Positions 1 to 64,000 of a stretch of DNA of 64,000 nucleotides are shown in pieces. Made by a program: the position numbers and the translations under genes. This DNA is from an uncultured virus (IMG/VR IMGVR_UViG_3300037092_000074) (Duplodnaviria; Heunggongvirae; Uroviricota; Caudoviricetes). Position 1 is the first letter of the stretch; each line of letters begins with the position of its first letter. Below the pieces are notes generated by a model. The model worked only from the letters and a program-made list of their open reading frames with translations, searched no databases and was not told where the DNA came from. The DNA lies in IMG/VR virus record IMGVR_UViG_3300037092_000074, one strand, 5' to 3'.

Positions 1-66
1 CCGCTCTCCGGCTTTCTCATCCCTAGCTTGAGATAGGGCAAAGGTGCGTTACGGCCTTGAGGCCGG

Positions 67-255
67 TTACGTCTTGATCTTGCGTCGTGAGGTTCGCATG
101 GAGAGCAGCCTTGCAATATCCTCCATGAGGTCAGGGAAAAGTGGCCCTAGTTCTCGCAAGTCACGATCATCGAAAACTCCGGCAATTCTCGCCGCTATTG
201 CGTTTAAAATCCGAGTGTCTGACATTTTCTTGCGCCCCCTTGCGCCGTGATACAT
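67..255 (-). CDS. hypothetical protein
   Basis: Short ORF co-oriented with neighbours; TTGACA-N17-TAACGT upstream on the minus strand. Confidence 0.45.
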   Translation of the reverse strand: MYHGARGRKKMSDTRILNAIAARIAGVFDDRDLRELGPLFPDLMEDIARLLSMRTSRRKIKT

Positions 256-515
256 CTTGATTGACGTTACACCTAACGATCAAACGTGTCAAGTGCTGAT
301 TGTGGAAAAGTCCATTACCCGGACTCAGTATCCGAGGCGAAGATGTGACCGTTTGAAATCCACGCCCGGAAACCGTGCTGCCGGATGATTACTACCAGTC
401 TTGTCTTGCTCATTGTGTTCCTTTCTATGCGTATCGGCTTGAAACGATACCGCCGCATTAAACGGGTTCCTCCAAACCCGTCACTCTGCGATTGTCCATT
501 ATCCGGACAGGTTTA

Positions 516-1223
516 CTAGCGAAAGATAGCGCCCAAAGTGCCGTTGCCGCCTGCCGCCGCGATCTTCATTCCAACGGCCATTCCCTCGTTATAAGGCCGT
601 TCACTGGCGATAGTTGCCAGCGCGTCTAAACCGTCAGGCCGAAAAACAGGCCGCACACTGTACCCGTTTGCCGCGACAAAAATGCCTACGTGGTCGCACA
701 GTTCCAGACTCTTGCTGGCGACTTTGCAAAGTTGCGTACTCCGGTGCGATCTTACATCGGCAATCACTGAGTCATCGGAGGCTGAGAACGAGCGGCCATA
801 ATCTGTGCAAGAGTAAACGCAGTTCCAGCCCAACAACTCCTCGCCGTAGGTCAGGTTCCGGTTATGCCGATACACTTTGAACGGCAAGGCCAGATACATT
901 TCATCCGGCATGGTATCACATGAATTTTCAGGCACTTGCGCCGTACCGTTGCAAGCCGAGCAGGTTACGCTCTCTGTCTTACTGTAAGCAGTGCCAAAAC
1001 CGTAGCATTTTTTGCATCCACGAGCGCCGCCCTTTGGTCCGCGTCCTGTTCCATTGCAAACCGGGCAGGATACTGTTTTTGCAACTAATCCGGGGGTGCC
1101 GCGCCAAGTGCAAGAACATTCTTTCAAGCCCAAGACCACTTTGTTTCCAATCCGTTCCATACATCCTCCAATGCCGTGAGATAAAATGCCGGTATGAATG
1201 GCCAGTTTACCGGGACCGGCCAA
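516..1223 (-). CDS. DnaJ-type CxxCxGxG zinc-finger protein
   Basis: CPVCNGTG, CKKCYGFG and CSACNGT repeats; true start may be the internal Met near 1160. Confidence 0.65.
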   Translation of the reverse strand: MAGPGKLAIHTGILSHGIGGCMERIGNKVVLGLKECSCTWRGTPGLVAKTVSCPVCNGTGRGPKGGARGCKKCYGFGTAYSKTESVTCSACNGTAQVPENSCDTMPDEMYLALPFKVYRHNRNLTYGEELLGWNCVYSCTDYGRSFSASDDSVIADVRSHRSTQLCKVASKSLELCDHVGIFVAANGYSVRPVFRPDGLDALATIASERPYNEGMAVGMKIAAAGGNGTLGAIFR

Positions 1224-1232
1224 CCCGCTAGA

Positions 1233-1487
1233 TCAATCCGTGATAAAAACGTGGGATTCAGGCACGACCACGACCAGCACAGACTGTTGCCTGTTAGCCG
1301 TGCGAATTGTCCGAGCAATTGCCGTAACGGTAGAGGCCGGAACGTCGATTAGTTCGATGATCAGCGAATCTTCAAGCTGGCCCTTCCACGAGCCGATAGC
1401 TTCGATGATGGTGTACCCTGTGACGTGAGAATCGAGAATAGCGCGAACTGCCGCCGGGTTTACGTCTTCGGTGTAGATGCGATACAT
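1233..1487 (-). CDS. probable phage SAM lyase (T3 SAMase/Svi3-3-like, DUF3574-like fold)
   Basis: Pattern GYTIIEAIGSWKGQLEDSLIIE...AIARTIRTANRQQSVLVV resembles phage SAM lyases; ATG at 1487 preceded by AAGGA. Confidence 0.6.
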   Translation of the reverse strand: MYRIYTEDVNPAAVRAILDSHVTGYTIIEAIGSWKGQLEDSLIIELIDVPASTVTAIARTIRTANRQQSVLVVVVPESHVFITD

Positions 1488-1649
1488 GGGTTTTTCCTTT
1501 CGCCGTGAGATTGAATTCCTAGCAATCAACGTGTTACGGTAAACCCTGAGCCGTTCCAGGCCAACTTTGCCGCCCATCCGGGCCAGGGTAGATTGATAAT
1601 GCTGGTATGAATTCCCGCGATCACCGGAACGGGCAGTCCGGTTAATGGA

Positions 1650-1844
1650 CTAGCGTGTAACCAATCCGGCTTCGATCAGGTTCGCGGCCATTCTGCCGTA
1701 GCAGCCTTGCAACTGCCAGGCCAGGCCGGAATTCACAAGTGATTGAAACAGTTCAATCGTGCCGTCTTCATCCAGGTCGCCTTGCTCCCAGGCGATCATA
1801 GCGTTAAGCTGGTCCATGATAAACCCTTTCCTGTCCCTTGCCAT
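1650..1844 (-). CDS. conserved small phage protein
   Basis: IAWEQGDL..ELFQ.LV.SGLAWQLQG.YGRMA..LIEAG pattern typical of a small phage family; stop codon overlaps the 15-bp motif. Confidence 0.7.
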   Translation of the reverse strand: MARDRKGFIMDQLNAMIAWEQGDLDEDGTIELFQSLVNSGLAWQLQGCYGRMAANLIEAGLVTR

Positions 1845-1907
1845 GAGGTAGAAAACTCACTGGGACACTTTCCTGTATGCCGTGAATCGTCACGGCGCGG
1901 TGAAAGT

Positions 1908-2114
1908 CTAGCGATTGAGCCAGTATGCGTCTGTATCCTCAACTGAGAACAGCCAACCGTTTACGTTGACAAACTCCTGCCCGTCTGTATCCCAAGCCCG
2001 GAACGTATCATCAAAGTCTGTATCTGGCTTGACGAGCAAAAACAGGTCCATCGCTGCATTGGAAGCAACCACTTCCCGCGTGAATCCTTGTAATACCGCT
2101 GCATTGTCGCTCAT
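1908..2114 (-). CDS. hypothetical protein
   Basis: ATG with GGGGGA SD, acidic protein-like composition. Confidence 0.65.
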   Translation of the reverse strand: MSDNAAVLQGFTREVVASNAAMDLFLLVKPDTDFDDTFRAWDTDGQEFVNVNGWLFSVEDTDAYWLNR

Positions 2115-2441
2115 TGTTTTGTCCCCCTGTCCTGCTGCTCAACTGCTTACATATTCGAGACTGCGCCTATTCTCGAAACGTGTCAAGCGGTATTTTAGTC
2201 CCAGCCTGTGCAAAACTCAATTCCAGTCAATGAATACGCGGTGAATAATTATTTTATTCTTGTCTGAAAACAGTCCGGCTAATGGACTGTGCTACATATT
2301 CCCGGAGAATCCGCTCTATAGTGAATAGAGGCCAGCATACGCGCTAAGCACGCTCTGTGCTATCTGTCATTCGACGCCCATCTGCAATAGATGTACTGGC
2401 CTCCCACATTTCAGACCTAACAGGATACGCTGATCTAGCCT

Positions 2442-2627
2442 ATGCCCAGCCCGTCACATACTATCGCTAAACGGCTGCAACGCGCTCTAATACAGTTGAT
2501 AGAGGGAAGCGAGGCAACAGTGAAGGAAAAGCTGGAAGCAACTGATAAGCTATTGAAGGCGAAGACGTTTAATCCTGTCCGGTATAAGCCGAGTAAGAAG
2601 TCGCCGCCAGTGTTAGGGACTAGGTAA
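2442..2627 (+). CDS. hypothetical basic protein
   Basis: 61-aa ORF with helical, Lys-rich composition. Confidence 0.4.
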   Translation: MPSPSHTIAKRLQRALIQLIEGSEATVKEKLEATDKLLKAKTFNPVRYKPSKKSPPVLGTR

Positions 2628-2754
2628 ACTGCGACCTGTATCAATCTAAGGGGATTACATGGCCGAAGCCCTTGTCTAAATGTAAAGCAAACTTGACATA
2701 AATCAGGCTGGTAATCCTTAGAGTGCAATGCACGCATTGTGATCTTATCTTTAT

Positions 2755-3039
2755 AATCAATAACTTACGAGTAGACTGTGACTCAGACGTGACAAGAGCA
2801 GCCAAGATCAGCTATCCCAAGAGCTAGAATAGTAGAAGAGAACGAGGGATAGAGTGTTTAGAATCAAGTACATAGGGGACCCAAGTGAACGGTTGGACCG
2901 GGGGTGGCGGTGTCCCCCTAGGGTCTGCTGTGAGGTGGCTACGTGACCTAGTAACCCTCTTCTTCTTTTCGGAAACAGAGATTTCTCAAGAAATGTTGAT
3001 TAAGTAGTAAACATCTCTTTCTTTGGAATCAACAACTTA
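2755..3039. promoter_or_regulatory. IHF-consensus sites (WATCAANNNNTTR) in AT-rich divergent intergenic region
   Basis: AATCAATAACTTA 2755-2767 and AATCAACAACTTA 3027-3039; similar sites at 1524 and 13025. Confidence 0.45.
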
Positions 3040-3116
3040 GTTTACCCCCCTCCACCACACGGATACAGGACTTATTGTTGATTAAATAATCAACACCCCA
3101 GCAGAAAGGAACCAAC

Positions 3117-3611
3117 TTGACAGGCTTCACTCCCCAACAGATAGCGGGTCAATGCCGAACCTCGGGACCAAGTCTGATCGGGCTCCCCCCGGGAATAGAC
3201 GGCACACAACTCTTGTGGGCTATGAGCGGGAATGAATCGAGCTTCGGTGTGAATTGTACCCCCAGGCACGAACCTGCTTTTGACTTGGGCGGTGTTTATG
3301 GTTCGGGCCCGGTAATGGCCCCGCTTCTGAAGAAGTACGGTTCAGCCGCCGCCTGCTCGTATGGTCCCTGGCAGATAATGTTCTGCAACTGTCCCCCCGG
3401 GTTTTCACCAACGGACTTATCCGATCTCAAATTGGCGGCCCGGGCGACCGTTCTGTTCCTGGAGAAACTACTGACCCACTGGCACCCTTCGAACCTAGCG
3501 GGAATCGGCGAGTGTTGGAACGCCGGACATCCGATGGTGAATCTTTCCCCCGGGGTTGCTTCCTACGTTCAGAAACTGACGGCCAACTACCAAGTCGCAA
3601 TACCGGAGTAA
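3117..3611 (+). CDS. lysozyme-like/lytic transglycosylase (possible endolysin)
   Basis: ESSFG catalytic-Glu motif, SYGPWQIM, WNAG; TTG start after AAAGGA. Confidence 0.7.
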   Translation: MTGFTPQQIAGQCRTSGPSLIGLPPGIDGTQLLWAMSGNESSFGVNCTPRHEPAFDLGGVYGSGPVMAPLLKKYGSAAACSYGPWQIMFCNCPPGFSPTDLSDLKLAARATVLFLEKLLTHWHPSNLAGIGECWNAGHPMVNLSPGVASYVQKLTANYQVAIPE

Positions 3612-3617
3612 TGTAAT

Positions 3618-3800
3618 ATGCTCTTAGTCTCCCTGTTGATTGTTTATGCCGCCGGTTGTGCCGTGTCTTTCTCTGTGATGACGGACGGCATTAAGATGGA
3701 TTGTTTATGGTTTTGGCCCCCCGCTCTCTGGGCTTTGCTATGGCCTGTGTTTCTGATTCTCTGGGTGGCCTTTTTCTTGGGCCGTTGTTTTAGCAAGTAG
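3618..3800 (+). CDS. small membrane protein
   Basis: Two hydrophobic segments; GGAG SD. Confidence 0.6.
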   Translation: MLLVSLLIVYAAGCAVSFSVMTDGIKMDCLWFWPPALWALLWPVFLILWVAFFLGRCFSK

Positions 3801-3807
3801 GAGACTG

Positions 3808-4122
3808 ATGCCTAAGCCCGTTCCGATGCCGAGCAGCGTTAAGGTTGGGCCGCATGTCTACCCCATCATTCGAAAACCAAAGTCCGCCATGTCCGACCAC
3901 GGTCTTTGTGATTGGAACGAAGTACAAATCATTATTCAGTCGGGGCTCCGGCGCTCCAAAGCCAAAGAAGTTCTTTTACACGAAGTTCTCCACGCCTGTA
4001 CATACCCGATAATGGCTTCCGTTCAGAACAAGACGGATGAAGATTTCGTGGATGTAACGGCCCCCGCCCTTTTGCAGGTTTTGGGAGACAACCCGGAGTT
4101 GGTGGAGTATTTGACGAAATGA
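3808..4122 (+). CDS. HExxH metallopeptidase-like phage protein
   Basis: LLHEVLHA; AGGAG SD. Confidence 0.7.
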   Translation: MPKPVPMPSSVKVGPHVYPIIRKPKSAMSDHGLCDWNEVQIIIQSGLRRSKAKEVLLHEVLHACTYPIMASVQNKTDEDFVDVTAPALLQVLGDNPELVEYLTK

Positions 4123-4472
4123 AGGAAAAACCGCCGACCCCAAAAGAACTCTACCATCTTCTAAACTCTCGGTACTTCGGGAACCGGCTACCAAAAGACC
4201 TTCGCGTCGGCTTCGACAAAAGATCGTTCGCGGGAGGAAGAGCCAGAATGGTCTTGGGGAGTACCTGGTCCGACCACGAAACGGGGCGACCTGTCCGGAT
4301 TAGCCTCAACCCTCTGTACCGAAAGCAGTCCCGGATTTGGATTGGGACCCTGCTTCACGAAATGGTGCATGTCCAACAGTGGCGAGTTCCCGAGAAACAA
4401 GCACACGGGCGCAAGTTCCAAAAAAGGATGAAGCAATTGGCCGCCCTCGGGGCCTTCAATGGGTTGTGGTAA
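4119..4472 (+). CDS. SprT-like zinc metalloprotease
   Basis: LN..YF...LP, TLLHEMVH, HGRKF. Confidence 0.8.
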   Translation: MKEKPPTPKELYHLLNSRYFGNRLPKDLRVGFDKRSFAGGRARMVLGSTWSDHETGRPVRISLNPLYRKQSRIWIGTLLHEMVHVQQWRVPEKQAHGRKFQKRMKQLAALGAFNGLW

Positions 4473-4571
4473 TCGTTCCGTCTTGGAACTAAAATGACAG
4501 TCCGGAAATGGACAAAGTGTTGTACGGTCTTCGTAGAATAACAACGACCACTACGAGACGGAAGGAAAACA

Positions 4572-5021
4572 ATGCAAATAGGAAAAGGTAAGCAAGGTGT
4601 TTTAATCGGGGAGTACGGATTCTCTAGGCCGCAAGACAAAAAGACGGATACCGCAGACGGTGGGGGAACCCTGGGGTGGATTGAGCCCGCTTGCGATAAC
4701 CCCCAATGGATTCTGTGGTTCGATCCCAAAGGCGATGCCGTTCTTTATACCGAGCGGGAAACCGGATTAGAATCTAAGTACCACGATCAAGATTGTTTAT
4801 ATCGCAAGGGAGTCAATTACCCCTGTACTTGTGGCGGTCCAAAAGAGGAACACCAAGGGGCTGTGGTTGGAGAGCCGATCCGACTGTTTGCTCGAACGAA
4901 ACTGGAAACCAAACAACAGAAAGAAATTAAACGTCTCAAAGATGAGGTCAAGAGGCTGATGACTTTGGCTCAAAAGCCCCCCAGCCCCGAATCCTCGTCT
5001 AACTCCGCTTTGCAAAAATAA
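4572..5021 (+). CDS. hypothetical protein
   Basis: AAGGA SD, 149-aa ORF. Confidence 0.65.
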   Translation: MQIGKGKQGVLIGEYGFSRPQDKKTDTADGGGTLGWIEPACDNPQWILWFDPKGDAVLYTERETGLESKYHDQDCLYRKGVNYPCTCGGPKEEHQGAVVGEPIRLFARTKLETKQQKEIKRLKDEVKRLMTLAQKPPSPESSSNSALQK

Positions 5022-5024
5022 TTG

Positions 5025-5052
5025 TTGCACGTGGAACAATCTGTGGTATAAT
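5025..5052 (+). promoter_or_regulatory. sigma70-like promoter
   Basis: TTGCAC-N16-TATAAT with extended -10 TG. Confidence 0.5.
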
Positions 5053-5132
5053 GGTTTTATGAGTGGATACAGTCCGGTTCCGTTTCGTTCGGTAAAGCCC
5101 CCCAAATTCGATGCACCGTTCTGGTGTAGGAT

Positions 5133-5750
5133 ATGGGGTCACAAATGGTTCGAGTGCTCCGACGGTTGGTGCTGCTGGAGATGTCTACAAACGCGGGAGT
5201 TACTCCCATGTCGATGATCAACAAAGCCGTTCTCGTACTCAATGCTTCGTTCGAACCCGTGTCCATCTGTCGGGCCAAGAACGCGATCAAGCTCCTGGTC
5301 AAAGGGTCGGCAGTCGCGGAAGAGGATTATGGGGTCGATGTCTACCCGGGAATTCCACTTCCGTGTGTCATCCGGTTGCGGAACTACAAAAAAATACCGA
5401 TCAGGATCAACCAGCTTACGCGCCCCAACATCTATGCACGCGACCATTACCTTTGTCAGTATTGCGGGGCGAAAGAAGGATCAACCCGGATCATCAACGG
5501 GAAGCCGGTCAAGGTTATTCTGACTTTAGACCACATTCTTCCCTCGTCCCGGGGTGGTCCCTGGGTCTGGGATAATTTGGCGTCGGCCTGCCGGGAATGT
5601 AACCGAAAGAAGGGCGACCGGACACCAGAAGAAGCGGGCATGAAGCTGCTGCACGTTCCTGGCCGGTTGACCATACACACAAGCCGAATGTTGTTGAGAC
5701 TTGTGGGGCTGGAAGAGGACGCTCGGTGGGCCCCTTACTTATTTGCTTGA
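5133..5750 (+). CDS. HNH endonuclease (McrA-like, VLVLNAS family)
   Basis: VLVLNASFEP, RDHYLCQYCG, TLDHILPSSRGG..WDNLASACRECNRKKG; true start probably near 5208. Confidence 0.9.
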   Translation: MGSQMVRVLRRLVLLEMSTNAGVTPMSMINKAVLVLNASFEPVSICRAKNAIKLLVKGSAVAEEDYGVDVYPGIPLPCVIRLRNYKKIPIRINQLTRPNIYARDHYLCQYCGAKEGSTRIINGKPVKVILTLDHILPSSRGGPWVWDNLASACRECNRKKGDRTPEEAGMKLLHVPGRLTIHTSRMLLRLVGLEEDARWAPYLFA

Positions 5751-5776
5751 CAAGCAAAACCCTCCGGTAGTACAAT
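5747..5776 (+). promoter_or_regulatory. sigma70-like promoter upstream of the RNA array
   Basis: TTGACA-N18-TACAAT. Confidence 0.65.
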
Positions 5777-6141
5777 GATTTTGGTGGTAGAAAAGCTCTC
5801 CCTTTTCCTGGTATAGACGGAGTCGAAAGACACTAGGGAGCCGTCCTCGAAAGAAAGCCAGGTGGAGATTGCCGGTCTTAAAAACTCCCCGGCAAGTTTC
5901 GTCCAGTTAATGGACAGCAAGTAATACGTGACGTTGGGGTGCATCTGGCGCTTGCTTAATAGACCCAATGGGATCAGGCGGTTGAGTCCGAAGGGCTGTG
6001 GATAGGCCAGCCACAACTCTCTGACCATCTCCCCCGGGGAGGGAGTCCGGTAAAAATCCGGCGCGTTATGCTGAGGACTGCGGGACCTACGGCCTGTAGT
6101 TGAAACCTGGATCGGTTAAGCAGGGGATCAGTTAAGAATTT

Positions 6142-6218
6142 GCGGGCGTGATGCAACAGGAAGACATCTGAGGCTTAAACCCTCGGTTCTACCGGCTCGA
6201 ATCCGGTCGCCCGCACCA
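6142..6218 (+). tRNA. tRNA-Leu(TAA), short variable loop
   Basis: GCGGGCG/CGCCCGC acceptor, loop CT-TAA-AC, ACCA end. Confidence 0.85.
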
Positions 6219-6219
6219 C

Positions 6220-6295
6220 GGTCGAGTAGCTAAGACGGTAAAGCGACAGTCTGCAAAACTGTTAATCGTCGGTTCGATTCCGATCTCGACCTCCA
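6220..6295 (+). tRNA. tRNA-Cys(GCA)
   Basis: Cloverleaf, ACAGT-CTGCAAA-ACTGT, U73, CCA. Confidence 0.93.
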
Positions 6296-6307
6296 AGTTT
6301 AAGTTGT

Positions 6308-6390
6308 GCAGGTATGGCGTAATTGGCAGCCGCGCTGGTTTTAGAAACCAGTCTCTAGGGGTGGGGGTTCGACTCCCTCTACCTGCACCA
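6308..6390 (+). tRNA. tRNA-Leu(TAG)
   Basis: CTGGT-TTTAGAA-ACCAG, TTCGA, ACCA. Confidence 0.92.
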
Positions 6391-6396
6391 AGTTTT

Positions 6397-6479
6397 GCCG
6401 ATGTGGTGTAATTGGAAGCCACGCTAGATTCAAAACCTAGTCCTTCGGGGTAGGGGTTCGATCCCCCTCATCGGCACCA
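6397..6479 (+). tRNA. tRNA-Leu(CAA)
   Basis: Loop TT-CAA-AA, small variable arm, ACCA. Confidence 0.9.
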
Positions 6480-6608
6480 AATGTTGTGGGTGTCAACTCC
6501 CACTGATGACCATAAAGCAAAGTAGCCCTGCCGAAGACAAACTGTCGGTAAGTTGGTCAGAGATTGTCAACTCCTTCAACTCTGAAACAAGAGGGACGTA
6601 AGTTTCAC

Positions 6609-6694
6609 GGATCGTGGCCGGGACGGTAACGGAGCAGTTTGCTAAACTGTACAACCGAAAGGTTGAGCTTGTTCGACTCAAGCACGATCCGCCA
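6609..6694 (+). tRNA. tRNA-Ser(GCT)
   Basis: GCAGT-TTGCTAA-ACTGT, long variable arm, GCCA. Confidence 0.92.
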
Positions 6695-6738
6695 ATGTCA
6701 AGTTTTGTGCAAGGAAAAGTAGGTAGTTTTTCCTTAAT

Positions 6739-6824
6739 GGAAAGTAAACCCGGCGGGGCTGGGCACTGGCCGGAAACCAGTTGGGTCCTTCGGGACTGTG
6801 GATCGTGTTCACTGCTTTCCTCCA
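6739..6824 (+). tRNA. tRNA-Ser(GGA)-like, 8/4 fold
   Basis: 8-bp acceptor, 4-bp T stem, long D stem and variable arm, loop CC-GGA-AA, TCCA. Confidence 0.8.
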
Positions 6825-6825
6825 C

Positions 6826-6913
6826 GGACGGGTGGCAGAGTGCTTTATCGCGCTGGTCCCGAAAACCAGTACACCTTCGGGTGTCGTGAGTTGAAATCTC
6901 ACCCCGTCCGCCA
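6826..6913 (+). tRNA. tRNA-Ser(CGA)
   Basis: CTGGT-CCCGAAA-ACCAG, long variable arm, GCCA. Confidence 0.9.
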
Positions 6914-7050
6914 TGTTTGACGTGTGCCGCCGGTCGTCCGCTGTTCCTTATTCCCTTGTCAAAGGGTTGGAATATGATCCGGTTCCCCGAGCCCGGCTGG
7001 CCCTGACAAGCTCAGCAAGGTGTCGCGTAGAAGTCGGGGAGTTAAGTTTT

Positions 7051-7137
7051 GGAAAGCGCCGTCGATGGTGAGACAGCCGGTCCTGAAAACCGGGGCTCCC
7101 GCAAGGGATGAGGGATCGTTACCTTCGCTTTCCGCCA
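7051..7137 (+). tRNA. tRNA-Ser(TGA)
   Basis: CCGGT-CCTGAAA-ACCGG, long variable arm, GCCA. Confidence 0.88.
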
Positions 7138-7138
7138 C

Positions 7139-7222
7139 GCACGTAACGCGCTAAGGTAGCCAGGCTCTCTGTAAAAGAGCCCTCTTCGGGGATAGCAAGT
7201 TCGATTCTTGCTGCGTGCACCA
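7139..7222 (+). tRNA. tRNA-Tyr(GTA)
   Basis: GCTCT-CTGTAAA-AGAGC, variable arm, ACCA. Confidence 0.9.
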
Positions 7223-7303
7223 GTTTCGCACGGTAACATTTTCGATGTTATTGTGCAGTTTTCCACAAGTCCATTATCCGGACTGTGGTACAATGAAGTT
7301 TGA

Positions 7304-7379
7304 CGCCGGGTAGAGAAGCGGCCATCTCGCCATCCTCATAAGTTGGAGACCGGAGGTTCAAGTCCTCCCCTGGCAACCA
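7304..7379 (+). tRNA. tRNA-Met(CAT), initiator-like
   Basis: C1:A72 mismatch, loop CT-CAT-AA, AACCA end. Confidence 0.85.
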
Positions 7380-7383
7380 TTTT

Positions 7384-7459
7384 GCGACGGTAGCATAGCG
7401 GCAAATGTCCTTGATTGTCGATCAAGTTTACAGGGGTTCAAATCCCCTTCGTCGCGCCA
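7384..7459 (+). tRNA. tRNA-Asp(GTC)
   Basis: CTTGA-TTGTCGA-TCAAG, GCCA. Confidence 0.9.
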
Positions 7460-7464
7460 TTTAT

Positions 7465-7542
7465 GGGGTAGTTGGCAAGTTGGTTAAGCCACCACGTTCT
7501 CACCGTGGTTACGCCTCGGTTCGAACCCGAGCTACCCTACCA
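7465..7542 (+). tRNA. tRNA-Glu(CTC)
   Basis: CCACG-TTCTCAC-CGTGG, ACCA. Confidence 0.9.
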
Positions 7543-7546
7543 TTTT

Positions 7547-7627
7547 GTGGGTGTTCACATTGTTGGTGAATGTGCCCTGACTTTCAATCAGGTGATGTCG
7601 CCGGTTCGATTCCGGTCACCCACGCCA
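7547..7627 (+). tRNA. tRNA-Glu(TTC)
   Basis: CCTGA-CTTTCAA-TCAGG, GCCA. Confidence 0.9.
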
Positions 7628-7633
7628 AGTTGT

Positions 7634-7708
7634 TCCACGGTCGTATAATGGTATTATGCCTCGCTGTTAACGAGTAAGATGCGCGTTCGACTCGCGCCTG
7701 TGGAGCCA
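7634..7708 (+). tRNA. tRNA-Asn(GTT)
   Basis: TCC/GGA acceptor, loop CT-GTT-AA, GCCA. Confidence 0.9.
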
Positions 7709-7845
7709 AAATAGTCGTAACGGGCTGCGACTCTAAACACTGTGGCTAAACACCAACGGGTAAAACCTAGCAGCAAGACCTCAAAGAGAGTAGCGGGACT
7801 TACGCGCTTTGAGGCTGGGTTTTATTGAGGACCGCCAAATTTTAA

Positions 7846-7922
7846 TGGACCTTCGCCTAGCAGGTATGGCACTTCGCTCTGAACGAAGACTAAGACAGGT
7901 TCGAGACCTGTAGGTCCAGCCA
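7846..7922 (+). tRNA. tRNA-Gln(CTG)
   Basis: U1-A72, CTTCG-CTCTGAA-CGAAG, GCCA. Confidence 0.9.
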
Positions 7923-7927
7923 GTTTT

Positions 7928-8002
7928 GCCCGAGTCGTTCAACGGTAGGACCGGGGTCTTTGAAGCCCCAGACGCAGCGTTCAACTCGCTCCTCGGGTGC
8001 CA
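7928..8002 (+). tRNA. tRNA-Gln(TTG)
   Basis: GGGGT-CTTTGAA-GCCCC, GCCA. Confidence 0.85.
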
Positions 8003-8006
8003 CATT

Positions 8007-8081
8007 GCGAAGGTCGTACAGCGGCCAGTACCTCGGATTGCCAGTCCGTAGACGCCAGTTCGAGTCTGGTCCTTCGCTCCA
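8007..8081 (+). tRNA. tRNA-Gly(GCC)
   Basis: GCG/CGC acceptor, U73, loop TT-GCC-AG. Confidence 0.9.
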
Positions 8082-8207
8082 TTTTGCCGCAGGAGACGTA
8101 CGCTCCGAGGTTGCCCCCGGCCTACATCGGGGGTTGTAAAAGCCGGGGAAGCATCCGGCCCTCAAGCGGCAATGTTTCGTCCAGGTAATGGACAACATGT
8201 TACATAT

Positions 8208-8241
8208 ATGGGTCGTTAACCGACTTTAGGACCCATATATG
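8208..8241. repeat. 12-bp perfect inverted repeat
   Basis: CATATATGGGTC...GACCCATATATG just after a motif copy (start approximate). Confidence 0.7.
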
Positions 8242-8249
8242 AACCGCAA

Positions 8250-8323
8250 GCCTGGTTAGGTCAGTGCTAGACTTTCGCCTTCGTACCGCGAAGACCGGGG
8301 TTGAATTCCCCGACCGGGCTCCA
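8250..8323 (+). tRNA. tRNA-Thr(CGT)
   Basis: Loop TT-CGT-AC with C:C closing mismatch, TCCA; clustered with other Thr tRNAs. Confidence 0.8.
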
Positions 8324-8337
8324 AGTTAGGAGTAAGC

Positions 8338-9099
8338 ATGAGATTGGTTTCTCAGGAAGATTTCGATCTAGCGAAAAGTCGAGAACCCGTCCATCTTTAC
8401 TGTGATTATTGTGACGTTGATTTTATGCGCCTCAAGCACCACGCAATGAAGAGTGCCAAGAGGGGAGAAGGTTTCTGCTACTGCTCCCGAAGATGTTTGT
8501 CCAACTCTCTAGAAACGGATATTCGTCCTTGTCTTAATTGTGGGGATGATACTAAAAGTAAGTTTTGTTCCCAACGGTGTGCTGCAATTTTTAATCTTAC
8601 TGGTAAGCGTCGGTCCCCTCTAAGAGTCTGCAAAAGGTGCGGAAGAGAAACTGATAATCGACTTTTTTGCAGCAAAGTCTGTCATCGTTTGTACGAGGAA
8701 GAAAAGTACATAGAGGCTTGGCTCCTCGGGGAAGAATCGGGATTGACACCCGCCGGGGCTTTGTGTCAACAAGTACGGGTTTACCTTTACAGGACTTATG
8801 GAAAGAAATGTTCTCGCTGTGGGTGGTGTGAAGTTAATCCAACCAGCGGACACATTCCGATCCAGGTTGAGCACATCGACGGAGACTTCAGAAACTGTAG
8901 ACCAGAGAATTTGACTATCCTCTGCCCAAATTGCCATTCTTTAACTTCCACATATATGGGGTTAAACAGAGGGCGAGGACGAGATGTTGGCGGAGTTCGA
9001 CGCAAGAAAGCCGGAATAGTTCAGTTGTCAGAACCTTCCCCCGGTACGGGAAAAGCGGGAGTTAAATCCTCCCTTCCGGCTCCAAAAGATTTTAGTTGA
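8338..9099 (+). CDS. HNH homing endonuclease with N-terminal Zn-ribbon repeats
   Basis: FCSxxC repeats; KCSRCGW..IQVEHIDGD..N.RPENLTILCPNCHS; AGGAG SD. Confidence 0.88.
   Translation: MRLVSQEDFDLAKSREPVHLYCDYCDVDFMRLKHHAMKSAKRGEGFCYCSRRCLSNSLETDIRPCLNCGDDTKSKFCSQRCAAIFNLTGKRRSPLRVCKRCGRETDNRLFCSKVCHRLYEEEKYIEAWLLGEESGLTPAGALCQQVRVYLYRTYGKKCSRCGWCEVNPTSGHIPIQVEHIDGDFRNCRPENLTILCPNCHSLTSTYMGLNRGRGRDVGGVRRKKAGIVQLSEPSPGTGKAGVKSSLPAPKDFS
9010..9084 (+). tRNA. tRNA-Thr(GGT)
   Basis: TTCCC-CCGGTAC-GGGAA, TCCA; lies inside the 3' end of the HNH ORF. Confidence 0.85.
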
Positions 9100-9125
9100 C
9101 AAGCTGAAGACGGTTGTGGTACAAT
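9096..9125 (+). promoter_or_regulatory. sigma70-like promoter
   Basis: TTGACA-N18-TACAAT with TG extension. Confidence 0.65.
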
Positions 9126-9142
9126 GTCTTTAGTTGAGATTT

Positions 9143-9217
9143 GCGCCTGAAGAATACCAGAAGATTCGCCCGGCCTGTACCCGGGAGAAGGCAGTTTGAA
9201 TCTGTCCGGGCGCTCCA
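9143..9217 (+). tRNA. tRNA-Thr(TGT)
   Basis: CCCGG-CCTGTAC-CCGGG, TCCA. Confidence 0.85.
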
Positions 9218-9424
9218 TACAGGCGACACCTGCCTGGTTCTACCAAACGAAGTGGCGCGACTTTTCAACGGGGCTTCAGAGTAAACCCTGTTTCCGATTC
9301 GTCCAGGTAATGGACAGCAAGTCCTACACCGAGTACCTCCTAGAAATAGGATGCAGTGAAAAGTTGATCGTGGGCATAGCCCTTTTGCTGGCCAGCCGGT
9401 TGACCTAAAGCTCGGAAAGTTTAT

Positions 9425-9500
9425 GGCGAGGTTGGCCGAGTGGCTTAGGCGCTGGACTGTGACCCCAGTAACAGGAGTTCGAACCTCCTACCCCGCCCCA
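9425..9500 (+). tRNA. tRNA-His(GTG)
   Basis: G-1/C73, loop CT-GTG-AC, CCCA. Confidence 0.9.
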
Positions 9501-9504
9501 AGCA

Positions 9505-9581
9505 GCCGAGAAACGCGGGTTCGACTCCCGCTGGAATATGCGGTGAGTTCCGCACCATCATCTAAAGGATAGGACCTCGGC
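9505..9581 (+). ncRNA. circularly permuted tRNA-like RNA (Y RNA/YrlA-like)
   Basis: Order: GCCGAG, T arm GCGGG-TTCGACT-CCCGC, closed acceptor hairpin, D arm ATCT-AAAGGAT-AGGA, CTCGGC. Confidence 0.7.
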
Positions 9582-9596
9582 GTAAGTTTGAAATGT

Positions 9597-9672
9597 GGGG
9601 GCGTGATGAAACACGCGATCATACTACGTCTGCACCGTAGTTTTGAGGGTTGCAATCCCTCCGTCTCCACCA
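9597..9672 (+). tRNA. tRNA-Ala(TGC)
   Basis: G3:U70, CTACG-TCTGCAC-CGTAG, ACCA. Confidence 0.9.
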
Positions 9673-9754
9673 AAGCTGAGAACCGCGAAACCTGCGGCAG
9701 CGTCGTAACGTTCGGCGAGTGGTTTGACAGGGGGTGAGAGTACCCCGACTTTTT

Positions 9755-9830
9755 GCGGATTGAGCAAGAGTGGTCTTTGCGGCGGTTTGAAAAGCCGTTC
9801 AGTCCAGTTCGATTCTGGGAATCCGCACCA
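9755..9830 (+). tRNA. tRNA-Phe(GAA)
   Basis: Loop TT-GAA-AA, ACCA. Confidence 0.9.
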
Positions 9831-9831
9831 T

Positions 9832-9908
9832 CGGGGTCTAGCCTAGCGGTTTCAGGCACCTGTTTCGGATACAGGACGAGCGGCGTTCGACTCGCCGGGT
9901 CCCGACCA
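9832..9908 (+). tRNA. tRNA-Pro(CGG)
   Basis: C1-G72, CCTGT-TTCGGAT-ACAGG. Confidence 0.9.
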
Positions 9909-9915
9909 AATTTAT

Positions 9916-9992
9916 CGGGGGGTGGGCAAAAGGTTAGCCTCTCGCTCTGGAAGCGAGCTATCAAGTGAGTTCGATTCTCACCCTCCCGACCA
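9916..9992 (+). tRNA. tRNA-Pro(TGG)
   Basis: C1-G72, CTCGC-TCTGGAA-GCGAG. Confidence 0.9.
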
Positions 9993-10007
9993 TGTTAGGA
10001 AGACACA

Positions 10008-10874
10008 ATGCCGAAGAAGATTGAACTTGAGTGCTGCGTTTGTAAGAGCAAATTTCTCAAGCAACTGAAGCATTATGTGTTTGCAACAAAAGCAGGACAG
10101 ACCGAGTTCTATTGTAGTGCGGCTTGTACTAGCGAACGAAGAAAGAAGATTCCCGATAGTCCTTGTGAGTGGTGCGGGGTACTTTGTTCATACGACCAAA
10201 AATTTTGTGATTCTCGGTGCTACGGAAACAGTAAGATAGGGGTTCCTGGGGAGAAGAGAAGCGAGGAGTCGAAAGACAAACTCAGTCTGTCTTTACGATC
10301 CAAGACCAATAATCTTCCTCGACCTTGCGAAAACTGCGGGTCCGTTATTGAGAGACCCAAGCGAAAGCAAAGGTATTGTTCAATTGCTTGTTCTGGTATC
10401 GTGAAATGGCAGGACCCAGAGTTCGTAAAGAAAATTCTTGCTTCCTCGGTAGGGAAGCACCCCGGATGGCAAACTCGTCCGAAAGGTAAAGAGTCTTTCG
10501 CCGAGAGGTTCTGGAGAGAGCGTCTGGGGAGCCAAACGGACCAAGAGTACGTTCAAGAATTCAAGGTCAGAAAGAAGGAACTTGGCTCAGACAAGAAGGG
10601 CAACTACTTCTTAGATTTCTACTTTCCTTCTTTGTTGTTGGATTTGGAAGTAGATGGCCGCCAACACGACGACAGAAAAGATTCGGACCAAGAAAGAGAT
10701 CGACTACTTACCGGGGTTGGAATACGAGTCGTTCGTTATCGGTGGCCTCTCGGAAAAGACAGATTCATCAAAACTAATGAACAAGTGCAACATTTTGTGG
10801 AACTTCTGAAAGTTTTTGTACCCGTAGTTCAGCGCATAGAACGCTTCCCTGCGAAGGAAGAGGTCGTCGGTTGA
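10008..10874 (+). CDS. DUF559/Vsr-like (EDxHD-type) homing endonuclease with Zn-ribbon repeats
   Basis: YFLDFY...DLEVDGRQHD...DQERDRLL..G.RVVRY; YCSxxC repeats. Confidence 0.85.
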   Translation: MPKKIELECCVCKSKFLKQLKHYVFATKAGQTEFYCSAACTSERRKKIPDSPCEWCGVLCSYDQKFCDSRCYGNSKIGVPGEKRSEESKDKLSLSLRSKTNNLPRPCENCGSVIERPKRKQRYCSIACSGIVKWQDPEFVKKILASSVGKHPGWQTRPKGKESFAERFWRERLGSQTDQEYVQEFKVRKKELGSDKKGNYFLDFYFPSLLLDLEVDGRQHDDRKDSDQERDRLLTGVGIRVVRYRWPLGKDRFIKTNEQVQHFVELLKVFVPVVQRIERFPAKEEVVG

Positions 10875-10893
10875 AGTCCGACCGGGCACACCA
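10818..10893 (+). tRNA. tRNA-Arg(GCG)
   Basis: CTTCC-CTGCGAA-GGAAG, A20, ACCA; overlaps the endonuclease stop codon. Confidence 0.88.
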
Positions 10894-10899
10894 TTTCAC

Positions 10900-10974
10900 G
10901 GCCCCGTCGTCCAAAGAACAGGGCACTAGTCTTCGAAACTAGTTATTGCGGTTTGAGTCCGCACGGGGCTACCA
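10900..10974 (+). tRNA. tRNA-Arg(TCG)
   Basis: CTAGT-CTTCGAA-ACTAG, ACCA. Confidence 0.9.
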
Positions 10975-10980
10975 TTTTAC

Positions 10981-11050
10981 AGGGAATGATCCGAGATCAC
11001 ATCGGTCTCCAAAACCTTTTAGCGGGGTTAGACTCCCCGATTCCCTGCCA
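10981..11050 (+). tRNA. tRNA-Trp(CCA), reduced D arm
   Basis: AGGGAAT/ATTCCCT acceptor, G73, loop CT-CCA-AA. Confidence 0.75.
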
Positions 11051-11055
11051 GTTTC

Positions 11056-11128
11056 GCCGCGCACCAGAGTTTGGACAACGCCCTCATAAAGCGTTTGGCG
11101 TAGGGTTAAAGTCCCTCACGCGGCACCA
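11056..11128 (+). tRNA. tRNA(CAT) (Met or Ile2), reduced D arm
   Basis: Loop CT-CAT-AA, GCCGCG/CGCGGC acceptor, ACCA. Confidence 0.75.
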
Positions 11129-11134
11129 AGTTTT

Positions 11135-11229
11135 GCCGGAATCCTCGGGTGAGGCGTTGGGATTTATAACCCCGGCAGTTGCCAGTAGATTGCTGGTGCG
11201 CGAGGGCTCAGGCCCCTCTTCCGGTTCCA
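11135..11229 (+). tRNA. tRNA with TAT (Ile/AUA) anticodon and long variable arm
   Basis: GCCGGAA/TTCCGGT acceptor, loop TT-TAT-AA, GCCAGTA/TGCTGGT variable stem, TCCA. Confidence 0.75.
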
Positions 11230-11230
11230 C

Positions 11231-11307
11231 GGGTTGCAAGCTTTGATGGTTTGAAGCAGTCGGCTCTTACCCGACAGAGCAGGATTCGAGTTCCTGGCGA
11301 CCCACCA
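11231..11307 (+). tRNA. tRNA-Lys(CTT)
   Basis: GTCGG-CTCTTAC-CCGAC, ACCA. Confidence 0.9.
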
Positions 11308-11312
11308 GTTTA

Positions 11313-11387
11313 GGGGTGTAAGCTTTAATGCTGAAGCAACCGGCCTTTAACCGGAAGAACGGGGATGGTTACCCCGACGCCCCACCA
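11313..11387 (+). tRNA. tRNA-Lys(TTT)
   Basis: CCGG-CCTTTAA-CCGG, ACCA. Confidence 0.85.
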
Positions 11388-11388
11388 A

Positions 11389-11463
11389 GAGCGCATCGTC
11401 TAATGCAGAAGGCACTGGTCCTCTAAACCAAGAATCGGAGTTGAATTCTCCGTGCGCTCTCCA
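11389..11463 (+). tRNA. tRNA-Arg(TCT)
   Basis: TGGT-CCTCTAA-ACCA, GAGCGCA/TGCGCTC acceptor. Confidence 0.82.
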
Positions 11464-11471
11464 TAAGTTTT

Positions 11472-11546
11472 GGTCCCGTAGCTCAAAGGACAGAGCAATG
11501 CTCCCCTAAAGCAAAGATTCCGGATCGTGTCCGGACGGGACTCCCA
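11472..11546 (+). tRNA. tRNA-Arg(CCT)
   Basis: TGCT-CCCCTAA-AGCA, A20. Confidence 0.82.
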
Positions 11547-11655
11547 AGTTGCGAGAATCTGAAATCCGGGCGAACGGGATATTGACTTAGGTCGAAAGAC
11601 CTCTTCAGCCTGTCAGTAGAGATTTTCCGGTAGAAATCCGGCTCGCACAAAGTTT

Positions 11656-11730
11656 GCGCGTATAGTTCAAAGGACAGAACTCGACCCTCCGAAGGTCAGG
11701 ATGTCGGCTCGATTCCGGCTACGCGCCCCA
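11656..11730 (+). tRNA. tRNA-Arg(CCG)
   Basis: GACC-CTCCGAA-GGTC, A20. Confidence 0.88.
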
Positions 11731-11817
11731 TGTTACCTCGGGTACTTTGATGCCCAGCAGACGGTCGTAATCCCGAGGACGCTTCTTGAGAGCCGTGATC
11801 TTGAAGCTTAAAGTTTT

Positions 11818-11891
11818 GCCTGGTTAGGTTAACGATAGACTGCTACCTTTACACGATAGCGACGGGGGTTTGACTCCCTCACCGGGCACCA
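11818..11891 (+). tRNA. tRNA-Val(TAC)
   Basis: Loop TT-TAC-AC, ACCA. Confidence 0.85.
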
Positions 11892-11896
11892 TTTAT

Positions 11897-11970
11897 GGGC
11901 GACTCTTCCAATAGCAGGAAATTCCTCCGATTAAGGAATAATCACGGCGCGAATCCGTGGTCGCCTACCA
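11897..11970 (+). tRNA. tRNA-Ile(GAT)
   Basis: TTCCT-CCGATTA-AGGAA, ACCA. Confidence 0.85.
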
Positions 11971-11975
11971 AGTTT

Positions 11976-12049
11976 GCGGGCATCATCCAATGCTAGGATG
12001 CAATCCTTCCAAGTTTGTCATGTCGGTTGAAATCCGACTGTCCGCTCCA
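11976..12049 (+). tRNA. tRNA-Gly(TCC)
   Basis: GCGGGCA/TGTCCGC acceptor, U73, loop CT-TCC-AA. Confidence 0.9.
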
Positions 12050-12123
12050 TATTTAAGTTTTAGTCCGGGTAATGGACTAATCGCCGATCCGAGCCAGAGC
12101 GCCGGAATCTCAGAGAGCCAAAA

Positions 12124-12372
12124 ATGACAGATGAATCCAAAATTGTTGCCGAACTGCGCATAAAAAGCTGCGTGGTTAGTCAGTTTCCCAAGCCTCCGAA
12201 AAAAGCTCCTCCTTACTGGAATGAGAAAACAGAAGAGGTTTGGGAGATCAAAGCCGAAGGGATTTGGAAATCAGAAATTCCGTATCCTATTTCCCTCCAC
12301 TTTACCACTCCTCCCGGACATCCCGTTCTTCCTTCCATCGGAAAACTCAAGATCACAATCGAGGCTCTTTAG
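12124..12372 (+). CDS. hypothetical protein
   Basis: 82-aa ORF with GAGAG SD. Confidence 0.55.
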   Translation: MTDESKIVAELRIKSCVVSQFPKPPKKAPPYWNEKTEEVWEIKAEGIWKSEIPYPISLHFTTPPGHPVLPSIGKLKITIEAL

Positions 12373-12391
12373 CCTCCAAAGGACAAACATC

Positions 12392-13024
12392 ATGGCTCGT
12401 CAAGACACAGTTGCAGGCTACCCCAATTTTAACTACTCGCAGGTGATTGCAGTAACTACTGAAGTCCCCCTGCTTGCCCCTACCGCCGCTGGAGTATCTC
12501 CGTACTTCCCCTCCCCCGAATTTCCTCTTTCGACTTCGACCTATCCGTCCGGCGTATATGTTGGTGTTTCGGCTGACATCGCTGGCGGCGCTTTCGACGG
12601 TCACTTGTTTGAGGTTGTTCTGGCCTTCACGGCGTCAAGCACGGCCACAACCAACTTGTTAGTCGATCTATACAACGCCAAAGCCTCAACGTTTGCGGGA
12701 GGCCCTGCGGCCTCGGGATACACCTTGGGTACTCTCAGCACGGGATGTACCAAGGTTGTTACGGGTACGGCGACCGCAAACCTGACTTCGAGCGTTACTG
12801 TCAACTACGTGATGAAGGCTCAGTTCCTGTGGGATAGCCTCACCAAGATTCTGTCTTGGGCCGGAACTTCTCAGTATCAGAACGGTGTGTTGATTTCCAA
12901 CGCGGCAAATGCCAACGCCACTTCCGTTGCCATTACCGATTTGAATTTCATTCCGTCTTTCACTCTTGCTTCGGCGGCCACCACGACAATCAACTTCAAG
13001 GAATTTGTCATTAACCGGGTATAA
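12392..13024 (+). CDS. putative virion (decoration/structural) protein, paralog of 28273 and 29021
   Basis: ATG after AAAGGA; T/A/S-rich beta-type sequence; shares the LY...W D....L....F...T......EF pattern with the paralogs. Confidence 0.65.
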   Translation: MARQDTVAGYPNFNYSQVIAVTTEVPLLAPTAAGVSPYFPSPEFPLSTSTYPSGVYVGVSADIAGGAFDGHLFEVVLAFTASSTATTNLLVDLYNAKASTFAGGPAASGYTLGTLSTGCTKVVTGTATANLTSSVTVNYVMKAQFLWDSLTKILSWAGTSQYQNGVLISNAANANATSVAITDLNFIPSFTLASAATTTINFKEFVINRV

Positions 13025-13070
13025 AATCAACAACTTATGGGGGCCGCAAGGCCCCTACAAGGAGATCAAT

Positions 13071-13289
13071 ATGGAAGCCATACTTTGGATACTTGCTGTG
13101 GTTTTCGTCTTGACGGTGATTTTCGCTGCTGATCGGCAGTTGTGGATCAAGGAAATCGAAAAGGACCTGAAAGAGTTCTTGGGCGATTCAATGGTTGCCC
13201 GAGACGCCGCAGAAAAATCAATAAAGGTTCACTACCAGGCGCAGGTTGCTGCTCTCAGAACCTTAATCAAAAAGCATTTCAAGCTATAG
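13071..13289 (+). CDS. membrane-anchored small protein
   Basis: AAGGAG SD, N-terminal TM helix. Confidence 0.6.
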   Translation: MEAILWILAVVFVLTVIFAADRQLWIKEIEKDLKEFLGDSMVARDAAEKSIKVHYQAQVAALRTLIKKHFKL

Positions 13290-13298
13290 GAGCCCAAC

Positions 13299-13646
13299 GT
13301 GGCGAATTCTCTTGTTTCACAACCCATGATTTTGGCTGGAGACATCACAACTTGGCGCAACGCCGCGACGGTTGTGTCTGCTGGTTATACCACGGGAATC
13401 CGCGTCCAAAAACTTCTACTCATTGTCGGAGCCAGCGCGGCCAGTTTGGGAACGGTAGCGATTACCGCACCCTCTGATAGTGCCCCGCTATATCCCATAC
13501 TGTCCGTTGCGGCTTCAACAGCCGCCAATACGGAACTATTTCTCGACAGCCCAACTGATACAACAGGTGCTTTGACTTGGCGAGATTTTGCGGTGACGGG
13601 TTTGACGGCAACAGGAACAAAACTCTGGATTTGGTGGACAGTCTAA
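13299..13646 (+). CDS. putative virion protein
   Basis: GTG start after AGGAG; T/A-rich. Confidence 0.6.
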   Translation: MANSLVSQPMILAGDITTWRNAATVVSAGYTTGIRVQKLLLIVGASAASLGTVAITAPSDSAPLYPILSVAASTAANTELFLDSPTDTTGALTWRDFAVTGLTATGTKLWIWWTV

Positions 13647-14696
13647 ATGAAGAAACTCCTTTCCCTTGCCGTTCTCGGATTGTCCATTATCTGGACAGCT
13701 TCCGCTCAATTGCCGGTGAACAATCAAGTTATCTATGTTCCATCCGCCCCCTCGGGAGCTTGTCCTGCTTCTCCCCCTATTGAAGTTGTAATCTCTACGG
13801 GTGTTATTTACTCCTGTGATAATGGAACTTGGAGCGTATCCCCGGCTGGGACGATAGCGAATAATACGACCGGCACAGCAGCGGGGCTGACGGCGGGCTC
13901 ACAACTAACTTTGTCGGCTCCGAGCATGGCCATTGCCAACCTTGCGACCGGCCCCGCAATCACGCAGGGCGGCACTCCTGGCACTGCGAGCTACGTCTAT
14001 GGGGTAGTAGCGCGAAATACGGCGGGGACGATCTACACGGCACTCTCCCCTTTAGCTCTGACCACGACAGGACCAGCCACGGTCAATGGCACGAACTATA
14101 ACATCGTCACTTTTCCAACGCTGCCAACAAACGCAAACTGCTTTGATGTATATGTGATGGTGCGGCTTGGGACCGTGTACTCTCAGGGATTACTTGCGTC
14201 CTGCCAGACGACCAGTTACAACGATGTTGGCGGAGCGGCCAGCGGGGTTCCGCCCTTCTATGCAAGCTGGGTTCCACAGACTACGGGGCTTCCGGCGGGG
14301 TGTCTTCAATATCCCTGCACAGTGGCAGCGGGGCTTATTAGCGGGTTGACCGTGATCACAGGAGCAAATGGAGGCTACGTACCGCTTTATGCGACTCCGA
14401 GCGGGCTGACTGGCCAATATGAGATGTGTGGCGATGCGACCATGACGACCGCAGGAACCGGAACGCTCAACCCTGACGGCTATGCGTATTGGCTCGGCCA
14501 TTGGCACACGGCCTCAATGGGAGCGGCAACGACTGCGACCGGAACGTATGATATTGGCATGGATGGGTCCAGTGGAGCCTCTAACTGCAAACAAATCAGC
14601 GCAGATGCCAGTACGCTAATTTCCGCGTACACATCAGGCACTCTTGCTGGTGGGGGCGTTTACACTTGGCAGTTCTCTTTGATTCGGCTGAAATAG
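13647..14696 (+). CDS. signal-peptide-bearing fibre-like/FN3-like protein
   Basis: MKKLLSLAVLGLSIIWTASA-Q signal peptide; T/G/A-rich. Confidence 0.65.
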   Translation: MKKLLSLAVLGLSIIWTASAQLPVNNQVIYVPSAPSGACPASPPIEVVISTGVIYSCDNGTWSVSPAGTIANNTTGTAAGLTAGSQLTLSAPSMAIANLATGPAITQGGTPGTASYVYGVVARNTAGTIYTALSPLALTTTGPATVNGTNYNIVTFPTLPTNANCFDVYVMVRLGTVYSQGLLASCQTTSYNDVGGAASGVPPFYASWVPQTTGLPAGCLQYPCTVAAGLISGLTVITGANGGYVPLYATPSGLTGQYEMCGDATMTTAGTGTLNPDGYAYWLGHWHTASMGAATTATGTYDIGMDGSSGASNCKQISADASTLISAYTSGTLAGGGVYTWQFSLIRLK

Positions 14697-14750
14697 GCTT
14701 GTGGGGTCAGTAATAGGACACGGCAATAAAATTTAACCAAAGGAGAAAAC

Positions 14751-14861
14751 ATGACCACGAAGAAACCGGAAAAGAAGTCTGGCGAAACCAAGATCAAGAT
14801 CAAAGTTAAAGCCAGCACTCCAGAAGCAGCAAAGAACGCCTTGAAAAAGGCCATCAAGTAG
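14751..14861 (+). CDS. 36-aa Lys-rich protein (not in ORF track)
   Basis: AAGGAG SD; MTTKKPEKKSGETKIKIKVKASTPEAAKNALKKAIK; stop overlaps a motif variant. Confidence 0.6.
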   Translation: MTTKKPEKKSGETKIKIKVKASTPEAAKNALKKAIK

Positions 14862-14892
14862 TCCATTAACTTGGACAGAATCGAGATTTAAC

Positions 14893-15249
14893 ATGGCCGA
14901 GGAAAAGGCATCCAGGGCGAAAAGCTCGATGAGTGGGGGCGGCAAGAAAAAGTCCTCCTCTCATTCAAAGAGCAAGAGTCACCCGCATGAAATTCGTATC
15001 CGCAAAGGAAAGAGCGGCGGGCACATTGTTACCCACCACGAACTCCCCGACGAGAGCGGAGTCGCTACCGACCCCGAAGAGCACGTGATGCCGGACCAGG
15101 CGTCCCTCCTTCAGCACATAGCGGCCAATACGGACGATCAGGCGGCCCCCCAAGCGGCACCTCCCGACCCGTCTCAGCAAGCTGGCCCCGCAGTAGCAGC
15201 AGCCGGTCCGGGCCCTGGTGGTCCTCCACAGCCGCAGCAAGGAATGTAA
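14893..15249 (+). CDS. hypothetical protein
   Basis: 118-aa ORF, basic N-terminus, P/Q-rich tail. Confidence 0.65.
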   Translation: MAEEKASRAKSSMSGGGKKKSSSHSKSKSHPHEIRIRKGKSGGHIVTHHELPDESGVATDPEEHVMPDQASLLQHIAANTDDQAAPQAAPPDPSQQAGPAVAAAGPGPGGPPQPQQGM

Positions 15250-15882
15250 ATGACAATTGCCATCGTTCCGAGTTCGAAGATAGGTTGGATCGTTACCGCT
15301 GTTATCGCTGCGGTTCTGATCTTTAGTGCCTACGAATGGTCCCAAGAACACGACGCCCGCATCAAAGCTGAAGCGACGGTAACGGCTGCTCAGACGCAGA
15401 TTCAAGCGGACAAAGCCACAGTGGCCAAAGCCCAAACGGACCTGGCGGCACGACTGTCCACTTTGGAAGCGGCGCGAAGCCAACCAGCAACTCCGCAGCA
15501 GATTGTTATTTCGGCAGCCAAGTTGTTTCCCAATCTTCCCCAACCCCTGCAAGTGGTTACTCCGCCCCCAACGCAACAAGTCGTGAACGGAAAACCAACG
15601 GAAGTTCCGAGCGCCGCTTTCGTTCAGGTTCCCGCAGCAGACTTGAAAACTCTCCAAGACTATGCAATCACTTGTGAAGAAAACAACGCGAAACTCGGAG
15701 CGTGTACTCTGACTCAGGCGACGACAGTGGACGAGTTGAAAGCAACAACCACTCAACGAGATGCCTATAAAGCGGAACTCAAGGGCGGAACGTTCTGGCA
15801 AAGGTTCCGGCACGATGCAAAAATTATTGGAATTACGGCTGTCGTCGCGGGCGGCACGGCCTATGCCCTGGGGAAAAAGTAA
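15250..15882 (+). CDS. spanin-like membrane/coiled-coil protein
   Basis: N-terminal TM, coiled coil, C-terminal hydrophobic tail; adjacent to a holin-like gene. Confidence 0.5.
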   Translation: MTIAIVPSSKIGWIVTAVIAAVLIFSAYEWSQEHDARIKAEATVTAAQTQIQADKATVAKAQTDLAARLSTLEAARSQPATPQQIVISAAKLFPNLPQPLQVVTPPPTQQVVNGKPTEVPSAAFVQVPAADLKTLQDYAITCEENNAKLGACTLTQATTVDELKATTTQRDAYKAELKGGTFWQRFRHDAKIIGITAVVAGGTAYALGKK

Positions 15883-16208
15883 TGAACGTATCTTCAGTTT
15901 TAGGCGGCAATTGGGCTGCTGGGTTTATGCGGTCGCAGTTGTCAGATAAAGACGGGACGGTCAGCAACACCAAGGTCTGTATCCTGATGACGGTAACATC
16001 CGTCTTGACCTGGGTATCTTGTTTGCTGTGGAAGCTGCACACCCCCGTCACGGTTACCGATATTGTAACCTTCATAGGGGCTGCTGGAACCTTCACGGCT
16101 TTGATAGTCGGAACTATGGCGGGAATGAAATACACAGCGGATGCGGTGAACAACAGGGCACCCAACGCTTCCCCGCAGGTTCAACCACCCACAACACCCT
16201 GCCCGTAG
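15882..16208 (+). CDS. holin-like membrane protein
   Basis: Two TM helices; S..DG..S..K pattern. Confidence 0.55.
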   Translation: MNVSSVLGGNWAAGFMRSQLSDKDGTVSNTKVCILMTVTSVLTWVSCLLWKLHTPVTVTDIVTFIGAAGTFTALIVGTMAGMKYTADAVNNRAPNASPQVQPPTTPCP

Positions 16209-16221
16209 TATTGGAGAACAA

Positions 16222-16377
16222 ATGGACTACGTCTACACAGCAGTATTGTCGGCTATCGTTGGTTTCGTCGGGGGACACTACTTTTCGAAGCAGTTGGCCG
16301 CCGCCGTTGCCAGTTTGGAAACCACCATTGAAGCCCGTTTGAAGGGCATCGAAACAGCGGTTACAAAGAAGCTCTAA
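16222..16377 (+). CDS. small membrane protein (not in ORF track)
   Basis: GGAG SD; MDYVYTAVLSAIVGFVGGHYFSK...KKL. Confidence 0.6.
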   Translation: MDYVYTAVLSAIVGFVGGHYFSKQLAAAVASLETTIEARLKGIETAVTKKL

Positions 16378-16392
16378 CAAAATAAGAGGCGT

Positions 16393-16599
16393 ATGACATC
16401 TGAGTCTTTGGAAAGAATCAGACTATTTGTTCTTGGACACCGTCACAAATCGTTAGTGGCTTCTGTCTATGCCCGAGAAAATGGATACAAAGCTGTTTCC
16501 CTGGGGCACGAGAACGAGGCGGCTTTTGCTTCTCTCATCCTTCAAGACTTGTCACAAGAACAAGGAGAACCCTGTGCCTCTCACAAAACCAACGACTAA
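16393..16599 (+). CDS. hypothetical protein
   Basis: GAGG SD, 68 aa. Confidence 0.5.
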   Translation: MTSESLERIRLFVLGHRHKSLVASVYARENGYKAVSLGHENEAAFASLILQDLSQEQGEPCASHKTND

Positions 16600-16750
16600 A
16601 GCTGGAAAACAAAAAGCTGTCAAGCAAGTTATGGGAGAATGGAAAGCGGGAAAGCTGCACTCCGGTTCGGCGAAAGGTCCGAAGGTTACATCTCAGAAGC
16701 AAGCAATAGCAATCTCCCTCTCCGAATCGGGGCAAAGCCGAAAGAAGTAG
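16574..16750 (+). CDS. DUF6496-like small basic protein
   Basis: VMGEWKAGKLHSGS..GPKVTSQKQAIAISLSE; GTG after AAGGAG. Confidence 0.75.
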   Translation: MPLTKPTTKAGKQKAVKQVMGEWKAGKLHSGSAKGPKVTSQKQAIAISLSESGQSRKK

Positions 16751-16777
16751 TCCATTATCCGGACACAAATGCCCGTC

Positions 16778-16797
16778 GCGGAGGATTTCCGCAGGAG
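16778..16797 (+). promoter_or_regulatory. GGAUU-loop leader hairpin abutting SD (copy 1 of 3)
   Basis: GCGGA-GGATT-TCCGC-AGGAG; similar elements at 23223 and 31152. Confidence 0.6.
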
Positions 16798-16802
16798 CTA
16801 CG

Positions 16803-17135
16803 ATGCAAACAATTTTTGAGGTTACTCTGCTCAAGCCAAGTTCTTGGACGCCTCCGTATGTAGAGGAGAGCGAAGAAGAGTCCGAAGTTCCCCTTAGATT
16901 TCGACTGGTGAAAGGCGACGGTGAGCATTACTACTACCTATGCCTCGGTTGTTTGTCCGCCGGGGGAGAAATAGAAGATATTTTTCAAACGTCTCTAGCA
17001 GAAGAATCTGAATGGCCTTGCGGAGACGGAGTTCCGGTCCGCATGGCTCACGAAATGTATGACCACGGAAGGCAACACGAAATTATCTGGAGATGGTCAC
17101 TAAATAGGATTCCTCCGCAGAAGCTGGACAAATAG
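16803..17135 (+). CDS. hypothetical protein
   Basis: AGGAG SD, 110 aa, immediately upstream of terminase. Confidence 0.55.
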   Translation: MQTIFEVTLLKPSSWTPPYVEESEEESEVPLRFRLVKGDGEHYYYLCLGCLSAGGEIEDIFQTSLAEESEWPCGDGVPVRMAHEMYDHGRQHEIIWRWSLNRIPPQKLDK

Positions 17136-17139
17136 ACTT

Positions 17140-19308
17140 ATGTCGATCTCCGAGCAGGTAGACGCACTTTACGACCAATACGGCGGCTACGAACTAATAC
17201 CCAACGACGCCCTCTACTCCTGCCTCCAAGACGGGAGACAGGACCTGGCCAACATGGCCAAGTTGGGCTCGGATCACATTCCAAATTCCAAATTGGGGAG
17301 AGAAGTCAGGCGTAGAAGTGAGGCAGACCTTCTGTGGTTAGCTCGGTATTTTACCTGGGAAACGAACGCGCACAGCGAAAAAGGAACTAAACCCCTTTCG
17401 GAAAACCTCATCACCGAGGAATACTATCAAACAGTCTGCGACCTGTTCGTCAAGAAAGACAAATCCAAACCCCTTAACCAGCAGTCCACAGTCAAGACTA
17501 GGCTCCTCCTCTGGCCCAGGTCTGGGTTTAAGAGCACAATCGACCACGTAGACACTGTCCAATGGATTCTCAATTTCCCTTCCATTCGTATTCTTTATCT
17601 GACGGCGGAAGTCAGTCTGTCCAAAGGTTTCGTGGACGAGGTTAAGGGCCATTTTCAACGCAGCGAAGACGAGCCCACGTTGATGGAACTCTTCTTCCCC
17701 GAATTCTGCTTCGTTGATGTTGCCTCCGAAGAAGATGAAAACGGGGTTAAGGTCAAGGGTCAGCGGGAAAAGATGGAAGTCTTTACCTGCCCGGTGTGGA
17801 AAGCAAAGAAGATCAGGCGCAAGGAGCCGACCGTCGTCGGATCGTCCGTAGGCAAAACCAAGTCCGGTTGGCACTACGAACTTATTAAAATGGATGACGC
17901 CGTCTCGGACGTGAACACAGAGTCATCCGAGCAGTGTTCCAGCATTTCCCATAAATTGTTCCTCGCCGAGAAGTTGATTATTCCCGGAGGATATTATGTA
18001 GATTACATAGGCACTCGGTATGCGGACGAAGACCATTACGGCGAACTCCTAGAGAAGAACGAGAACTTCGGAGAAGTGGAACGTCGAGAGGGACCCGGCT
18101 GGTTCTTTGTCCACAACAAAACCACCAATATGAACATCTTGGTGGGCCGAGCGATCACGATCAAACCCGAGATTGTAGAACGTCTTCAGTCTGAGGGACG
18201 AAAAGTAACCTACCAAGAAGCGGGCGAAGCGGGTTGTATTCTGCTTCTTCCCCACATCATGTCCTTCTCCTGGCTGATGAACGATCTCGCCAAGGATGAG
18301 AAGTCTTTCGAAGGACAGAGAAATCAGAACCCCCGATCCGCCGGAAGCGTGACGTTCGATAGGCCCCTCCTCCTTCGGTGTACTATCCCCTATCAAATGC
18401 TTCCCCGCAGCGGCCCCGTGTCAAATATGTGGGACTTTAACGGGGGCAAGCAGAAGAAGGGATTGGACTACACCACGGGCTCCGCTGTTATGTGGAGCGA
18501 AGCTGACGAAATCGGACCAAACGGTAAACCAGTTGAAATAATAATGCCGAACGGAACCAAGACCCGAAGAAAGAAGACGGTCGGAAGCACACTCAAAGTT
18601 GTGAGGGATCGTTTCAACAATCTAACGGGACCCCAAGCTGTTATCCGTCTGGCGCAAGAAACTCGACCTTTCATCATCGGAATTGAGGACTCCCCGGGTG
18701 TCCGCTACATGGAATATACAATTCTAACGGAGGCCGCCAAAACAGGTGACCCCTATATCATGGAATTGTGTGCCCACATTGAATGGATTCCGGTAGACAA
18801 CCAGAACGACGCTAAGAAACTTCGAATCGGGCAGTTGTATCCGTGGATGGTAAACGGACAGTGGTTCTTCCTCAATGCTTGTATGGACCCCCTTCGAATA
18901 GAGATTCTTTATACAGAGTTCGAAAAGTGCCAGACAAGCCATCACCACGAGGATATACCAGACTGCCTGGCTTATCAGCTTCGATACGCCCCCCGGGCCA
19001 CCCAAGCCATAGTCGAAAATAACACGGATATGTTCTTCAGCATAGACCGGCAAGGCTGGGGCGAGGTGTTCGACGAAAATTATCGGCCTAACTCCCGGGG
19101 TGGGTATTACTTGGGAGACGATGGCCAGATGGTTCCTATTCAGCAAACGGGCCCAACCCGGTGGACCTATGCAGCAGACGGAACTTTGGTTCCGATTGAC
19201 GGTCCGACGCCCGAGCCCACTGACTTCTTCTCATCCTCGTCAGAACCGGAAACCAGTGGAGTTCCCTCGGGGATGAACAATATCCTGGGTGCTGGAATGT
19301 GGGGATAG
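17140..19308 (+). CDS. terL: terminase large subunit
   Basis: LLWPRSGFKST Walker A, GWHYELIKMDD Walker B, IGTRY motif III, C-terminal nuclease HEDIPDCLA. Confidence 0.92.
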   Translation: MSISEQVDALYDQYGGYELIPNDALYSCLQDGRQDLANMAKLGSDHIPNSKLGREVRRRSEADLLWLARYFTWETNAHSEKGTKPLSENLITEEYYQTVCDLFVKKDKSKPLNQQSTVKTRLLLWPRSGFKSTIDHVDTVQWILNFPSIRILYLTAEVSLSKGFVDEVKGHFQRSEDEPTLMELFFPEFCFVDVASEEDENGVKVKGQREKMEVFTCPVWKAKKIRRKEPTVVGSSVGKTKSGWHYELIKMDDAVSDVNTESSEQCSSISHKLFLAEKLIIPGGYYVDYIGTRYADEDHYGELLEKNENFGEVERREGPGWFFVHNKTTNMNILVGRAITIKPEIVERLQSEGRKVTYQEAGEAGCILLLPHIMSFSWLMNDLAKDEKSFEGQRNQNPRSAGSVTFDRPLLLRCTIPYQMLPRSGPVSNMWDFNGGKQKKGLDYTTGSAVMWSEADEIGPNGKPVEIIMPNGTKTRRKKTVGSTLKVVRDRFNNLTGPQAVIRLAQETRPFIIGIEDSPGVRYMEYTILTEAAKTGDPYIMELCAHIEWIPVDNQNDAKKLRIGQLYPWMVNGQWFFLNACMDPLRIEILYTEFEKCQTSHHHEDIPDCLAYQLRYAPRATQAIVENNTDMFFSIDRQGWGEVFDENYRPNSRGGYYLGDDGQMVPIQQTGPTRWTYAADGTLVPIDGPTPEPTDFFSSSSEPETSGVPSGMNNILGAGMWG

Positions 19309-19316
19309 GAGACAAT

Positions 19317-19502
19317 ATGTTGTTGCTTTTCGCCTTGTCTTTCTGGCTCGCGGTTTGCCTTGGTTGGGAAAACCGATCTTTACGCGCTGAGGTTAGAAAG
19401 TGGCGCAGGGGATACAACCGAGAGTTTGCTTTTTCCTGTACGGTTCAAAAACTGTTTACCGAGTTGTTGACCAAATACCAAGCTGTAAAGGGAAAGCAAT
19501 GA
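19317..19502 (+). CDS. small membrane protein
   Basis: AGGAG SD, N-terminal hydrophobic helix. Confidence 0.5.
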   Translation: MLLLFALSFWLAVCLGWENRSLRAEVRKWRRGYNREFAFSCTVQKLFTELLTKYQAVKGKQ

Positions 19503-19867
19503 AAATTCACGTAGAAATTCTGGATGACGAGGGATTAGTCCAAGCCGAGCATACGGCGGACGCTTCAACCCCCAGCCGCTGGACGGCCCCTTCGGCCCGA
19601 AGGTTTCTCAGCAAGATGCCACAGAACGCTTCTGACGTGGTCAACAACGGAACCTACGAACTGTTTGGGATTACTTTTCAGCCTATAGTAAGAGTCGATA
19701 GGCCAAACGGTTGGATAACTCCTGTTCCAGGTCCGAACGCCAGGCCAACATACCCCCAAAACTTTCCACCTTCTCTCACACCACAATCAATGTGGGGAAC
19801 GTCTTCCCCGACGAAACAACAAAATCTAAACCAACCCGCAGGCTTCGCGCCTACATCAAGAGGTTAA
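19499..19867 (+). CDS. hypothetical protein
   Basis: ATGA overlap with the upstream stop; MKIHVEILDD start. Confidence 0.6.
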   Translation: MKIHVEILDDEGLVQAEHTADASTPSRWTAPSARRFLSKMPQNASDVVNNGTYELFGITFQPIVRVDRPNGWITPVPGPNARPTYPQNFPPSLTPQSMWGTSSPTKQQNLNQPAGFAPTSRG

Positions 19868-19872
19868 TCATC

Positions 19873-20157
19873 ATGGCTGTTGGAACTCTCATTTCGCTCG
19901 GCGGCAATCTCGAAAATCCACGTGATTCCAAGCCGTCTGACTATTCTGCCGTAGGCCCAACCGGGGCCGAAGGTTCTTCCTCGGGCGAGGGTCAACTTGT
20001 CAAACAATCTCCAACGCAGATTGTTAACAACGACATCAAAGCTTCGGACTTCAAAGTCGGACAGTCCTCCGCCGCCGGAACCTCGGTTTCTTGCCCGGTA
20101 TCTGTCGATTTGAAGGACGGGTTCGTGGTTCCTGATGTTCGGACAAAGCCCTACTAA
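19873..20157 (+). CDS. hypothetical protein
   Basis: GAGG SD, MAVGTLISLGG start. Confidence 0.6.
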   Translation: MAVGTLISLGGNLENPRDSKPSDYSAVGPTGAEGSSSGEGQLVKQSPTQIVNNDIKASDFKVGQSSAAGTSVSCPVSVDLKDGFVVPDVRTKPY

Positions 20158-20257
20158 TTAGTCCGGGTAATGGACAAAGCGGCGTCGGTAACGCTTCTTG
20201 TTTTAGAATTTCCACATAAAGAGTGTTGGTCTTCCGTACCGAAATCAGAGGATATAA

Positions 20258-22330
20258 ATGATTCTTCCCGAACCCGTCCTTAACCCGTATGAGGCCATAA
20301 AGCCCGAAGAGGCCAAAGCCTTTTTGTCCGCGCAAGTATGGGAAGACGATCCTGGTTTGCGCTTAGTTCTTCAGGACACTATGCGGGCCGAGCAAGAGGC
20401 AAATCGTCGGGCGTTCGTAACTTCATGGGAATCTAGCAGAGACCTTTATTCCTCGCTCTACTCGCCAAACTATTGGCCAGGTACCCAGATCGAAGCCGCG
20501 TCCGTAAATTTCTTTACGGTGGCTACTGCCGTCAACGGAATAAATCCCCAGATTCTTGCCGGATTGTTTTACGAAAATCCTCCATTTATAGCGCAGGAAA
20601 GACCGGGCACGACTGCACAGTGCGCTCGGGCTACCAGCGCTTTGCTTGCGTTTCAACTGGACGACATTAACTTCAGGGAAGAACTGCGGTTGGGTGTAAT
20701 GAACTTCCTGCTCTTCGGAACAGCAATGTTCCAAGAAGGGTGGGAAAAGTTTACTCGTGAACGCAAGGTTTTGAAGAGAAAGAGCCCTGCGGTTGTAATC
20801 AAAAGCACAATTCCCGGAGCCCCGGACACCAGTATTACCGACGACGAGCTTGAAGAAGAAGTCACAGAAGAGGTCGTAGACCGACCCACCTTTGAGCATA
20901 TCGTTAATCTGCGGGAAGTCTTGGTAGACCCGGGACTAAACGTGCCGGACGTTCGCAAGGCAAAGTACGTTATTCGTCGGCGTTACATGACGTTCGACGA
21001 CATCGACAAGCTGCGCGAACGAGACGGATATACCATTCCGTCGAGAGAAAAGCTGCTTGAGTTATTCCTTCCCCCGCAGGAACCTGTCGAGGCCAACGTC
21101 TCGGAAGACGGTGGACGCAACCCCTTGTGGGACGCCAGGGCCGAACCTCGTTGGGAAGAAACCACTGCCGATCCATTCCAAAAACCCCTAGAGGTTTTGG
21201 AGCGGTGGGATAATAAAACCTACATCGTTGTTGTCCAAAAGAAACTGGTTATCTACAACGACACGAACATCTACGGCAGAATCCCGTTCCTGTCCATAGG
21301 TTGGTGGGATGTGCCTGGTGCTTTCTGGTCTATGGGTCTGGGCCGCACAATTGGCACAGAGCAGCGCCTGCAAACCGGCACCACAAACCTGCTATTGAAT
21401 CAGGCCAACATGAAGCTGAATGCTCCTCTGGTCCGGGTTCGGGGCAAGAGCATACCAACGCAAAGCGTTCGCATCAGTCCCAGCAAGATGATTGAGGTTG
21501 ATAACAAAGACGACCTGGCTGTTCTCAAGTTTGGCGATCCCGTTGTAGAAGCGCAGCAAATTCTGATGGCATCCCAAGGCCGAGTAGACTCCGTTTCGGG
21601 TAACAGCCCCATGAGTGGACAAGGTATTGCTGGGTCCAGCGGTCACTCAAACATTGCTCGGTCGTCTGCCGGGGCCCAAGGGCTGCTGCAAGGAGCTTCA
21701 AACGTAATCTCCGAGGCCGTGGACAAGCTTGCCAACCAGGTTATCGTTCCGTTCCTGTACGATATGCAGGAAATGAATTACACTATGTTGCCTTTGTCGC
21801 AGCTAGACTACATCATGTCCCAAGAACTCAAACATGAGTATTTGACGCAGGGTGGCGACCTGGTGGACATCCTGAACGCCAAAGTCAAGTTCTCGATCCT
21901 GGCCGGGTCCAAGATGCAGACCCGAAGGAACATGGCCCAGGGATTGCCTATGCTAACGCAATTCCTGTCCAACCCCGCAATCGTCGAACAGCTTTCCATC
22001 GAAGGAAAGAAGGTAGACGTGAACGAGGTCGTAAGAATGTGGTTTGAATCTTCAGACTGGAAGAACTTGAATGATGTTATCGTCCCAATGACTCAGCAAG
22101 ATATGCAGAGACATCAACAGCAGAGCATGGGCGGACTCAACCAGCAGAAGTTCCAGCAACAGCAAGCTTTGATCGCGCAGAAAGCGGCGGCCAAAGAACA
22201 AGCCGACGATGCTAATAATATCGCTCAGGCCGCAAGACACGCCCTACGAGTTGGTTTCGAAAAAGTAACAGAACCCAACGAGCTTACTGGAGAGGCTTCG
22301 GCGTCTACCGGCTTTGGCTCGGCGGCGTAA
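20258..22330 (+). CDS. portal protein
   Basis: 690 aa after terminase; FGTA..QEGW, VLVDP, IPF......PG.FWSMGLG, Q-rich C-terminal barrel typical of podoviral portals. Confidence 0.88.
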   Translation: MILPEPVLNPYEAIKPEEAKAFLSAQVWEDDPGLRLVLQDTMRAEQEANRRAFVTSWESSRDLYSSLYSPNYWPGTQIEAASVNFFTVATAVNGINPQILAGLFYENPPFIAQERPGTTAQCARATSALLAFQLDDINFREELRLGVMNFLLFGTAMFQEGWEKFTRERKVLKRKSPAVVIKSTIPGAPDTSITDDELEEEVTEEVVDRPTFEHIVNLREVLVDPGLNVPDVRKAKYVIRRRYMTFDDIDKLRERDGYTIPSREKLLELFLPPQEPVEANVSEDGGRNPLWDARAEPRWEETTADPFQKPLEVLERWDNKTYIVVVQKKLVIYNDTNIYGRIPFLSIGWWDVPGAFWSMGLGRTIGTEQRLQTGTTNLLLNQANMKLNAPLVRVRGKSIPTQSVRISPSKMIEVDNKDDLAVLKFGDPVVEAQQILMASQGRVDSVSGNSPMSGQGIAGSSGHSNIARSSAGAQGLLQGASNVISEAVDKLANQVIVPFLYDMQEMNYTMLPLSQLDYIMSQELKHEYLTQGGDLVDILNAKVKFSILAGSKMQTRRNMAQGLPMLTQFLSNPAIVEQLSIEGKKVDVNEVVRMWFESSDWKNLNDVIVPMTQQDMQRHQQQSMGGLNQQKFQQQQALIAQKAAAKEQADDANNIAQAARHALRVGFEKVTEPNELTGEASASTGFGSAA

Positions 22331-22360
22331 TATCGTCCGGGTAATGGACCAGGAGAATAA

Positions 22361-22567
22361 ATGGCTACCGCTCCGTATCAACCAAACTTCCAAACTGCAA
22401 TCACGGGTGGAATTCCATCCACCGAGTTTGACAGGCTTTCTCCCGAGGAGTTGGACAAGCTGCTCAACTCCATAACGGGCCGGGGACAAATGAGAACTGC
22501 CACCCCTCCACAAGCGAAGAGAACAGTTAACCTCGACCACATCCTGGGGGGATTGTATGCCTCCTAA
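22361..22567 (+). CDS. hypothetical protein
   Basis: AGGAG SD. Confidence 0.6.
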   Translation: MATAPYQPNFQTAITGGIPSTEFDRLSPEELDKLLNSITGRGQMRTATPPQAKRTVNLDHILGGLYAS

Positions 22568-22967
22568 GATTCCTTTCTCCGGGTACGCAACTTACGGTCC
22601 AGTAACCAGCGACTTTCCAACCGAACCCGACGCAGACTTTTCCAACATCGAAGGAGAGTTGGAGTTATACAACAAAGGCCGCGAACTTCGGACGGTGGTC
22701 AATCATCCCGGCTGGAACACGGTAATACAGACCTTGCAGGACTACCGAGACAAAGCGGTTCAAACCCTGGTCGATCTTCCGCCGGGAGACCCAACAGTTC
22801 CTACTGTCCACGCCGCAGCCTCTGCTTTGGACGACCAGTTCGTTAAATTTCAGCAAGACATAGAGAAGGCAATTGAGTTTGCTGCGAACCCTTCCGAGGA
22901 AGTTACTCTCTGGTTGAAGGGTGCCTATAAAGCGGCAGATGTCAAAGCTGCGATAGGGGGAGTGTAA
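22557..22967 (+). CDS. hypothetical protein (portal-adjacent)
   Basis: HPGW..V pattern common in small post-portal genes. Confidence 0.65.
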   Translation: MPPKIPFSGYATYGPVTSDFPTEPDADFSNIEGELELYNKGRELRTVVNHPGWNTVIQTLQDYRDKAVQTLVDLPPGDPTVPTVHAAASALDDQFVKFQQDIEKAIEFAANPSEEVTLWLKGAYKAADVKAAIGGV

Positions 22968-23191
22968 TGGACGAGAATTTAGTAGGAAACGCAAGCGGGG
23001 CGCAATCTTTGTGGGGCTTAGACCTCTCTCAGCAAGCGCAACACGTTTGTCCTGCTTGCGGATACTGCCCATGCTGCGGGCGCAAAAACGCAGTGCCGGT
23101 TCCTTCTTATCCACCGTGGCCGGGCTACCCATCGCCGAATATTTGGGACCCGTCTCCTTACCCTTGGACAGTTACCTGTTCTAATTACTAA
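22967..23191 (+). CDS. small Cys/Pro-rich protein
   Basis: CPACGYCPCCGR; TAATG coupling with the upstream gene. Confidence 0.6.
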   Translation: MDENLVGNASGAQSLWGLDLSQQAQHVCPACGYCPCCGRKNAVPVPSYPPWPGYPSPNIWDPSPYPWTVTCSNY

Positions 23192-23222
23192 CCCGTCCGG
23201 ATAATGGACAAACCCAACCCGT

Positions 23223-23244
23223 GCCGGAGGATTTCCGGTAGGAG
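23223..23244 (+). promoter_or_regulatory. GGAUU-loop leader hairpin abutting SD (copy 2)
   Basis: GCCGGA-GGATT-TCCGGT-AGGAG before the scaffold ATG. Confidence 0.6.
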
Positions 23245-23249
23245 ACAGA

Positions 23250-24398
23250 ATGGCACAGCAATTAACCCTTGATCCCTGGGCATTAAACCCCGATGGAAGC
23301 GTTGACCCCTTCACTAACGTTGATCTAAGATCGCAACGTCTGGACGAAATCGACCCCGACCTTCTCGAAGAACACCCGCTCCTTGTTCCGAATATAGTTA
23401 CAAACTACCCGCAGCCGGAGCCCTTGGAGGAAGAGCCGGTTGTTCCGCCCCCGCCACCCCAAGAGCCCGATGTTCCAGAAACTCTGGAACTGGAGGACGG
23501 CACCTTGCTCTCCTTGGAGAAAGACAAGGGGCAGTGGAAAGGCTCTGTTGCGGGGCCCACAGGCAGCCCTCAGATTTACTGGGGAAAGACCAAGAACGAA
23601 TTGGTGCTCAATATCTTGAAGGCGCAGGCGAACGCCACAAAGAAAATTCGAGAGCAGAATGCAAAGCTGAAGTTCAGTTCTACTCCAGCGGCCCCGGTTC
23701 TCGCCCCGTCTCAGCAAGCTACGTCCAAGAGGAGACTGACTGCCGACGAGATTTTTGAGTACAAGACCTTGCTGGAATCCGACCCGGAAGCGGCGCAAGA
23801 CTTCTTGCTTCTGAAAACTCGCGGCGTAACAATGGACGACGTTCTTTCCCGCGCACAAAGAGGGTCCCTGGCCGAAGCGCAGATTCAAACCGATTTAGTT
23901 TGTCAAGACTTTCTGCGGAAGAATCCGGACTACTATCCGGACAGAGAAGCCAAGAATTTCAACCGGCTAGTCCAGTGGCTAAGCAAATTTAAGCTCGGCA
24001 AGTCCGATGCCGATATGTTCGAATTACACACGAACGGACAATGGACTGTCGAAAATATTGAGGAAGCTTTTGAAGACCTGAGCAGCGACGATTTAATGGT
24101 TCAGGCCCCCAGACTTCCCAAACAAGCTCCACCACAAGTGGAAACCCCTCCGCCGGTAGCGGTTCAACCCAACGAACCGGCACTGCCTGCGCCGCGCCCC
24201 AACGAACGGATTGTTCAAGTGGTGACGCGCCCGAGAGCGGCTATGGGACTCCGGAACACCGACGTAACACCCGTCGCACCCCCGGAAGCCCCCAAAGCGC
24301 CCTCAGCCGAGGAGCTAGAAAACATGTCCGACGCACAGATCAAGCAATTACTTGGTGGTGTTTCTCGGGAGATGTCGAAAGCTCGGCGCTCTAACTAA
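23250..24398 (+). CDS. capsid scaffolding protein
   Basis: Acidic, Pro-rich and helical; directly before MCP; C-terminal EELENMSDAQIKQL. Confidence 0.7.
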   Translation: MAQQLTLDPWALNPDGSVDPFTNVDLRSQRLDEIDPDLLEEHPLLVPNIVTNYPQPEPLEEEPVVPPPPPQEPDVPETLELEDGTLLSLEKDKGQWKGSVAGPTGSPQIYWGKTKNELVLNILKAQANATKKIREQNAKLKFSSTPAAPVLAPSQQATSKRRLTADEIFEYKTLLESDPEAAQDFLLLKTRGVTMDDVLSRAQRGSLAEAQIQTDLVCQDFLRKNPDYYPDREAKNFNRLVQWLSKFKLGKSDADMFELHTNGQWTVENIEEAFEDLSSDDLMVQAPRLPKQAPPQVETPPPVAVQPNEPALPAPRPNERIVQVVTRPRAAMGLRNTDVTPVAPPEAPKAPSAEELENMSDAQIKQLLGGVSREMSKARRSN

Positions 24399-24416
24399 AA
24401 CAAAGGAGTAGCTTAT

Positions 24417-25400
24417 ATGAGCTATTCACCAGCATCAATTCTTACTTCGGGCGCACTTCCCAACTTGGTTGCAATTCACTACGAGCGGGAAGCGATTCCA
24501 AACCTGAAGGCAAACACTCCCTACCTTAGCATGACCAAGCAGCGTCCGCTGCCGTTGCGCCAAGGAAACCAGATTCAGTTCTACACCTACGCTCTGCTTG
24601 CAGCTAACCTGAACCAGGCCGCTGAAGGCACAGTGGGCTCGCCAATTTCCGAGTCCAGCAACAAGATCGTGGCTACGATTGGTCAGTACGCTGACTTTAT
24701 CAATAGCTCGGACTTGGCGCTTGACGTGGCCATCGACGACCCGGGTCTGCTTCAGAATCTGGCGAATGAGTTGAACTACCGTCTGGCCCTCACCCTCAAC
24801 ACCCTTGTCCAGCTTACCGCTGACTCGGCAGTTGCGGTTGACGCCCTGGTCAACATCCAACTCGCAAACGGCTCCTACCTGACTGCCAACAACGTTCGTT
24901 CTGCTGCGCAGTCTCTGGTTGCCGTAAACGCACGGCCCCTCGTGGACAACAAGTTCGGTGGAATTATTCACCCCTCGGTTGTACGCGACATTTTGAACGA
25001 CACGTCTTACAATGGTCTGACTGACATTATCAAGCGTGACGACTCAATGCGTGCGATGCTGTTTGAACTGCCGAAGAACGAGGATGTTATCTCGTTTGCT
25101 GGCGTGACGTTCAAACAAAGTACGACCGCTCCATCAGTGACGATCTCCGGAAATACGTACTACAACACCTATATTTTCGGCGAAGACGCTATCTTCTCCG
25201 TGTTCCTCGGGAAGAATCCAGCCGATGGCTCCAAAAATTATAAGCTTTTTATACAGGCCGCTCCTGAGCAGGGAAGTGTGAGCGATCCAGCACGGCAAAT
25301 TGGCGGCTGGGTTTCTTACAACGTCCGTTACACCAACACGCTTCGTCCGGGCAGCGTAATGACCCTAAGACGTTTGCAATCACAGACTTCCAGCAGCTAA
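24417..25400 (+). CDS. major capsid protein (N4-gp56-like)
   Basis: PLP.RQGNQIQF..Y, EGT, TIGQYADFI..SD, IIHP.V..DI, DPARQIGGWVSY; strong AAGGAG SD. Confidence 0.88.
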   Translation: MSYSPASILTSGALPNLVAIHYEREAIPNLKANTPYLSMTKQRPLPLRQGNQIQFYTYALLAANLNQAAEGTVGSPISESSNKIVATIGQYADFINSSDLALDVAIDDPGLLQNLANELNYRLALTLNTLVQLTADSAVAVDALVNIQLANGSYLTANNVRSAAQSLVAVNARPLVDNKFGGIIHPSVVRDILNDTSYNGLTDIIKRDDSMRAMLFELPKNEDVISFAGVTFKQSTTAPSVTISGNTYYNTYIFGEDAIFSVFLGKNPADGSKNYKLFIQAAPEQGSVSDPARQIGGWVSYNVRYTNTLRPGSVMTLRRLQSQTSSS

Positions 25401-25430
25401 GGAACCTGTGAAAATAATTTCAACTGAGGC

Positions 25431-25460
25431 TTGACATATCGCAGGCGACTGTGGTACAAT
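25431..25460 (+). promoter_or_regulatory. sigma70-like promoter for the downstream HNH gene
   Basis: TTGACA-N18-TACAAT with TG extension. Confidence 0.65.
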
Positions 25461-25535
25461 GGTTTTAGTTGGAATAACGGTCAAAGGGGCTTGCGCTCTC
25501 CCGCAGGCCCCGGAGGCCCCTAACCTCATGGAGAG

Positions 25536-26075
25536 ATGAGCAAAATGGAAACAAAGATTTGTAAGAAGTGTGGATTGGAAAAATCCACAAACGAATTTGG
25601 AAAGAAACTTGGTGGCCTTCAATCTTGGTGCCGAGAATGCACGAAAAAATATGGCCAAGAACACTACGCGGCCAATCAAAAGGTCATCCGCCAACGTCAG
25701 AATCTTTCTTACCCCAAGCAGGCCAAACAGCAGATGGCCCGACAGAAGCAAGCCTTGAAAGATAATCCGGCCAAGGGTCTTCTTAAGTTGGCCAAGCAGC
25801 GTTGCAAGAAATCTGGAGTTTCCTGTACGATTACGGAATCCGACATAAAGATTCCAGAGTTCTGTCCTATCCTGGGACTTCGTTTAGAGTTTGGAGATAT
25901 GGAGACCCGAAATAGCTCTCCCAGCCTTGACCGTCTCAATCCGGCTTTTGGCTATGTTCCTGGGAATGTGGCCGTAATTTCATATCGAGCCAACAGAATC
26001 AAGAATGAAGGTTTGGCCGCCGAGCACCGCCTTATAGCCGATTGGATGGACACCTTTTCCAAGGAGCCTGCGTGA
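25536..26075 (+). CDS. HNH-type homing endonuclease
   Basis: KICKKCG..K...EF, CPILG, PSLDRLNP..GYVPGNV.VIS..AN.IK. Confidence 0.85.
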   Translation: MSKMETKICKKCGLEKSTNEFGKKLGGLQSWCRECTKKYGQEHYAANQKVIRQRQNLSYPKQAKQQMARQKQALKDNPAKGLLKLAKQRCKKSGVSCTITESDIKIPEFCPILGLRLEFGDMETRNSSPSLDRLNPAFGYVPGNVAVISYRANRIKNEGLAAEHRLIADWMDTFSKEPA

Positions 26076-26230
26076 CCGACCTTGAAAAATACAAACTAGC
26101 AGCGGAGAAACTCCGGTTCCTGGTCCACCTTTGGCTTGACGAAGATTGTGGTTGTACCTGCTCTGCGTGCGAAGAGCTACTTGCCGATGCCGAAGAGCTT
26201 TTGAAGGAGACTAAATGCAAGCCTCAGTAA
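26072..26230 (+). CDS. hypothetical protein
   Basis: GTGA overlap, AAGGAG SD. Confidence 0.5.
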   Translation: MTDLEKYKLAAEKLRFLVHLWLDEDCGCTCSACEELLADAEELLKETKCKPQ

Positions 26231-26684
26231 CAACCGGCCCGGCCCTCCCCAATACGACAGCCACCTACTACGGGGCCAAACCCAGGCCCAAGACCAAGAA
26301 GAAGCCGAAGAAAAAGTGATGAAGTTTTTCTTAACCATCCTCGGGCTGTCCGTCGCTTTTAGCTGTCTGATCTACCTGGCCTTTGGTGCCAATATAAAGG
26401 AGTCCGGATAATGGACTATTACGTCCTCTTTCCTCCCGACTTCCGTCCCCTTCCCCAGCACAAAGGAATTGCTCTGCGGAACTCAGATGGGAGTATTGTT
26501 GTCCGAAAAGTTGACAAGAAAGCAGAGAAATAATGGACCTAACACCATTGCTACAAACTGCTTCTGAAAAAGAATTTGACGAGATTTTGGAAGAACTTCC
26601 CCCACACCAACAAATTCTTTTCAAAATCTGTCGAGAAGGCGGATGCAATTTAATCCTGGACGAAATGGTCCCGGAAGGAACAAA

Positions 26685-26906
26685 ATGGCCGACATCCCCT
26701 TCCGTTTGAAACCGAGTACCCAGGTACAGGCCGCCACGTATGACCCGCAAGCCGAGCGCCTGGTCTTGACTTTGAACTCCGGCGGCAAATACGCATATCA
26801 CAACGTTCCTCAAGATAAAGCCATAGCCTTCGGAGAAGCGGACAGTCATGGAGATTTCTTCCACGCCAACATCCGGGGCAAACACGAGTTCACTAGAGTA
26901 AGTTAA
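26685..26906 (+). CDS. KTSC domain protein
   Basis: ST.V....YDP....L.L....G..Y.Y.NVP......F..A.S.G.FF...IR. Confidence 0.85.
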   Translation: MADIPFRLKPSTQVQAATYDPQAERLVLTLNSGGKYAYHNVPQDKAIAFGEADSHGDFFHANIRGKHEFTRVS

Positions 26907-27230
26907 AAATTGGCCGCTGCTATACCTTCTTATTTTGCAGCGGTCGCCCGGCGCGGAGTTCTCCTCCTTTCGCCGCGCCGGGACCCTTCAATTTTAGTCC
27001 AGATAATGGACTTCCGCAGGCCGTAGTTTCAGCAGGAGCCGAAGCGTGTTCTCGTTAGCCCCGAGGAGACGTGGAGACTATTTTGGCTGGTTTGTATCGA
27101 AGGCCGGTTGGGCGACAGGTGATCCCTTAGCCTAACTATCCAGAGAACAAGCCGGGCAAGCCGATCTAACACTGAGAGAATCTCCGGCCTGTATTTTTCT
27201 CCACACAAATCTTCGCTCTTTTGAGGAATC

Positions 27231-27575
27231 ATGTCCAAAACATTTGACCCGTTTTTCGATGGCTACAGGCATTTGCGGCCTTTGTCTAGTGAAATTCTCA
27301 GGGACCTAGCCCGCAACGAGTGCGCCCCCCGGGACTACCGAAAGGCCGCTGTCGAATTGCTTGTAGACAGAAAGTCGCCCTTCGTCAAGCACGCGGACTT
27401 GTTCGGGCTTGTCCAGGAGTTGGAAGTAGAGTTGGATGGGATTCAGTTCGAGTTCCCTGCTCCCGAACCTGGGCCCGGGCCCCTGACCACAAGCATTACC
27501 ACAGCCACCATGTTCTCTGACGGACCATCCCAAGTAAAGGAAGAACTGAATGCCCCTCGACCCGAACCCGTCTAG
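27231..27575 (+). CDS. hypothetical protein
   Basis: GAGGA SD, 114 aa. Confidence 0.6.
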   Translation: MSKTFDPFFDGYRHLRPLSSEILRDLARNECAPRDYRKAAVELLVDRKSPFVKHADLFGLVQELEVELDGIQFEFPAPEPGPGPLTTSITTATMFSDGPSQVKEELNAPRPEPV

Positions 27576-28194
27576 CTCCGGAACCGTGTGTGTTTATGTC
27601 GCACGACACGGTCAGACCGCTTTGAATGCTTCTAACTCGTTCCGGGGGAACGCCAACCCTCCTTTGGACAAAGTAGGGATAAAAGAAGCGGGGGAACTGG
27701 CCAAGCTCTTCGAGCACGTCGAACTGTCTCATATATTCTGCTCAGACAAACAACGAGCGACGAAGACCGCCGAGATCGTGGGCAAGGCTCACGGGGCGTC
27801 CGTTCACCCAGTCGAGAGTCTTCGAGCACTAGATGTCGGAGAGTTCTCAGGACAGAAGCGCACTCCCGAGGCAGAAGCTAACCTTCAGACATATTTGGAG
27901 TCTCCGGATACTCAGATTCCCGGGGGCGAATCCCTCAATGAATTCAAACAAAGAATTGGCCCCTGTCTGCAACAAGCGGTAGAGATGTTTAGCAAAACCG
28001 GAGTTCCTCCTCTTTTAGTAGCCCACTCTTCGATTGTACATGAAGTAGGCGCACTCTTAAAGGGTGGGCATAAAAATCTCCTTGTGTCGCCTGGTGGAGC
28101 TATTGCAATTTTCTTCAACGGGTCCAAGCTCGACGCAGAGCCCATCTTCAAACCTCTGACGACTTCGAAGACCCACGCCGAAACAATCACCTAA
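27550..28194 (+). CDS. histidine phosphatase family protein (phosphoglycerate mutase-like)
   Basis: YVARHGQT, L...G...A, SD.QRA..TA, GGES, VAHS. Confidence 0.9.
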   Translation: MPLDPNPSSSGTVCVYVARHGQTALNASNSFRGNANPPLDKVGIKEAGELAKLFEHVELSHIFCSDKQRATKTAEIVGKAHGASVHPVESLRALDVGEFSGQKRTPEAEANLQTYLESPDTQIPGGESLNEFKQRIGPCLQQAVEMFSKTGVPPLLVAHSSIVHEVGALLKGGHKNLLVSPGGAIAIFFNGSKLDAEPIFKPLTTSKTHAETIT

Positions 28195-28272
28195 GCTAGT
28201 TGTCCGGATAATGGACAACGTTTTCCTCGGCATTTCCGCCGGGTGTAACCCAAATCACAAAAGGATAAAAAC

Positions 28273-28986
28273 ATGGCAAACGTTAATACTTGTGCGGGCT
28301 ATACCGCAAGCGGAACCGCCAAGAATCAATTCCCAGTAACTCAAACAGTAGCAACGACCGTTGAAACCGCGTTGCTCCTTAACACCGATGCCGGAACCAC
28401 AACTTGCTTCGTGGTTGTTCCCGGCGGCGGGTCCATTCTGGGGTCCAGCACGGGCTTGGATGTCAATGCTAACTTCGCCGTCATCGAACGCTCCGCCCGC
28501 GAATACGGGCTGCCTTCGGGAGAAACTAACGATCAATTCTCGTCCAGCAACGCCTCTGGCGCTGTCGGTTCGTGGGACGGTCGTCCGTTTAGGGTGCGTA
28601 TCTGCGGCGTAGGAACGGCGGGCCACAACGCGGCCCAGACTCTGATCTTCAATTTGTATCAGGGAACTTCTGCCTCCTTGGCCAGCGATCACGCTATCGG
28701 AACCACGGGCGCGGCTTACGCCATTGCGCAAAGTAGCTCTAATGTCAGCTTTAACTTTATGATCGAAGCGACCTTGGTGTGGGATTTGACCTCCGGCGTT
28801 CTGACCGGAAGCTACACGTCCAACATCGCGGGAGGCACCACGTCTCAATTCACAGGTCCCACAGTTGTTACGAACGTTGTAGGCTCTATGACCAGCGCAA
28901 CTCTGTCTTTCCTCGCCTCCGTAACTCTCGGCAACGCCGCCTCCAGCACTATCTCGATTCGGGAATTTGTGGTGGACAAGCTCTAG
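28273..28986 (+). CDS. putative virion protein (paralog family)
   Basis: AAGGA SD; SWDGRPFRVRI shared with 29021. Confidence 0.65.
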   Translation: MANVNTCAGYTASGTAKNQFPVTQTVATTVETALLLNTDAGTTTCFVVVPGGGSILGSSTGLDVNANFAVIERSAREYGLPSGETNDQFSSSNASGAVGSWDGRPFRVRICGVGTAGHNAAQTLIFNLYQGTSASLASDHAIGTTGAAYAIAQSSSNVSFNFMIEATLVWDLTSGVLTGSYTSNIAGGTTSQFTGPTVVTNVVGSMTSATLSFLASVTLGNAASSTISIREFVVDKL

Positions 28987-29020
28987 TAACTCTTTGAAAA
29001 TCAAGGACAAAGGATAAAAA

Positions 29021-30022
29021 ATGGCAAACGCAAATTCTATCGTCGGGTTTTCTCGGAGCGGCACGGCACGAAATCAGTTTCAGGCCCAAACCGTCTCAAC
29101 AGCGGCGGAGACCCAACTGACTATCAGCACTGACACGGGAACCGGCAACTTCTTTCTCCCCATTCCTCGCGGGGCTTACGGTTCGGGAGCCCGGGCTCCC
29201 ATAGACACCAATGCCAACGTCGCCGTGCTTCGTCGTTCCGGACAAGACTACGGTCTTCCGTCCGGAGAAGGAAACGCCCCCTTCACTCAATACTCGTGGG
29301 ATGGTCGTCCGTTCCGTGTCCGGATTTCTGGAATAGGCAACGCTGCCACACAATTGGCTACTCCGGTAAACAGTACGTTTACCCAGGCGGACACTGGTGG
29401 AAGTCTTGCTGACGGCACTACTTATTACTATCGGATAGCTGCCATCAACGCTCAGGGTGGAACCTCCCTCGCCTCTGCGGAAACTTCTCAAGCAACGAGC
29501 GCCACTGTGACCGGAACGCACACAATGACCGTGACCTGGGGCGCTGTAGCGGGCGCGACTGGTTATGTGATCTACGGGCGCACCACGGGAGCCGAGCAAA
29601 AGATTGCCACCGTGGGGGCGGTAACCACCTACACAGACCTTGGGTCCATTAGTCCAAGTGGGGCCCTGCCGACTGCCGCAACAACCTATGTGACCATCAA
29701 GCTGTATCAGGGAACGACTACACTAAACAGCGCCCTGGCAACAACCGGAGCGACGAGGGTTATCGGCCCGACGGGCGGTGCTTTCAACTTTGAGATCGAG
29801 GCCACGTTGCAGTGGGACATTACGTCTCAAGTCCTGTCCGGTTCGTATACATCGGTCATTGGGTTTGGAACGTCGAAGTTCTTCACAGGCCCGACCGTAG
29901 TCACCAATGTTACGTCCGCCTTGGCCATTTCTGACCTAGCTTTCGCGGGGGCTGTAACCTTCGGGTTCGCCTCCTCCTCAAACACAATCACACTCCGAGA
30001 TTTTTGCTTGGAGAGATTATAA
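29021..30022 (+). CDS. putative virion protein with inserted FN3-like module
   Basis: Paralog of 28273 plus a TYYYRIAAIN...VTWGAVAGATGYVIYGR insert. Confidence 0.65.
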   Translation: MANANSIVGFSRSGTARNQFQAQTVSTAAETQLTISTDTGTGNFFLPIPRGAYGSGARAPIDTNANVAVLRRSGQDYGLPSGEGNAPFTQYSWDGRPFRVRISGIGNAATQLATPVNSTFTQADTGGSLADGTTYYYRIAAINAQGGTSLASAETSQATSATVTGTHTMTVTWGAVAGATGYVIYGRTTGAEQKIATVGAVTTYTDLGSISPSGALPTAATTYVTIKLYQGTTTLNSALATTGATRVIGPTGGAFNFEIEATLQWDITSQVLSGSYTSVIGFGTSKFFTGPTVVTNVTSALAISDLAFAGAVTFGFASSSNTITLRDFCLERL

Positions 30023-30180
30023 CGGTCCGTGACAAAACACACTCACACTTACGATTCGGAGGTCCGCTGGCAAACGGCTGGGCCCCCGTATCTGGTCATT
30101 ATTCTGTGGTGTGCGTGTGGTGCGTCAAAAGCATTTCCAAGACAAGAAGTTTGTCCGAATAATGGACTAAGTGAGGTAAA

Positions 30181-30441
30181 ATGGCAATCACGATAGGTGT
30201 AGGAACGTCGGATATAGACCACACCGAATACTATGACGGGGTCATTGGCCACGTCCTAGCCTTGGTCGTAAAAGGCGAAGACGGCTCGATTACTCTTGAG
30301 CGAGACATCGCAGTCAACGCAGACAACGCGGAAGACAATCAACTCGCGGAGGCGACGGTCAAAGCTATAGAAGTCAAACTGAACGAGGCTTTCCCCGATC
30401 CGAACAAGCCGGAGCAGCCTAAGATTTGGGTGCCCGCATGA
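30181..30441 (+). CDS. hypothetical protein
   Basis: GAGG SD. Confidence 0.6.
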   Translation: MAITIGVGTSDIDHTEYYDGVIGHVLALVVKGEDGSITLERDIAVNADNAEDNQLAEATVKAIEVKLNEAFPDPNKPEQPKIWVPA

Positions 30442-31133
30442 GCGCAGTAAGTCTGATCGAATCCGATTTCGATGTCATTAACTACGAGGCGGGGGCGGAC
30501 AGTAACCTTCGGGGAATGGAATGTGTCGGTTGCAGGAGATTGCTCGAATACAAGTTCTTCGACCGAAACTCCTCATATAAGTCCGGCTATGATCCAATGT
30601 GTCCGTTGTGCAAAAGTTCCCCTCGTCTAAGTATTGCAGAACACACCTCCCGCCTTCGAGAAATGAACTACAGTTCCGAGGCCACGAAGAGACAAAGACA
30701 CCCGGATCAGGCCGAACTCCGCAAACCAAGGCGTGGAAAGTCGATGTCTACTTCAGAGTTTTTAACGAAGCTCCACAAAGCCTACCCTGGTTTGTTTATC
30801 ACAGAAGGTGGAATCGCGGGGGATGTTGCTCTATATGCCACGTCCGGTTGGTTACGCCATGACTGGAACGACCGAGACTTCAAATATATCGGATATGTAA
30901 CTCTCCCCAAGTTCTACGGAGACGATCTACCCGAATACTCAGAGTATGAGTTTGACTCCCGAGACATCATGCTCCGCGTATCCAAAATCGGATGGCGGTC
31001 TGTGCTTATCCGGTTTATCGAAAACGACATCATCCCCGAAGAGAAAATCAACGAGGTGTTTGGCCGCCCTCTCGGTGACCTACACAACAGTTGGTTTAAG
31101 GCTCTTCAAACCCGCCGCAACAAGTCCAGATAA
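30438..31133 (+). CDS. hypothetical protein with N-terminal CxxC/CxxC finger
   Basis: CVGC...CPLC; stop codon lies inside a motif copy. Confidence 0.65.
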   Translation: MSAVSLIESDFDVINYEAGADSNLRGMECVGCRRLLEYKFFDRNSSYKSGYDPMCPLCKSSPRLSIAEHTSRLREMNYSSEATKRQRHPDQAELRKPRRGKSMSTSEFLTKLHKAYPGLFITEGGIAGDVALYATSGWLRHDWNDRDFKYIGYVTLPKFYGDDLPEYSEYEFDSRDIMLRVSKIGWRSVLIRFIENDIIPEEKINEVFGRPLGDLHNSWFKALQTRRNKSR

Positions 31134-31151
31134 TGGACGCAACCCACCGTC

Positions 31152-31171
31152 AGTCAGGATTTGACTAGGAG
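31152..31171 (+). promoter_or_regulatory. GGAUU-loop leader hairpin abutting SD (copy 3)
   Basis: AGTCA-GGATT-TGACT-AGGAG. Confidence 0.6.
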
Positions 31172-31177
31172 ACCGCT

Positions 31178-31792
31178 ATGCCCGCAGGAAGACCTCGCAA
31201 GAACCAAGAAGTAGACGAAGCCGTTTCAACATCCGTTGAAAACACAGAGACCGCTGAAAACCAAGCAGCGCCCGTTCCTTTGGCCCCACTAACCCAAGAC
31301 ACCCTGCTCACCCTCCTGGCTTCAATGCAGAAGCAGTTCCTTGACGGCCAGAAATCTCAGGCAGAGAACAACAAAGTCTTGGCCGAAGCCATCATCAACC
31401 TGGCCACGCCTAAAGCCCCCCTAAAGTCTCGCAAGCAGGAAGCCGACGAAGAAAATGAGCGGCTATTCCAGAATCGTCAAACTGATCTGGAAAAGATGAA
31501 GAAGCGAAACGATGCGTACCTGCATGGTATCTGCGAGCACATCGCGGGAAGCAACAAGATTGGCGAGGGATTCAAGGACCTTCAGGGTCGAACCTCGTTC
31601 CAATGGCACACCAACGATGTGGGAGTCGAATTCGGGATTTGCAGTATCTGTCAGAAAATTCTTACCCCCCTCGACCCGGATTATATGGAGTGGAGGAGAA
31701 AGCCGCAGTTTGGCAAACCCTCTAGCGCGGGCAAGCGGACGGTGATGAACTACCCGCAGGCTATGGCAGACTCGTTCCTCCACGACAGCTAA
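31178..31792 (+). CDS. hypothetical protein
   Basis: GRPRK N-terminus, C.H and CxxC motifs. Confidence 0.65.
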   Translation: MPAGRPRKNQEVDEAVSTSVENTETAENQAAPVPLAPLTQDTLLTLLASMQKQFLDGQKSQAENNKVLAEAIINLATPKAPLKSRKQEADEENERLFQNRQTDLEKMKKRNDAYLHGICEHIAGSNKIGEGFKDLQGRTSFQWHTNDVGVEFGICSICQKILTPLDPDYMEWRRKPQFGKPSSAGKRTVMNYPQAMADSFLHDS

Positions 31793-31802
31793 AAGGGGGC
31801 TT

Positions 31803-32222
31803 ATGAAGAAGGTAACCTACGAAAAATGGTTGACTAAGCTGGTAGAGAACCTATCCGAGCACTTCAACCTATCTGGGTGGAGAATATCTATTGAGCACCT
31901 CGAAGAGGAGCCGGAGGAGTGTGATTCCGGCAACTTAGAGTATGCCCATATTGTTGTCACTCCACCCTACCAAATGGCTACTATTCGTGTCAATAAACTC
32001 GCCCAAAAGGACTTCCAAGACGGAAACATTGATAGGTTAGTCAGTCTTCTTACCCACGAAGTAGCTCATATTTTTCTAGCTCCTCTGCAAGACTGGATGC
32101 AACCACATCTGTCTACAATAACAGCCCCGATCTTCCATAAAGACATAGAACAGCAGACCCAAAAGCTGACGATGGTCTTCCTCAAGACCCTTCCTAAAAA
32201 TATCATCCCTCCTCTGAGGTAG
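31803..32222 (+). CDS. HExxH metallopeptidase-like protein
   Basis: LTHEVAHI. Confidence 0.65.
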   Translation: MKKVTYEKWLTKLVENLSEHFNLSGWRISIEHLEEEPEECDSGNLEYAHIVVTPPYQMATIRVNKLAQKDFQDGNIDRLVSLLTHEVAHIFLAPLQDWMQPHLSTITAPIFHKDIEQQTQKLTMVFLKTLPKNIIPPLR

Positions 32223-32223
32223 C

Positions 32224-33159
32224 ATGTCTACAATCCAACTCCAACGGACCATAAATTTGGTCCAGCAATTTCTGTATAATCGCCCGCTGACGTTTTCGTC
32301 GCTGTTTAGCCTGGCCGTAAACGCGGGCGGAACTGCGTACACGGTTGGGGATATGATTACCGTTGCTGGAGGAACCAAAGGAACCGCGATGGTTACCAAC
32401 ATTAGCGGGGGAGGATCAACAGGCCCGGTAACTGTTCTTGCTGTCATAGAAGGCGGGGTTGGGTACATCAACGGGGCGACCGGAATATCTACCACAGGAG
32501 GAACCGGAACCAACCTGAAGGTCAATACCTTCACATCCTCCGATCCGGCTTTCTCCAACGCGGATTGGGTAATGCAGACTATCCTTGCCCCTCCGTTTGC
32601 CTGGAGATGGAACCGGGTGGGGGGTTCCCCTTCTCTTCCCACCTTCGTTACCATAGTCGGAACAACTGATTACGAGGTTGCTCTTCCCGCTTTCGGTTGG
32701 CTTGAAAAAGCTGTGGCCTATGACCCGAGCAGCGGGTATTATGCTTTTGAGCTATCGAACGAGTTGGTCATGGGGGCGGAGACGCTTCCCAATCAGCCGA
32801 CGAGAATCTCGGCTCAATACGACGACGGAGCGGGAAATATCACCTTTAGAATAACTCCGGCCCCGGACAAGGTTTACAACGTCGTTGTTGATTATCAGCA
32901 ATCCGCTCCTCAATTCAGTTCTTTAACTCAGACGTGGGTCCCGATCCCCGACTATCTCAGCTATCTGGTCAATGAAGGTTTCTTCGCCAAGGGAGCAGAA
33001 TACTGCAACGATCCGAGGAACCAGGAAGCAATGCAGTTGTTTCTTACTGATCTGGCTGCCGTCTCAGAAGGGCTCAGCCAGACCCAAAAGAATTTGTGGC
33101 TTACTTCCAAGATAAATTCGATGCGGCAAACTATGACGGCTCAGCAGGGACGAGGTTAA
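32224..33159 (+). CDS. head-tail adaptor-like protein
   Basis: W.WNR, G..DY..LP, RITPAPDKVY, PIPD pattern of podoviral adaptors. Confidence 0.6.
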   Translation: MSTIQLQRTINLVQQFLYNRPLTFSSLFSLAVNAGGTAYTVGDMITVAGGTKGTAMVTNISGGGSTGPVTVLAVIEGGVGYINGATGISTTGGTGTNLKVNTFTSSDPAFSNADWVMQTILAPPFAWRWNRVGGSPSLPTFVTIVGTTDYEVALPAFGWLEKAVAYDPSSGYYAFELSNELVMGAETLPNQPTRISAQYDDGAGNITFRITPAPDKVYNVVVDYQQSAPQFSSLTQTWVPIPDYLSYLVNEGFFAKGAEYCNDPRNQEAMQLFLTDLAAVSEGLSQTQKNLWLTSKINSMRQTMTAQQGRG

Positions 33160-33168
33160 GGAGATAAC

Positions 33169-33684
33169 ATGGGAGTTGTTACTACAGGTTTTCATCGTAT
33201 AGGGTCCGTTACAACCAGAGCACCGTTTGGAATCGAACAGCAGGTTGTTCCCGGGGCTTTGGTCTACGTTACTCTCACGTCAACCGGGGCGGGGGCCGTT
33301 ATATACTCAGACCCCGGACTGTCTATTTCAATCTCCGGAGCGTTGATTACGACCGATGTCTACGGGAATTATGACTACTATATTCCGCTGAACTACTCCG
33401 TTACTGAAACAATTTCCTCCCCAAACGGGGCGGTACTCACAGTAGTTAACGTTGTACAAAACGGACCGTTGGCCGCTTCTTTAACTACTACTGGAAACGC
33501 AACGGACGTCGTAGTTCTTTCCGGAATTTTAAGCACAAGCCACGTTTCTTTGCAGCCGACTAACGCCTCAGCGGCGACCATGTTGACTTCGACCTATGTG
33601 TCGGCTAAAACAGCGGGAAGCATTACTGTCACGCACCCCACTACGTCTGGTGCCACCTTCGACATAATTATTACCCCCTATTAA
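33169..33684 (+). CDS. virion protein with tailspike head-binding-like domain
   Basis: A.IYSDP....I......TD..GNY.YY shared with the N-terminus of 33690. Confidence 0.6.
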   Translation: MGVVTTGFHRIGSVTTRAPFGIEQQVVPGALVYVTLTSTGAGAVIYSDPGLSISISGALITTDVYGNYDYYIPLNYSVTETISSPNGAVLTVVNVVQNGPLAASLTTTGNATDVVVLSGILSTSHVSLQPTNASAATMLTSTYVSAKTAGSITVTHPTTSGATFDIIITPY

Positions 33685-33689
33685 GAGGA

Positions 33690-36593
33690 ATGATGAAAAA
33701 GTTTTTGTTGCTCGCGGCCTTGATTTTTTGTCCATTATCCGGACTTTCTCAGGCCACTACCGGCTATCATCGCCTGAATCAAGTTCTTGCTCGGGCCCCC
33801 CAAGGAGTCTCGGCTCAGGTAGTTCCGTATGCAAAAGTGAGTGTAACTAGCACAGCCACGGGCCTCGCGGCAACGATTTATTCCGACCCTCTTTTGACTG
33901 CCCCGATCAACCCTCCTCTTGTGACAGCGGATGCGAGCGGAAACTACAGCTATTACCTGCCTTTGAACTACTGCGTTTCAGAATCCGTTTCGTCCCCTGG
34001 GCAGGGTTTTCAAAATATGCCCAACATTTGTTCGGGAGGTTCCGGGCTGGTGAGTTCCGGAACCATAAATCAGATTGCCTACTATCCGGGTAATGGCACG
34101 ACCCTCGGTGGGGAGAATGTCGTTTCTACTGGACAGGGAGGTACGGGCGCGATCACGGCGAACGGGGCGGTCAATAACCTGCTCGCGCCGGAAGTGTATC
34201 TGAGTGGGAGCGCATCAGCAGGCACGCTTGCGTCGAAGCTGGCCGCAGCACCGGCCAATACGAAAATTATCTTGCAATCGAACTATTCAGAGACGCTGAC
34301 CAGTACCGCTACAGTCAACGCGGCCAACGTGACTTTGCAATGCAACCCCGGAGCGACACTAACTCTGGGCGCGAATCTTGCTAACGGAATGATTGTAGTT
34401 CCCGCCGTGACTGCCGATGGGTTCACAATGAGCGGCTGCACGCTCATTCAGAATGGTTATACCGGCCAATTATTTGTGATCGGCGATGTGACAGGCGCGA
34501 CACTAAGCAGCAACGTAACTCTGACCGGAAACACAATCACCTGTAATAGCTGGCCAACGTATACTCCTTTCTGCATCCAACCTTTGTATACAGTGGGATT
34601 CCACTTCACTTGGAATACGGTCACAGCTGGCTCTACTCCGCTTTTGATGAGGGGAACAATGACAGCGTTTAATCTGGACCACAACACCATCACCGTAAGC
34701 GGCAACGGAGCGGAGACCACGGGCTTGCAATACTGGTCAGCCGCGCCGGGAATTGCGCCGATTGGCGGTCATGTGGGTTGGAATAACATCACATCGGGCG
34801 GAACCTACGCGAATTGTATCACGGGCGGCGGATACAACGTGCTTGCCAATGGCTACGTATATGGAAGTGGAGACGTTATCGAAGGAAACAACTGCACGCT
34901 GAGCGACGATCTGACTCTCGCGTACAGTCTTGTGATTGAGCACGGTGCTATTGTGCGGAATAACAACACCTACGCAAACGGACACAAAGCTACTACGGCC
35001 TTTGAGCTTCCGGGGGCGCACAGCCTTCACTTGATCGGAAACAACTGCTATCAGTGCCAAAATGTAAGCTACGGAATGTGGTTTGATGCGGATGCGAACG
35101 ACAATGTGGTGCAGGATAATCACATCTATGGATTCCTTCGCTATGGCATCAGCTTCGAGACCAATACTAAGCGCACCAGCAGTATTCTCGCCACCGAGGA
35201 CAGGAACATCGTAACTTATAATGTGATCGAGTTTTCAAACGACAACGCCTTCTCAACTGGACCTCCGCACGTGGATTATCCTGTTGCGATTGAATTCAGA
35301 ACGGATGCAAATATCTATGCCTCGGAGATTGACAGCAATCAAGTCTCCAAGAACGACATCATCGGCTGCCCAAACGTGGACTTCAACGCTACGTCAACCC
35401 CGACCTGTACAACTCAGGTCAATACGCGCGGTTTTGAACTTGGCACCATCTCGGCACCGGCGGGAAACTTCTCGTTGCGCGGCAATACGTGGGAGAACCT
35501 GGCGTATGCCTACACAACTTGCCGTTCACTCGACACAGGCGGAAGTTGTTACCGATCCACGGCGGGCGATGAGAACTTTGTCAACGTCACGAACACGCTC
35601 TATCCGGGCAGCACGTTCCTGACCACGGGATTGCAACTCGTCCCTCCATCGTTCATCGTTGGACCTGAGACTGTGGCTGGTCCGGCTGTCGCTCCGAATG
35701 GCAGCTTCGCGGTTGGCGCTGGTGGACTCGCAACGAACTGGTTCCAAGGCTGTGATTCCGGCTCATCCTGCTCTTCGAGTTGGACGGCGGGATACCAGAC
35801 AATCAGCGTTACTGCGGCTGACGGCTCAGTGGTGGAATTGGACTCGAATTACACGCCCGCGACCGGATTTACCGTCGCTACCGGGCAAACCTACCTGATC
35901 AGTTTCTACGCCGTCAATGACGGCACGAGTGGGATGCAAGTGCAGCCTGGCATTATTTCGATTACCGGATCTACGGATTACTGCACAGCCCTCTTGCCGC
36001 GAACAACCCTCACCGGAACGAGAGGTTTGTATTCAACGCAATGCACGATCAACTCCGCAGGCGGCGGCAATTTGGCAAGATTGCGGCTTTACACCTATAC
36101 GCCGGGAGGTCCGGCGATTGGCCACGTGACGTTCGACAGCGTTTATGTGGGATTGGACGAGACGCCTCCCTATAAGCCTTTCTGGAGTGTTATAGTGGGT
36201 GACGATCCGAGCGGGACGTTCACCGAAGTCTGTACCACTGCTGGTGGCGTGAACGGTGATGTGGTAAGTTTCGATGCAAACAAGAATTGCGTTGATTCCG
36301 GCATTGTGGCCGCGAACGTGCTGACAACCGGAAGCACGATCAACGCGACGGAAGTCAACGGCGCGGTCCTTCCCGCCAGCAAGACCGTTGTAGGTACTAA
36401 CTCAAGTAATCAGATTGTTGACGCATCTGGCACAACTTTGTCAAATAGTACGACCGGCAACGCCGCCACTGCAACTGCCCTAGCCGCAACACCAACCAGC
36501 GCGACAGGCCATGTAATGTGTTGGAAAGCGTCTGGCGTACCGGGATATTGCTCGACCGTGGTGGATGTTAGCGGAAATTGTACCTGCAATTAA
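33690..36593 (+). CDS. tailspike-like beta-helix protein with N-terminal signal peptide
   Basis: Repeated N.I/N.T parallel beta-helix turns, GQGGTGA linker, CBM-like C-terminal part; MKKFLLLAALIFCPLSGLSQ leader. Confidence 0.75.
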   Translation: MMKKFLLLAALIFCPLSGLSQATTGYHRLNQVLARAPQGVSAQVVPYAKVSVTSTATGLAATIYSDPLLTAPINPPLVTADASGNYSYYLPLNYCVSESVSSPGQGFQNMPNICSGGSGLVSSGTINQIAYYPGNGTTLGGENVVSTGQGGTGAITANGAVNNLLAPEVYLSGSASAGTLASKLAAAPANTKIILQSNYSETLTSTATVNAANVTLQCNPGATLTLGANLANGMIVVPAVTADGFTMSGCTLIQNGYTGQLFVIGDVTGATLSSNVTLTGNTITCNSWPTYTPFCIQPLYTVGFHFTWNTVTAGSTPLLMRGTMTAFNLDHNTITVSGNGAETTGLQYWSAAPGIAPIGGHVGWNNITSGGTYANCITGGGYNVLANGYVYGSGDVIEGNNCTLSDDLTLAYSLVIEHGAIVRNNNTYANGHKATTAFELPGAHSLHLIGNNCYQCQNVSYGMWFDADANDNVVQDNHIYGFLRYGISFETNTKRTSSILATEDRNIVTYNVIEFSNDNAFSTGPPHVDYPVAIEFRTDANIYASEIDSNQVSKNDIIGCPNVDFNATSTPTCTTQVNTRGFELGTISAPAGNFSLRGNTWENLAYAYTTCRSLDTGGSCYRSTAGDENFVNVTNTLYPGSTFLTTGLQLVPPSFIVGPETVAGPAVAPNGSFAVGAGGLATNWFQGCDSGSSCSSSWTAGYQTISVTAADGSVVELDSNYTPATGFTVATGQTYLISFYAVNDGTSGMQVQPGIISITGSTDYCTALLPRTTLTGTRGLYSTQCTINSAGGGNLARLRLYTYTPGGPAIGHVTFDSVYVGLDETPPYKPFWSVIVGDDPSGTFTEVCTTAGGVNGDVVSFDANKNCVDSGIVAANVLTTGSTINATEVNGAVLPASKTVVGTNSSNQIVDASGTTLSNSTTGNAATATALAATPTSATGHVMCWKASGVPGYCSTVVDVSGNCTCN

Positions 36594-36616
36594 GGAAGGG
36601 CTTGGAGCGGGGAACA

Positions 36617-37375
36617 ATGAAGGAACTTTCTCTTGTTTTGCTTCTCCTGCTCGGGGGTTGCGCTCAAAGTTTAGGACCCGCTAAGCCTACGGGAACTTCT
36701 GCGGTAGTGGTCTCCGAAGCCAACAATGGCCAGGCAAGCGCAACAAATTGGGGTAGCTGCGGGTCTACCGCTTGCGCGGGGGGTGCTGGAAACAGCACCA
36801 GTCTCACGCAAGCCCCGGGAATTGCCTCCCCATCTGTAAGTGGGGCCTCCATGTCCTTGGCTTTTACCTCTCCGGCAAGCGGCAACAACGCTTTGTTCTA
36901 TTGGAAGCCCGCAACGTGCGACACCTGCACATGGGTTCGTTTTGAGACCGAGGTATACGTGCCCTCCGGAGTAGCGAACTACGAGTTTGACTCCTTTATT
37001 GTCACCCCCACGCTGGATGGAATGTTCGGAAAGCAGTGCAACACAGTCTCGGGGTATTGGCAGTACGCCAACCAAACCAGCGCGTGGACTAACGGACCCA
37101 TCCCTTGCGTACTGTCAACCGGAGCCTGGCACCACCTAATATTTTCAGATTCATGGGACCCCTCAGACACAAGTTGTAGTAGTTTCCCAACCCTGCGCTT
37201 TGGTTCTATCACCATCGACGGCGTAGTAAATAGTTGGGCGGGGACTACAATCTGCGCAACGGCTATTCCCGGCGGATGGACTCACACCTTCGGATGTCAG
37301 TTCCAAATGGATTCGTCTTCCGCCGCGACCCTGACTGAGTACGTTGACGATGTTAACTGCTGGGGCGGAAACTAA
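36617..37375 (+). CDS. lipoprotein-signal protein with lectin/ConA-like domain
   Basis: MKELSLVLLLLLGG-C lipobox; GAWHHL, YVDDV. Confidence 0.6.
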   Translation: MKELSLVLLLLLGGCAQSLGPAKPTGTSAVVVSEANNGQASATNWGSCGSTACAGGAGNSTSLTQAPGIASPSVSGASMSLAFTSPASGNNALFYWKPATCDTCTWVRFETEVYVPSGVANYEFDSFIVTPTLDGMFGKQCNTVSGYWQYANQTSAWTNGPIPCVLSTGAWHHLIFSDSWDPSDTSCSSFPTLRFGSITIDGVVNSWAGTTICATAIPGGWTHTFGCQFQMDSSSAATLTEYVDDVNCWGGN

Positions 37376-37410
37376 CCAAATTAAAAGTCCATTATCCGGA
37401 CGGAGATAAT

Positions 37411-38496
37411 ATGCCAGTATTGCCAGGCAATAGCTCGACCTCGCCTACGCTTCAGCAGATTGCTCAGCAAATGAAATCGAATCCCGATTTCTACAATGTC
37501 TTGGGCGGTACTCCTGGGTACACGACCGAGCCTTTTCTAACAATCGCAAATGAAACGATGTCCCGTATCCTGGCTGAGAACATGCCGTGGAAGTGGAATC
37601 GGAAAATCATCCCCCCGTTTCTGACGGTAAGTTTGCAGCAGGACTACTGCACACAAATTACGGATATTGGGTGGTTGGAAGACGGATGGTTGGTGGACAT
37701 AAACAACTCCACTTCCAACGCGAATGGGGCCCCAAAGCCTATTCGTCCGGTTGAAACTATGCGGGACCTGGCGCAAACCAGCGCACAAGGAGTTCCGTTT
37801 GCGGTGTGTTTTGTTCCCAACAACCAAGCCTTTATGGGGTTGTGGCAGGCTAATACATCTTATGGTTGCGGGTATGGGGTGCCCCAAACTCCGCGTACCC
37901 CGATTCAGCAATTCCTGGACGTAAACGGCAACATTCTCTACATTGATTCTACCAACCTCGGGCTAAACATTGAGTCCCCCGGGTTCGTTGGGCCCACCAT
38001 AACTCCCCCCGGGTTTTATCCTTATGGAATCTCAGGAAGCACACAACCAGTGGCTCCTCCTAATGCCACCCCAGGGACTATGGTTCCGGATAATACTGTT
38101 GTTTGGACAGTCGCTGATCCTTTGGGATACGCCCTCCGAGTTAGTCCAACTCCGGCAATCAACGGTCTCGAATGGTTAGTCGTACTGAATTACCAGGTAC
38201 GTCCTCCTCAGTTACTGACCCTACAAGCCACGACTTTTCCAATTCCCAACGAAATGGTTTACCTTTTCAGGGCCGGAGTACGGGCGGCCCTCTACCGTGA
38301 AAACGGGAATCAGCAAGGCACACAGATGTATGCTGATTGGGAGGAAACACTTGTCAAAGCCGTCCGTGCCGGAGATAGGCAACAGGAAGACAACAGAATG
38401 CTTCCTGAGTGCGGCATAATGGGTGGATTTAGTCCTTTCACTAATCCAATGCAGATCGGTGCGGGCTGGCCCTATGGACCGGGACCTGGCTATTAA
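37411..38496 (+). CDS. second adaptor-like protein (paralog of 32224)
   Basis: PWKWNR, IGWLE, RVSPTP, PIPNE. Confidence 0.6.
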   Translation: MPVLPGNSSTSPTLQQIAQQMKSNPDFYNVLGGTPGYTTEPFLTIANETMSRILAENMPWKWNRKIIPPFLTVSLQQDYCTQITDIGWLEDGWLVDINNSTSNANGAPKPIRPVETMRDLAQTSAQGVPFAVCFVPNNQAFMGLWQANTSYGCGYGVPQTPRTPIQQFLDVNGNILYIDSTNLGLNIESPGFVGPTITPPGFYPYGISGSTQPVAPPNATPGTMVPDNTVVWTVADPLGYALRVSPTPAINGLEWLVVLNYQVRPPQLLTLQATTFPIPNEMVYLFRAGVRAALYRENGNQQGTQMYADWEETLVKAVRAGDRQQEDNRMLPECGIMGGFSPFTNPMQIGAGWPYGPGPGY

Positions 38497-38542
38497 GCCA
38501 ATAACTATTTTGTCCAGATAATGGACTTCTCGGAGATTTCTA

Positions 38543-41500
38543 GTGCCAAATGAACTCAGCAAAAAAGGGAGCCAGCCGAGCCGTCAGCCCAAATACGGAG
38601 TTCTCTGGAACAACAACTTTTATCAGGGGATTGTAACTCAGCGGAATCCTTTAAGAGCAAATCTAGGCCACATCGAAGAAGAATTTTACGGGTCCCAAGT
38701 TTGTCTGATCGACGGGCTGAACTCTGAAATCAGCACCAAGCTAACGCTTGTCCGCCGCCCGGGATCGTCTCCTTATCAGACAGGAACCCCGGACACCTTT
38801 CCCCCCATAGACCGATTCTACTCCTGGCACTTGTTCAATTCTGATGCGGAACAGATCAACGTTTTAGCGGACTCTGCCTCAGCAATTTATAACGTTCCTC
38901 CCGCAGGAACGGGAAACGCACACCCAACTCCTTTATTCTCCAAATCTGCGGGGGCGGGGAAAACTTCGTTTCTTGGGGTAGGCAACACTTTGTATTTCTC
39001 GGACGGGGTGGACACGAATAAGGTTGTTGGGAGTTTGCTGTCTTGGGCCGCGAATACTTCTTATAACCAAGGGTCTTATATTATTGACTCCAACGGAAAT
39101 GTTCAACTTGCCATCGGAGGCCAGACAGCTACAATAACCAACATTCAGATCGTTTCCGGAACCGCCACTCTGTTCTTCTCCCCCTCCACACAGCTTAATA
39201 TTCCTGTTGGAACAAAACTCACTCTGTCCGGCTTATCCACGGTTCCCGCCCTTAACGGGACGAGTCCCGCTGTGACCGCTGTTCCAAACGGACAGCAAGT
39301 ACAGTTTGCCGCAAGCGGGTCTCAGAGTTATTCCTCAGAAACAGGATCAGCGACAACAGGAACTGGAGAAAGTGGAGCGACACACCCTGCTTCGTGGGCT
39401 TCGGCTTTAGGAGCCGTTACCCAAGACATAAGAACAGGGTCTGGAGCCTCAGTTACCGCGACCATAGCGGCGGGGTCTGTTACCGGATTTACCGGGCTCG
39501 TGGGCGGAACTGGATTTATATCGGCCCCGGTTGTTGTGTTTTCCGGGGGCGGGGCCGGAGTCAGCGTAACAGCAGAGGCAACGGCGACGGTTTCTTCTGG
39601 AGGAACGATTACTGGTTTGACCCTGACCAACGGGGGCCTGGGTTATTCTGTCGCCCCCTCCGTGTCTTTTGTATCTACCGGAGCTCAGTGGGAGAACAGA
39701 GGCTCTCAGATTCAAAACTGGGGAATTGCTGCCCCGCCCTCGGCTCCGTCTGTAACACAGGTCGCAGCCCCGAGTATATATCCTGCCTGGGCGGCAAATA
39801 CTTGGTATGGCCCTTTGTTTGTTATTGTAGACAGCAACGGGAATTTACAGCAACTAACGATCTCAGGAACAACCAGCACTACGGGGCACCCCACGTGGTC
39901 TTCGACTCCGGGGGGAACCACAAACGATAATAACGGGGGACCCGCGACGGGTTACGCGGTCTGGACCTGCCTCGGGACTGGCTCTTGGGCCGCAAATACA
40001 GCATATAATGTGGGAGCAGTAGTTCTAGCGAATTTTTCCTATTATATTACTGTCCCGCAAGTTGTGGCAACGTGGCACCCGGAACCTTATGGGGCGGGCT
40101 ACTACACCTATACCACAATCTATGTCCAACAGCTTGTTACCGCCACGTGTATTTTTCAATGCACTGTTGCCGGAACTAGCTCAATTACCTCTCCAACTTG
40201 GGTGAACGGCGTTGGAACAACGGCAACGGACAATACGGTAGTTTGGACCAACACGGGGACGGCCCCTCTGTGGCCAGGCACCGGACAAATCCTGAGTCTC
40301 GCCACACAGATTTTAGATTCAAGCAGAAACTTGCAAAAAGTGTCTTCCCTGGGAGAGTCCGGAGCAACGGTTCCGACCTGGAGCATTGTTGCTGGAAGCT
40401 ATACAACAGACAATACGGTACAGTGGAGCAACACGGGGCCCTTTGGGGCCGCCAACACCGGAGCGTGGATTTATGCTTACAGTTATGTTAACTCTGCGAC
40501 AGACACGGTAAGTACGGCGGACCCCCAATCCTCTCCAATCACGGTATCTGCCGGAAATTTGGCCGTTATTCAGGGCTCCGGTTCGGGAGACCCGCAAGTG
40601 GACGTAATATATCTCTGGAGAACCGTTCAGGGGGGATCGGTCTTATTCTATCTTGACCAAATTCCCAATCCCGGAGCCGGAAAAACGTGGGTTTACACAG
40701 ATACAACCCCCGACACAGGGCTAAATGAACTTATCGAAGCGCCGGTAGACGAAGGAAACGACCCCCCACCCGTTGGAATATCCGCCTTAGTTTACCACCT
40801 TGGGAGAATCTGGGGGGCCGTCAACAACTCTGTTTATTTCTCCTCCGGTCCTGACGCTTTGGTCGGAAGCGGAAACGAAGCATGGGCTCCGGCCAATGTC
40901 TTTGTCTTTCCCGACACAGTCATTCGACTATTCCCCACCACAAGCGGTCTGTATGTCTTTACGACGGCGGACATCTACTTGATCCAAGGGCTAGGAACCT
41001 CCTCCAGTTCATTTTTCTCCACGCCCTTTACGGCGGGAATTGGGCTGTCTTCCTACGATGCTTTTGCTATCAATGGGAGCATTGTGTTCCTGTATACTTC
41101 AGACAACCAGATTTTGACCCTGGACCCAAGTTCGGGATTGTCCGAAGTCGGCTTTCCAATTGGGGATCAGTTTCCGACCGCAACCTTTACTTCTCTAAGA
41201 ACTCAGTTGACCTGGCACGTCTCTGGTTCGGCGGACAAAGGATTGTACGTCTCTGATTACGCCAATACCTGGTGGAGGATGTGCCCCACGCCCTCTCCAG
41301 AAACCGGACTCTTGTGGAGCCCTAAAGCACAAATCGCCGGAGGATTTTCGGCGGTGCAATCCATTGAGACCGCTTCCGGAGTTCATACCCTTCTTATAGG
41401 CCCACCTTCCGCTGGTGGTCCTATTCTGAAGCGGGACTCATCTGTTTATGCAGACAGCGGGACGGCATACGCGGCTTGGTCTATATTAGGGAGCCTGGTT

Positions 41501-41824
41501 CTTGCACAGCCCGGGCAGACGGCACACGCCGCGTTCTTCACCACGGACTCAGTTGCCGTTGGAACTCCTCTTACCTTAGCAGTGCAGTTGGACGAGATAG
41601 CTCCGGTGGCTACGGGTTATTTCGAACCCCTGACCATCTACGGGACGGACCCACCGCAGCTACCAACCAGCTTGTCCACCTTTGCACAAAGGTTCTGGCT
41701 GTCCCAAACTCAGTTGCCCGCTCTGTGCCGCCACCTTCAGGTACAAGTCAATTTTGGGTCTGATGTGGCTAAGAATGAGCTACTTAGTCTCAGCCTATTC
41801 GGAGACTGGGAGCAGGAAAACTAG
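38543..41824 (+). CDS. tail nozzle/stabilisation-like protein with inserted W..NT / T.DNTV.W repeat modules
   Basis: L.RRPG N-terminus, YH.GRIWGA..N.VYFS; position before ejection genes. Confidence 0.6.
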   Translation: MPNELSKKGSQPSRQPKYGVLWNNNFYQGIVTQRNPLRANLGHIEEEFYGSQVCLIDGLNSEISTKLTLVRRPGSSPYQTGTPDTFPPIDRFYSWHLFNSDAEQINVLADSASAIYNVPPAGTGNAHPTPLFSKSAGAGKTSFLGVGNTLYFSDGVDTNKVVGSLLSWAANTSYNQGSYIIDSNGNVQLAIGGQTATITNIQIVSGTATLFFSPSTQLNIPVGTKLTLSGLSTVPALNGTSPAVTAVPNGQQVQFAASGSQSYSSETGSATTGTGESGATHPASWASALGAVTQDIRTGSGASVTATIAAGSVTGFTGLVGGTGFISAPVVVFSGGGAGVSVTAEATATVSSGGTITGLTLTNGGLGYSVAPSVSFVSTGAQWENRGSQIQNWGIAAPPSAPSVTQVAAPSIYPAWAANTWYGPLFVIVDSNGNLQQLTISGTTSTTGHPTWSSTPGGTTNDNNGGPATGYAVWTCLGTGSWAANTAYNVGAVVLANFSYYITVPQVVATWHPEPYGAGYYTYTTIYVQQLVTATCIFQCTVAGTSSITSPTWVNGVGTTATDNTVVWTNTGTAPLWPGTGQILSLATQILDSSRNLQKVSSLGESGATVPTWSIVAGSYTTDNTVQWSNTGPFGAANTGAWIYAYSYVNSATDTVSTADPQSSPITVSAGNLAVIQGSGSGDPQVDVIYLWRTVQGGSVLFYLDQIPNPGAGKTWVYTDTTPDTGLNELIEAPVDEGNDPPPVGISALVYHLGRIWGAVNNSVYFSSGPDALVGSGNEAWAPANVFVFPDTVIRLFPTTSGLYVFTTADIYLIQGLGTSSSSFFSTPFTAGIGLSSYDAFAINGSIVFLYTSDNQILTLDPSSGLSEVGFPIGDQFPTATFTSLRTQLTWHVSGSADKGLYVSDYANTWWRMCPTPSPETGLLWSPKAQIAGGFSAVQSIETASGVHTLLIGPPSAGGPILKRDSSVYADSGTAYAAWSILGSLVLAQPGQTAHAAFFTTDSVAVGTPLTLAVQLDEIAPVATGYFEPLTIYGTDPPQLPTSLSTFAQRFWLSQTQLPALCRHLQVQVNFGSDVAKNELLSLSLFGDWEQEN

Positions 41825-42064
41825 ATGCCAAGTATATCTTCCAGACTCGCGGCGCAACCGAGCACCGGAGGGGGGACAACAACCCCTTCCGTCCCCAGAG
41901 CCCTTCCCCCTCTTTCTCCCGCAAATCCAGGCGTGAGTTCTGTTTTGCGATGCCCGCTTCCAATCATGCCTACGGCAGCGACTCCTGATGGGCTTCGTCA
42001 GTTTCAAGCCGGGGGACAAATTCCACAATACCGAATAACCCCCGCTTCTCCTTTGCACAATTAG
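41825..42064 (+). CDS. hypothetical protein
   Basis: Directly follows the upstream stop codon; Pro-rich. Confidence 0.5.
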   Translation: MPSISSRLAAQPSTGGGTTTPSVPRALPPLSPANPGVSSVLRCPLPIMPTAATPDGLRQFQAGGQIPQYRITPASPLHN

Positions 42065-42114
42065 TCCGGGTAATGGACTACGCCTGAACTTCATCCCTTA
42101 CTTTAGGAAGACAA

Positions 42115-42441
42115 ATGTTCGTTATCCCTTGGAATCCCGGTATGTGGCTCGCTCAAAACTGGCAATATGTCATGGGGTGGGCCGCCCTCCTTCTCTTTCT
42201 GCAACGTCTGTATTCTATCGCCCGTAAGTTTGAAAAATATGGGGATAAGCTTGATGCCGCCAGCGGCGACCTCGTCCAAATCAAAGACAACCATTTGGCC
42301 CACATTCAAGCAGAACAGGAAAAGACCAACGACAAGCTAGACAAAACCAATGACGCTTTGTACGGCTTGAGAGAAGACATTCGAGATGGGTTCTCTCGTT
42401 TAAGTGATAGTATAAACATATTGCTTTCAAGGATGCCCTAA
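42115..42441 (+). CDS. membrane/coiled-coil protein
   Basis: TM segment followed by coiled coil. Confidence 0.6.
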   Translation: MFVIPWNPGMWLAQNWQYVMGWAALLLFLQRLYSIARKFEKYGDKLDAASGDLVQIKDNHLAHIQAEQEKTNDKLDKTNDALYGLREDIRDGFSRLSDSINILLSRMP

Positions 42442-42442
42442 G

Positions 42443-42832
42443 ATGGTTGATCCCCTAGAACATCTTTCATCAGAATTCGAAAAGGTTCACGACGCGCTAC
42501 CGCCCATCCTTGTTCGGTTGGCGGTAATTGAGAAGTGGCAGGATCAGCACCCGGAAACTCACCGGCTGGAAGGCAAAGCTCTTGATTTGGCAAAGGCAGC
42601 AACTGATATTCACTTGGTACACTTAAACAAGACAAAGGAACAACTCGCCGAAGACCGGGCGGACTTTGTCAAGCGAGAGGTGTACGACCGGGAGCATCAG
42701 CGGATTTGCGAGGAGATAAACGACCTACGGGCAAGTCGTGACTCCTCGTCGGGAGAAAAGGGATTGCTAGAAAAGTTTTGGCCCCTGTTCTTGGCCGCTT
42801 TGATGTACGCAGTAGGACATTTTTGGAAGTAG
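42443..42832 (+). CDS. coiled-coil protein with C-terminal TM
   Basis: FVKREVY, hydrophobic C-terminus. Confidence 0.6.
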   Translation: MVDPLEHLSSEFEKVHDALPPILVRLAVIEKWQDQHPETHRLEGKALDLAKAATDIHLVHLNKTKEQLAEDRADFVKREVYDREHQRICEEINDLRASRDSSSGEKGLLEKFWPLFLAALMYAVGHFWK

Positions 42833-42849
42833 TTAAGGAAGAAATAATA

Positions 42850-43260
42850 ATGCACAATCTAGTTTTCGTTCGGCCCGTAAACCCGGGAGATACGAAGAAG
42901 TTTATTGACTGGAGTTTGGAAAATCCAAGCAACGAATTTGACTCCGAGGTTGTAAAATACCCCTCGACCTTCGTACTCTGCGCCTATGACAAAGACGGCG
43001 CGTTAGCCTATCAGCCGGTGCAGCAAGCTTTTATGATGGATAGCTTTGCTTCCCGGCCCGGAGCCTCCAAACTCCAAGTTGCAACAGCGATGAAAGAGCT
43101 ATTCCAAGAGACGGTCACTCAAGGGCACATCAAAGGGGTAGGCGAAATCTACTACCTTGGGACTGAAGCCGGTACGGAACACATGACCACGAACCAGGAT
43201 GTGTTCGAAAAGCTTCCGTGGGCTGTGTACAGAGTCAAACTGAAGAATTTAGAGGGATAA
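42850..43260 (+). CDS. GNAT-fold-like phage protein
   Basis: VRPVNPGD start, position before ejection proteins; inference only. Confidence 0.45.
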   Translation: MHNLVFVRPVNPGDTKKFIDWSLENPSNEFDSEVVKYPSTFVLCAYDKDGALAYQPVQQAFMMDSFASRPGASKLQVATAMKELFQETVTQGHIKGVGEIYYLGTEAGTEHMTTNQDVFEKLPWAVYRVKLKNLEG

Positions 43261-43986
43261 ATGCGGGTAACTACAAAAGCAGTCTACGTGTGGAGTGATA
43301 GGCAGAGTCGGTATCTTTGCGTCTACTCCAAGTCCATTTCCCGGACAGGTCCTTGGGCTCTCTGCAAGGGGGCTTCTGCTGCTCAGAACAATTTGCAGGA
43401 TACTCAAGCACAGTTCTACAACACCATGATCCAAGATACCAACCAGAGGTTTTCCGGACAAACCGCGATTCTTGGGACCCTGAACAAATCTTATCAATCT
43501 GTTATTGACAAAGGTTCCGGACAACAGGGATGGACGCCGGAGCAGTCCAACGCTATGAATTCTTCGGTTATTCAAGGAACCGGGCAACAGTATGCCAGCA
43601 CCTCGGAAGCTTTGAAAGAACAGCAAGCGGCGGAGGGTGGGGGAAACTCCATGCTTCCTTCCGGCGTAGCTTCTCAACAGAAAGCATCCCTCGCCAGTAA
43701 TGCTGCTAATCAAGTCTCCAGTGGGCTCACCCAAAATCTTCTCAACAACTACAACACGGGGTTGTCTAACTATAACAATGCTATGACTGGGGAAATGAAC
43801 GTGGCCAATATATACAACCCGGCCAGCTATTCTAGCTCCGCGACCGGAGCGGGCCAAGCCGCCGGAACTACTGCCAATCAGATTCAGCAAGCAGATGCCG
43901 CCGCAAGCCCAATGGGAATGATAGGCGGGCTGGTTGGTGGGGCGGCAAGTGCCTTCTTGGGCGGGGCAAACATGACGAAGAAGTAG
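43261..43986 (+). CDS. small ejection/pilot protein
   Basis: Q/N/S/A-rich helical sequence, Gly-rich hydrophobic C-terminus. Confidence 0.6.
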   Translation: MRVTTKAVYVWSDRQSRYLCVYSKSISRTGPWALCKGASAAQNNLQDTQAQFYNTMIQDTNQRFSGQTAILGTLNKSYQSVIDKGSGQQGWTPEQSNAMNSSVIQGTGQQYASTSEALKEQQAAEGGGNSMLPSGVASQQKASLASNAANQVSSGLTQNLLNNYNTGLSNYNNAMTGEMNVANIYNPASYSSSATGAGQAAGTTANQIQQADAAASPMGMIGGLVGGAASAFLGGANMTKK

Positions 43987-43997
43987 GAGAATACTAA

Positions 43998-44390
43998 ATG
44001 TCCGTTAACAAGTTAGAGGCCCTAGTTGATGCTCTGGCGCACCTAAAAGGGGCGGTCACAAACCCCGATGGAGACCTCTATCAGGCTCGTAATCCAATTG
44101 GAGTCTTGAACTTCAGTCGCCCAGGCAAAAACTCGATAGATGAAAAGGGCATGAGACTTTTTACGTCGTGGCTCGCCGGGTATCGTGCGGCCTGCTTTGA
44201 CGCCTCTATCAAGATTGGAGGAGAGTCTCGGTCGGGTATTAAGAAGGACGATCTGCTTGAGAATTTTCTTCGGGTGATGGGGGTGGAGCAGAAGCCGGGA
44301 CAGCAACAAGTGGTTAAGTTTCTGCGCCGGGCCCTAAAGGACCCGAACATAACAACAGAGACTCCTTTGGCATACTTTCGAGAAGAATGA
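43998..44390 (+). CDS. hypothetical protein, possibly lysozyme-like
   Basis: RNPIG...R.F.S..AG.RA resembles virion muralytic domains. Confidence 0.45.
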   Translation: MSVNKLEALVDALAHLKGAVTNPDGDLYQARNPIGVLNFSRPGKNSIDEKGMRLFTSWLAGYRAACFDASIKIGGESRSGIKKDDLLENFLRVMGVEQKPGQQQVVKFLRRALKDPNITTETPLAYFREE

Positions 44391-45294
44391 TCTTCTTTCC
44401 TTTTCGCATGTTGTCTATGTGCCAGAGCGGTTGAAGGTTCGTATAGTGACAAGCAACCAAAAACTGTTCTCTGTCTGTTAGATCAAAGGAGGCTAAGGGA
44501 AGAATATGGTCGATATTCCATTTTCCTTCTCCGTGACCCCAGTTTTCCCATGTCATTCCCGGCGAGAACATCAACTCTAGTCTTGCTTTAAGTTCGGGAA
44601 TTGGGCACCCGAGATCGCGGACAGCAGACCCGGCTTTCTGATCTCGATTGATAGCTTTGGTGAGACGAGACCGAAGACGACTTGCTAACTTGAAATTGGG
44701 GTCTTCCGCCGTTTTCCTTTTAGTCCACTCATTGCTGACTTTGTTAATATGCTCTCGCTGAGTTGCCCTGCGTTTATCTCTACTAATTGCCTCCTTCTTG
44801 AGACTCTCGTCTAAGTTTTCAAGCCTTCGTTGTTTCCGCCTGATCGGAACAAGAGGATCATTCTTTTGCCTAGCTAAAATCTCCTCTTTGTTTTCTGCAT
44901 AGTGTTTTGCGCTTCGGGAAATAACGAGGTCTCTGTGGATTTCGTAGTATTTGGTTTTAGCTTTTTTCCCTATTTCGGGATGTTCTAGTGCGTATCTTGC
45001 TTGTTTGATGGAAATCTCTTCCTTGTGTTCTTCATAGTATTTCTTCTTACAGGCTTTACAGCTAGAAGCAAGCCCGGTTTTGTTGTGAGAACATATTTCG
45101 AATTCTTCGGCTTTTTTAAGTTCTCCGCATTTTGAACACACTTTGTTTTCTACGCTAACTGGAAACAGCCTGGTTTTGTTGTTTTCGGCCACACAGGACT
45201 TACACCACCCAAAGTGTCCATCTTTAGAAGTTTTATCTTTGTTGAAATTTTCAATGAGTTGTTCAAGAGCACATTTGGTGCAGATTTTCGTCAT
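44314..45294 (-). CDS. HNH homing endonuclease (antisense insertion)
   Basis: KICTKC/KVCSKC repeats, MTWENWG...WNIDHILPLASF...CHYTNLQPLW..DN..K; AGGAG SD. Confidence 0.9.
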   Translation of the reverse strand: MTKICTKCALEQLIENFNKDKTSKDGHFGWCKSCVAENNKTRLFPVSVENKVCSKCGELKKAEEFEICSHNKTGLASSCKACKKKYYEEHKEEISIKQARYALEHPEIGKKAKTKYYEIHRDLVISRSAKHYAENKEEILARQKNDPLVPIRRKQRRLENLDESLKKEAISRDKRRATQREHINKVSNEWTKRKTAEDPNFKLASRLRSRLTKAINRDQKAGSAVRDLGCPIPELKARLELMFSPGMTWENWGHGEGKWNIDHILPLASFDLTDREQFLVACHYTNLQPLWHIDNMRKGKKIILLESMPKESLLLCSGPLGPGAET

Positions 45295-45358
45295 TTCTTC
45301 TCCTAGTATTATACTAGCACATCAACCCGCAGTTTGTCAAGCCCAAAAGGAAAAAATA

Positions 45359-47167
45359 ATGGGTATTCCCACTTCTCCGATGTCCAGTCCAAACCCATAC
45401 GAAGGAACGTCCAATCCCCCGAACAACGGGGTTGTAGATACCATAACTCCTCCTCCGGAAGAGATGCAATCTCCTTCGCAGCCTTCCCCTGCTGCGGTGT
45501 CTAGTGGAATGGTAGGCCAGGCCCCTCCTGTCCAAACTCCCTCAGCACAAACAGCACCCCCTGAGCAGCAGACTCAGAACCCAATGACGGGCGGACAGCA
45601 AGTTCCCCCGAGGGGTCACGCCTTCCATCGGGTTATGCAAGCAATGGAGGGAAAAAGTGACAACTGGGTTCAGACTCCGAATGGACCCGAGAACCAACCA
45701 GTTCAAAATACTCCGGGACACTTCTTCCGCAGCATCCTGGCTGGAGCAGTAGCCGGAGCCGCTGGGGGAGCAGAAACTCCTTACTTTGGAAAAGGTATGG
45801 CAATGGGGGCCGGGGCCGGGATGAAAGAACAGCAGGCCCAGCACCAGAGAGATCAGCAACAGGCCCAACAGCAGTTTGAGAATCAGCAGAAGGTGAACGA
45901 AGCAGACCAGAGGAAAATTCAAATTGATGCTACTGTCGCTAATATGCACTCTGAAACCATTGCTAGGCAGCACCAGACTGACATCTTGGACAAGACGTAC
46001 CACGACAACCATAATGCAGCTTCGGCTGCTATGGTGAATAGTCTCAAGCAAGCGGGAGGCGTAGCCCCTGTTGACGGGGCCGTCCCCGAAGAAATATCCG
46101 CTCCCGAACTGAGAGACGCAATCATCAAAGATCGCAACGTGCAGCGGGCCCCCGAGGGCTATGTTCGTCATTTCTTTGATCGGACCGATTCTACAGAAGT
46201 AACGTGGGACGAGAAAAACCAGAATTGGGTAACTCCAGACGGAACGTCCGCTAACATGACGGACAAGACCACTCTGGATGTTCTCGATGTTCCCCGTGAC
46301 GCTATGACTACGAAGAAACCTGTGTCCGGGGCCGACCTAAATAAAATTTACGGTCAGAAGATGTTTGACGAAAAAGGCTCAGACGGAAAACCCAAAATGT
46401 ATCAGGTATCTCCCTGGGATTTGGATTCGGCTAATACTAACCGACTGAAAAATGAGAACGAAACCGCAAGAACAGCGGCGTCCACCCGCACCGCGCAGTT
46501 AGAATCTAACAGGCAAGCACAGGAAGCAGAGAAACAAAGGTTGGATCGTTTTGAAAGCTACCGTCAAGCGGTTACCGAAACAAATACTAATCTAAACAAG
46601 CAGGCCAGCGAGGAAATGGACCCCACCAAGAGAGACGCTATTCGGCAGCAGATTGCGGCCAATGACGCCGGGTTTAAATCTAGGCGGGACGAGATTTTCG
46701 GAACTAAAACGGGAAAGAAAAGTGAAACTGCTCCTCCCCCGCCTCCGCCCCCGCCGGATACTAATACCGTCTCGGGGTTACAGAGCACGGTCGTCGGATA
46801 TGCTCCCGAGGCACTAAAGGGAGCAACAAACGTGTATTTGAAAGGTGGTCCTATCGGAAACATACAAGTTCCCGCCCCCACTTCTTATCCTGACTTTGTG
46901 AGCAATTTATCCAGCACGCAAGGCCAAGTACCCGAGCAAAATAAACTGTCCCCTCAAGACTATCAGCGTGTTTTGGATTTGGGAAAAACCTATTTTGATA
47001 ATCTCCCCAAACTCCAGCAAAAGTTCTCTGGGGAGGGAGCCGAGAAGAAGATGGCGAACGCTAGGTCCCGAAACCCCGGAATGACAATAAAACCGACGGA
47101 CTTGGATTACTTCACGGACGACGGTCGAGTGCGCCCCGGGAAACTAAGCCTTATAGGTCGCCGCTAA
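45359..47167 (+). CDS. internal virion/ejection protein
   Basis: Pro/Gln-rich N-terminus, Gly/Ala hydrophobic stretch, coiled coils; AAGGA SD. Confidence 0.6.
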   Translation: MGIPTSPMSSPNPYEGTSNPPNNGVVDTITPPPEEMQSPSQPSPAAVSSGMVGQAPPVQTPSAQTAPPEQQTQNPMTGGQQVPPRGHAFHRVMQAMEGKSDNWVQTPNGPENQPVQNTPGHFFRSILAGAVAGAAGGAETPYFGKGMAMGAGAGMKEQQAQHQRDQQQAQQQFENQQKVNEADQRKIQIDATVANMHSETIARQHQTDILDKTYHDNHNAASAAMVNSLKQAGGVAPVDGAVPEEISAPELRDAIIKDRNVQRAPEGYVRHFFDRTDSTEVTWDEKNQNWVTPDGTSANMTDKTTLDVLDVPRDAMTTKKPVSGADLNKIYGQKMFDEKGSDGKPKMYQVSPWDLDSANTNRLKNENETARTAASTRTAQLESNRQAQEAEKQRLDRFESYRQAVTETNTNLNKQASEEMDPTKRDAIRQQIAANDAGFKSRRDEIFGTKTGKKSETAPPPPPPPPDTNTVSGLQSTVVGYAPEALKGATNVYLKGGPIGNIQVPAPTSYPDFVSNLSSTQGQVPEQNKLSPQDYQRVLDLGKTYFDNLPKLQQKFSGEGAEKKMANARSRNPGMTIKPTDLDYFTDDGRVRPGKLSLIGRR

Positions 47168-47181
47168 AACAGGAGAGATGA

Positions 47182-50100
47182 GTGCCAGATTATAGCATAT
47201 ACGGATCGGGAGGCGTTTCGGACGGCAGAGGTCCCTCGTCCGGAAACTCTTCTTTGGGGTTAGAGACTGCTGTTAGTCCGAGTCCGTCGGATTCTTCTGC
47301 ATCAAAATACTCCATCTACGGATCGCCCTCCCCCGAAGCTAGTCCGGATAATGGACAATCCTCTGTGGCCCCTTCCGCTCCTCAGCACACCTACCAAGAC
47401 GAGTCTCAGCCTTGGTACAAACGAGCCTGGGACTACGCAAATACACCAATCACTTCCTCCCTCTTCGGCCTGCCCGAGGAAAGACAAGGGGCTGGCGGGT
47501 TTGAACGCGGAGTGGAGCACATCGCGGCTGGGCTCACAAGTCCTCTCAGTTTGGCTTTAGGTGCTGCCACCTTCGGCACTGGTGGTTGGATCGCTGGGGC
47601 GGGAGAAACCGCGCTCAAAGAATCCGGGGAGTTTACTGCCGCCGAAATTGCCGACGCGATAAAAGGTTCCAAAGCCGCCCTACAAGCCGCCAAGAGTGTG
47701 CCTGCTATCGAGCCGGTTATTGGCAAAGCCTTGGCTGAAGCCGGGCCTGAGCTACCGAACTTGGTGGAACGGGCCAAGGAAGTTCTAGGTCCTATAGACC
47801 GCAGCGCGGAGTTTGGCGAACCCGAAGTTCAAAAAGCCTTACTCGCCTCTGGAAAGTTCTCAGAACCGGAGCTTGCGGACCTCACCAAAGCCAGCCAGAC
47901 GATCCGGAACGCCAAGGAGGGGTTCGCCCCCATCGACGACGCTGTCCGTGCCTCTGGAGCCGATGTAGCCAACTGGAAACGGGCCCAGGCTTTGCTGTCC
48001 AAAAACGGCTTAGACGAAACAAGTGATCTTTTGGGGGGGCACCTGCTCGAACGCGGAGCCTTCCAAATCATTAGAAAAGCCGCCCCCGACATTCCTGTCG
48101 CCGGGGCTGTTCGTGCTGCCAAAACGGCAACCGAGGTTATGCAGGCCGGGTTCACCTACCAGCAGCTTGAAATGGCGGCCCAAATGTCGCCCCGGTTCTT
48201 CGACGCCCTGAAAGAAGGGGACTACGACCATGCGATGGAGTACGGCACGGAAGCGGTGCTCTCTGGTGGCATGGGTGTCTTGGGAGCTTCCCACGCTTTG
48301 CACACGGCGGGAGAACTCTTCAAGCCCCTTTTGGGCTCCGAGGAAACCCCAAGATTGTCCGACCGTTGGCTGGCAGTGGAAAGGGCCAACAAAGAGCGGG
48401 AGACCGCTCACGCGGTCGCGGAGCAGCACGGAATCAACATCCAATCCGAAGCCATGAAACGTTTGGGGCATGAAAACCCCAACCCCGTCTTCGGAGACAA
48501 ACCGGAAATCAAGGCTCAGAAGCAAGCCGACCTCACAGACCTCGCTCTGTGGACGGAAACTCACCAAGGAGACGCGGGGAAAGCCAAGGCCATAGATTCC
48601 GCTCTGTGGAAAGCCGAAGGTCGCGCCCCGGAAGAAAGTCCATTATCCGGACTTCCCCAGGTGGGGACCCCTCTAGCTTCTAATGAAGTTCCCCTCCAGG
48701 CGGGGACCCAAGCCGTAGGAAGCACTTCGTCTGGTGAGGTTCGTGTGGGGGCAGACGGTCGTCCTGTTGTTTGGATCAGTCCCGCAGATTGGGACATCTT
48801 CGAAGCTATCACCGGACAGCCCGGCACGGGAGTAAATTACTCTCCGGCAGAGGCTGATCGTCTACTAAGTCGCTTCAATCCTGAAAGTTCAATCGGACAG
48901 TTGATTTCCCAAGCTCGGAAGATAGCAGGCCCAACGGCTGTCCTTAAAGCACCAGGGAGCAATCCTGACTTCACGATCAGAGTTGCCAAGGAAGAGCTTC
49001 ATCACACATGGCAGAGAGAACTTGCCACAAACGGAGAGATAGAAAACCATCTTAATCGTCCCCAATGGAGAAGATTGTATGATATAATACCCCCAGGACA
49101 GACAGCAGAACTCGACCGTTTGGGATATAACCAAAAACCAATTGTGAGAGTAGCAGAGACTGCGGCCAAGTTTAGGGCTGGTATTGTTCCCCCGGGAGTG
49201 TCGGACGAGGAAGTCCTCGGCTTCTTAAAGGAGTACCGCAAAGAAGTTGAATCCAAACATGGAAAAGACGCTTGGGAAGACCCCGGCAACATCAACAACG
49301 TGGCAGCACAGCACGTAAAGGACATTTATGACAAACGAAGAGCAGGACAAGTATCTGCCAATGGTGGGCTGGCCAACAACGCAGCAAACCAAGGATTGGT
49401 GGGAAGCGTCGGGCAAGGGGGACGCGGAGCACCTAGCCTACATCAAGAAGGCGCGGTCGGAGTACGAGGCAAAACACCCGAAGGTCTAGCCTCTCGCGTC
49501 CGGAAACTGGACGAAGAACCCTTGTCCTTCGCTTCCCCGAACGTCCATAATCTCGGTGGAATAGACGACGCACAACAGCGCCTCGAATCCCGGCCCCAAA
49601 AGATCGCCGAGAAACTGTCGGGAGATTTAGCCTCCTCCCTGAAAATCAAAGCCTCCGTGCGTCCTGCCCTTGGTCATTGGGAAGGCGGCGCGGAGAATTC
49701 TGTTTTGGGACGCTTCGCTCCCGGCACAGACCCAGACGCTGTTGAATACCACAACGCTTTGCTGGCCAAAGCTGGGTATCAAAATGCCGGAGCCGGGTTT
49801 ATCCCAGGAGAAGGTAAAGACGTGCTGTTCCAATTCCGAGTTTCGGATGGGGCCGCAAGCACCAAGCAGATCGCAGAAGTTCTGGAGCAACACGGAATTC
49901 CAGGGGATACAATTGAACCCATTCCCGGGGGAAACCTTGTCCACATCGTCGGAGCAAACGGAGAATTTCGTCCGCAAGTCAGCGAAATCGCGGCGCGTCT
50001 CGGCGCGGGAAAAGTAGGAGAAATCTATGGCAGAAAATTTGAGAACGGCGACTACACAGACAGGGACGCCGCCCAATCCGCTTTTGACCGCAGGCTCACC

Positions 50101-53100
50101 GAACTCGAAGTCAAGCACCCAGAATGGCGTGGAGTTCGTCAAGCTTTCGAATCAAGGCCCGATCACGTGGAGCTTTCAAGGCTCGTCCGGGAAACCAAGT
50201 CCCCGTTCGTAGAAGGGGTCCACGGATCGCGTACCCCCGGAATCTCCACCCTAACCCCTGAGACAGATGTCAAGGGTCCGCAAAAAGGGGCGCAAGAAGC
50301 CAGGGCTAAAGCCTTTCCCAAGGACTTTGTAAAACGGACATACTTCCGGGAAGAGGGTTCGCACGGAGAGCCCTTCTACGAACACATGCCATACCAGTAC
50401 AAAGCTCGCATGAATGCGGAAAACTTGTACGACTATGTGGATGACCCTGACCACTTACTACAAGCGGCATACAAAGAGGCGGCAGATCGCAAAATATCCG
50501 GGCAACCCGGAGCTATTGGAACAATCTACGAACGCCTAATGCGCGACTCCGGGTACGAAGGTTACTATCACACAGGAGCCCGGGAGATTGGTGCATTCAA
50601 AGATACGCAGGTCGAGGCCAAACTCCAAGCACAAGCCAGTGGCCGTCCATTATCCGGACAACTCGCTTTTGGTCTGGCCTCCGGCGAAAAACCGGCAGAG
50701 TGGGAAGACATCAAGCCCCATCTTACCCCGGAGGAAGTCCAGAAACACGATACTCCCGAGAAGCAGAACCTGCTCACAGCCGCCTTTAACTCCATGCCCA
50801 ACCACGAAGAGTGGACCGCCGCTATCCGGGCGGGCCGGGCGGGGTCGTTGTGGTATGAAAGATCGACTCGGGCTTTTGACGCTCTGATCGACTCCGGAAT
50901 TCCGTGGTTGTGGAAGGCGGACAAAGAGAAGTTCCTGAACTTCACCGCTGCTCTATCTCCCGTACAACCCGTTCAAGCCAACCTGCGCATGGCGCTAAAT
51001 CTCTGGGCTAAGTGGGATAAAGCGGGCCGCCCACAAGACGTTACATGGAAAGATGGAAAGGTCTCCAGCAAGAATGCTTCGCTCTACAGAATTCTCGCCG
51101 GTCGTGGAGACTCTCAGGGAGTAGACCTTCCCGCAAGAATGGGCAACGCAATCCGCGCCCTACAGGGAGAACCTCTGTCTGGCCCCAAGGTATCTTCTTT
51201 CACCAAGAACCTGGGCAAAGACGCCTCTCGGGTTACGAACGATACCTGGATGGCTGTATTTGGGGCTCACGATCCAAACCGGATTAACAAACCGGCAATT
51301 TACGATTCCATGTCTGCCAAGGTCCGCGAAGCGGCCAAGGCGGAGGGCGTAGAACCTCGCCAGGCCCAGGCCGCAATCTGGTGCTTCATCAAATCCCTGG
51401 CCGAGTTGTCTGGCTGGGGGAACGACCGCTGGATACCCCCGCAAGAAATCATCAAGCAAGGCTTGCTCACGCCCGAACTTGTAGCTCAGCACTCGGCGGA
51501 CTTTGCGGACATGCTCAAAACCGACCCCGAAATCCGGGGAGTAATCAAGAAACTTGGAGGAGACCTCAATGCCCTCGACACAAAACTCGAAACCTACGTC
51601 CCAAGAAAGCCTATCACGGGAGAAGCTCAGGAGCCTGCTACTCACCTTCTTAACGCGGCTGACAGACTCGAAGCCTCCCGCAGAGACTCGCGGGTAGCTT
51701 CACACCTCGCCCGCAAGCAAGGACCCTCGTTATTCGACACAGAATTCGGTCCGGATAATGGACTGTTCTCACGCGAACGTATGCCCGACTTCATAAAGCA
51801 AGCTGAAGAGAGGGGGGATAAGGACGATCCTCTCATCGCTGGATGGAAAAAGATACTGCGTGGCCACGAACTGTCTCCAGAGGAAAAGCAAGAAGTAACC
51901 AACCAAGCAAGCAAAGACTTGTCTGCTTTTATCTACCAGCCGCACCCCAACGACTTGGATACTCTTTGGACGAAGCAGCAGGCTAAGTACCTTTCCGAGC
52001 ATCCCGAAGAGGCTGCTTTCAGAAAATCGGTCATAGAAAAGTTCAACCCCGGAGCCTTGGCAAAGTATGGAGTCTCTCCCAATAAACCCCTAGCTTCCAG
52101 AGAAAGTCCGGATAATGGACTGTTTTCCAAAGAGAGGGAAAATACTCCGGAGTTCAAGTCCTTCTTCGGAGATTGGACTAAACCGGACAAGGACAGCGTG
52201 TCCAAAGTCGTGGACCAAACCGGGCAACCCAAGGTTGTTTATCACGGAACCAAAGGAAACTTCACTGAATTTCGTGTAGACCCAAATAATGCTCACAGCC
52301 CCTACGGTTTTTACTTTACAGATTCCCCGGAATATGCTGGAAAATACACGGCCAACCGAACAGGCGATAACATCATGCCCGCGTATGTTCGGATTACCAA
52401 ACCTGCTTCTTGGGAAGAGTTCAAGCAAGCAATTCGTGCGGACCGGACCAACGGGGTAAAGAACCTCCAAGCAAAGGGGTACGACGGCGTAGTTGCTAAG
52501 CAGAGCGAAGAGTGGGGAGGAATTCCCATTCCGAATGACCCAAATGTGTATGTAGCCTTTTCCCCGAACCAAATCAAATCTGCTATAGGAAATCGCGGCA
52601 CCTTTGATCTCACAAACCCCAACATGCTGTTTTCGAAGGAGCGCGAAAACCAAGCACCGCAGTGGTACCTGAAGTCCAACCAGCTAGTTGACTCCCGGAT
52701 GCAAGGGCCTATGCCCGCAGACACCGTCCGGAAGATGCTGGAGAACAACGGCGTAAAACCAGACGAACTAAAATACACCGGCCTCTCAGACTTCCTCCGC
52801 GAGAAGGGGAAGGAACCCGTGCGTCCGGAAGAAGTCAAGGACTACCTGGCCGCGAATAACCTTCAGATACAGGAGGTGACGAAAGGACAAAACCTTTCTC
52901 GCATAGACCAAATTTCTCAAAGCTTGTATGGACGACCATATTCCTCCCTTGAAGAAACCCCCCGAGAAGTAGTTGATCGAGCCGCATCTCGGTGGAAGGG
53001 AGATGGAGAAGAAGAGCAGAGAACCAAATTCGGCACCTACACCCTCCCTGGTGGTGAGAACTACCGAGAGTTGTTGCTGGCCCTTCCTGACTCCCGCGAA

Positions 53101-56100
53101 ACACAACAACTCGTCAATCGAACAGATCAACAATTCAGGTCTTCTCACTGGGACGAACCCAACGTAGTAGGCCATGTCCGATTCAACGACCGCACAGGAC
53201 CCAACGGCGAAAAACTGTTGCACCTGGAAGAACTGCAATCTGACTGGCACCAGAAGGGGAGGACGCTAGGGTACAGAACTGAACTACTTCCCGAGGAAGA
53301 ACAAAGACTCAAGCACGCCATTGAAGAAAGAAATCTAGCGGCTGAAGGGAGAGCCAACAGTCGTCGGGACCCGGACAAGAGCGCGTTCGATGAAGCTACG
53401 TCTCGGATGGAGAGACTTGACGCCGAAATTTCTGAACTGAATAAGAAGAAAAACGGACCCGTCCCCGACGCCCCCTTTAAGAAGACCTGGCCCGAACTTC
53501 TCTTCAAGAGAATGACCCGCTATGCTTCCGAACACGGATACAACGGAATCTCGTGGACACCGGGAGAAGAGCAGGCGGCTAGGTATGACTTGTCGAAGAC
53601 GGTAGACCACGTTGAGTATTTCCCCGAACTTCAAAGGCTAAACGCCACAAAAGACGGATACCACGTATTGTCTGAGAGCGTGCCAAAGGAAAAACTTCCT
53701 GATTATATCGGAAAAGAAGCGGCCAGAAAGCTTCTCGAAAGTCCTCTTACCAAGAAGAAGCTAGAAGAGGACTTTGACGCCCACCATGTCCTGTCCGGAA
53801 CCGACCTCAAAGTCGGCGGCGAAGGCATGAAGGGCTTCTACGACAAGATGGTCCCCGAAATGGCCAACAAACTAGGCAAACAGTTTGGAGCTAAGGTTGG
53901 GGAGACGAAGATTGAAGCCGGTACCAAAGAGAGTCGAATTCCAATCCCCGAGGAAGAAGGCGGAGGCACGCAGCCCGGAAGACGAGTTGCCGACACCCGA
54001 ACCGTTCCCTACTTCCCCATCACCGATTCTATGCGCGAGTCTGTCCTGTCTCAAGGTCAGCCGTTGTTCTCGAAGGAAAGTCCGGAAAACGGACAACTGC
54101 CGCCAAACATCGACGACATGATTCGGAACAATGTGTGGAAGGACCAACCCGAAGCTTACCGGAAACAAGTCCATGACTCCTTGGGTAGAATCGCGTCTGG
54201 AGCAGTTCCGGCTAACGTGCTTCAAGCTGCTAAGTACCTGGGCCCGGAAGACGCACGCAACTACGAAATAGGCTCGGCCAACGACATACTCCACAACCAC
54301 ATCGACGACCACAACCACCGCGTATGGCAGGATGCCAACCCGGAGGGGAAAGTCATATCAGCCGAAGCCCGGACCGGGAAGTTTGCAACCAACGTAACGG
54401 CGGCCAGGCATCGTGTCTTCGACTCGCTGGTAACCGGACTTTTGAAATCCCCGAAGCAGATGCAGTTCGATCCCGTATCGGCTGTAGCCCGGGGTCGTGT
54501 CGAGCTTATCAAAGCGGCGGCCAATCGGCAGTTCATACGCTCAATGCGCGACGGCTTTGCCCGGGCTTCTGACGGACGCCCAGCCCTAGTATTGTCTGGC
54601 TCCGGAAATGTTGTAGCGGGAGAAAACGGGGAAGACCCCAAGACATTCATTTCCCCGGACCGCGTGCAGAAGATCAACATCGCACAGCCCGCTATCGACG
54701 AAATGAAAAAGTCAGGGGACTTCGACCGCTTCCTGGCCGACGGAACCATCAAGAACCTGACGCCCAGGGTTCACCCGGACAATATCAGAACCTCTATTGC
54801 CCGGATGGAGGATCAGGCCCAAAGGAAAGACGCTCAGTACAACACAGCACCCGAAGGGCCCACTCGTCCGGAAAATGGACAGCCGTTTGCTGCAAATCCT
54901 GCTCCGGGAGAACCGTACAACATTCTTCGTCAACAAATCGCTGAACTCAAGCACATGCAGGAATCCGGGGATTACTCGGGCTTGCGTGAATTCAACGACA
55001 AGATGAAGCCTGTTTACGCTTGGGACCCCCAAGACTATATCACCTTGGACCACAACGCGATGCGGGGTTGGAACTTTGTCACCAACGATTCAGCCGGACA
55101 CGGAATTCTGGTTGATGCCGAAATCAAGGCGCATCCTGAATTTGCTCAATATCTGAAAAACAGACTTGGACTGGAGCCTTCGTCCATAGCCAACAACCCA
55201 ATTGGAAAAGCGGCCCTGGGTGTGGGGTCGGCGGCCAAACACGTACTGTTGTCAATGTCCCCCTTCCACACTGTCCAAATCGCTTTACGTGGGGTTCTCG
55301 CGGGGGTAAATCCTTTTACTCTTCATGGGCCCGACATTCTGAATGGGGCCAAGATCGACCCGGCAGACCCGCACTCCGAAACCAAGATCAAAGCGATGGT
55401 CCGCCAAGGGTACACCACGGGAACTGACTACAAAGCGGCCCAGGCCCACTCCGAAGGACTGTCCACCGGGGGCGAGGCTCTACGTCGAATCCCAGGTGTA
55501 GGTCCTTTGCTGGCGAACTCCCTCAACGCATACAACGACTTTTTGTTCCACCGCTACATTCCCGCAATCAAGGCGACAGCGGCTGAACATCTTTTCGATC
55601 AATACAGAGAGGCACACCCTGAATGGTCTACAGACCGTGTGGCTAAAGCCTCGGCTCTCCACGCCAATAACTCGTTTGGAGGAATCAATTGGAAGGCAAT
55701 GGGCAGGTCTGCTACGACACAGGATTGGGGAAGACTAATGCTTCTGGCCCCGGACTGGCTGGAGTCAGAAATGCGGTCGGGCGCTCGCCTCTTCAACAAA
55801 GACGAGGGTGGAGTTAGTCGCAAGCAGATTGCAATTATGACCATGAGTTTGTGGGGAATTGCAAGAGTCCTCAATACCCTCGCTACTGGAAATCCACACC
55901 TGGAAGCCCCTTTTGGTCTGGCCACTAAAAACAAAGAAGGCAAGGAGATAATTTACAGTATCAGGACTTTGCCGACTGACCTTTTGCACGCCTCGACCGA
56001 CCCCGTGGGATTTATCAAAGGTAGGCTGTCCCCTACGATCCACACGGGTCAGGAGCTACTGACGCAAAGAGATACCTTTGGGCGTAAGTTAGGTCCGGAA

Positions 56101-56721
56101 GACCTCTGGGCAGACGTGTTCCACAACCTCTCCCCCATCCCGGCCCAAGCAATTGGTCAGGCTATTACGGGAACTGGACCTCAAGTTGGAAACGTGGGAC
56201 AAGTCTGGAAGGCAAGCGGTGGCACGGCTCAAACGTATGCCACGCCTGCGCAGAAGATGGCGGCAGAATTAGCAGCTAATCATAATGAAGATGGCCCCGT
56301 GGATCAGGCTCTAATGTCGCGCCACTCCCGGATAATGAGCTTGGAAGATCAGGTAAGATCGGGAGAGGTCTCGTGGCCGGACTTGGTGAAACTAGCGTAT
56401 AATACGGACCAACTCCGCGAAACGGAATTGAAGAAGATTCAGGCTAACCTAACCAAGACAAAAGGTATGGATTCCTCGATGGCTTCGTTGTATACGAGGG
56501 CCTCGCGGCTGCCCGCCAAGGAATACATGGATTTGTTTGATACCATGAATCCGAGGGAGAAAACGGCGCTCATTCCCCTGACTCAGGCGGTGATGAAGAA
56601 GTATACAACCAAGGCCATGAAGGACATGACGCCCTCTGAAAGAGCTAAGGACCCAACGCTTCAACGAATACTGAATATGATGCACCCCTCGGGACAACCA
56701 CCCCCATCACAAGAACAATAA
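47182..56721 (+). CDS. giant (3179 aa) polyvalent internal virion/ejection protein
   Basis: Modules: HExxH (EELHH); HhH-glycosylase-like (WYE..AALSP..GPKVSSF..NL..VT.D.WM..QAAIW); ART-like (VVYHGT..GFYFT..GYDGV..F.PNQIKS); polyvalent-type YTLPGGENYRELLL..EELQSDW. Confidence 0.85.
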   Translation: MPDYSIYGSGGVSDGRGPSSGNSSLGLETAVSPSPSDSSASKYSIYGSPSPEASPDNGQSSVAPSAPQHTYQDESQPWYKRAWDYANTPITSSLFGLPEERQGAGGFERGVEHIAAGLTSPLSLALGAATFGTGGWIAGAGETALKESGEFTAAEIADAIKGSKAALQAAKSVPAIEPVIGKALAEAGPELPNLVERAKEVLGPIDRSAEFGEPEVQKALLASGKFSEPELADLTKASQTIRNAKEGFAPIDDAVRASGADVANWKRAQALLSKNGLDETSDLLGGHLLERGAFQIIRKAAPDIPVAGAVRAAKTATEVMQAGFTYQQLEMAAQMSPRFFDALKEGDYDHAMEYGTEAVLSGGMGVLGASHALHTAGELFKPLLGSEETPRLSDRWLAVERANKERETAHAVAEQHGINIQSEAMKRLGHENPNPVFGDKPEIKAQKQADLTDLALWTETHQGDAGKAKAIDSALWKAEGRAPEESPLSGLPQVGTPLASNEVPLQAGTQAVGSTSSGEVRVGADGRPVVWISPADWDIFEAITGQPGTGVNYSPAEADRLLSRFNPESSIGQLISQARKIAGPTAVLKAPGSNPDFTIRVAKEELHHTWQRELATNGEIENHLNRPQWRRLYDIIPPGQTAELDRLGYNQKPIVRVAETAAKFRAGIVPPGVSDEEVLGFLKEYRKEVESKHGKDAWEDPGNINNVAAQHVKDIYDKRRAGQVSANGGLANNAANQGLVGSVGQGGRGAPSLHQEGAVGVRGKTPEGLASRVRKLDEEPLSFASPNVHNLGGIDDAQQRLESRPQKIAEKLSGDLASSLKIKASVRPALGHWEGGAENSVLGRFAPGTDPDAVEYHNALLAKAGYQNAGAGFIPGEGKDVLFQFRVSDGAASTKQIAEVLEQHGIPGDTIEPIPGGNLVHIVGANGEFRPQVSEIAARLGAGKVGEIYGRKFENGDYTDRDAAQSAFDRRLTELEVKHPEWRGVRQAFESRPDHVELSRLVRETKSPFVEGVHGSRTPGISTLTPETDVKGPQKGAQEARAKAFPKDFVKRTYFREEGSHGEPFYEHMPYQYKARMNAENLYDYVDDPDHLLQAAYKEAADRKISGQPGAIGTIYERLMRDSGYEGYYHTGAREIGAFKDTQVEAKLQAQASGRPLSGQLAFGLASGEKPAEWEDIKPHLTPEEVQKHDTPEKQNLLTAAFNSMPNHEEWTAAIRAGRAGSLWYERSTRAFDALIDSGIPWLWKADKEKFLNFTAALSPVQPVQANLRMALNLWAKWDKAGRPQDVTWKDGKVSSKNASLYRILAGRGDSQGVDLPARMGNAIRALQGEPLSGPKVSSFTKNLGKDASRVTNDTWMAVFGAHDPNRINKPAIYDSMSAKVREAAKAEGVEPRQAQAAIWCFIKSLAELSGWGNDRWIPPQEIIKQGLLTPELVAQHSADFADMLKTDPEIRGVIKKLGGDLNALDTKLETYVPRKPITGEAQEPATHLLNAADRLEASRRDSRVASHLARKQGPSLFDTEFGPDNGLFSRERMPDFIKQAEERGDKDDPLIAGWKKILRGHELSPEEKQEVTNQASKDLSAFIYQPHPNDLDTLWTKQQAKYLSEHPEEAAFRKSVIEKFNPGALAKYGVSPNKPLASRESPDNGLFSKERENTPEFKSFFGDWTKPDKDSVSKVVDQTGQPKVVYHGTKGNFTEFRVDPNNAHSPYGFYFTDSPEYAGKYTANRTGDNIMPAYVRITKPASWEEFKQAIRADRTNGVKNLQAKGYDGVVAKQSEEWGGIPIPNDPNVYVAFSPNQIKSAIGNRGTFDLTNPNMLFSKERENQAPQWYLKSNQLVDSRMQGPMPADTVRKMLENNGVKPDELKYTGLSDFLREKGKEPVRPEEVKDYLAANNLQIQEVTKGQNLSRIDQISQSLYGRPYSSLEETPREVVDRAASRWKGDGEEEQRTKFGTYTLPGGENYRELLLALPDSRETQQLVNRTDQQFRSSHWDEPNVVGHVRFNDRTGPNGEKLLHLEELQSDWHQKGRTLGYRTELLPEEEQRLKHAIEERNLAAEGRANSRRDPDKSAFDEATSRMERLDAEISELNKKKNGPVPDAPFKKTWPELLFKRMTRYASEHGYNGISWTPGEEQAARYDLSKTVDHVEYFPELQRLNATKDGYHVLSESVPKEKLPDYIGKEAARKLLESPLTKKKLEEDFDAHHVLSGTDLKVGGEGMKGFYDKMVPEMANKLGKQFGAKVGETKIEAGTKESRIPIPEEEGGGTQPGRRVADTRTVPYFPITDSMRESVLSQGQPLFSKESPENGQLPPNIDDMIRNNVWKDQPEAYRKQVHDSLGRIASGAVPANVLQAAKYLGPEDARNYEIGSANDILHNHIDDHNHRVWQDANPEGKVISAEARTGKFATNVTAARHRVFDSLVTGLLKSPKQMQFDPVSAVARGRVELIKAAANRQFIRSMRDGFARASDGRPALVLSGSGNVVAGENGEDPKTFISPDRVQKINIAQPAIDEMKKSGDFDRFLADGTIKNLTPRVHPDNIRTSIARMEDQAQRKDAQYNTAPEGPTRPENGQPFAANPAPGEPYNILRQQIAELKHMQESGDYSGLREFNDKMKPVYAWDPQDYITLDHNAMRGWNFVTNDSAGHGILVDAEIKAHPEFAQYLKNRLGLEPSSIANNPIGKAALGVGSAAKHVLLSMSPFHTVQIALRGVLAGVNPFTLHGPDILNGAKIDPADPHSETKIKAMVRQGYTTGTDYKAAQAHSEGLSTGGEALRRIPGVGPLLANSLNAYNDFLFHRYIPAIKATAAEHLFDQYREAHPEWSTDRVAKASALHANNSFGGINWKAMGRSATTQDWGRLMLLAPDWLESEMRSGARLFNKDEGGVSRKQIAIMTMSLWGIARVLNTLATGNPHLEAPFGLATKNKEGKEIIYSIRTLPTDLLHASTDPVGFIKGRLSPTIHTGQELLTQRDTFGRKLGPEDLWADVFHNLSPIPAQAIGQAITGTGPQVGNVGQVWKASGGTAQTYATPAQKMAAELAANHNEDGPVDQALMSRHSRIMSLEDQVRSGEVSWPDLVKLAYNTDQLRETELKKIQANLTKTKGMDSSMASLYTRASRLPAKEYMDLFDTMNPREKTALIPLTQAVMKKYTTKAMKDMTPSERAKDPTLQRILNMMHPSGQPPPSQEQ

Positions 56722-56736
56722 CCAGCCACAAACACT

Positions 56737-56764
56737 AAGGCCCTCCAAAACGGAGGGCCTTTTT
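56737..56764 (+). terminator. intrinsic terminator between convergent blocks
   Basis: AAGGCCCTCC-AAAAC-GGAGGGCCTT followed by a T tract. Confidence 0.85.
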
Positions 56765-56786
56765 GCGTTCTGTCCATTATCCGGAC

Positions 56787-57170
56787 TTATTCTACTTCAA
56801 CACCGCACATAAGCTCCCGGAGATGCTTCTCCTTGACTACGGGCAGCAGCATCGGTATTTTCTCTAGCAAACAGGGTTCGAGGGGTCTACCTACGGCCAG
56901 ATCAAGTTCAATTCTGTTTCTCAAGTAGTTACACTCAGAGCAGGCCCCTTTTAGATTCTCCAAGTCATCTGTTCCTCCTCGGCAGCGGGGGATGATGTGG
57001 TCCACCGTAAAACCGGACCAGGTACATTCTTTTCCGCAAAAGAAACAGACTCCACGTTGCTCAACAAACAAAGCCTTCCTTTCCTGAGACAAGTCAGGCC
57101 GAGGAGAAGACCCTGTGTATCTTCGATGTTTTCCAAAGAGAAAATGAATCGGAATCATAACCCTGTCCAT
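56787..57170 (-). CDS. HNH endonuclease
   Basis: CFFCG...TVDHIIPRCRGGTDDLENL..AC.ECN; flanked on both sides by the motif. Confidence 0.88.
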   Translation of the reverse strand: MDRVMIPIHFLFGKHRRYTGSSPRPDLSQERKALFVEQRGVCFFCGKECTWSGFTVDHIIPRCRGGTDDLENLKGACSECNYLRNRIELDLAVGRPLEPCLLEKIPMLLPVVKEKHLRELMCGVEVE

Positions 57171-57182
57171 TATCCGGACGAT

Positions 57183-57392
57183 TTAATCTGCGTCCTCTTC
57201 TACAGTAACACCAATACTTCCCCTGGAAATGGTGACAAAGAAGACCCCGGGCTTTAGAAGTTCCGTATTCTCTGCTTGAGCCGCCTGCACCGCCCTTCGG
57301 ATTTCCGCCGCCACTAAATCAATCTCCTCCTGAGTTTCTGGAAGAGGAAAGTTCAAAACACAACTAACCATGATCGTAACCTTTCTGTCCAT
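57183..57392 (-). CDS. hypothetical protein
   Basis: Small ORF bracketed by motif copies. Confidence 0.55.
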   Translation of the reverse strand: MDRKVTIMVSCVLNFPLPETQEEIDLVAAEIRRAVQAAQAENTELLKPGVFFVTISRGSIGVTVEEDAD

Positions 57393-57400
57393 TATCCGGA

Positions 57401-57592
57401 CTAAGGTAGAACTTCGATTGCGGGAGTTTCAATAACGATCTTCCCCATAACTCCCTCTTGCCATTCGATGAAGGTTCGGGTTGACCCATCTTCGGCAACG
57501 ACTAGGTTCCACCGAGGAAAGGCTTCGGAAGATCGAACGCTCAAACCCCCGGTCCAGGGTCCCACTTCGATTGGTCCTCTAACAACTAACAT
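57401..57592 (-). CDS. hypothetical protein
   Basis: Likely start MLVVRG after GAGG; stop overlaps a motif copy. Confidence 0.5.
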   Translation of the reverse strand: MLVVRGPIEVGPWTGGLSVRSSEAFPRWNLVVAEDGSTRTFIEWQEGVMGKIVIETPAIEVLP

Positions 57593-57899
57593 TTGGAACC
57601 TCGATTTCGAGGGGGAAGACACCGAGGCAGGAATTTCCAATCTGATTTTTGACATACTCCTCCGCAGCGGACTTTAAGGCCCAAAGTCGTCCTCGATCTA
57701 CACACTCTTCCGTAAACTTTCCGGCTTTCAGAACAACCACCCACTTGGTTACCTTCTTGGTGATCAACTTCTTGCGGCGCTCTCCCATCAGGTCGTTGAC
57801 GGTTCTTCCACAAACTTCGTGCAGGGGGAAAGGAGCGGTTCCGGCTTCCACCCCGGCTCGATAATAATCCTCGGGGCCCCAAATGTTTACTTCTGCCAT
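57579..57899 (-). CDS. hypothetical protein
   Basis: GAGGAG SD, 106 aa. Confidence 0.6.
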   Translation of the reverse strand: MAEVNIWGPEDYYRAGVEAGTAPFPLHEVCGRTVNDLMGERRKKLITKKVTKWVVVLKAGKFTEECVDRGRLWALKSAAEEYVKNQIGNSCLGVFPLEIEVPNVSC

Positions 57900-57986
57900 G
57901 TTTCATCTCCTCATTACTTGTTGTTAAGTGTTGATGTTTTGGGACACCGCTCAGGAACATTATTCTGATCCTAAGCCGGTATTGCG

Positions 57987-58334
57987 TTAAGATTCCTGAA
58001 CGGTAACTTCCGCCGCATCCAGTTCCCGCTCCAAAACAGCCAAAGCTCTCCAAGCCATGCGGGCGGTGGCCCTGATTCCGTTCTCGTCCACTGTCCCTCT
58101 CTCAATGAAATGACGGATAAGGGCATCCGCGTCGTCCACGGACCTATCCCGGTCCCAATGTAACGGAGTTCCTGGAGGGAAATGCTGCCTGTTCCCCGCC
58201 AAAGACACACGGGAAATCTCGGCCATAGACTTTGGGAAGTAGTCGAGGACTCCTGTGGCTATTGGAGTTTCCTTCCGCTCTTTTGCTCCGCTCGGCAGTA
58301 AGCTCAAAACCGTCCTCCGTTCCTGGTCACCCAT
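57987..58334 (-). CDS. DUF5664-like dATP/dGTP diphosphohydrolase domain protein
   Basis: ERK..P...GVLDYFP....I.RVS..GN..H, W.R..S.D..DAL.RH, AWRALA.LE. Confidence 0.75.
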   Translation of the reverse strand: MGDQERRTVLSLLPSGAKERKETPIATGVLDYFPKSMAEISRVSLAGNRQHFPPGTPLHWDRDRSVDDADALIRHFIERGTVDENGIRATARMAWRALAVLERELDAAEVTVQES

Positions 58335-58690
58335 TGTTCCACTTCTCCCCAGTTATCTTCAACTCTGAGGGCTTTGTCATCGAGGTAGAGATCAGCTAGG
58401 GGTTTACCCTTTGCTCCGTCGTCGATCTCGTCATACGGCACACCTTCTTTGTCCAGGAACTCAATCATTTCCCGGACCAGCGGGCGCTCCAAAGTGGGAC
58501 AGTCCCAACTCCCAAAGATGTCTTCCTGCCACCTACAGGTACGGCAGGACCAGACAATGATACGGAACCCCATTCGGCGGAAAGCCTGTAACGCAGATCG
58601 GGCCCCGGGTTTGAGCGCACCGATCTTGGGGAACTCGTGGTCCACTATGGTGCCGTCAAAATCCACACAAATTGTTTTCTGGTAGGCCAC
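58304..58690 (-). CDS. HAD-superfamily phosphatase-like protein
   Basis: ICVDFDGTIV, IIVWSCR, KP.AD.Y.DDKA. Confidence 0.85.
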   Translation of the reverse strand: MAYQKTICVDFDGTIVDHEFPKIGALKPGARSALQAFRRMGFRIIVWSCRTCRWQEDIFGSWDCPTLERPLVREMIEFLDKEGVPYDEIDDGAKGKPLADLYLDDKALRVEDNWGEVEQWVTRNGGRF

Positions 58691-58902
58691 TACTGTCTTA
58701 CCGCCTCTCGTTCCTTCTCCCCAGTTTCAAGAGCATTGATGAATTCTCGGTCAACCCATGCCCGAAGTTCCTCCGTAAGCTCCGGGTTCTTTGTGACGAT
58801 AAAATCCGCATACGTCTTCATCGCGGCTCTTGAAGCTCGGGCGTAGTCATCCGTCCCCTCGGGCTTCAGCACGAAATATTTCATCTTCAAACCGTCTGAC
58901 AT
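58690..58902 (-). CDS. hypothetical protein
   Basis: GGAGGA SD before MSDGLKMKYFVLKP. Confidence 0.65.
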   Translation of the reverse strand: MSDGLKMKYFVLKPEGTDDYARASRAAMKTYADFIVTKNPELTEELRAWVDREFINALETGEKEREAVRQ

Positions 58903-59162
58903 GGTTCCTCCGTTGCTCGGTTTTCCGGCCACAGTTTGTGAGCATCGCCCCGGGCGTAGTCCGCCGGGCAAGGAAGTTCTTTGTATTCCGGCTCCCAACC
59001 AGTAAAGGCTATCCCCCAAGCGAGCCGAAGAGCCTGCCACTCTTTGTTCGCGTCACAATACCGACACTCTCCTGGGCCGTGGAGAATTCTTTGATCGCAG
59101 TGCGGAAAGGGACGGCTGATGAATTCAATCATGTTCATCTGCGGTTTGGTTTTCTTAAACAT
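58887..59162 (-). CDS. hypothetical protein
   Basis: GGAGGA SD; PHCD..ILH..GEC.YCD. Confidence 0.65.
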   Translation of the reverse strand: MFKKTKPQMNMIEFISRPFPHCDQRILHGPGECRYCDANKEWQALRLAWGIAFTGWEPEYKELPCPADYARGDAHKLWPENRATEEPCQTV

Positions 59163-59186
59163 GGTTCCTCCTGTCCATTATCCGGA

Positions 59187-60029
59187 CTAAACAATTTCTT
59201 CGAGAGCGTGAGCGAAGTAGAAAGGGACTTTGAATCCCGCTGCGTGTTTATGGCCGCCACCCCCATATAGCTTTGCAATTTCGGACACGTCCAAGCCGTC
59301 TTCGTCCGACCGGAGGGAGAAGATCGCACTTGCTCCGTCGAGGTAGAACGTTGAGGCGAATGGTTCGCCTTTGGCTAAGATGTTCCCGGCCTCGGTGCAA
59401 AGCGTGTACGGAAGGTTCGCTGTCGGAACCAGATGTCCGCCCAGGTAGATGGTGAACTTGTTTTGAAGAAGCTCGTCGATGTCCTTGGTTTGCTTGCGAA
59501 GAATTGCTTCCCCTTGAAGCTCGCACTCTTTCCGAGTTTCCACGCAGTCCAAGCCTTCGGCCACAGAAGTCCAGGTAAAAAAATCGTAGGGAAGACTAAA
59601 GATGTAAGAGGAAAGAGCTTTGGTTTCAGGAAAAATAAACTTCCACAAATCCCTGTCCTCAACATAATCAATCAACATGGGTCGGTCTTTGACCGTTGCC
59701 TCTGGGTGGAAATAATTCCAAGCAAGATGCGCCCCAGAGCTTTCCATGTCGAATTTCACCGACACGTTCTCTGGAAGATCGACCAGGTCCGCTTCCGCGC
59801 TCTTGTGGTGATCCAGGATGTGGATAAACGAGGCGGTCTTCGCCATCTCTAAAATCACCGGGTGCTTGTAGGAGAAGTCGAGAAAGTACACATCCCGGCC
59901 TGTTACATCCGGAGGATTCTCTTGGTATTTTCCGGGATAGAACTCCCAGTCAGGGTGGAGTTTCCACACGACCCAAGCAGCGGTAAAACCGTCGGCGCAG
60001 TTACCGTGGTAGATTACTAGAGGTTTCAT
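59187..60029 (-). CDS. DHH/DHHA1 family phosphoesterase
   Basis: YH.NCADGF.AA, LDFSY, LDHH, EDRDLW, FSLRS, GGGGHKHAAGF. Confidence 0.92.
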   Translation of the reverse strand: MKPLVIYHGNCADGFTAAWVVWKLHPDWEFYPGKYQENPPDVTGRDVYFLDFSYKHPVILEMAKTASFIHILDHHKSAEADLVDLPENVSVKFDMESSGAHLAWNYFHPEATVKDRPMLIDYVEDRDLWKFIFPETKALSSYIFSLPYDFFTWTSVAEGLDCVETRKECELQGEAILRKQTKDIDELLQNKFTIYLGGHLVPTANLPYTLCTEAGNILAKGEPFASTFYLDGASAIFSLRSDEDGLDVSEIAKLYGGGGHKHAAGFKVPFYFAHALEEIV

Positions 60030-60055
60030 CAGTTCCTTTCCGTCCATTATCCGGA

Positions 60056-61537
60056 CTAAACTCGCGTGTAGATCGTGCTGGTCACACCCTTGCTCCGGTC
60101 CACAACATAGCTCGCCAAGGCCGCCTCAGATAGGTACGCATTCCGTTCATGGAATCGGTCGCGTCCCCGAAGAGAAGGCATCTGATAGTGCGTACCCCCC
60201 ACTAACTCGCGGACAACCTCGTGGTGCAGGTGCCCGGTGAAGAAAGCCCGCCACATAGTATTGGCCCACAACCCGGGAGCTTCAAGAGCCATCGTCGCCA
60301 TGTACTGTGCTGGCTTCAGGGCCCCATCCCCATGAGCAAACCCAAGCAGCGTGTCTCCGTATGAGGTGTAGGCCCGGGACTTTGCGCTGAACTCGATCTC
60401 TACGTCGGAGTCATTCCTGTACCAAGCCTGAAGGAACTTGAGCAAGGTGAGGGTCAGCATTCTGTCGTGATTTCCGGGTACGGACAGTATCTTGACTTGA
60501 GACGCACCACGAAGGGTATCAATATCCCGGACAGCCAGGTCAAAACCCTCGGCTATGATCTGGGCGACTGTCCCGTCCATCTCCTGCGGAGTTCCTTTAG
60601 TCGTGGTCCCGAAGTCAGTATCTACCGTCACGTAGTCATGCCCAATGACGTAAAAGAACTTCTCCGGCCTCCCCTTGTCCGATACCTCTTCGAGCATCTG
60701 AGTTCTGGCATAAACTAAACGTTCCTCGGCTACGGCCCGGCTAAACTCTTCGCCTGTCTCCAAGACCCAGCCGCTGCCGCCATAGTGAAGTTCTCCCGCG
60801 CTGGTCACGACCGCAAACGGATTTCTCGCCAGCTTCAGGTTGAGGCGGGGCGGCTCATAAGAAGGAATCAAAGTGGACAGGTGATCTTGCAGAGGAAGCA
60901 TGAAGTTCTGCTCCAAGTTGTTCCACTTTTCCGCGTCCACCTTGATTTCATGCCAGCGTTTCTTCTCGAAACCTTCCCAAATAGCCTGGCGTCTCTGTTG
61001 AAAAGCGTCGTCCGCGAGGTCTTCGACTTCCCGAGACATCACTTCTTCCCGAGTAAAAGGCTCGGCCTCGTGAGTCCACCCGTGTACCGCCTTGAGTTCC
61101 TGGAACTGATCTCGGGGGATAGCAAACCGGCGGCAGATTTCATTGACCGTAGAGGGTTTTCCATCCCAGTCGGAATACGCTTTCTTCATCGACCGGAATT
61201 TTACTCCGTTGATAACTAAGGGCTTAGGTCGGCACTTCAAGAAGGTAATGTAGGTGTCCGAGTCCCCGTTGTATACGTATTTGTCTTTCTGAACCCACAA
61301 CCCCGTAAGCTCTTCGTCCGGAGGATCAATCGCAGGCACCACAGGAATCTCCGACCCATCTGCCCGAATATCGGACACAATCTGCTCGTCAAGATACTGC
61401 TTGAGAATTCTCGAAACAGTCTTGTGATGCAAGCCCACGGCGTCGGCAATCTTCCTTGCAGACATTCCTGGGAAATTGTCGTGGTATTCGTGGACAGCCG
61501 AACGGAGGGCTTGGGGTACTGGAGTAGTCTTAGGCAT
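60056..61537 (-). CDS. calcineurin-like metallophosphoesterase with N-terminal HTH
   Basis: ELHYG, GHDY, PGNHD, FAHGD, TGHLHH. Confidence 0.82.
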   Translation of the reverse strand: MPKTTPVPQALRSAVHEYHDNFPGMSARKIADAVGLHHKTVSRILKQYLDEQIVSDIRADGSEIPVVPAIDPPDEELTGLWVQKDKYVYNGDSDTYITFLKCRPKPLVINGVKFRSMKKAYSDWDGKPSTVNEICRRFAIPRDQFQELKAVHGWTHEAEPFTREEVMSREVEDLADDAFQQRRQAIWEGFEKKRWHEIKVDAEKWNNLEQNFMLPLQDHLSTLIPSYEPPRLNLKLARNPFAVVTSAGELHYGGSGWVLETGEEFSRAVAEERLVYARTQMLEEVSDKGRPEKFFYVIGHDYVTVDTDFGTTTKGTPQEMDGTVAQIIAEGFDLAVRDIDTLRGASQVKILSVPGNHDRMLTLTLLKFLQAWYRNDSDVEIEFSAKSRAYTSYGDTLLGFAHGDGALKPAQYMATMALEAPGLWANTMWRAFFTGHLHHEVVRELVGGTHYQMPSLRGRDRFHERNAYLSEAALASYVVDRSKGVTSTIYTRV

Positions 61538-61895
61538 TCGAAATCTCCTCTTTCATCTCATCCAAAACGTATTGAGCCAAATCTGCGGCTCCATCGTTCA
61601 GACCCAATTGGTAAACAATCTCATCCTCGGGAAGAACCTTTTCCGCCCGAACTCGCCCCGCTATCTTCTGCAAGGTTTCTACGATCAAATCTGGAACCCG
61701 CATTTTCTCCTCCAGGATTTCGTCTTCTTCCTCGATGGTTTCCCGCTCAATCAAGTATAACACACCACCCAGGATTAAGGCAAGGGAAAAGGCCAGCCAC
61801 GACCTCTGGAGAACTGCTGTCACGGCGGAAGCCCCGCAAGCCCCAGCCAGCACGTCCACGATGATATGGCGCTCTACTCGGGTTTTGTGTGTCAT
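61530..61895 (-). CDS. membrane protein
   Basis: Two TM segments, AAGGA SD. Confidence 0.6.
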   Translation of the reverse strand: MTHKTRVERHIIVDVLAGACGASAVTAVLQRSWLAFSLALILGGVLYLIERETIEEEDEILEEKMRVPDLIVETLQKIAGRVRAEKVLPEDEIVYQLGLNDGAADLAQYVLDEMKEEISNA

Positions 61896-62040
61896 GTCGT
61901 TTCCTTGTGCTCTTCACATCTTGGGTCTCGTGTGGAGCGGTCAGTCCCGCCGAGCTTGTTTGGCTTAAAGTTCCAGTAGTCAGCAGACTTTTGGCAAACC
62001 GAGCATTTGCGGGGCGTTGCAAAATCAGGAATTCGTTCGG

Positions 62041-62598
62041 TCATTGTGTTCCTTTCTGAAGGAGGGCCTTCCCTTTACATTTCGGGCAGGAATAGCCGTC
62101 TCTGTGCATCCACCCTTCCATCAATCCGGTTCCGTCGCACATATCGCAATACTCCTGTCCATTATCCGGACTTCGGTGCTCGCGGAGATAATCGGCTGCC
62201 AGTTCGAGGATCGCCGAGTCGTCCCGAAAGAGAATCATAGCGCGATTGCATCGGTGGCACAATAAACCTCGGACAGAGGCCCGCTTCAGTTCTTCCTTTA
62301 CTTTGGTCAGCGCCTCAGACTTGGTTCTGTATTCAAGGGCTTCGTACTCCGCGCCGTTGTATTCGGCATAAGCGTTCCAGATTTTGCCGCATTTATTGGT
62401 TTTGATCTTGATCTTTTTCCACTTGTGGTCGTGGTCGATATTCAGCCGTCTGGTCCCCGGACCCTCGCCACAAACGGCACATCCACCCGCCTGCTCGACG
62501 AACTGCTCGTTATACCAGTCGAGGCCGACTCCGTAGGTTTTCTTGAGTCGCAGGTCGGTAGCGCGGTCGAGTTGTGCTTGGGTCTTTGGTTTGGTCAT
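62041..62598 (-). CDS. endonuclease VII-family nuclease
   Basis: KTYG...Y.....Q.G.CAVC, IDHDH, VRGLLCHRCN, F.D....L..A..YL. Confidence 0.85.
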   Translation of the reverse strand: MTKPKTQAQLDRATDLRLKKTYGVGLDWYNEQFVEQAGGCAVCGEGPGTRRLNIDHDHKWKKIKIKTNKCGKIWNAYAEYNGAEYEALEYRTKSEALTKVKEELKRASVRGLLCHRCNRAMILFRDDSAILELAADYLREHRSPDNGQEYCDMCDGTGLMEGWMHRDGYSCPKCKGKALLQKGTQ

Positions 62599-62759
62599 AG
62601 GGAACCCCTACTGCATTTCCATTGCGCCGGAGCCGGTGTGCTCCAGGTTTTAACCATAGGTTCCCCGCATTTTGGGCAAACGGGGGGCTCATCCATTACC
62701 CGGACAAGCTTCTCCAGCGTATGCTCGCAACTCGGACAGCGAAACGTATAGATCGGCAT
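62595..62759 (-). CDS. FmdB-family zinc-ribbon protein
   Basis: MPIYTFRCPSC...CPKCG; AGGAG SD. Confidence 0.8.
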   Translation of the reverse strand: MPIYTFRCPSCEHTLEKLVRVMDEPPVCPKCGEPMVKTWSTPAPAQWKCSRGSL

Positions 62760-62871
62760 TTCTCTCCTATCCGAAAAAGGCCCACAGATACAAGCCAAGG
62801 AACATGAGGGCCGCCCCACGGAGGAGCCCGGCCAGGAATTCAAACCACTGAAATTTCTCGATCATACTTCC

Positions 62872-63369
62872 TCAGCGTAGGAACAACAAATTCCCGATGG
62901 TTGTTGTTATTGTGAAGGCGGACAGCGACCCGGGGGCGAGTTTGTCCTTGGGGACACACCACAAAGCCCCGCCAGTCTTATCTGAAACTTCGCCCGCTAA
63001 AACGGGGCCCATTCGAGACAAAAGCTGTTGGAACTGCGGGTCGCGCGGGTCCGGGAAGTCCCCCGGGTTTTCTGTCAGCCACTTGGTTGCTTCGTCGTAC
63101 ACGTCAATTCCGGACTCCAGAGACCTGTTTAAGAGGACTAGGCAGACGCAGAGCATGACGTGTGAGGGCTCTCCTTGCGCAGCCCGCCAGCAAGCTGTTG
63201 CTATGATCGAGTCTCGGTAGTCGGAAGTAGTAAGCACTAATACCCCTTTACAAAGTACCAGATCACATACAGCCATCCGAGAAGCCCGTGGAGGATCATC
63301 CACCAAAAGGCGTGCCACTTTGTCCAGGAGAGCACGGTTGCAATTATTGTGCCCAAAACCCCAATCCAA
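62872..63369 (-). CDS. SleB/cell-wall-hydrolase-like protein, probably degenerate
   Basis: W..AQGE....V..V..NR, D.TGGA.W, IGN..F; catalytic Glu apparently absent; true start likely downstream of 63369. Confidence 0.5.
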   Translation of the reverse strand: MDWGFGHNNCNRALLDKVARLLVDDPPRASRMAVCDLVLCKGVLVLTTSDYRDSIIATACWRAAQGEPSHVMLCVCLVLLNRSLESGIDVYDEATKWLTENPGDFPDPRDPQFQQLLSRMGPVLAGEVSDKTGGALWCVPKDKLAPGSLSAFTITTTIGNLLFLR

Positions 63370-63388
63370 GTCCCTTCGTTCGTGTTAC

Positions 63389-63766
63389 TCATTTTTCTTC
63401 TCCTTGTCCATTATCCGGACTTCCGTCCGGCTGTTCAACTGCGGTTTCGCTCCGGGGAGGCTCTTCCATCCACGATCCTGACCTTGGTGGAACCGCCCAG
63501 GTACTAAGAGCTTCTTCCGCTGATTTCACGGGAAGCTCGATCACTTGTTTCTGCTTTGCTTCGTACCCAGGGGGAAGAAAGTATTCAGCCGCGTGTAGCT
63601 GACAACAGAAAGCCTTCTGAACCCCGTTGTGGGTAATTAGAACCAGGTACAAGGTTTCTTCCGGAGCCTGCTCCCGGCCCGCCCCTACTTCGGTTTCATT
63701 CCAAGAAAGCACGGATGCGCACCCCTTGAGATCGCACGAAACTGTTATTGTTTTGGATACTCCCAC
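63389..63766 (-). CDS. hypothetical protein
   Basis: GAGGAG SD, GTG start; CD..GC and FCC..H. Confidence 0.6.
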   Translation of the reverse strand: MGVSKTITVSCDLKGCASVLSWNETEVGAGREQAPEETLYLVLITHNGVQKAFCCQLHAAEYFLPPGYEAKQKQVIELPVKSAEEALSTWAVPPRSGSWMEEPPRSETAVEQPDGSPDNGQGEEK

Positions 63767-64000
63767 GTTACTCCTCTCCGAAGTGAGCCTTCAGTTTCTG
63801 AATAGCGGACCTGCTCCGCCGAGTTATTGTTGATAAATGAACCCCCAGAACATCCGCAACCTCTTGCTGTGTTTTGTCCTCAAGGAGCAGTTGAACTGTT
63901 TGCCTCTCTTTTTCCGATAGCTTGGAAACCGCTTCTTCCAAGTCCAAGGACGAAATCTGGAAATCTGGAGCCGGGGAAGGAGCAGCAACTTTGGCTGCCC

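Follow-up and report, generated by a model that had tools for sequence, protein, structure and literature searches.

A dispersed 15-bp signal in a peat phage and its relatives: a candidate site for a phage-encoded DNA-binding protein

Dispersed protein sites have published precedents in phages, namely the stoperators (PMC9283540) and the 17-bp dyad repeat of Cluster O phages (PMC4351075). Here we consider a signal carried by a phage of peat metagenomes that is rich in tRNAs and roughly 110 kb in length; the window, the whole 64,000-nucleotide stretch analyzed, forms part of it. The ends of this 15-mer are matching inverted arms, GTCC and GGAC, one helical turn apart, and its conserved center, RRNWAAT, is strongly asymmetric. 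About one copy occurs per 2 kb in this phage and its relatives. We give an even chance to the reading in which the motif is recognized on double-stranded DNA by a roughly symmetric DNA-binding protein that the phage encodes and that acts as operator, roadblock, or organizer; that a protein binds, that the phage encodes it, and that binding has an effect we infer from the patterns described below.

The pattern GTCCRGNTAATGGAC has 34 exact matches in the window, against a mean of 0 and a maximum of 0 in 100 dinucleotide shuffles, an excess over background that the first-pass annotation had left to be checked. That annotation counted about 41 copies, about 20 of them exact. Its figures fit the 40 matches found with up to two mismatches (0.79 expected; shuffle maximum 5), with "exact" taken as the commonest 15-mer, GTCCGGATAATGGAC, which makes up 20 of the 34. 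Relatives range from 20 to 60 copies each, with counts of 54, 41, 40, 31, 28, and 26 and none for a reversed control pattern, and the looser GTCC-N7-GGAC gives 295 sites in six genomes versus about 9 expected. The claim that no gap exceeds about 4 kb holds when degenerate copies are counted (widest interval about 4.0 kb, 43332 to 47342) but not for exact copies alone (5278 bp). Copies are spaced more evenly than expected by chance in two genomes, that of the window (CV 0.69, P=0.015) and relative G002 (CV 0.64); in G010, G011, and G007 they are not.

The center of the motif is lineage-specific (GGA, AGA, GAA, AAA, or T8>A), and copies change in concert; the degenerate window copy GTCCGGAAAATGGAC at 54866..54880(+) has the form that dominates in the L283/L308 lineage. 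In G009, both arms have changed jointly, from GTCC..GGAC to TTCC..GGAA, in 31 copies. Distant relatives (TerL about 41% identical) have a fully palindromic GTCCGG-WWW-CCGGAC: the perfect 6-3-6 palindrome is GTCCGG-AAA-CCGGAC in G012 (19 sites; control 1) and GTCCGG-AAT-CCGGAC in G013 (13 sites; control 2). The joint change and the palindromes indicate that the arms matter as a symmetric pair, in keeping with the symmetric arms first proposed. The asymmetric center, on the other hand, is not predicted by a simple homodimer with equal half-sites: position 5 is G in 165 of the 295 sites, whereas the mirror C at position 11 is found in only 14. In the flanks, G is uncommon at −1 and C at +1, a weak preference, with no conservation otherwise and no second element within 45 nt.

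Of 22 long alignments with relatives across a window site, 20 keep all 12 fixed bases, although the flanks are only 66–93% identical, so the positional conservation that was to be checked is present. Antisense and in-gene copies are conserved too and follow the center of their lineage, and the encoded residue tracks the DNA variant (PDNG, PNNG, or PGNG; VRIMD or VQIMD). Selection thus acts on the nucleic acid itself and not on the peptide, as had been proposed. Site presence is more conserved than site orientation. Where orthologues lack an in-gene copy, aligned residues stand in its place 155 times and a gap of at least four residues 32 times, and therefore copies arise mostly by substitution. 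When 596 Gb of bacterial genomes were scanned, only single scattered hits were listed; the motif is a repeat of none of the listed genomes, and a host-genome repeat is unsupported.

Gene placement was judged with our own crude gene caller. In the window, 26 of 35 GTCC-N3-TAATGGAC sites lie at gene or tRNA junctions, which bears out the statement that most copies are intergenic or at start or stop codons; in five genomes, classified by local gene calls, the figure is 124 of 200. By the same caller, 9 of 35 lie at least 12 nt inside a CDS, fewer than the at least 13 reported earlier, a count that probably included copies overlapping gene ends. As described before, in-gene copies use several frames and either strand (PDNG, VRIMD, PLSG, SIIWT). 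The tally for copies inside genes is 39 in sense and 37 in antisense. Among co-oriented junction copies, 24 of 78 end 10–17 nt ahead of a start codon. Intergenic regions are so short that proximity to promoters or start codons may be incidental.

Two gene blocks diverge in the window, and the copy at 2273..2287(+), with a GGC center, marks the divergence point. To its left lie GTCCGGGTAATGGAC at 310..324(−), at a junction; 494..508(−), which follows a gene end by 7 nt and precedes a twister-P5 ribozyme (433-490(−)) by 4 nt; and 1636..1650(+), with a GGT center, at a junction and against the local genes. In the tRNA region, copies are found ahead of the array (AGT, 5901..5915(+)), between tRNA-Tyr and tRNA-Met (7269..7283(−)), between tRNAs (AGG, 8179..8193(+)), in the array (AGG, 9301..9315(+)), and 13 nt after the last tRNA (12063..12077(+), conserved in G002 and G011). 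The copy at 7269 had been assigned to a promoter, and it directly abuts a TGTGGTACAAT extended −10 element at 7286(+). At one orthologous promoter, downstream of a 209-aa gene, a copy covers the −35/spacer in G011, G002, and G008 and the start region in G006, G009, and G010. Placement at promoters is operator-like.

Farther right, the portal gene has a copy upstream (20161..20175(+), 3 nt after a stop codon) and another (22335..22349(+)) that lies 4 nt past its own stop, with 11 nt left to the start that follows. Other plus-strand junction copies are 23195..23209 (GGA in G002 and GAA in G011 in long alignments; AGA in G007 in a short motif-centered match only), 26402..26416 (lost in G002 at the aligned place), 26997..27011 (AGA), 28202..28216 (7 nt after a stop), 38512..38526 (15 nt from the preceding stop and 16 nt from the following start), and 42064..42078 (36 nt before a start). 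At 30153..30167(+), a GAA center, one mismatch from the first-pass consensus, lies 13 nt before a start, and 31124..31138(+) (AGA) overlaps a gene end. Copies running against transcription are located at a gene end (16750..16764(−)) and in an intergenic region (37387..37401(−), conserved in G002 and G011); a degenerate copy with one mismatch, GTCCGGGAAATGGAC, is at 43332..43346(−).

Inside genes, antisense copies occupy signal-peptide regions at 13682..13696(−) (LSIIWT; conserved in G002 and G010) and, in the gene for a 966-aa protein, at 33730..33744(−) (PLSG; conserved in G002 and G011). A 3179-aa gene holds sense copies at 47342..47356(+) (SPDNGQ; GGG in G002 and GAA in G011), 51749..51763(+) (GPDNG; conserved in G002 and G011), and 52106..52120(+) (SPDNG), antisense copies at 48638..48652(−) (SPLSG) and 50645..50659(−) (RPLSG), and a degenerate copy with two mismatches at 49498..49512(+). 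The degenerate GTCCGGAAAACGGAC at 54080..54094(+) (SPENG) is intact in the G002, G006, and G008 orthologues.

In the right-hand minus block (56772-63420), all eight exact copies and the one-mismatch copy GTCCGGGTAATGGAT at 62691..62705(−) are on the minus strand. Two direct copies flank an HNH gene (56787-57170), one at its 3′ end next to a convergent terminator-like hairpin (56772..56786(−)) and one at its 5′ end (57165..57179(−)). Two more flank a DHH phosphoesterase gene (59187-60029), both at junctions: 59173..59187(−) overlaps its TAG stop, 10 nt before the next start, and 60042..60056(−), conserved in G010 and G007, overlaps an exonuclease TAG stop. In another junction copy, 57387..57401(−), the first G doubles as the third base of a TAG stop. 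The sense copy at 62157..62171(−) (SPDNGQ) lies in the linker of an endonuclease VII gene, and its orthologues in G010, G007, and G002 have the opposite orientation (SPLSGQ). The copy at 63406..63420(−) precedes a gene end by 17 nt and lies immediately upstream of the ribosome-binding site that comes next.

Orientation is biased but not uniform. Window sites number 24 with local transcription, 8 against, and 3 ambiguous; five genomes give 130 with and 63 against among 193 classified sites, junction sites 88 versus 26, and G011 31 versus 7. The earlier tally (about 30 of 41 with transcription, 8 of 8 in the minus block) is upheld in direction and in the strand of the eight exact copies, except that copy 56772 is ambiguous in one script and against the nearest gene in another. 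Such a bias is not predicted by a purely symmetric DNA site. Copies face both ways in 9 of 41 groups of orthologous sites, the center alone being inverted and the arms unchanged. The dominant center is equally frequent against transcription (31/63) and with it (72/130; P=0.44), so whatever reads the site appears to recognize it in either orientation.

The orientation bias is what one would expect if sense copies formed a small RNA hairpin (5-bp stem, GUCCR/UGGAC; pentaloop, RNUAA or GAAAA) that a phage protein binds or cuts. Such hairpins could punctuate very long polycistronic transcripts through processive antitermination, processing or stabilization, or control of a start codon 10–17 nt downstream, the spacing seen for the 24 junction copies above. 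A purine at position 5 (292/295) opposite T11 (271/295) would permit G·U or A-U, the pairs 1-15 and 5-11 vary between lineages in pairing-compatible ways, the loop is asymmetric and conserved, predicted energies are −3.4 to −5.5 kcal/mol, and the twister ribozyme begins 4 nt after one copy. The geometry presumably resembles that of the lambda/P22 boxB and Csy4 hairpins. The patterns G-C, G·T, or A-T at positions 5 and 11, and G1-C15 to T1-A15, are equally compatible with hairpin pairing and with paired DNA arms. We nonetheless consider an RNA signal, the main rival, possible but rather unlikely, as antisense copies keep their positions and carry the center of their lineage, in-gene copies divide almost evenly between sense and antisense, and orthologous sites flip. 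Nor is there covariation within genomes: among sites with C11, A and G are about equally frequent at position 5, inner-arm transitions keep a wobble pair in 6 cases and break pairing in 4, and G1>A outnumbers C15>T (23 vs 14 cases). A second, boxA-like element was not found within 45 nt, no conserved arginine-rich small protein was found, and the G011 loop, AAUAA, has no leading G.

A strand-specific DNA event, whether a site-specific T5-like nick, possible sliding-clamp entry, or a priming- or packaging-related site, is highly unlikely in our estimate. The T4 nick-and-clamp enhancer and the T5 nicks speak for it, as do copy spacing of 1.7–2.8 kb, an orientation that follows the two divergent blocks, several HNH and endonuclease VII genes in the genome, and one block that groups clamp, clamp loader, and ECF-type sigma genes in the phage family. 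However, contig breaks in two DNA runs (contigs only) miss motif copies, orientation is only 67% consistent, and spacing is regular in two of five genomes only.

That sigma factor also bears on the identity of a binder. The first-pass annotation saw no cognate binder in the window, although the last approximately 76 codons of an ECF-type sigma are present at 63770-64000(−), adjoining the sliding-clamp and clamp-loader genes. In the complete relative G011, most called proteins were scanned against Pfam, PHROGs, and NCBIfam, and the only sequence-specific regulator named was an ECF sigma factor (TIGR02937, 50.9 bits vs cutoff 42.9), which matches solved ECF sigma factors across both domains. The motif could then be a single-element promoter, comparable with T4 late promoters, in which a −10-like GATAAT flanked by GTCC/GGAC is read by host RNA polymerase with the phage sigma or in another phage-modified form, and most junction copies do face the next gene. 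This we judge very improbable indeed. ECF sigma factors use bipartite promoters, but neither a second element within 45 nt nor an enriched 5-mer/gap/4-mer pair upstream of genes was found. Position 7, the would-be −11 base, is the least conserved (A in 208/295), many copies leave only 10–17 nt to the start codon, a third face the wrong way, and compensatory change of both arms is unexpected for a promoter. Phylogenetic profiling also argues against the sigma as binder or promoter reader, leaving that role unsupported: G012 has 19 sites and no detectable sigma homologue, and G014 has the sigma but 1 site versus 6 for a control pattern.

To our knowledge, the arms are too short for the core sites of known tyrosine recombinases, and we find it hardly credible that selfish or recombinational behavior explains the copies, as short sequences that spread through insertion or gene conversion and serve as cassette crossover points with no dedicated binder. 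The doubly flanked HNH and DHH genes, a tRNA-Thr and HNH gene lying between the only two AGG copies (8179 and 9301), center inversion at fixed arms, which implies templated conversion, a tyrosine recombinase conserved in the four genomes whose called genes include it, and deletions between repeats in Cluster O phages (PMC4351075) count in its favor, but deep conservation and lineage-wide variant switches need selection, copies arise mostly by substitution, and the motif is as common at conserved-adjacency junctions (48/222) as at non-conserved ones (109/539; odds ratio 1.09, P=0.69). A mobile insertion and a cassette-exchange site are both unsupported.

We return, then, to a protein-binding DNA site. 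The protein probably reads the GTCC/GGAC arms as a pseudo-symmetric pair, and sites may be retained at any place the genome can bear, with a preference for the narrow space from a stop codon to the ribosome-binding site that follows, but also inside genes, in tRNA spacers, and over promoters. The genome-wide role could be that of an operator and transcriptional roadblock or insulator, stoperator-like, or that of a KorB/ParB- or MatP-like organizer. The analogies first drawn, to stoperators and to parS/matS, are reasonable, and the stoperators of mycobacteriophages, together with the 17-bp dyad repeat of Cluster O, are the nearest precedents for the peat-phage motif. The orientation bias here (130 vs 63), however, is much weaker than that described for L5 stoperators, and orientation flips in 9 of 41 orthologous groups.

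The pattern GTCCRGNTAATGGAC has 34 exact matches in the 64-kb window and none in 100 dinucleotide-preserving shuffles; with up to two mismatches, 40 matches are found compared with 0.79 expected, and the commonest 15-mer, GTCCGGATAATGGAC, is present in 20 copies. Over six genomes, GTCC-N7-GGAC occurs at 295 sites, compared with about 9 expected. At these sites, positions 5 and 6 are purines (99 and 98%, respectively), position 7 is A in 71%, position 8 is T in 85% and A in 12%, and positions 9, 10, and 11 are A (95%), A (89%), and T (92%). No additional conserved element was found in the 40–45 nt flanking all aligned copies, and the adjoining bases follow a weak rule in which the preceding base is rarely G and the following base rarely C. 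Only the window and one relative, G002, have copies spaced more evenly than expected at random. The copy coordinates of the first-pass annotation agree with our reanalysis, as does copy 7269–7283, which abuts TGTGGTACAAT, and the in-gene copies in several reading frames that it described are seen in the window.

The exact motif scan of IMG/VR returned 119 stretches, mostly many per contig and from a handful of related contigs. In related phages, a scan of which was proposed in the first-pass annotation, the motif is a trait of the family that takes a different form in each lineage: forward and reverse copies number 27 + 27 in G002, 22 + 19 in G003, 19 + 21 in G004, 15 + 16 in G005, 13 + 15 in G010, and 13 + 13 in G007 (G-numbers denote relatives in IMG/VR), and a reversed control pattern gave 0 in every one of these records. 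By k-mer counts, the preferred centre (positions 5–7) differs lineage by lineage, being GGA in the window lineage, RGN in G002, AGA in G010 and G007, GAA in the complete relative G011, AAA in L313, and AGA combined with a T-to-A change at position 8 in L283 and L308 (L-numbers denote further IMG/VR relatives or loci). G009 shows a complementary change in both arms to TTCCAGATAATGGAA (core n = 31), with some copies half-converted. The distant relatives G012 and G013, with TerL about 41–42% identical, have perfect 6-3-6 palindromes with the outer arms unchanged; G012 has 19 GTCC-N7-GGAC sites, mostly GTCCGGAAACCGGAC (control 1), and G013 has 13, mostly GTCCGGAATCCGGAC (control 2). Such sites are not above chance in G014–G016, relatives at 38–46%.

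The longest alignable stretches between relatives and the window are 64–91% identical, with means of 69–76%. Motif sites are spanned by 22 alignments of more than 100 bp (66–93% identity), and the 12 fixed bases are intact in 20 of them, with the centre in the other lineage's form; of the two exceptions, one falls at a gap in the alignment where an intact copy is on record. Position is conserved among relatives, in support of the first-pass annotation. Antisense copies are likewise conserved, for example at 37387 and, within sequences that encode signal peptides, at 13682 and 33730. Within genes, encoded residues track the DNA variant, the giant protein reading PDNG, PNNG, or PGNG and a 237-aa core protein VRIMD or VQIMD. 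Of the comparisons in which an orthologue lacks an in-gene copy, 155 align residue with residue and 32 show a gap, indicating that copies arise mainly by substitution and not by insertion; a copy is present in both orthologues in 248 comparisons, and 231 could not be aligned. On these comparisons, we conclude that selection acts on the nucleic acid.

Placement was analyzed in five genomes (200 sites) with gene models from a self-trained caller; because this caller is crude, counts that depend on exact gene ends should be taken as approximate. Junctions hold 124 of the 200 sites, while 80–89% of the DNA is called coding; the window has 26 of its 35 sites at junctions, and about a fifth of gene junctions have a copy. 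The remaining 38% of sites lie in genes, 39 sense and 37 antisense. Overall, 130 sites are oriented with local transcription, 63 against it, and 7 are ambiguous (in the window, 24 follow transcription and 8 oppose it); among junction sites, 88 are co-oriented with both neighbors and 26 opposed to both. Co-oriented junction copies are tightly fitted into the gaps between stop and start codons. The first G of the motif completes a TAG stop in 10 of 78 such copies, a stop lies 1–7 nt upstream in 12, the motif ends 10–17 nt before a start codon in 24, and its own ATG is called as the start in 10. Opposed copies are similarly placed, 17 of 25 lying 4–18 nt before a start.

The motif could instead act as an RNA or single-strand hairpin, a reading that we favor less than a double-stranded DNA site. 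The bias in orientation toward transcription would suit a transcript, as would a position 5 purine that faces T at position 11, the differences between lineages at pairs 1–15 and 5–11, which are compatible with pairing, and a conserved, asymmetric loop; the predicted stability of the hairpin is modest. The boxB element of lambda and P22 and the Csy4 (Cas6f) repeat are also 15-nt hairpins in which a 5-bp stem carries a pentaloop, and in several lineages the motif would present the pentaloop GAUAA, as in the window, or GAAAA, as in the L283/L308 lineage. In G011 and L313, the loop would be AAUAA, compared with the GNRA-like loop of boxB. A genome has one or two boxB elements, each beside a boxA, and they depend on the arginine-rich N protein, whereas the motif is present in many copies, persists in antisense orientation, and has no boxA-like element within 45 nt; no conserved family of arginine-rich, N-like proteins was detected. 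A dimer and a helix would account equally well for the symmetric change in the arms.

Other observations speak for a double-stranded DNA site. Copies opposing transcription are kept in position across relatives and have the dominant centre of their lineage as often as the rest (31 of 63 versus 72 of 130), in-gene copies show no strand preference, and RNA-pairing covariation within genomes is not significant. Among groups of orthologous sites, orientation is mixed in 4 of the 24 within genes and in 5 of the 17 at junctions, and in these 9 of 41 groups the centre is inverted with the arms unchanged. The endonuclease VII gene, for example, encodes SPDNGQ in the window versus SPLSGQ in G010, G007, and G002, where the copy is flipped. 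It is because of the conserved opposed copies, the lack of strand preference in genes, the flips, and the lack of covariation within genomes that, as judged from sequence, we favor a double-stranded DNA site. Any final model must account for the asymmetric centre and the orientation bias. One elaboration of the RNA reading, which we consider rather unlikely, is that each sense copy would become a boxB- or Csy4-like hairpin bound or cut by a putative phage protein, such that RNA polymerase would be kept termination-resistant, or polycistronic transcripts of 40–60 kb would be cut into defined units at nearly every third gene junction, in concert with the self-cleaving ribozymes found between early genes.

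A second alternative is that the motif is a promoter for the ECF-type sigma factor encoded by the family, the C-terminal region 4 of which lies at window 63770–64000 (−) and runs off the right edge. ECF sigma promoters are bipartite, with −35 and −10 elements about 16–17 bp apart, and no second element accompanies the motif; this reading is not supported. Co-occurrence of motif and sigma factor also fails: G012 has 19 sites and no detectable sigma factor, whereas G014 has a sigma factor and 1 site versus 6 for the control (records 90 and 66% complete, respectively). A conserved Cys-rich protein of 100–137 aa (C-x4-C ... CCxxH) is encoded directly downstream of the sigma gene, at window 63389–63766 (−), and by position could be its anti-sigma partner; as a candidate for the motif binder it was set aside, as it looks more anti-sigma-like.

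Promoters of host type occur in these genomes, and their extended −10 element, TGTGGTAYAATG, varies very little. The arrangement (TTGACA)-N17-TGTGGTAYAATG is found on the plus strand at window 5044, 7286, 9117, and 25452 and in 16 copies in G011; one of these uniform promoters in the window directly follows the head-protein gene. In a minority of these promoters, a motif copy lies over the −35 element or spacer. One promoter that follows a 209-aa core gene can be compared between orthologous places: the copy sits upstream of its −10 element in G011, G002, and G008, covers the start region in G006, G009, and G010, and is decayed in G007. A protein bound at these overlapping sites would interfere with initiation, although intergenic space is short and the placement is suggestive only for that reason.

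Candidates for the binding protein were sought among the phage proteins. Searches of G011 proteins in Pfam, PHROGs, and NCBIfam, which covered all but several short proteins and four genes that span locus boundaries, gave no immunity repressor with an HTH and a stoperator domain, and no ParB, KorB, or MatP homologue was detected. The 237-aa core protein has sub-threshold ParB/DUF1016-like leads, and its structural model, a poor one (pLDDT 60.7), has no fold match; it is also encoded by the motif-poor G014, and we do not put it forward as the binder. The 209-aa protein looks like a replication organizer or helicase loader, judging from leads only. Profile searches of solved structures with both proteins returned nothing.

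Several other readings were considered. A mobile 15-bp insertion was rejected since most absences are aligned residue for residue. In metagenomic contigs, loose ends at 28193–28199 and 33729–33750 carry the flanks of other motif copies, 50645, 62157, 48638, and 63406; we read these as short local matches to other copies and not as recombinants. All four runs examined consist of contigs, not raw reads, in which molecule ends cannot show. A role in marking cassette boundaries was rejected, as the motif is not enriched at non-conserved gene adjacencies. A host-genome repeat or uptake signal was dismissed because the bacterial-genome scan gave only scattered single matches among the 80 listed of at least 120, in line with the roughly 1100 chance matches estimated for 596 Gb of bacterial genomes.

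The phage that carries these sites has no match among deposited phages at the DNA level. Its portal protein has a sole deposited phage match, 31% identity to that of Tunturiibacter phage Tunturi_3, an Acidobacteriota phage and the nearest cultured relative, in which the motif is absent; the word "motif" does not occur in the Tunturi phage paper, and literature searches with the motif strings returned unrelated primers only. Relatives in IMG/VR are many, and completeness estimates in the style of CheckV (G011, 110,256 bp, 100%; G002, 96,970 bp, 89%) indicate a genome size of about 110 kb. Near-identical DNA is present in peat metagenome runs from several studies: at least 94% of sampled words are found in five runs not flagged as a possible source, two of which contain long, nearly identical pieces matching the window. 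RNA-library contigs cover parts of the window, most deeply over the head-protein gene, a cover that does not prove transcription, and uncovered stretches in these runs are uninformative. The clade consists of uncultured peat phages of roughly 95–110 kb that probably infect Acidobacteriota.

Terminase, portal, and major head protein genes are present in the window (52% G+C), and a leftward block of nucleic-acid enzymes occupies 56.7–64 kb. The head-protein gene is intact in the window (24417–25400) and in 2–4 separated pieces in several of G002, G007, G010, G011, and G009, with another conserved ORF between the pieces (G011 46773–47717), which suggests introns or inserted endonuclease genes. 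ARAGORN finds 28 tRNA genes at 6142–12049 (+), an array broken by HNH and DUF559 endonuclease genes at 8338–9099 and 10008–10874; Rfam adds two tRNA-like matches at 9755–9827 and 11389–11460. A segment with tRNA-Thr and the HNH gene (8179–9315, +) lies between the sole two AGG-type motif copies, and two direct copies surround both an HNH gene at 56787–57170 (−) and a DHH phosphoesterase gene at 59187–60029 (−). Beside the tRNA array, relatives encode a Ro60/TROVE-domain protein with a vWA domain (G011 27400–28752, +; G008 61835–63160, −). The giant protein is a 3179-aa polyvalent protein (47182–56721, +) with DUF7178 (residues 1217–1404) and ART-PolyVal (residues 1678–1808) domains; part of it resembles proteins from Dolichospermum phage Dfl-JY45, F116, and crAss-like phages. 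A protein at 57987–58334 (−; G011 88161–88529, −) weakly matches the N-terminal domain of MazZ-like dATP/dGTP diphosphohydrolases, raising the question of a modified base in the phage DNA. An integrase-like tyrosine recombinase is conserved within the replication module, occurring in each of the four genomes in which this region is covered (G002 11765–12877, G009 37995–39131, G010 88479–89603, and G011 15181–16161), with an antisense motif copy inside the gene in G002 and G010. Self-cleaving ribozymes are also found. A type-P5 twister at window 433–490 (−), scoring 41.9 bits against a gathering score of 37.6, lies just past a gene end and 4 nt downstream of motif copy 494–508. G011 has HDV-like, twister-P5, and hammerhead II ribozymes between small early genes (L132 19884–19955, L133 1352–1406, and L133 1633–1701, all minus), and its HDV-like match encloses a motif copy (G011 19898–19912).

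Among known systems, the OB sites of KorB in RK2, parS of ParB, matS of MatP, and the SlmA and Noc sites are tens of short palindromes spread across a replicon, in and between genes, at which dimers silence or organize DNA. The motif shares the tens of dispersed, short inverted sites in and between genes, but those systems are cellular or plasmid-borne, and in this phage context there are only the faint leads for the 237-aa protein. In Cluster A mycobacteriophages, the immunity repressor combines an HTH with a stoperator domain, and bound sites stop transcription elongation. Stoperators of the L5 gp71 type are described as more than 20 short sites across the genome, at promoters and in short intergenic spaces; each is a 13-mer that lacks dyad symmetry and is recognized by a two-domain monomer, the orientation of the sites is described as strikingly consistent with transcription and needed for function, and variants differ among related phages (PMC9283540; see also PMC6550527). 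L5 stoperators are thereby a case in which polar action by a protein bound to DNA is possible (PMC9283540). The motif resembles stoperators in its density of about one per 2 kb, its placement at junctions, the one copy abutting an extended −10 element, its bias in orientation with transcription, although that bias is much weaker than the one described for L5, and its site variants between related phages. It differs in its 15-bp length and its inverted-repeat arms that co-vary as a pair; in addition, a third of its sites are reversed, 38% lie in genes, and no repressor homologue was found among the G011 proteins scanned.

The repeat of Cluster O mycobacteriophages, TGTTCGG-NNN-CCGAACA, is a 17-bp, 7-3-7 dyad present in 34 copies in a genome of roughly 70 kb (PMC4351075). 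As described, it has invariant inverted arms, an A/T-rich centre, and intergenic, 5′-proximal, and deep in-gene copies; a few copies are near promoters, some insertions lie between two copies, the host genome is without the repeat, and there is little orientation preference. Its authors propose that a dimeric regulator is involved (PMC4351075). The motif likewise has more than 30 copies, invariant inverted arms, an A/T-rich centre, intergenic and in-gene sites, a few copies near promoters, and some flanked insertions, and it is not a repeat in any of the bacterial genomes listed by the scan; the 6-3-6 layout of G012 and G013, with inner CGG-AAA-CCG, parallels the 7-3-7 dyad. However, its sequence differs, its uncultured peat phages are an unrelated group, the 5–7-nt centre in the window lineage is strongly asymmetric and conserved, and its orientation is biased with transcription (130 versus 63). 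The Cluster O description fits the motif closely, above all the palindromes of G012 and G013.

To our knowledge, a few clusters of mycobacteriophages have dispersed short repeats of this kind, with a mechanism known for stoperators alone. The phenomenon now extends to a clade of uncultured peat phages unrelated to mycobacteriophages, in which a 15-bp nucleic-acid signal can take precedence over protein sequence at dozens of genomic positions. Within the clade, the centre has at least five variants, the arms have switched as a pair once, older forms are palindromic, and orientation has flipped at some sites. These natural variants could serve as a specificity code in the search for the binder and as a test of whether a whole phage genome is silenced, insulated, organized, or processed through such sites. 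We file the motif as the same kind of element as the Cluster O repeat and the stoperators, new in an unrelated phage clade and with unusually informative natural variation.

Follow-up and report, generated by a model that had tools for sequence, protein, structure and literature searches.

In standard teaching the G19-C56 pair is an invariant feature of tRNA structure, and it is the platform on which the ribosome, RNase P and T-box leaders dock. According to the available part of PMC4810234, the known readers of the elbow recognize it by stacking on the flat exposed face of this pair and not by reading its bases. The phage tRNAs described here share with canonical tRNAs (RF00005), as treated in the available parts of PMC4810234 and PMC7912444, the cloverleaf, the 7-nt T-loop, G18, U55, G53-C61 and an encoded CCA, as well as Watson-Crick pairing of positions 19 and 56 on the elbow's outer face. 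They differ in that 19:56 is C-G, A-U or U-A in 11/34 of them, and several also carry C33, A54-U58 or a base other than U8.

A second point of comparison is the nuclease-insensitive tRNAs of other phages (van den Berg et al. 2023, PMC10264068; PMC12445682), which, in the sections of these papers at hand, likewise comprise large sets that depart from the host type at conserved positions. The changes published there lie in the anticodon loop and stem, at known cleavage sites, and the elbow is absent from those sections; the C33 loops of the present array do fall in the region that they treat.

The same compensated exchange at 19:56 occurs sporadically elsewhere, as A19-U56 in tRNA-Ile(GAU) of phage T5, U19-A56 in tRNA-Arg(CCG) of phage Tunturi 5 and C19-G56 in tRNA-Arg(CCU) of Terriglobus, and a bias towards Arg recurs in the sporadic swaps of other phages and bacteria. 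These genomes have one or two swaps each, whereas the lineage studied here has them in one third of its tRNA set, in every version of its array and with all three alternative pairs. In the literature searched, no description of compensated 19:56 swapping was found. In this paper we show that the swap is real, compensated and typical of a whole phage lineage, and we weigh its possible causes, among which the matter is not settled.

Methods

The window is the whole stretch of DNA that was analysed, 64,000 nt of the IMG/VR record IMGVR_UViG_3300037092_000074. Its tRNA genes were collected with ARAGORN, which gave 28 tRNAs at the default threshold, 30 at ps95 and four more credible ones at ps80; Rfam tRNA gave 24 matches at the gathering score. 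Position 56 was taken as the third base of the 7-nt T-loop and position 19 as the base after the sole possible G18 in each D-loop, which was set independently of N56. In the Rfam consensus the corresponding reference points are the second G of 'UGGU' (19) and the C of 'UUCgA' (56).

Compensation was examined in nine arrays, that of the window and eight related ones from IMG/VR, which together hold 171 tRNAs with a single possible G18. Turnover was measured by comparing tRNAs of the same anticodon between arrays, in bins of falling stem identity. The bacterial comparison used a Terriglobus genome and a mixed bacterial sample as stand-ins for the host.

Results

The phage, from a peat habitat, carries its tRNA genes in an array at 6142..12049 of the + strand, with 34 credible genes that all encode CCA. 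Additional to these are a doubtful Ser-GGA-like gene (6743-6824) and two degenerate tRNA-like genes whose folds were examined, one with a CCA anticodon (10980-11050) and one with a CAT anticodon (11056-11128). RNA-library contigs overlap parts of the array, although their presence is not proof of transcription.

Three endonuclease genes lie in or at the array, all on the + strand. An HNH gene at 5133..5750 stands at its head, in a position conserved in relatives, and shares 45% identity with gp292, a gene within the Tunturi 5 tRNA array. An HNH-type gene at 8338..9099 is inserted between Thr-CGT and Thr-GGT, and its reading frame runs over Thr-GGT. Within the array, a DUF559 gene (Vsr-like endonuclease fold) at 10008..10874 has a frame that enters Arg-GCG and overlaps its 5' end.

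Eleven of the 34 tRNAs have a matched pair other than G19-C56, seven of them C19-G56, three A19-U56 and one U19-A56. Each has a T-loop without C56 and the complementary base directly after G18. The 11 tRNAs and three pair types named in the first-pass annotation were thus all found in place, on the + strand. C19-G56 is present in tRNA-Ser(CGA) at 6826..6913 (C6843/G6893; D-loop AGTGCTTTA, T-loop TTGAAAT), which also has C33, and in tRNA-Thr(CGT) at 8250..8323 (C8267/G8303; Rfam 47.3 bits), where it is common to all of the first four arrays compared, the window and three others. The same pair occurs in tRNA-Ala(TGC) at 9597..9672 (C9616/G9652; 41.2 bits), whose T-loop TTGCAAT has a pyrimidine at position 57, and in tRNA-Arg(GCG) at 10818..10893 (C10835/G10873; 58.0 bits). 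It recurs in tRNA-Lys(TTT) at 11313..11387 (C11331/G11367), found by ARAGORN at the lowered threshold only, which also has C33, A8-U14 and A54...U58 (T-loop ATGGTTA); in the relative L011 the tRNA with the Lys(TTT) anticodon retains the A54-U58 loop but has G19-C56. The last two are tRNA-Arg(TCT) at 11389..11463 (C11406/G11443; 42.9 bits), again with C33, and tRNA-Gly(TCC) at 11976..12049 (C11993/G12029; 49.3 bits), which is canonical G19-C56 in L004, L011 and L013.

A19-U56 is carried by tRNA-Thr(TGT) at 9143..9217 (A9161/T9197), which has C33 and A8, was likewise found by ARAGORN only at the lowered threshold and has an identical copy in L004; by tRNA-Arg(TCG) at 10900..10974 (A10917/T10954; 51.2 bits); and by tRNA-Val(TAC) at 11818..11891 (A11835/T11871; 48.5 bits), which looks like a paralogue of Thr(CGT) because their stems are 72% identical. 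The single U19-A56 belongs to tRNA-Thr(GGT) at 9010..9084 (T9028/A9064; 55.7 bits), directly behind the HNH gene and also with C33.

A structural alignment had been proposed as a check on numbering, and the numbering holds by the G18 rule, by a gapless alignment and by the Rfam covariance model, which places the same bases under 19 and 56 in the six swapped tRNAs for which an alignment was shown (Thr-CGT, Thr-GGT, Arg-GCG, Arg-TCG, Val-TAC and Gly-TCC). Eight of the 11 pass the RF00005 gathering score of 29 bits, at 41.2-58.0 bits, within the range of the canonical tRNAs. Ser-CGA was not among the Rfam tRNA matches at the gathering score, and Thr-TGT and Lys-TTT gave no Rfam tRNA match at E<=1; each of these three has a 7-bp acceptor stem and an encoded CCA. 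Lys-TTT adopts a cloverleaf as its minimum-energy fold (z -3.5), and Thr-TGT folds with a D arm that is weak. In the ARAGORN structures all 11 show the cloverleaf, a 7-bp acceptor stem and 7-nt anticodon and T-loops. G18 and U55 are present in every one, and T54 with A58 in 10 of 11, the exception being Lys-TTT (A54, T58). None has the canonical G19-C56, and in all 11 the bases at 19 and 56 are a Watson-Crick combination, a statement about sequence and not about 3D structure. The 11 genes thus appear to be working phage tRNAs in which the outermost tertiary pair of the elbow has been exchanged for another Watson-Crick pair.

The swapping is shared by the eight related IMG/VR versions of the array, at 26-47% of tRNAs and partly in different isoacceptors; sister phages have a different third of their tRNAs swapped. 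In the nine arrays, every non-C56 tRNA with an unambiguous G18 is complementary at position 19 (88/88). The pair is Watson-Crick in 164/171 tRNAs (G-C 76, C-G 38, A-U 35, U-A 15), and mismatched or wobble states are rare (7/171). In a test on four arrays all 38 non-C56 tRNAs were complementary, a result equalled by none of 100000 permutations. In a gapless alignment of 20 tRNAs, 19:56 was paired in 20/20 with four pair types (A-U 7, C-G 7, G-C 5, U-A 1), and its neighbours were fixed, with G-C at 53:61, G-U at 18:55 and U-A at 54:58 in 19/20 each. These counts bear out the earlier claims that each D-loop change is matched by the complementary T-loop base and that this reflects selection on pairing and not decay. 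By amino acid, in counts that are phylogenetically non-independent, swaps are frequent in Thr (16/22) and Arg (21/32) and infrequent in Leu (4/33), Lys (1/17), Phe (0/10) and Asn (0/8).

Outside the lineage a swapped 19:56 was seen in 5/404 tRNAs of unrelated viral contigs, 0/46 of the mixed bacterial sample, 1/47 of the Terriglobus genome (Arg-CCT, C19-G56), 2/40 of Tunturi 5 and 1/25 of T5, and 14 unrelated phage arrays of at least 12 tRNAs each had 0-2 swaps per array. The near-universality of G19-C56 elsewhere, which the first-pass annotation had taken as established, is upheld by the rarity of these exceptions, and the frequency comparison that it had called for finds swaps to be far rarer in the other phages and in the bacteria sampled as host stand-ins.

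Across the bins of falling stem identity, N56 differed in 0/9, 5/13, 3/18, 28/66 and 20/56 pairs of tRNAs, and the fraction of stem pairs changed on both sides was 0.01, 0.13, 0.25, 0.41 and 0.57. Changes within single gene lineages include G-C to A-U in Gly-GCC at 90% stem identity, U-A to C-G in Arg-ACG at 84% and U-A to G-C in Trp-CCA at 80-82%. Between the window and L004 the flanking genes are 91% identical, and within the array tRNAs at 97-100% identity stand alongside others that are unalignable.

Other conserved bases vary as well. C33 is found in 11/35 window tRNAs vs 15/503 unrelated viral and 0/47 Terriglobus tRNAs, and the T-loops of the window include A54-U58 in 4/35 and C54 in 3/35. 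A different elbow change occurs in tRNA-Ile(GAT) at 11897..11970 (+ strand; D-loop AATAGCA, T-loop CGCGAAT), which has A18 with G55, and C54, and retains G19-C56. Together, C33, A54-U58, C54 and the A18/G55 of Ile-GAT point to a general loosening of conserved tRNA bases in the lineage.

Discussion

We favour a model, to which we give a probability of roughly 0.6, in which constraint on the identity of 'universal' bases has loosened and selection acts on pairing only. Complementarity is complete (88/88) and the background is low, so pairing is under selection, and the identity of the bases drifts roughly as it would in a helix. In this ~100-kb peat-soil phage lineage selection preserves the 19:56 pair without preserving its bases, and the pair therefore turns over much like any pair of a helix. 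Turnover takes two routes, matched substitutions within one gene and, in an array that is a mosaic beset by endonuclease genes, the exchange of individual tRNA genes. Any Watson-Crick 19:56 would leave the elbow its flat surface for stacking, so swapped tRNAs should remain acceptable to readers of shape such as RNase P and the ribosome, and base-specific readers of G19 or C56 would reject these tRNAs. The weakest step of this model is its account of the high frequency of swaps, which is most likely due to loosened constraint on base identity in redundant, fast-evolving phage tRNAs. Plain loss of constraint is opposed by the contrast between 26-47% here and 0-2 swaps per unrelated array (2/40 in Tunturi 5), even drift by the uneven spread of swaps across amino acids (Thr and Arg high, Phe and Asn 0), and drift in general by the commonest derived state, C19-G56, which is reached by two transversions with no wobble state in between. 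Also counting against loosening is an RNA-ligase-family gene, present in all three near-complete genomes of relatives, which would fit a conflict over tRNA.

A lineage in which one third of tRNAs have C-G, A-U or U-A at 19:56, always matched, amounts to a natural mutagenesis series, and its existence suggests that what translation and processing require is a pair at this place, whatever the bases. Matched variants (e.g. Gly-GCC, Arg-ACG and Lys-TTT) could be used to ask which cellular factors are sensitive to base identity. Should a defence or modification enzyme of the host discriminate between them, the current view of phage tRNAs as spare parts that resist nucleases, so far centred on the anticodon arm, would come to include the elbow; should none do so, a useful bound would follow, in that the near-universal G19-C56 of cells would owe its maintenance to something outside the requirements of the translation core.

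That ligase gene would equally suit a reading in which the identity of the elbow bases, along with U33 and T54-A58, is altered to evade a nuclease or sensor of tRNA in the host, or an enzyme that modifies the T-loop, while pairing keeps the tRNAs usable in translation. We consider this unlikely, and swapping is probably not a dedicated counter-defence. The enrichment in the lineage is strong (11/34 vs 5/404), the same set of tRNAs is also enriched for C33, and the most affected tRNAs are those for Thr and Arg; the available part of PMC12445682 names tRNA-Thr(UGU) as the main target of P2-OLD and has phage tRNA-Thr genes rescuing cells. Phage tRNAs are argued, in the part of PMC10264068 at hand, to carry nuclease-resistance changes in the anticodon loop, and C56 is given as a determinant for 2-thiolation of m5U54 in Thermus in that of PMC7912444. 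However, the changes reach only about one third of the tRNAs, and sister phages have another third altered; nor do the pair types converge on a single escape state, their distribution resembling that of a helix pair. The stacking of known readers on the pair (PMC4810234, in the part available) also argues against it. In the portions available of the tRNA-defence literature (PMC10264068, PMC13056530, PMC12851939, PMC12445682) no elbow-reading defence nuclease was found and the words elbow, T-loop and D-loop are absent, and the resistance documented in those of PMC10264068 and PMC12445682 maps to the anticodon arm. Distinctly unlikely, in our judgement, is the bolder version in which the lineage purposely diversifies the identity of the elbow pair together with U33 and T54-A58, so that its tRNAs would fit RNase P and the ribosome and be invisible to a host factor reading G19 or C56, be it an immune nuclease directed at tRNA, a sensor, or an enzyme that adds a modification on which a defence depends. 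If true, it would be the first immune evasion at the tRNA elbow and would provide a natural set of orthogonal elbows.

Selection might instead act on the DNA, with a T-loop change at C56 blocking cutting or conversion by a homing endonuclease, the D-loop following to restore the pair, and swapped alleles spreading as cassettes with endonuclease genes; taken jointly, this is highly unlikely. tRNA arrays would offer ready targets to homing endonucleases and ample scope for recombination among near-identical T-arm sequences, and besides the three endonuclease genes this array is a mosaic of single-gene cassettes. Both internal endonuclease frames enter the next tRNA, each of them swapped (Thr-GGT and Arg-GCG), and the HNH gene at 8338..9099 and the window-type Thr-GGT are both missing in the sister array L004 and in a variant from public runs that joins 8325 to 9095. 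In the T5 record four HNH genes are annotated within the tRNA region, two overlapping tRNA genes, and in Tunturi 5 an HNH gene separates Thr-CGT from Thr-GGT. Yet these two phages carry only one and two swapped tRNAs, respectively, and the window HNH 8338-9099 is unrelated to gp292. Most swapped tRNAs do not adjoin an endonuclease gene, the 3/5 swapped among endonuclease-flanking tRNAs vs 11/34 overall are numbers too small to test, and none of these enzymes has a known cleavage site.

There is a very slight chance that the phage tRNAs copy an unusual host with frequent elbow swaps of its own. The one cellular C19-G56 tRNA (Arg-CCT) was seen in Terriglobus, and the nearest cultured relative of this peat phage by terminase, at 25% identity, infects an acidobacterium; but only 1/47 Terriglobus and 0/46 mixed bacterial tRNAs are swapped, Tunturi 5, which infects an acidobacterium, has 2/40, and copying would not yield sister phages that swap different tRNAs.

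Misnumbering or decaying pseudogenes have next to no chance of explaining the pattern, for although Thr-TGT and Lys-TTT lack an Rfam report and two degenerate tRNA-like genes share the array, the 7-nt D-loops leave the numbering no freedom and the Rfam alignments concur, complementarity is without exception, acceptor stems are intact with CCA encoded, and Thr-CGT and Thr-TGT are identical in L004, which refutes an artefact as far as sequence analysis reaches.

The GenBank record of T5 notes a CAU derivative of its A19-U56 tRNA-Ile as an amber suppressor, so this swapped tRNA is annotated as functional after a change of anticodon.

Results

The tRNA gene array (6142-12049, plus strand; ARAGORN and Rfam) holds 34 credible tRNA genes, one doubtful tRNA (6743-6824) and two degenerate tRNA-like genes. 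ARAGORN called 28 tRNAs at its default threshold and 30 at ps95, and at ps80 it gave four more credible genes (Ser-TGA, Thr-TGT, Lys-TTT and Ile-GAT) with 7-bp acceptor stems and an encoded CCA; Rfam returned 24 tRNA matches at the gathering score. The degenerate genes, one with anticodon CCA at the place of Trp in relatives (10980-11050) and one with anticodon CAT (11056-11128), have perfect acceptor and T arms, an encoded CCA, stunted D arms and T-loops with A56. Contigs from RNA libraries cover parts of the array; contigs cannot show transcription, ends or strand, and array stretches without cover in the RNA runs are uninformative.

The first-pass annotation had listed 11 tRNAs in which the elbow pair G19-C56 is exchanged for another matched pair, and every item on that list was correct. 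Position 56, the third T-loop base, is other than C in these 11 tRNAs and the base directly after G18 is complementary to it in each, giving C19-G56 in seven (Ser-CGA, Thr-CGT, Ala-TGC, Arg-GCG, Lys-TTT, Arg-TCT and Gly-TCC), A19-U56 in three (Thr-TGT, Arg-TCG and Val-TAC) and U19-A56 in one (Thr-GGT). Position 19 was set blind to position 56, as the base after the sole possible G18 given the allowed lengths of the variable D-loop stretches. When the numbering was checked by structural alignment, as the annotation had proposed, the Rfam covariance model assigned the same bases in six swapped tRNAs (of ten alignments printed). Thr-TGT and Lys-TTT had no Rfam report even at E<=1, and Ser-CGA was absent from the Rfam gathering-score list; these three are called from ARAGORN, intact stems with CCA, folding and conservation, and Thr-TGT is identical in the sister phage L004.

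In 71 tRNAs from four array versions only one G can be G18, and 69 of these form a Watson-Crick 19:56 pair; all 38 tRNAs without C56 are complementary, a result equalled in 0 of 100000 permutations. Nine array versions yielded 275 distinct tRNA sequences, and the 171 with a single possible G18 comprise 76 G-C, 38 C-G, 35 A-U and 15 U-A pairs and 7 mismatches. The claim that each D-loop change is compensated in the T-loop held in 88 of 88 non-C56 tRNAs with a single G18; one further non-C56 tRNA, Arg-TCT of L004, is ambiguous and reads as G-U or A-U. Because a MAFFT alignment of 26 window tRNAs misaligned the D-loops, we relied on our own numbering and on a gapless subset, and no covariance model was built from that alignment. 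The subset consists of 20 distinct tRNAs with 7-nt D-loops, which leave no freedom in numbering. Here 19:56 is paired in 20/20 by four pair types, and the neighbouring contacts are nearly fixed (53:61 as G-C, 18:55 as G-U and 54:58 as U-A, each in 19/20). At the level of sequence, selection is shown to keep the 19:56 pair and not its bases, and the swapped genes are shown to be otherwise good candidate tRNAs. The swapped elbow is a real, textbook-bending variant of a known molecule. No description of phage tRNAs with swapped elbow pairs was found in the literature searched, where the names of the alternative pairs led to a tmRNA paper alone; older papers on tRNA sequences may contain single cases.

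Swapped pairs in relatives and controls

To find relatives, IMG/VR was searched with two neighbouring proteins and with the HNH gene that heads the array. The proportion of non-C56 tRNAs was 11/34 in the window, 10/30 in the sister array L004 and 16/34 in the complete relative G005; the six other related array versions gave 11/36 (L011), 7/27 (L013), 8/29 (G003), 11/31 (G004), 11/34 (G006) and 6/24 (G007). The viral control was drawn haphazardly: 80 loci on viral contigs, found by seeding with a canonical T-arm, with tRNAs of the seed type left out of the count. Five of its 404 tRNAs were swapped, all five compensated; a relaxed threshold gave 8/348, two of them likely false calls, and the 14 control arrays with at least 12 tRNAs held 0-2 swapped tRNAs each. 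The first-pass annotation had raised the case of swaps equally common in host tRNAs, and in the stand-ins they were not: bacterial and archaeal contigs sampled by the same design had 0/46, a small sample, and a Terriglobus genome (G002), standing in for a possible host phylum, had 1/47. The sole non-canonical elbow among those 47 calls is a cellular tRNA-Arg(CCT) at an L492-type locus, with C19-G56, D-loop AGTTGCATA and T-loop TTGGACT.

Among cultured phages, T5 has one swapped tRNA in 25 (Ile-GAU with A19-U56). In Tunturi 5, a jumbo phage for which PMC11924767 reports 43 tRNA genes, 2 of 40 regular calls are non-C56, and one of the two, Phe, reads U19-G56. When a scan was seeded with the G56 version of the T-arm, the seed proved to be a tRNA at nine loci; eight of them hold one or two swapped tRNAs and the ninth is of the window lineage. 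Sporadic compensated swaps therefore occur widely, at a level of about 1-2%; what sets this lineage apart is a density near one third. ARAGORN may under-detect unusual T-loops, having found 9 of the 11 swapped tRNAs at its default threshold; this is too small an effect to account for a 15- to 25-fold difference.

Evolution of the elbow pair

The swapped set differs between sister arrays. Among four arrays compared, Gly-TCC, Val-TAC and Ala-TGC are swapped in the window only, Glu-CTC, Gln-CTG, Trp and Ile-GAT are swapped in other arrays, and Thr-GGT reads U-A, C-G, C-G and A-U. Between tRNAs with the same anticodon, a difference in the elbow pair is about as frequent as a two-sided change of a stem pair. 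Two routes can be followed. The first is matched substitution within one gene lineage, as in Gly-GCC (G-C in the window and L004, A-U in L011; stem identity 90%), Arg-ACG (U-A versus C-G; 84%) and Trp (U-A versus G-C; 80-82%). The rare A54-U58 T-loop is common to the Lys-TTT tRNAs of the window and L011, which differ at the elbow (C-G versus G-C). The second is the exchange of individual genes: in comparison with L004, the flanks show 91% identity, and within the array identity is 97-100% for some tRNAs and others do not align. The swapped tRNAs do not group as a single clade multiplied by duplication; most of them lie closest to canonical tRNAs for the same amino acid, and Val-TAC and Thr-CGT are the only paralogue-like pair among them.

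In the nine arrays, whose counts share ancestry and are not independent, the most-swapped amino acids are Thr (16/22) and Arg (21/32), and the least-swapped are Leu (4/33), Lys (1/17), Phe (0/10), Asn (0/8) and Met (0/5). This distribution is a gradient and not a rule. Four arrays had suggested that the swap spares class II tRNAs such as Leu, perhaps through synthetase contacts; this reading was dropped because five further arrays hold swapped Leu, Tyr and Ser tRNAs. Arg dominates the sporadic swaps in other genomes (phages and Terriglobus).

Genes in and beside the array

An HNH endonuclease gene (5133-5750) stands at the array head, and an HNH-type endonuclease gene (8338-9099) and a DUF559 gene (10008-10874) lie inside the array. 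The two internal frames run into the next tRNA gene, and both of those tRNAs (Thr-GGT and Arg-GCG) are swapped. The HNH gene at 8338-9099 and the window-type Thr-GGT are both missing from L004, and a variant joining 8325 to 9095, without either, was present in one RNA-library run and one DNA run. From their sequence context, the internal genes look like homing-endonuclease traffic in the array. In the T5 record, too, HNH genes are interspersed with tRNA genes and overlap some of them. The head gene keeps its place in all relatives at 67-85% identity and is 45% identical to gp292, which lies inside the tRNA array of the unrelated jumbo phage Tunturi 5; the order of amino-acid blocks is similar in the two arrays. 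The HNH gene at 8338-9099, considered as a relative of gp292 for its same position between two Thr tRNA genes, proved unrelated to it.

A Ro60-like gene (TROVE and vWA domains) lies between the HNH gene and the array in G005 (27370-28752; L456:7370-8752); it was found in two of five relatives searched, the other being G010 (62327-62587), and is not in the window. All three near-complete relatives carry an RNA-ligase-family gene (PF09414; G003 80007-80546, G005 103524-104027, G008 89747-90070), and the matching part of the present genome is outside the window. Apart from the RNA-ligase-family and Ro60-like proteins of G005, no tRNA-modifying or tRNA-processing enzymes were found in the 46 window frames or in 80 of the 127 G005 frames.

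Other conserved tRNA positions

C33 replaces the near-universal U33 in 11/35 window tRNAs, versus 15/503 in the viral control and 0/47 in Terriglobus. The C33 tRNAs include Ser-CGA, Thr-GGT, Thr-TGT, Ala, Pro-TGG, Lys-TTT, Arg-TCT, Arg-CCT and Ile-GAT, and 6 of the 11 elbow-swapped tRNAs have it. T-loops of the form A54...U58 (ATCGTTA, ATGGTTA and ATCGTGT) occur in 4/35 window tRNAs (7051-7137, 11313-11387, 11472-11546 and the doubtful 6743-6824), in 16/404 viral controls and in 0/46 of the bacterial sample; they look as if the two bases of the T54-A58 reverse Hoogsteen pair had been exchanged. Three more window tRNAs (3/35) have C54. In tRNA-Ile(GAT) (11897-11970; D-loop AATAGCA, T-loop CGCGAAT), which folds as a cloverleaf, A18 and G55 replace G18 and U55. 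The 8:14 pair varies too, but about as it does in control phage tRNAs. Together with the 19:56 swaps, the C33, A54-U58, C54 and A18/G55 changes speak for a general loosening or alteration of base identity at conserved positions, not aimed at the elbow alone.

Interpretation of the swaps

PMC4810234 describes RNase P, the L1 stalk and T-box leaders as using the flat face that the 19:56 pair exposes, and protein L5 as contacting the pair in the P site. This flat face would be kept by any Watson-Crick pair. The GenBank record of T5 notes an amber suppressor obtained from its A19-U56 tRNA after an anticodon change, and swapped tRNAs can therefore work. We infer that the lineage tolerates, or favours, the loss of base identity at the elbow. 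The leading explanation, to which we give a probability of about 0.6, is that constraint has loosened on phage tRNA genes, which are redundant and recombine. Three observations would also suit an adaptive origin: the strong lineage effect, the bias towards Thr and Arg and the frequency of C-G, a double-transversion state. Of the adaptive explanations, escape from a host factor that reads the bases, which the first-pass annotation had raised as a possible evasion of a host tRNA nuclease or sensor, seems unlikely; our analysis indicated no particular nuclease or sensor. Selection at the DNA level by homing endonucleases or recombination would draw on the same three observations and is less probable still.

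The phage and its surroundings

The window has the genes of a tailed phage, among them those for the large terminase, a portal or adaptor protein and the major head protein. By terminase the nearest cultured relative is the Tunturiibacter phage Tunturi 3, and the two terminases share only 25% identity. Many peat metagenome runs contain DNA near-identical to the window, and the record nearest to it (G001) is a 28.8-kb fragment carrying the same array. Megablast found nothing in cultured phages that matches the array, and a distant blastn search gave short matches only, to single tRNA genes. Metagenome contigs scanned with an alignment of the neighbouring protein yielded one 1.3-kb fragment and nothing useful. 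Elsewhere in the window, Rfam matches a type-P5 twister ribozyme at 433-490 (minus strand; 41.9 bits, gathering score 37.6). The 3179-aa product of a reading frame at 47182-56721 (plus strand) has 'ADP-ribosyltransferase in polyvalent proteins' and DUF7178 domains and is probably a giant polyvalent protein of the virion or one that is injected.
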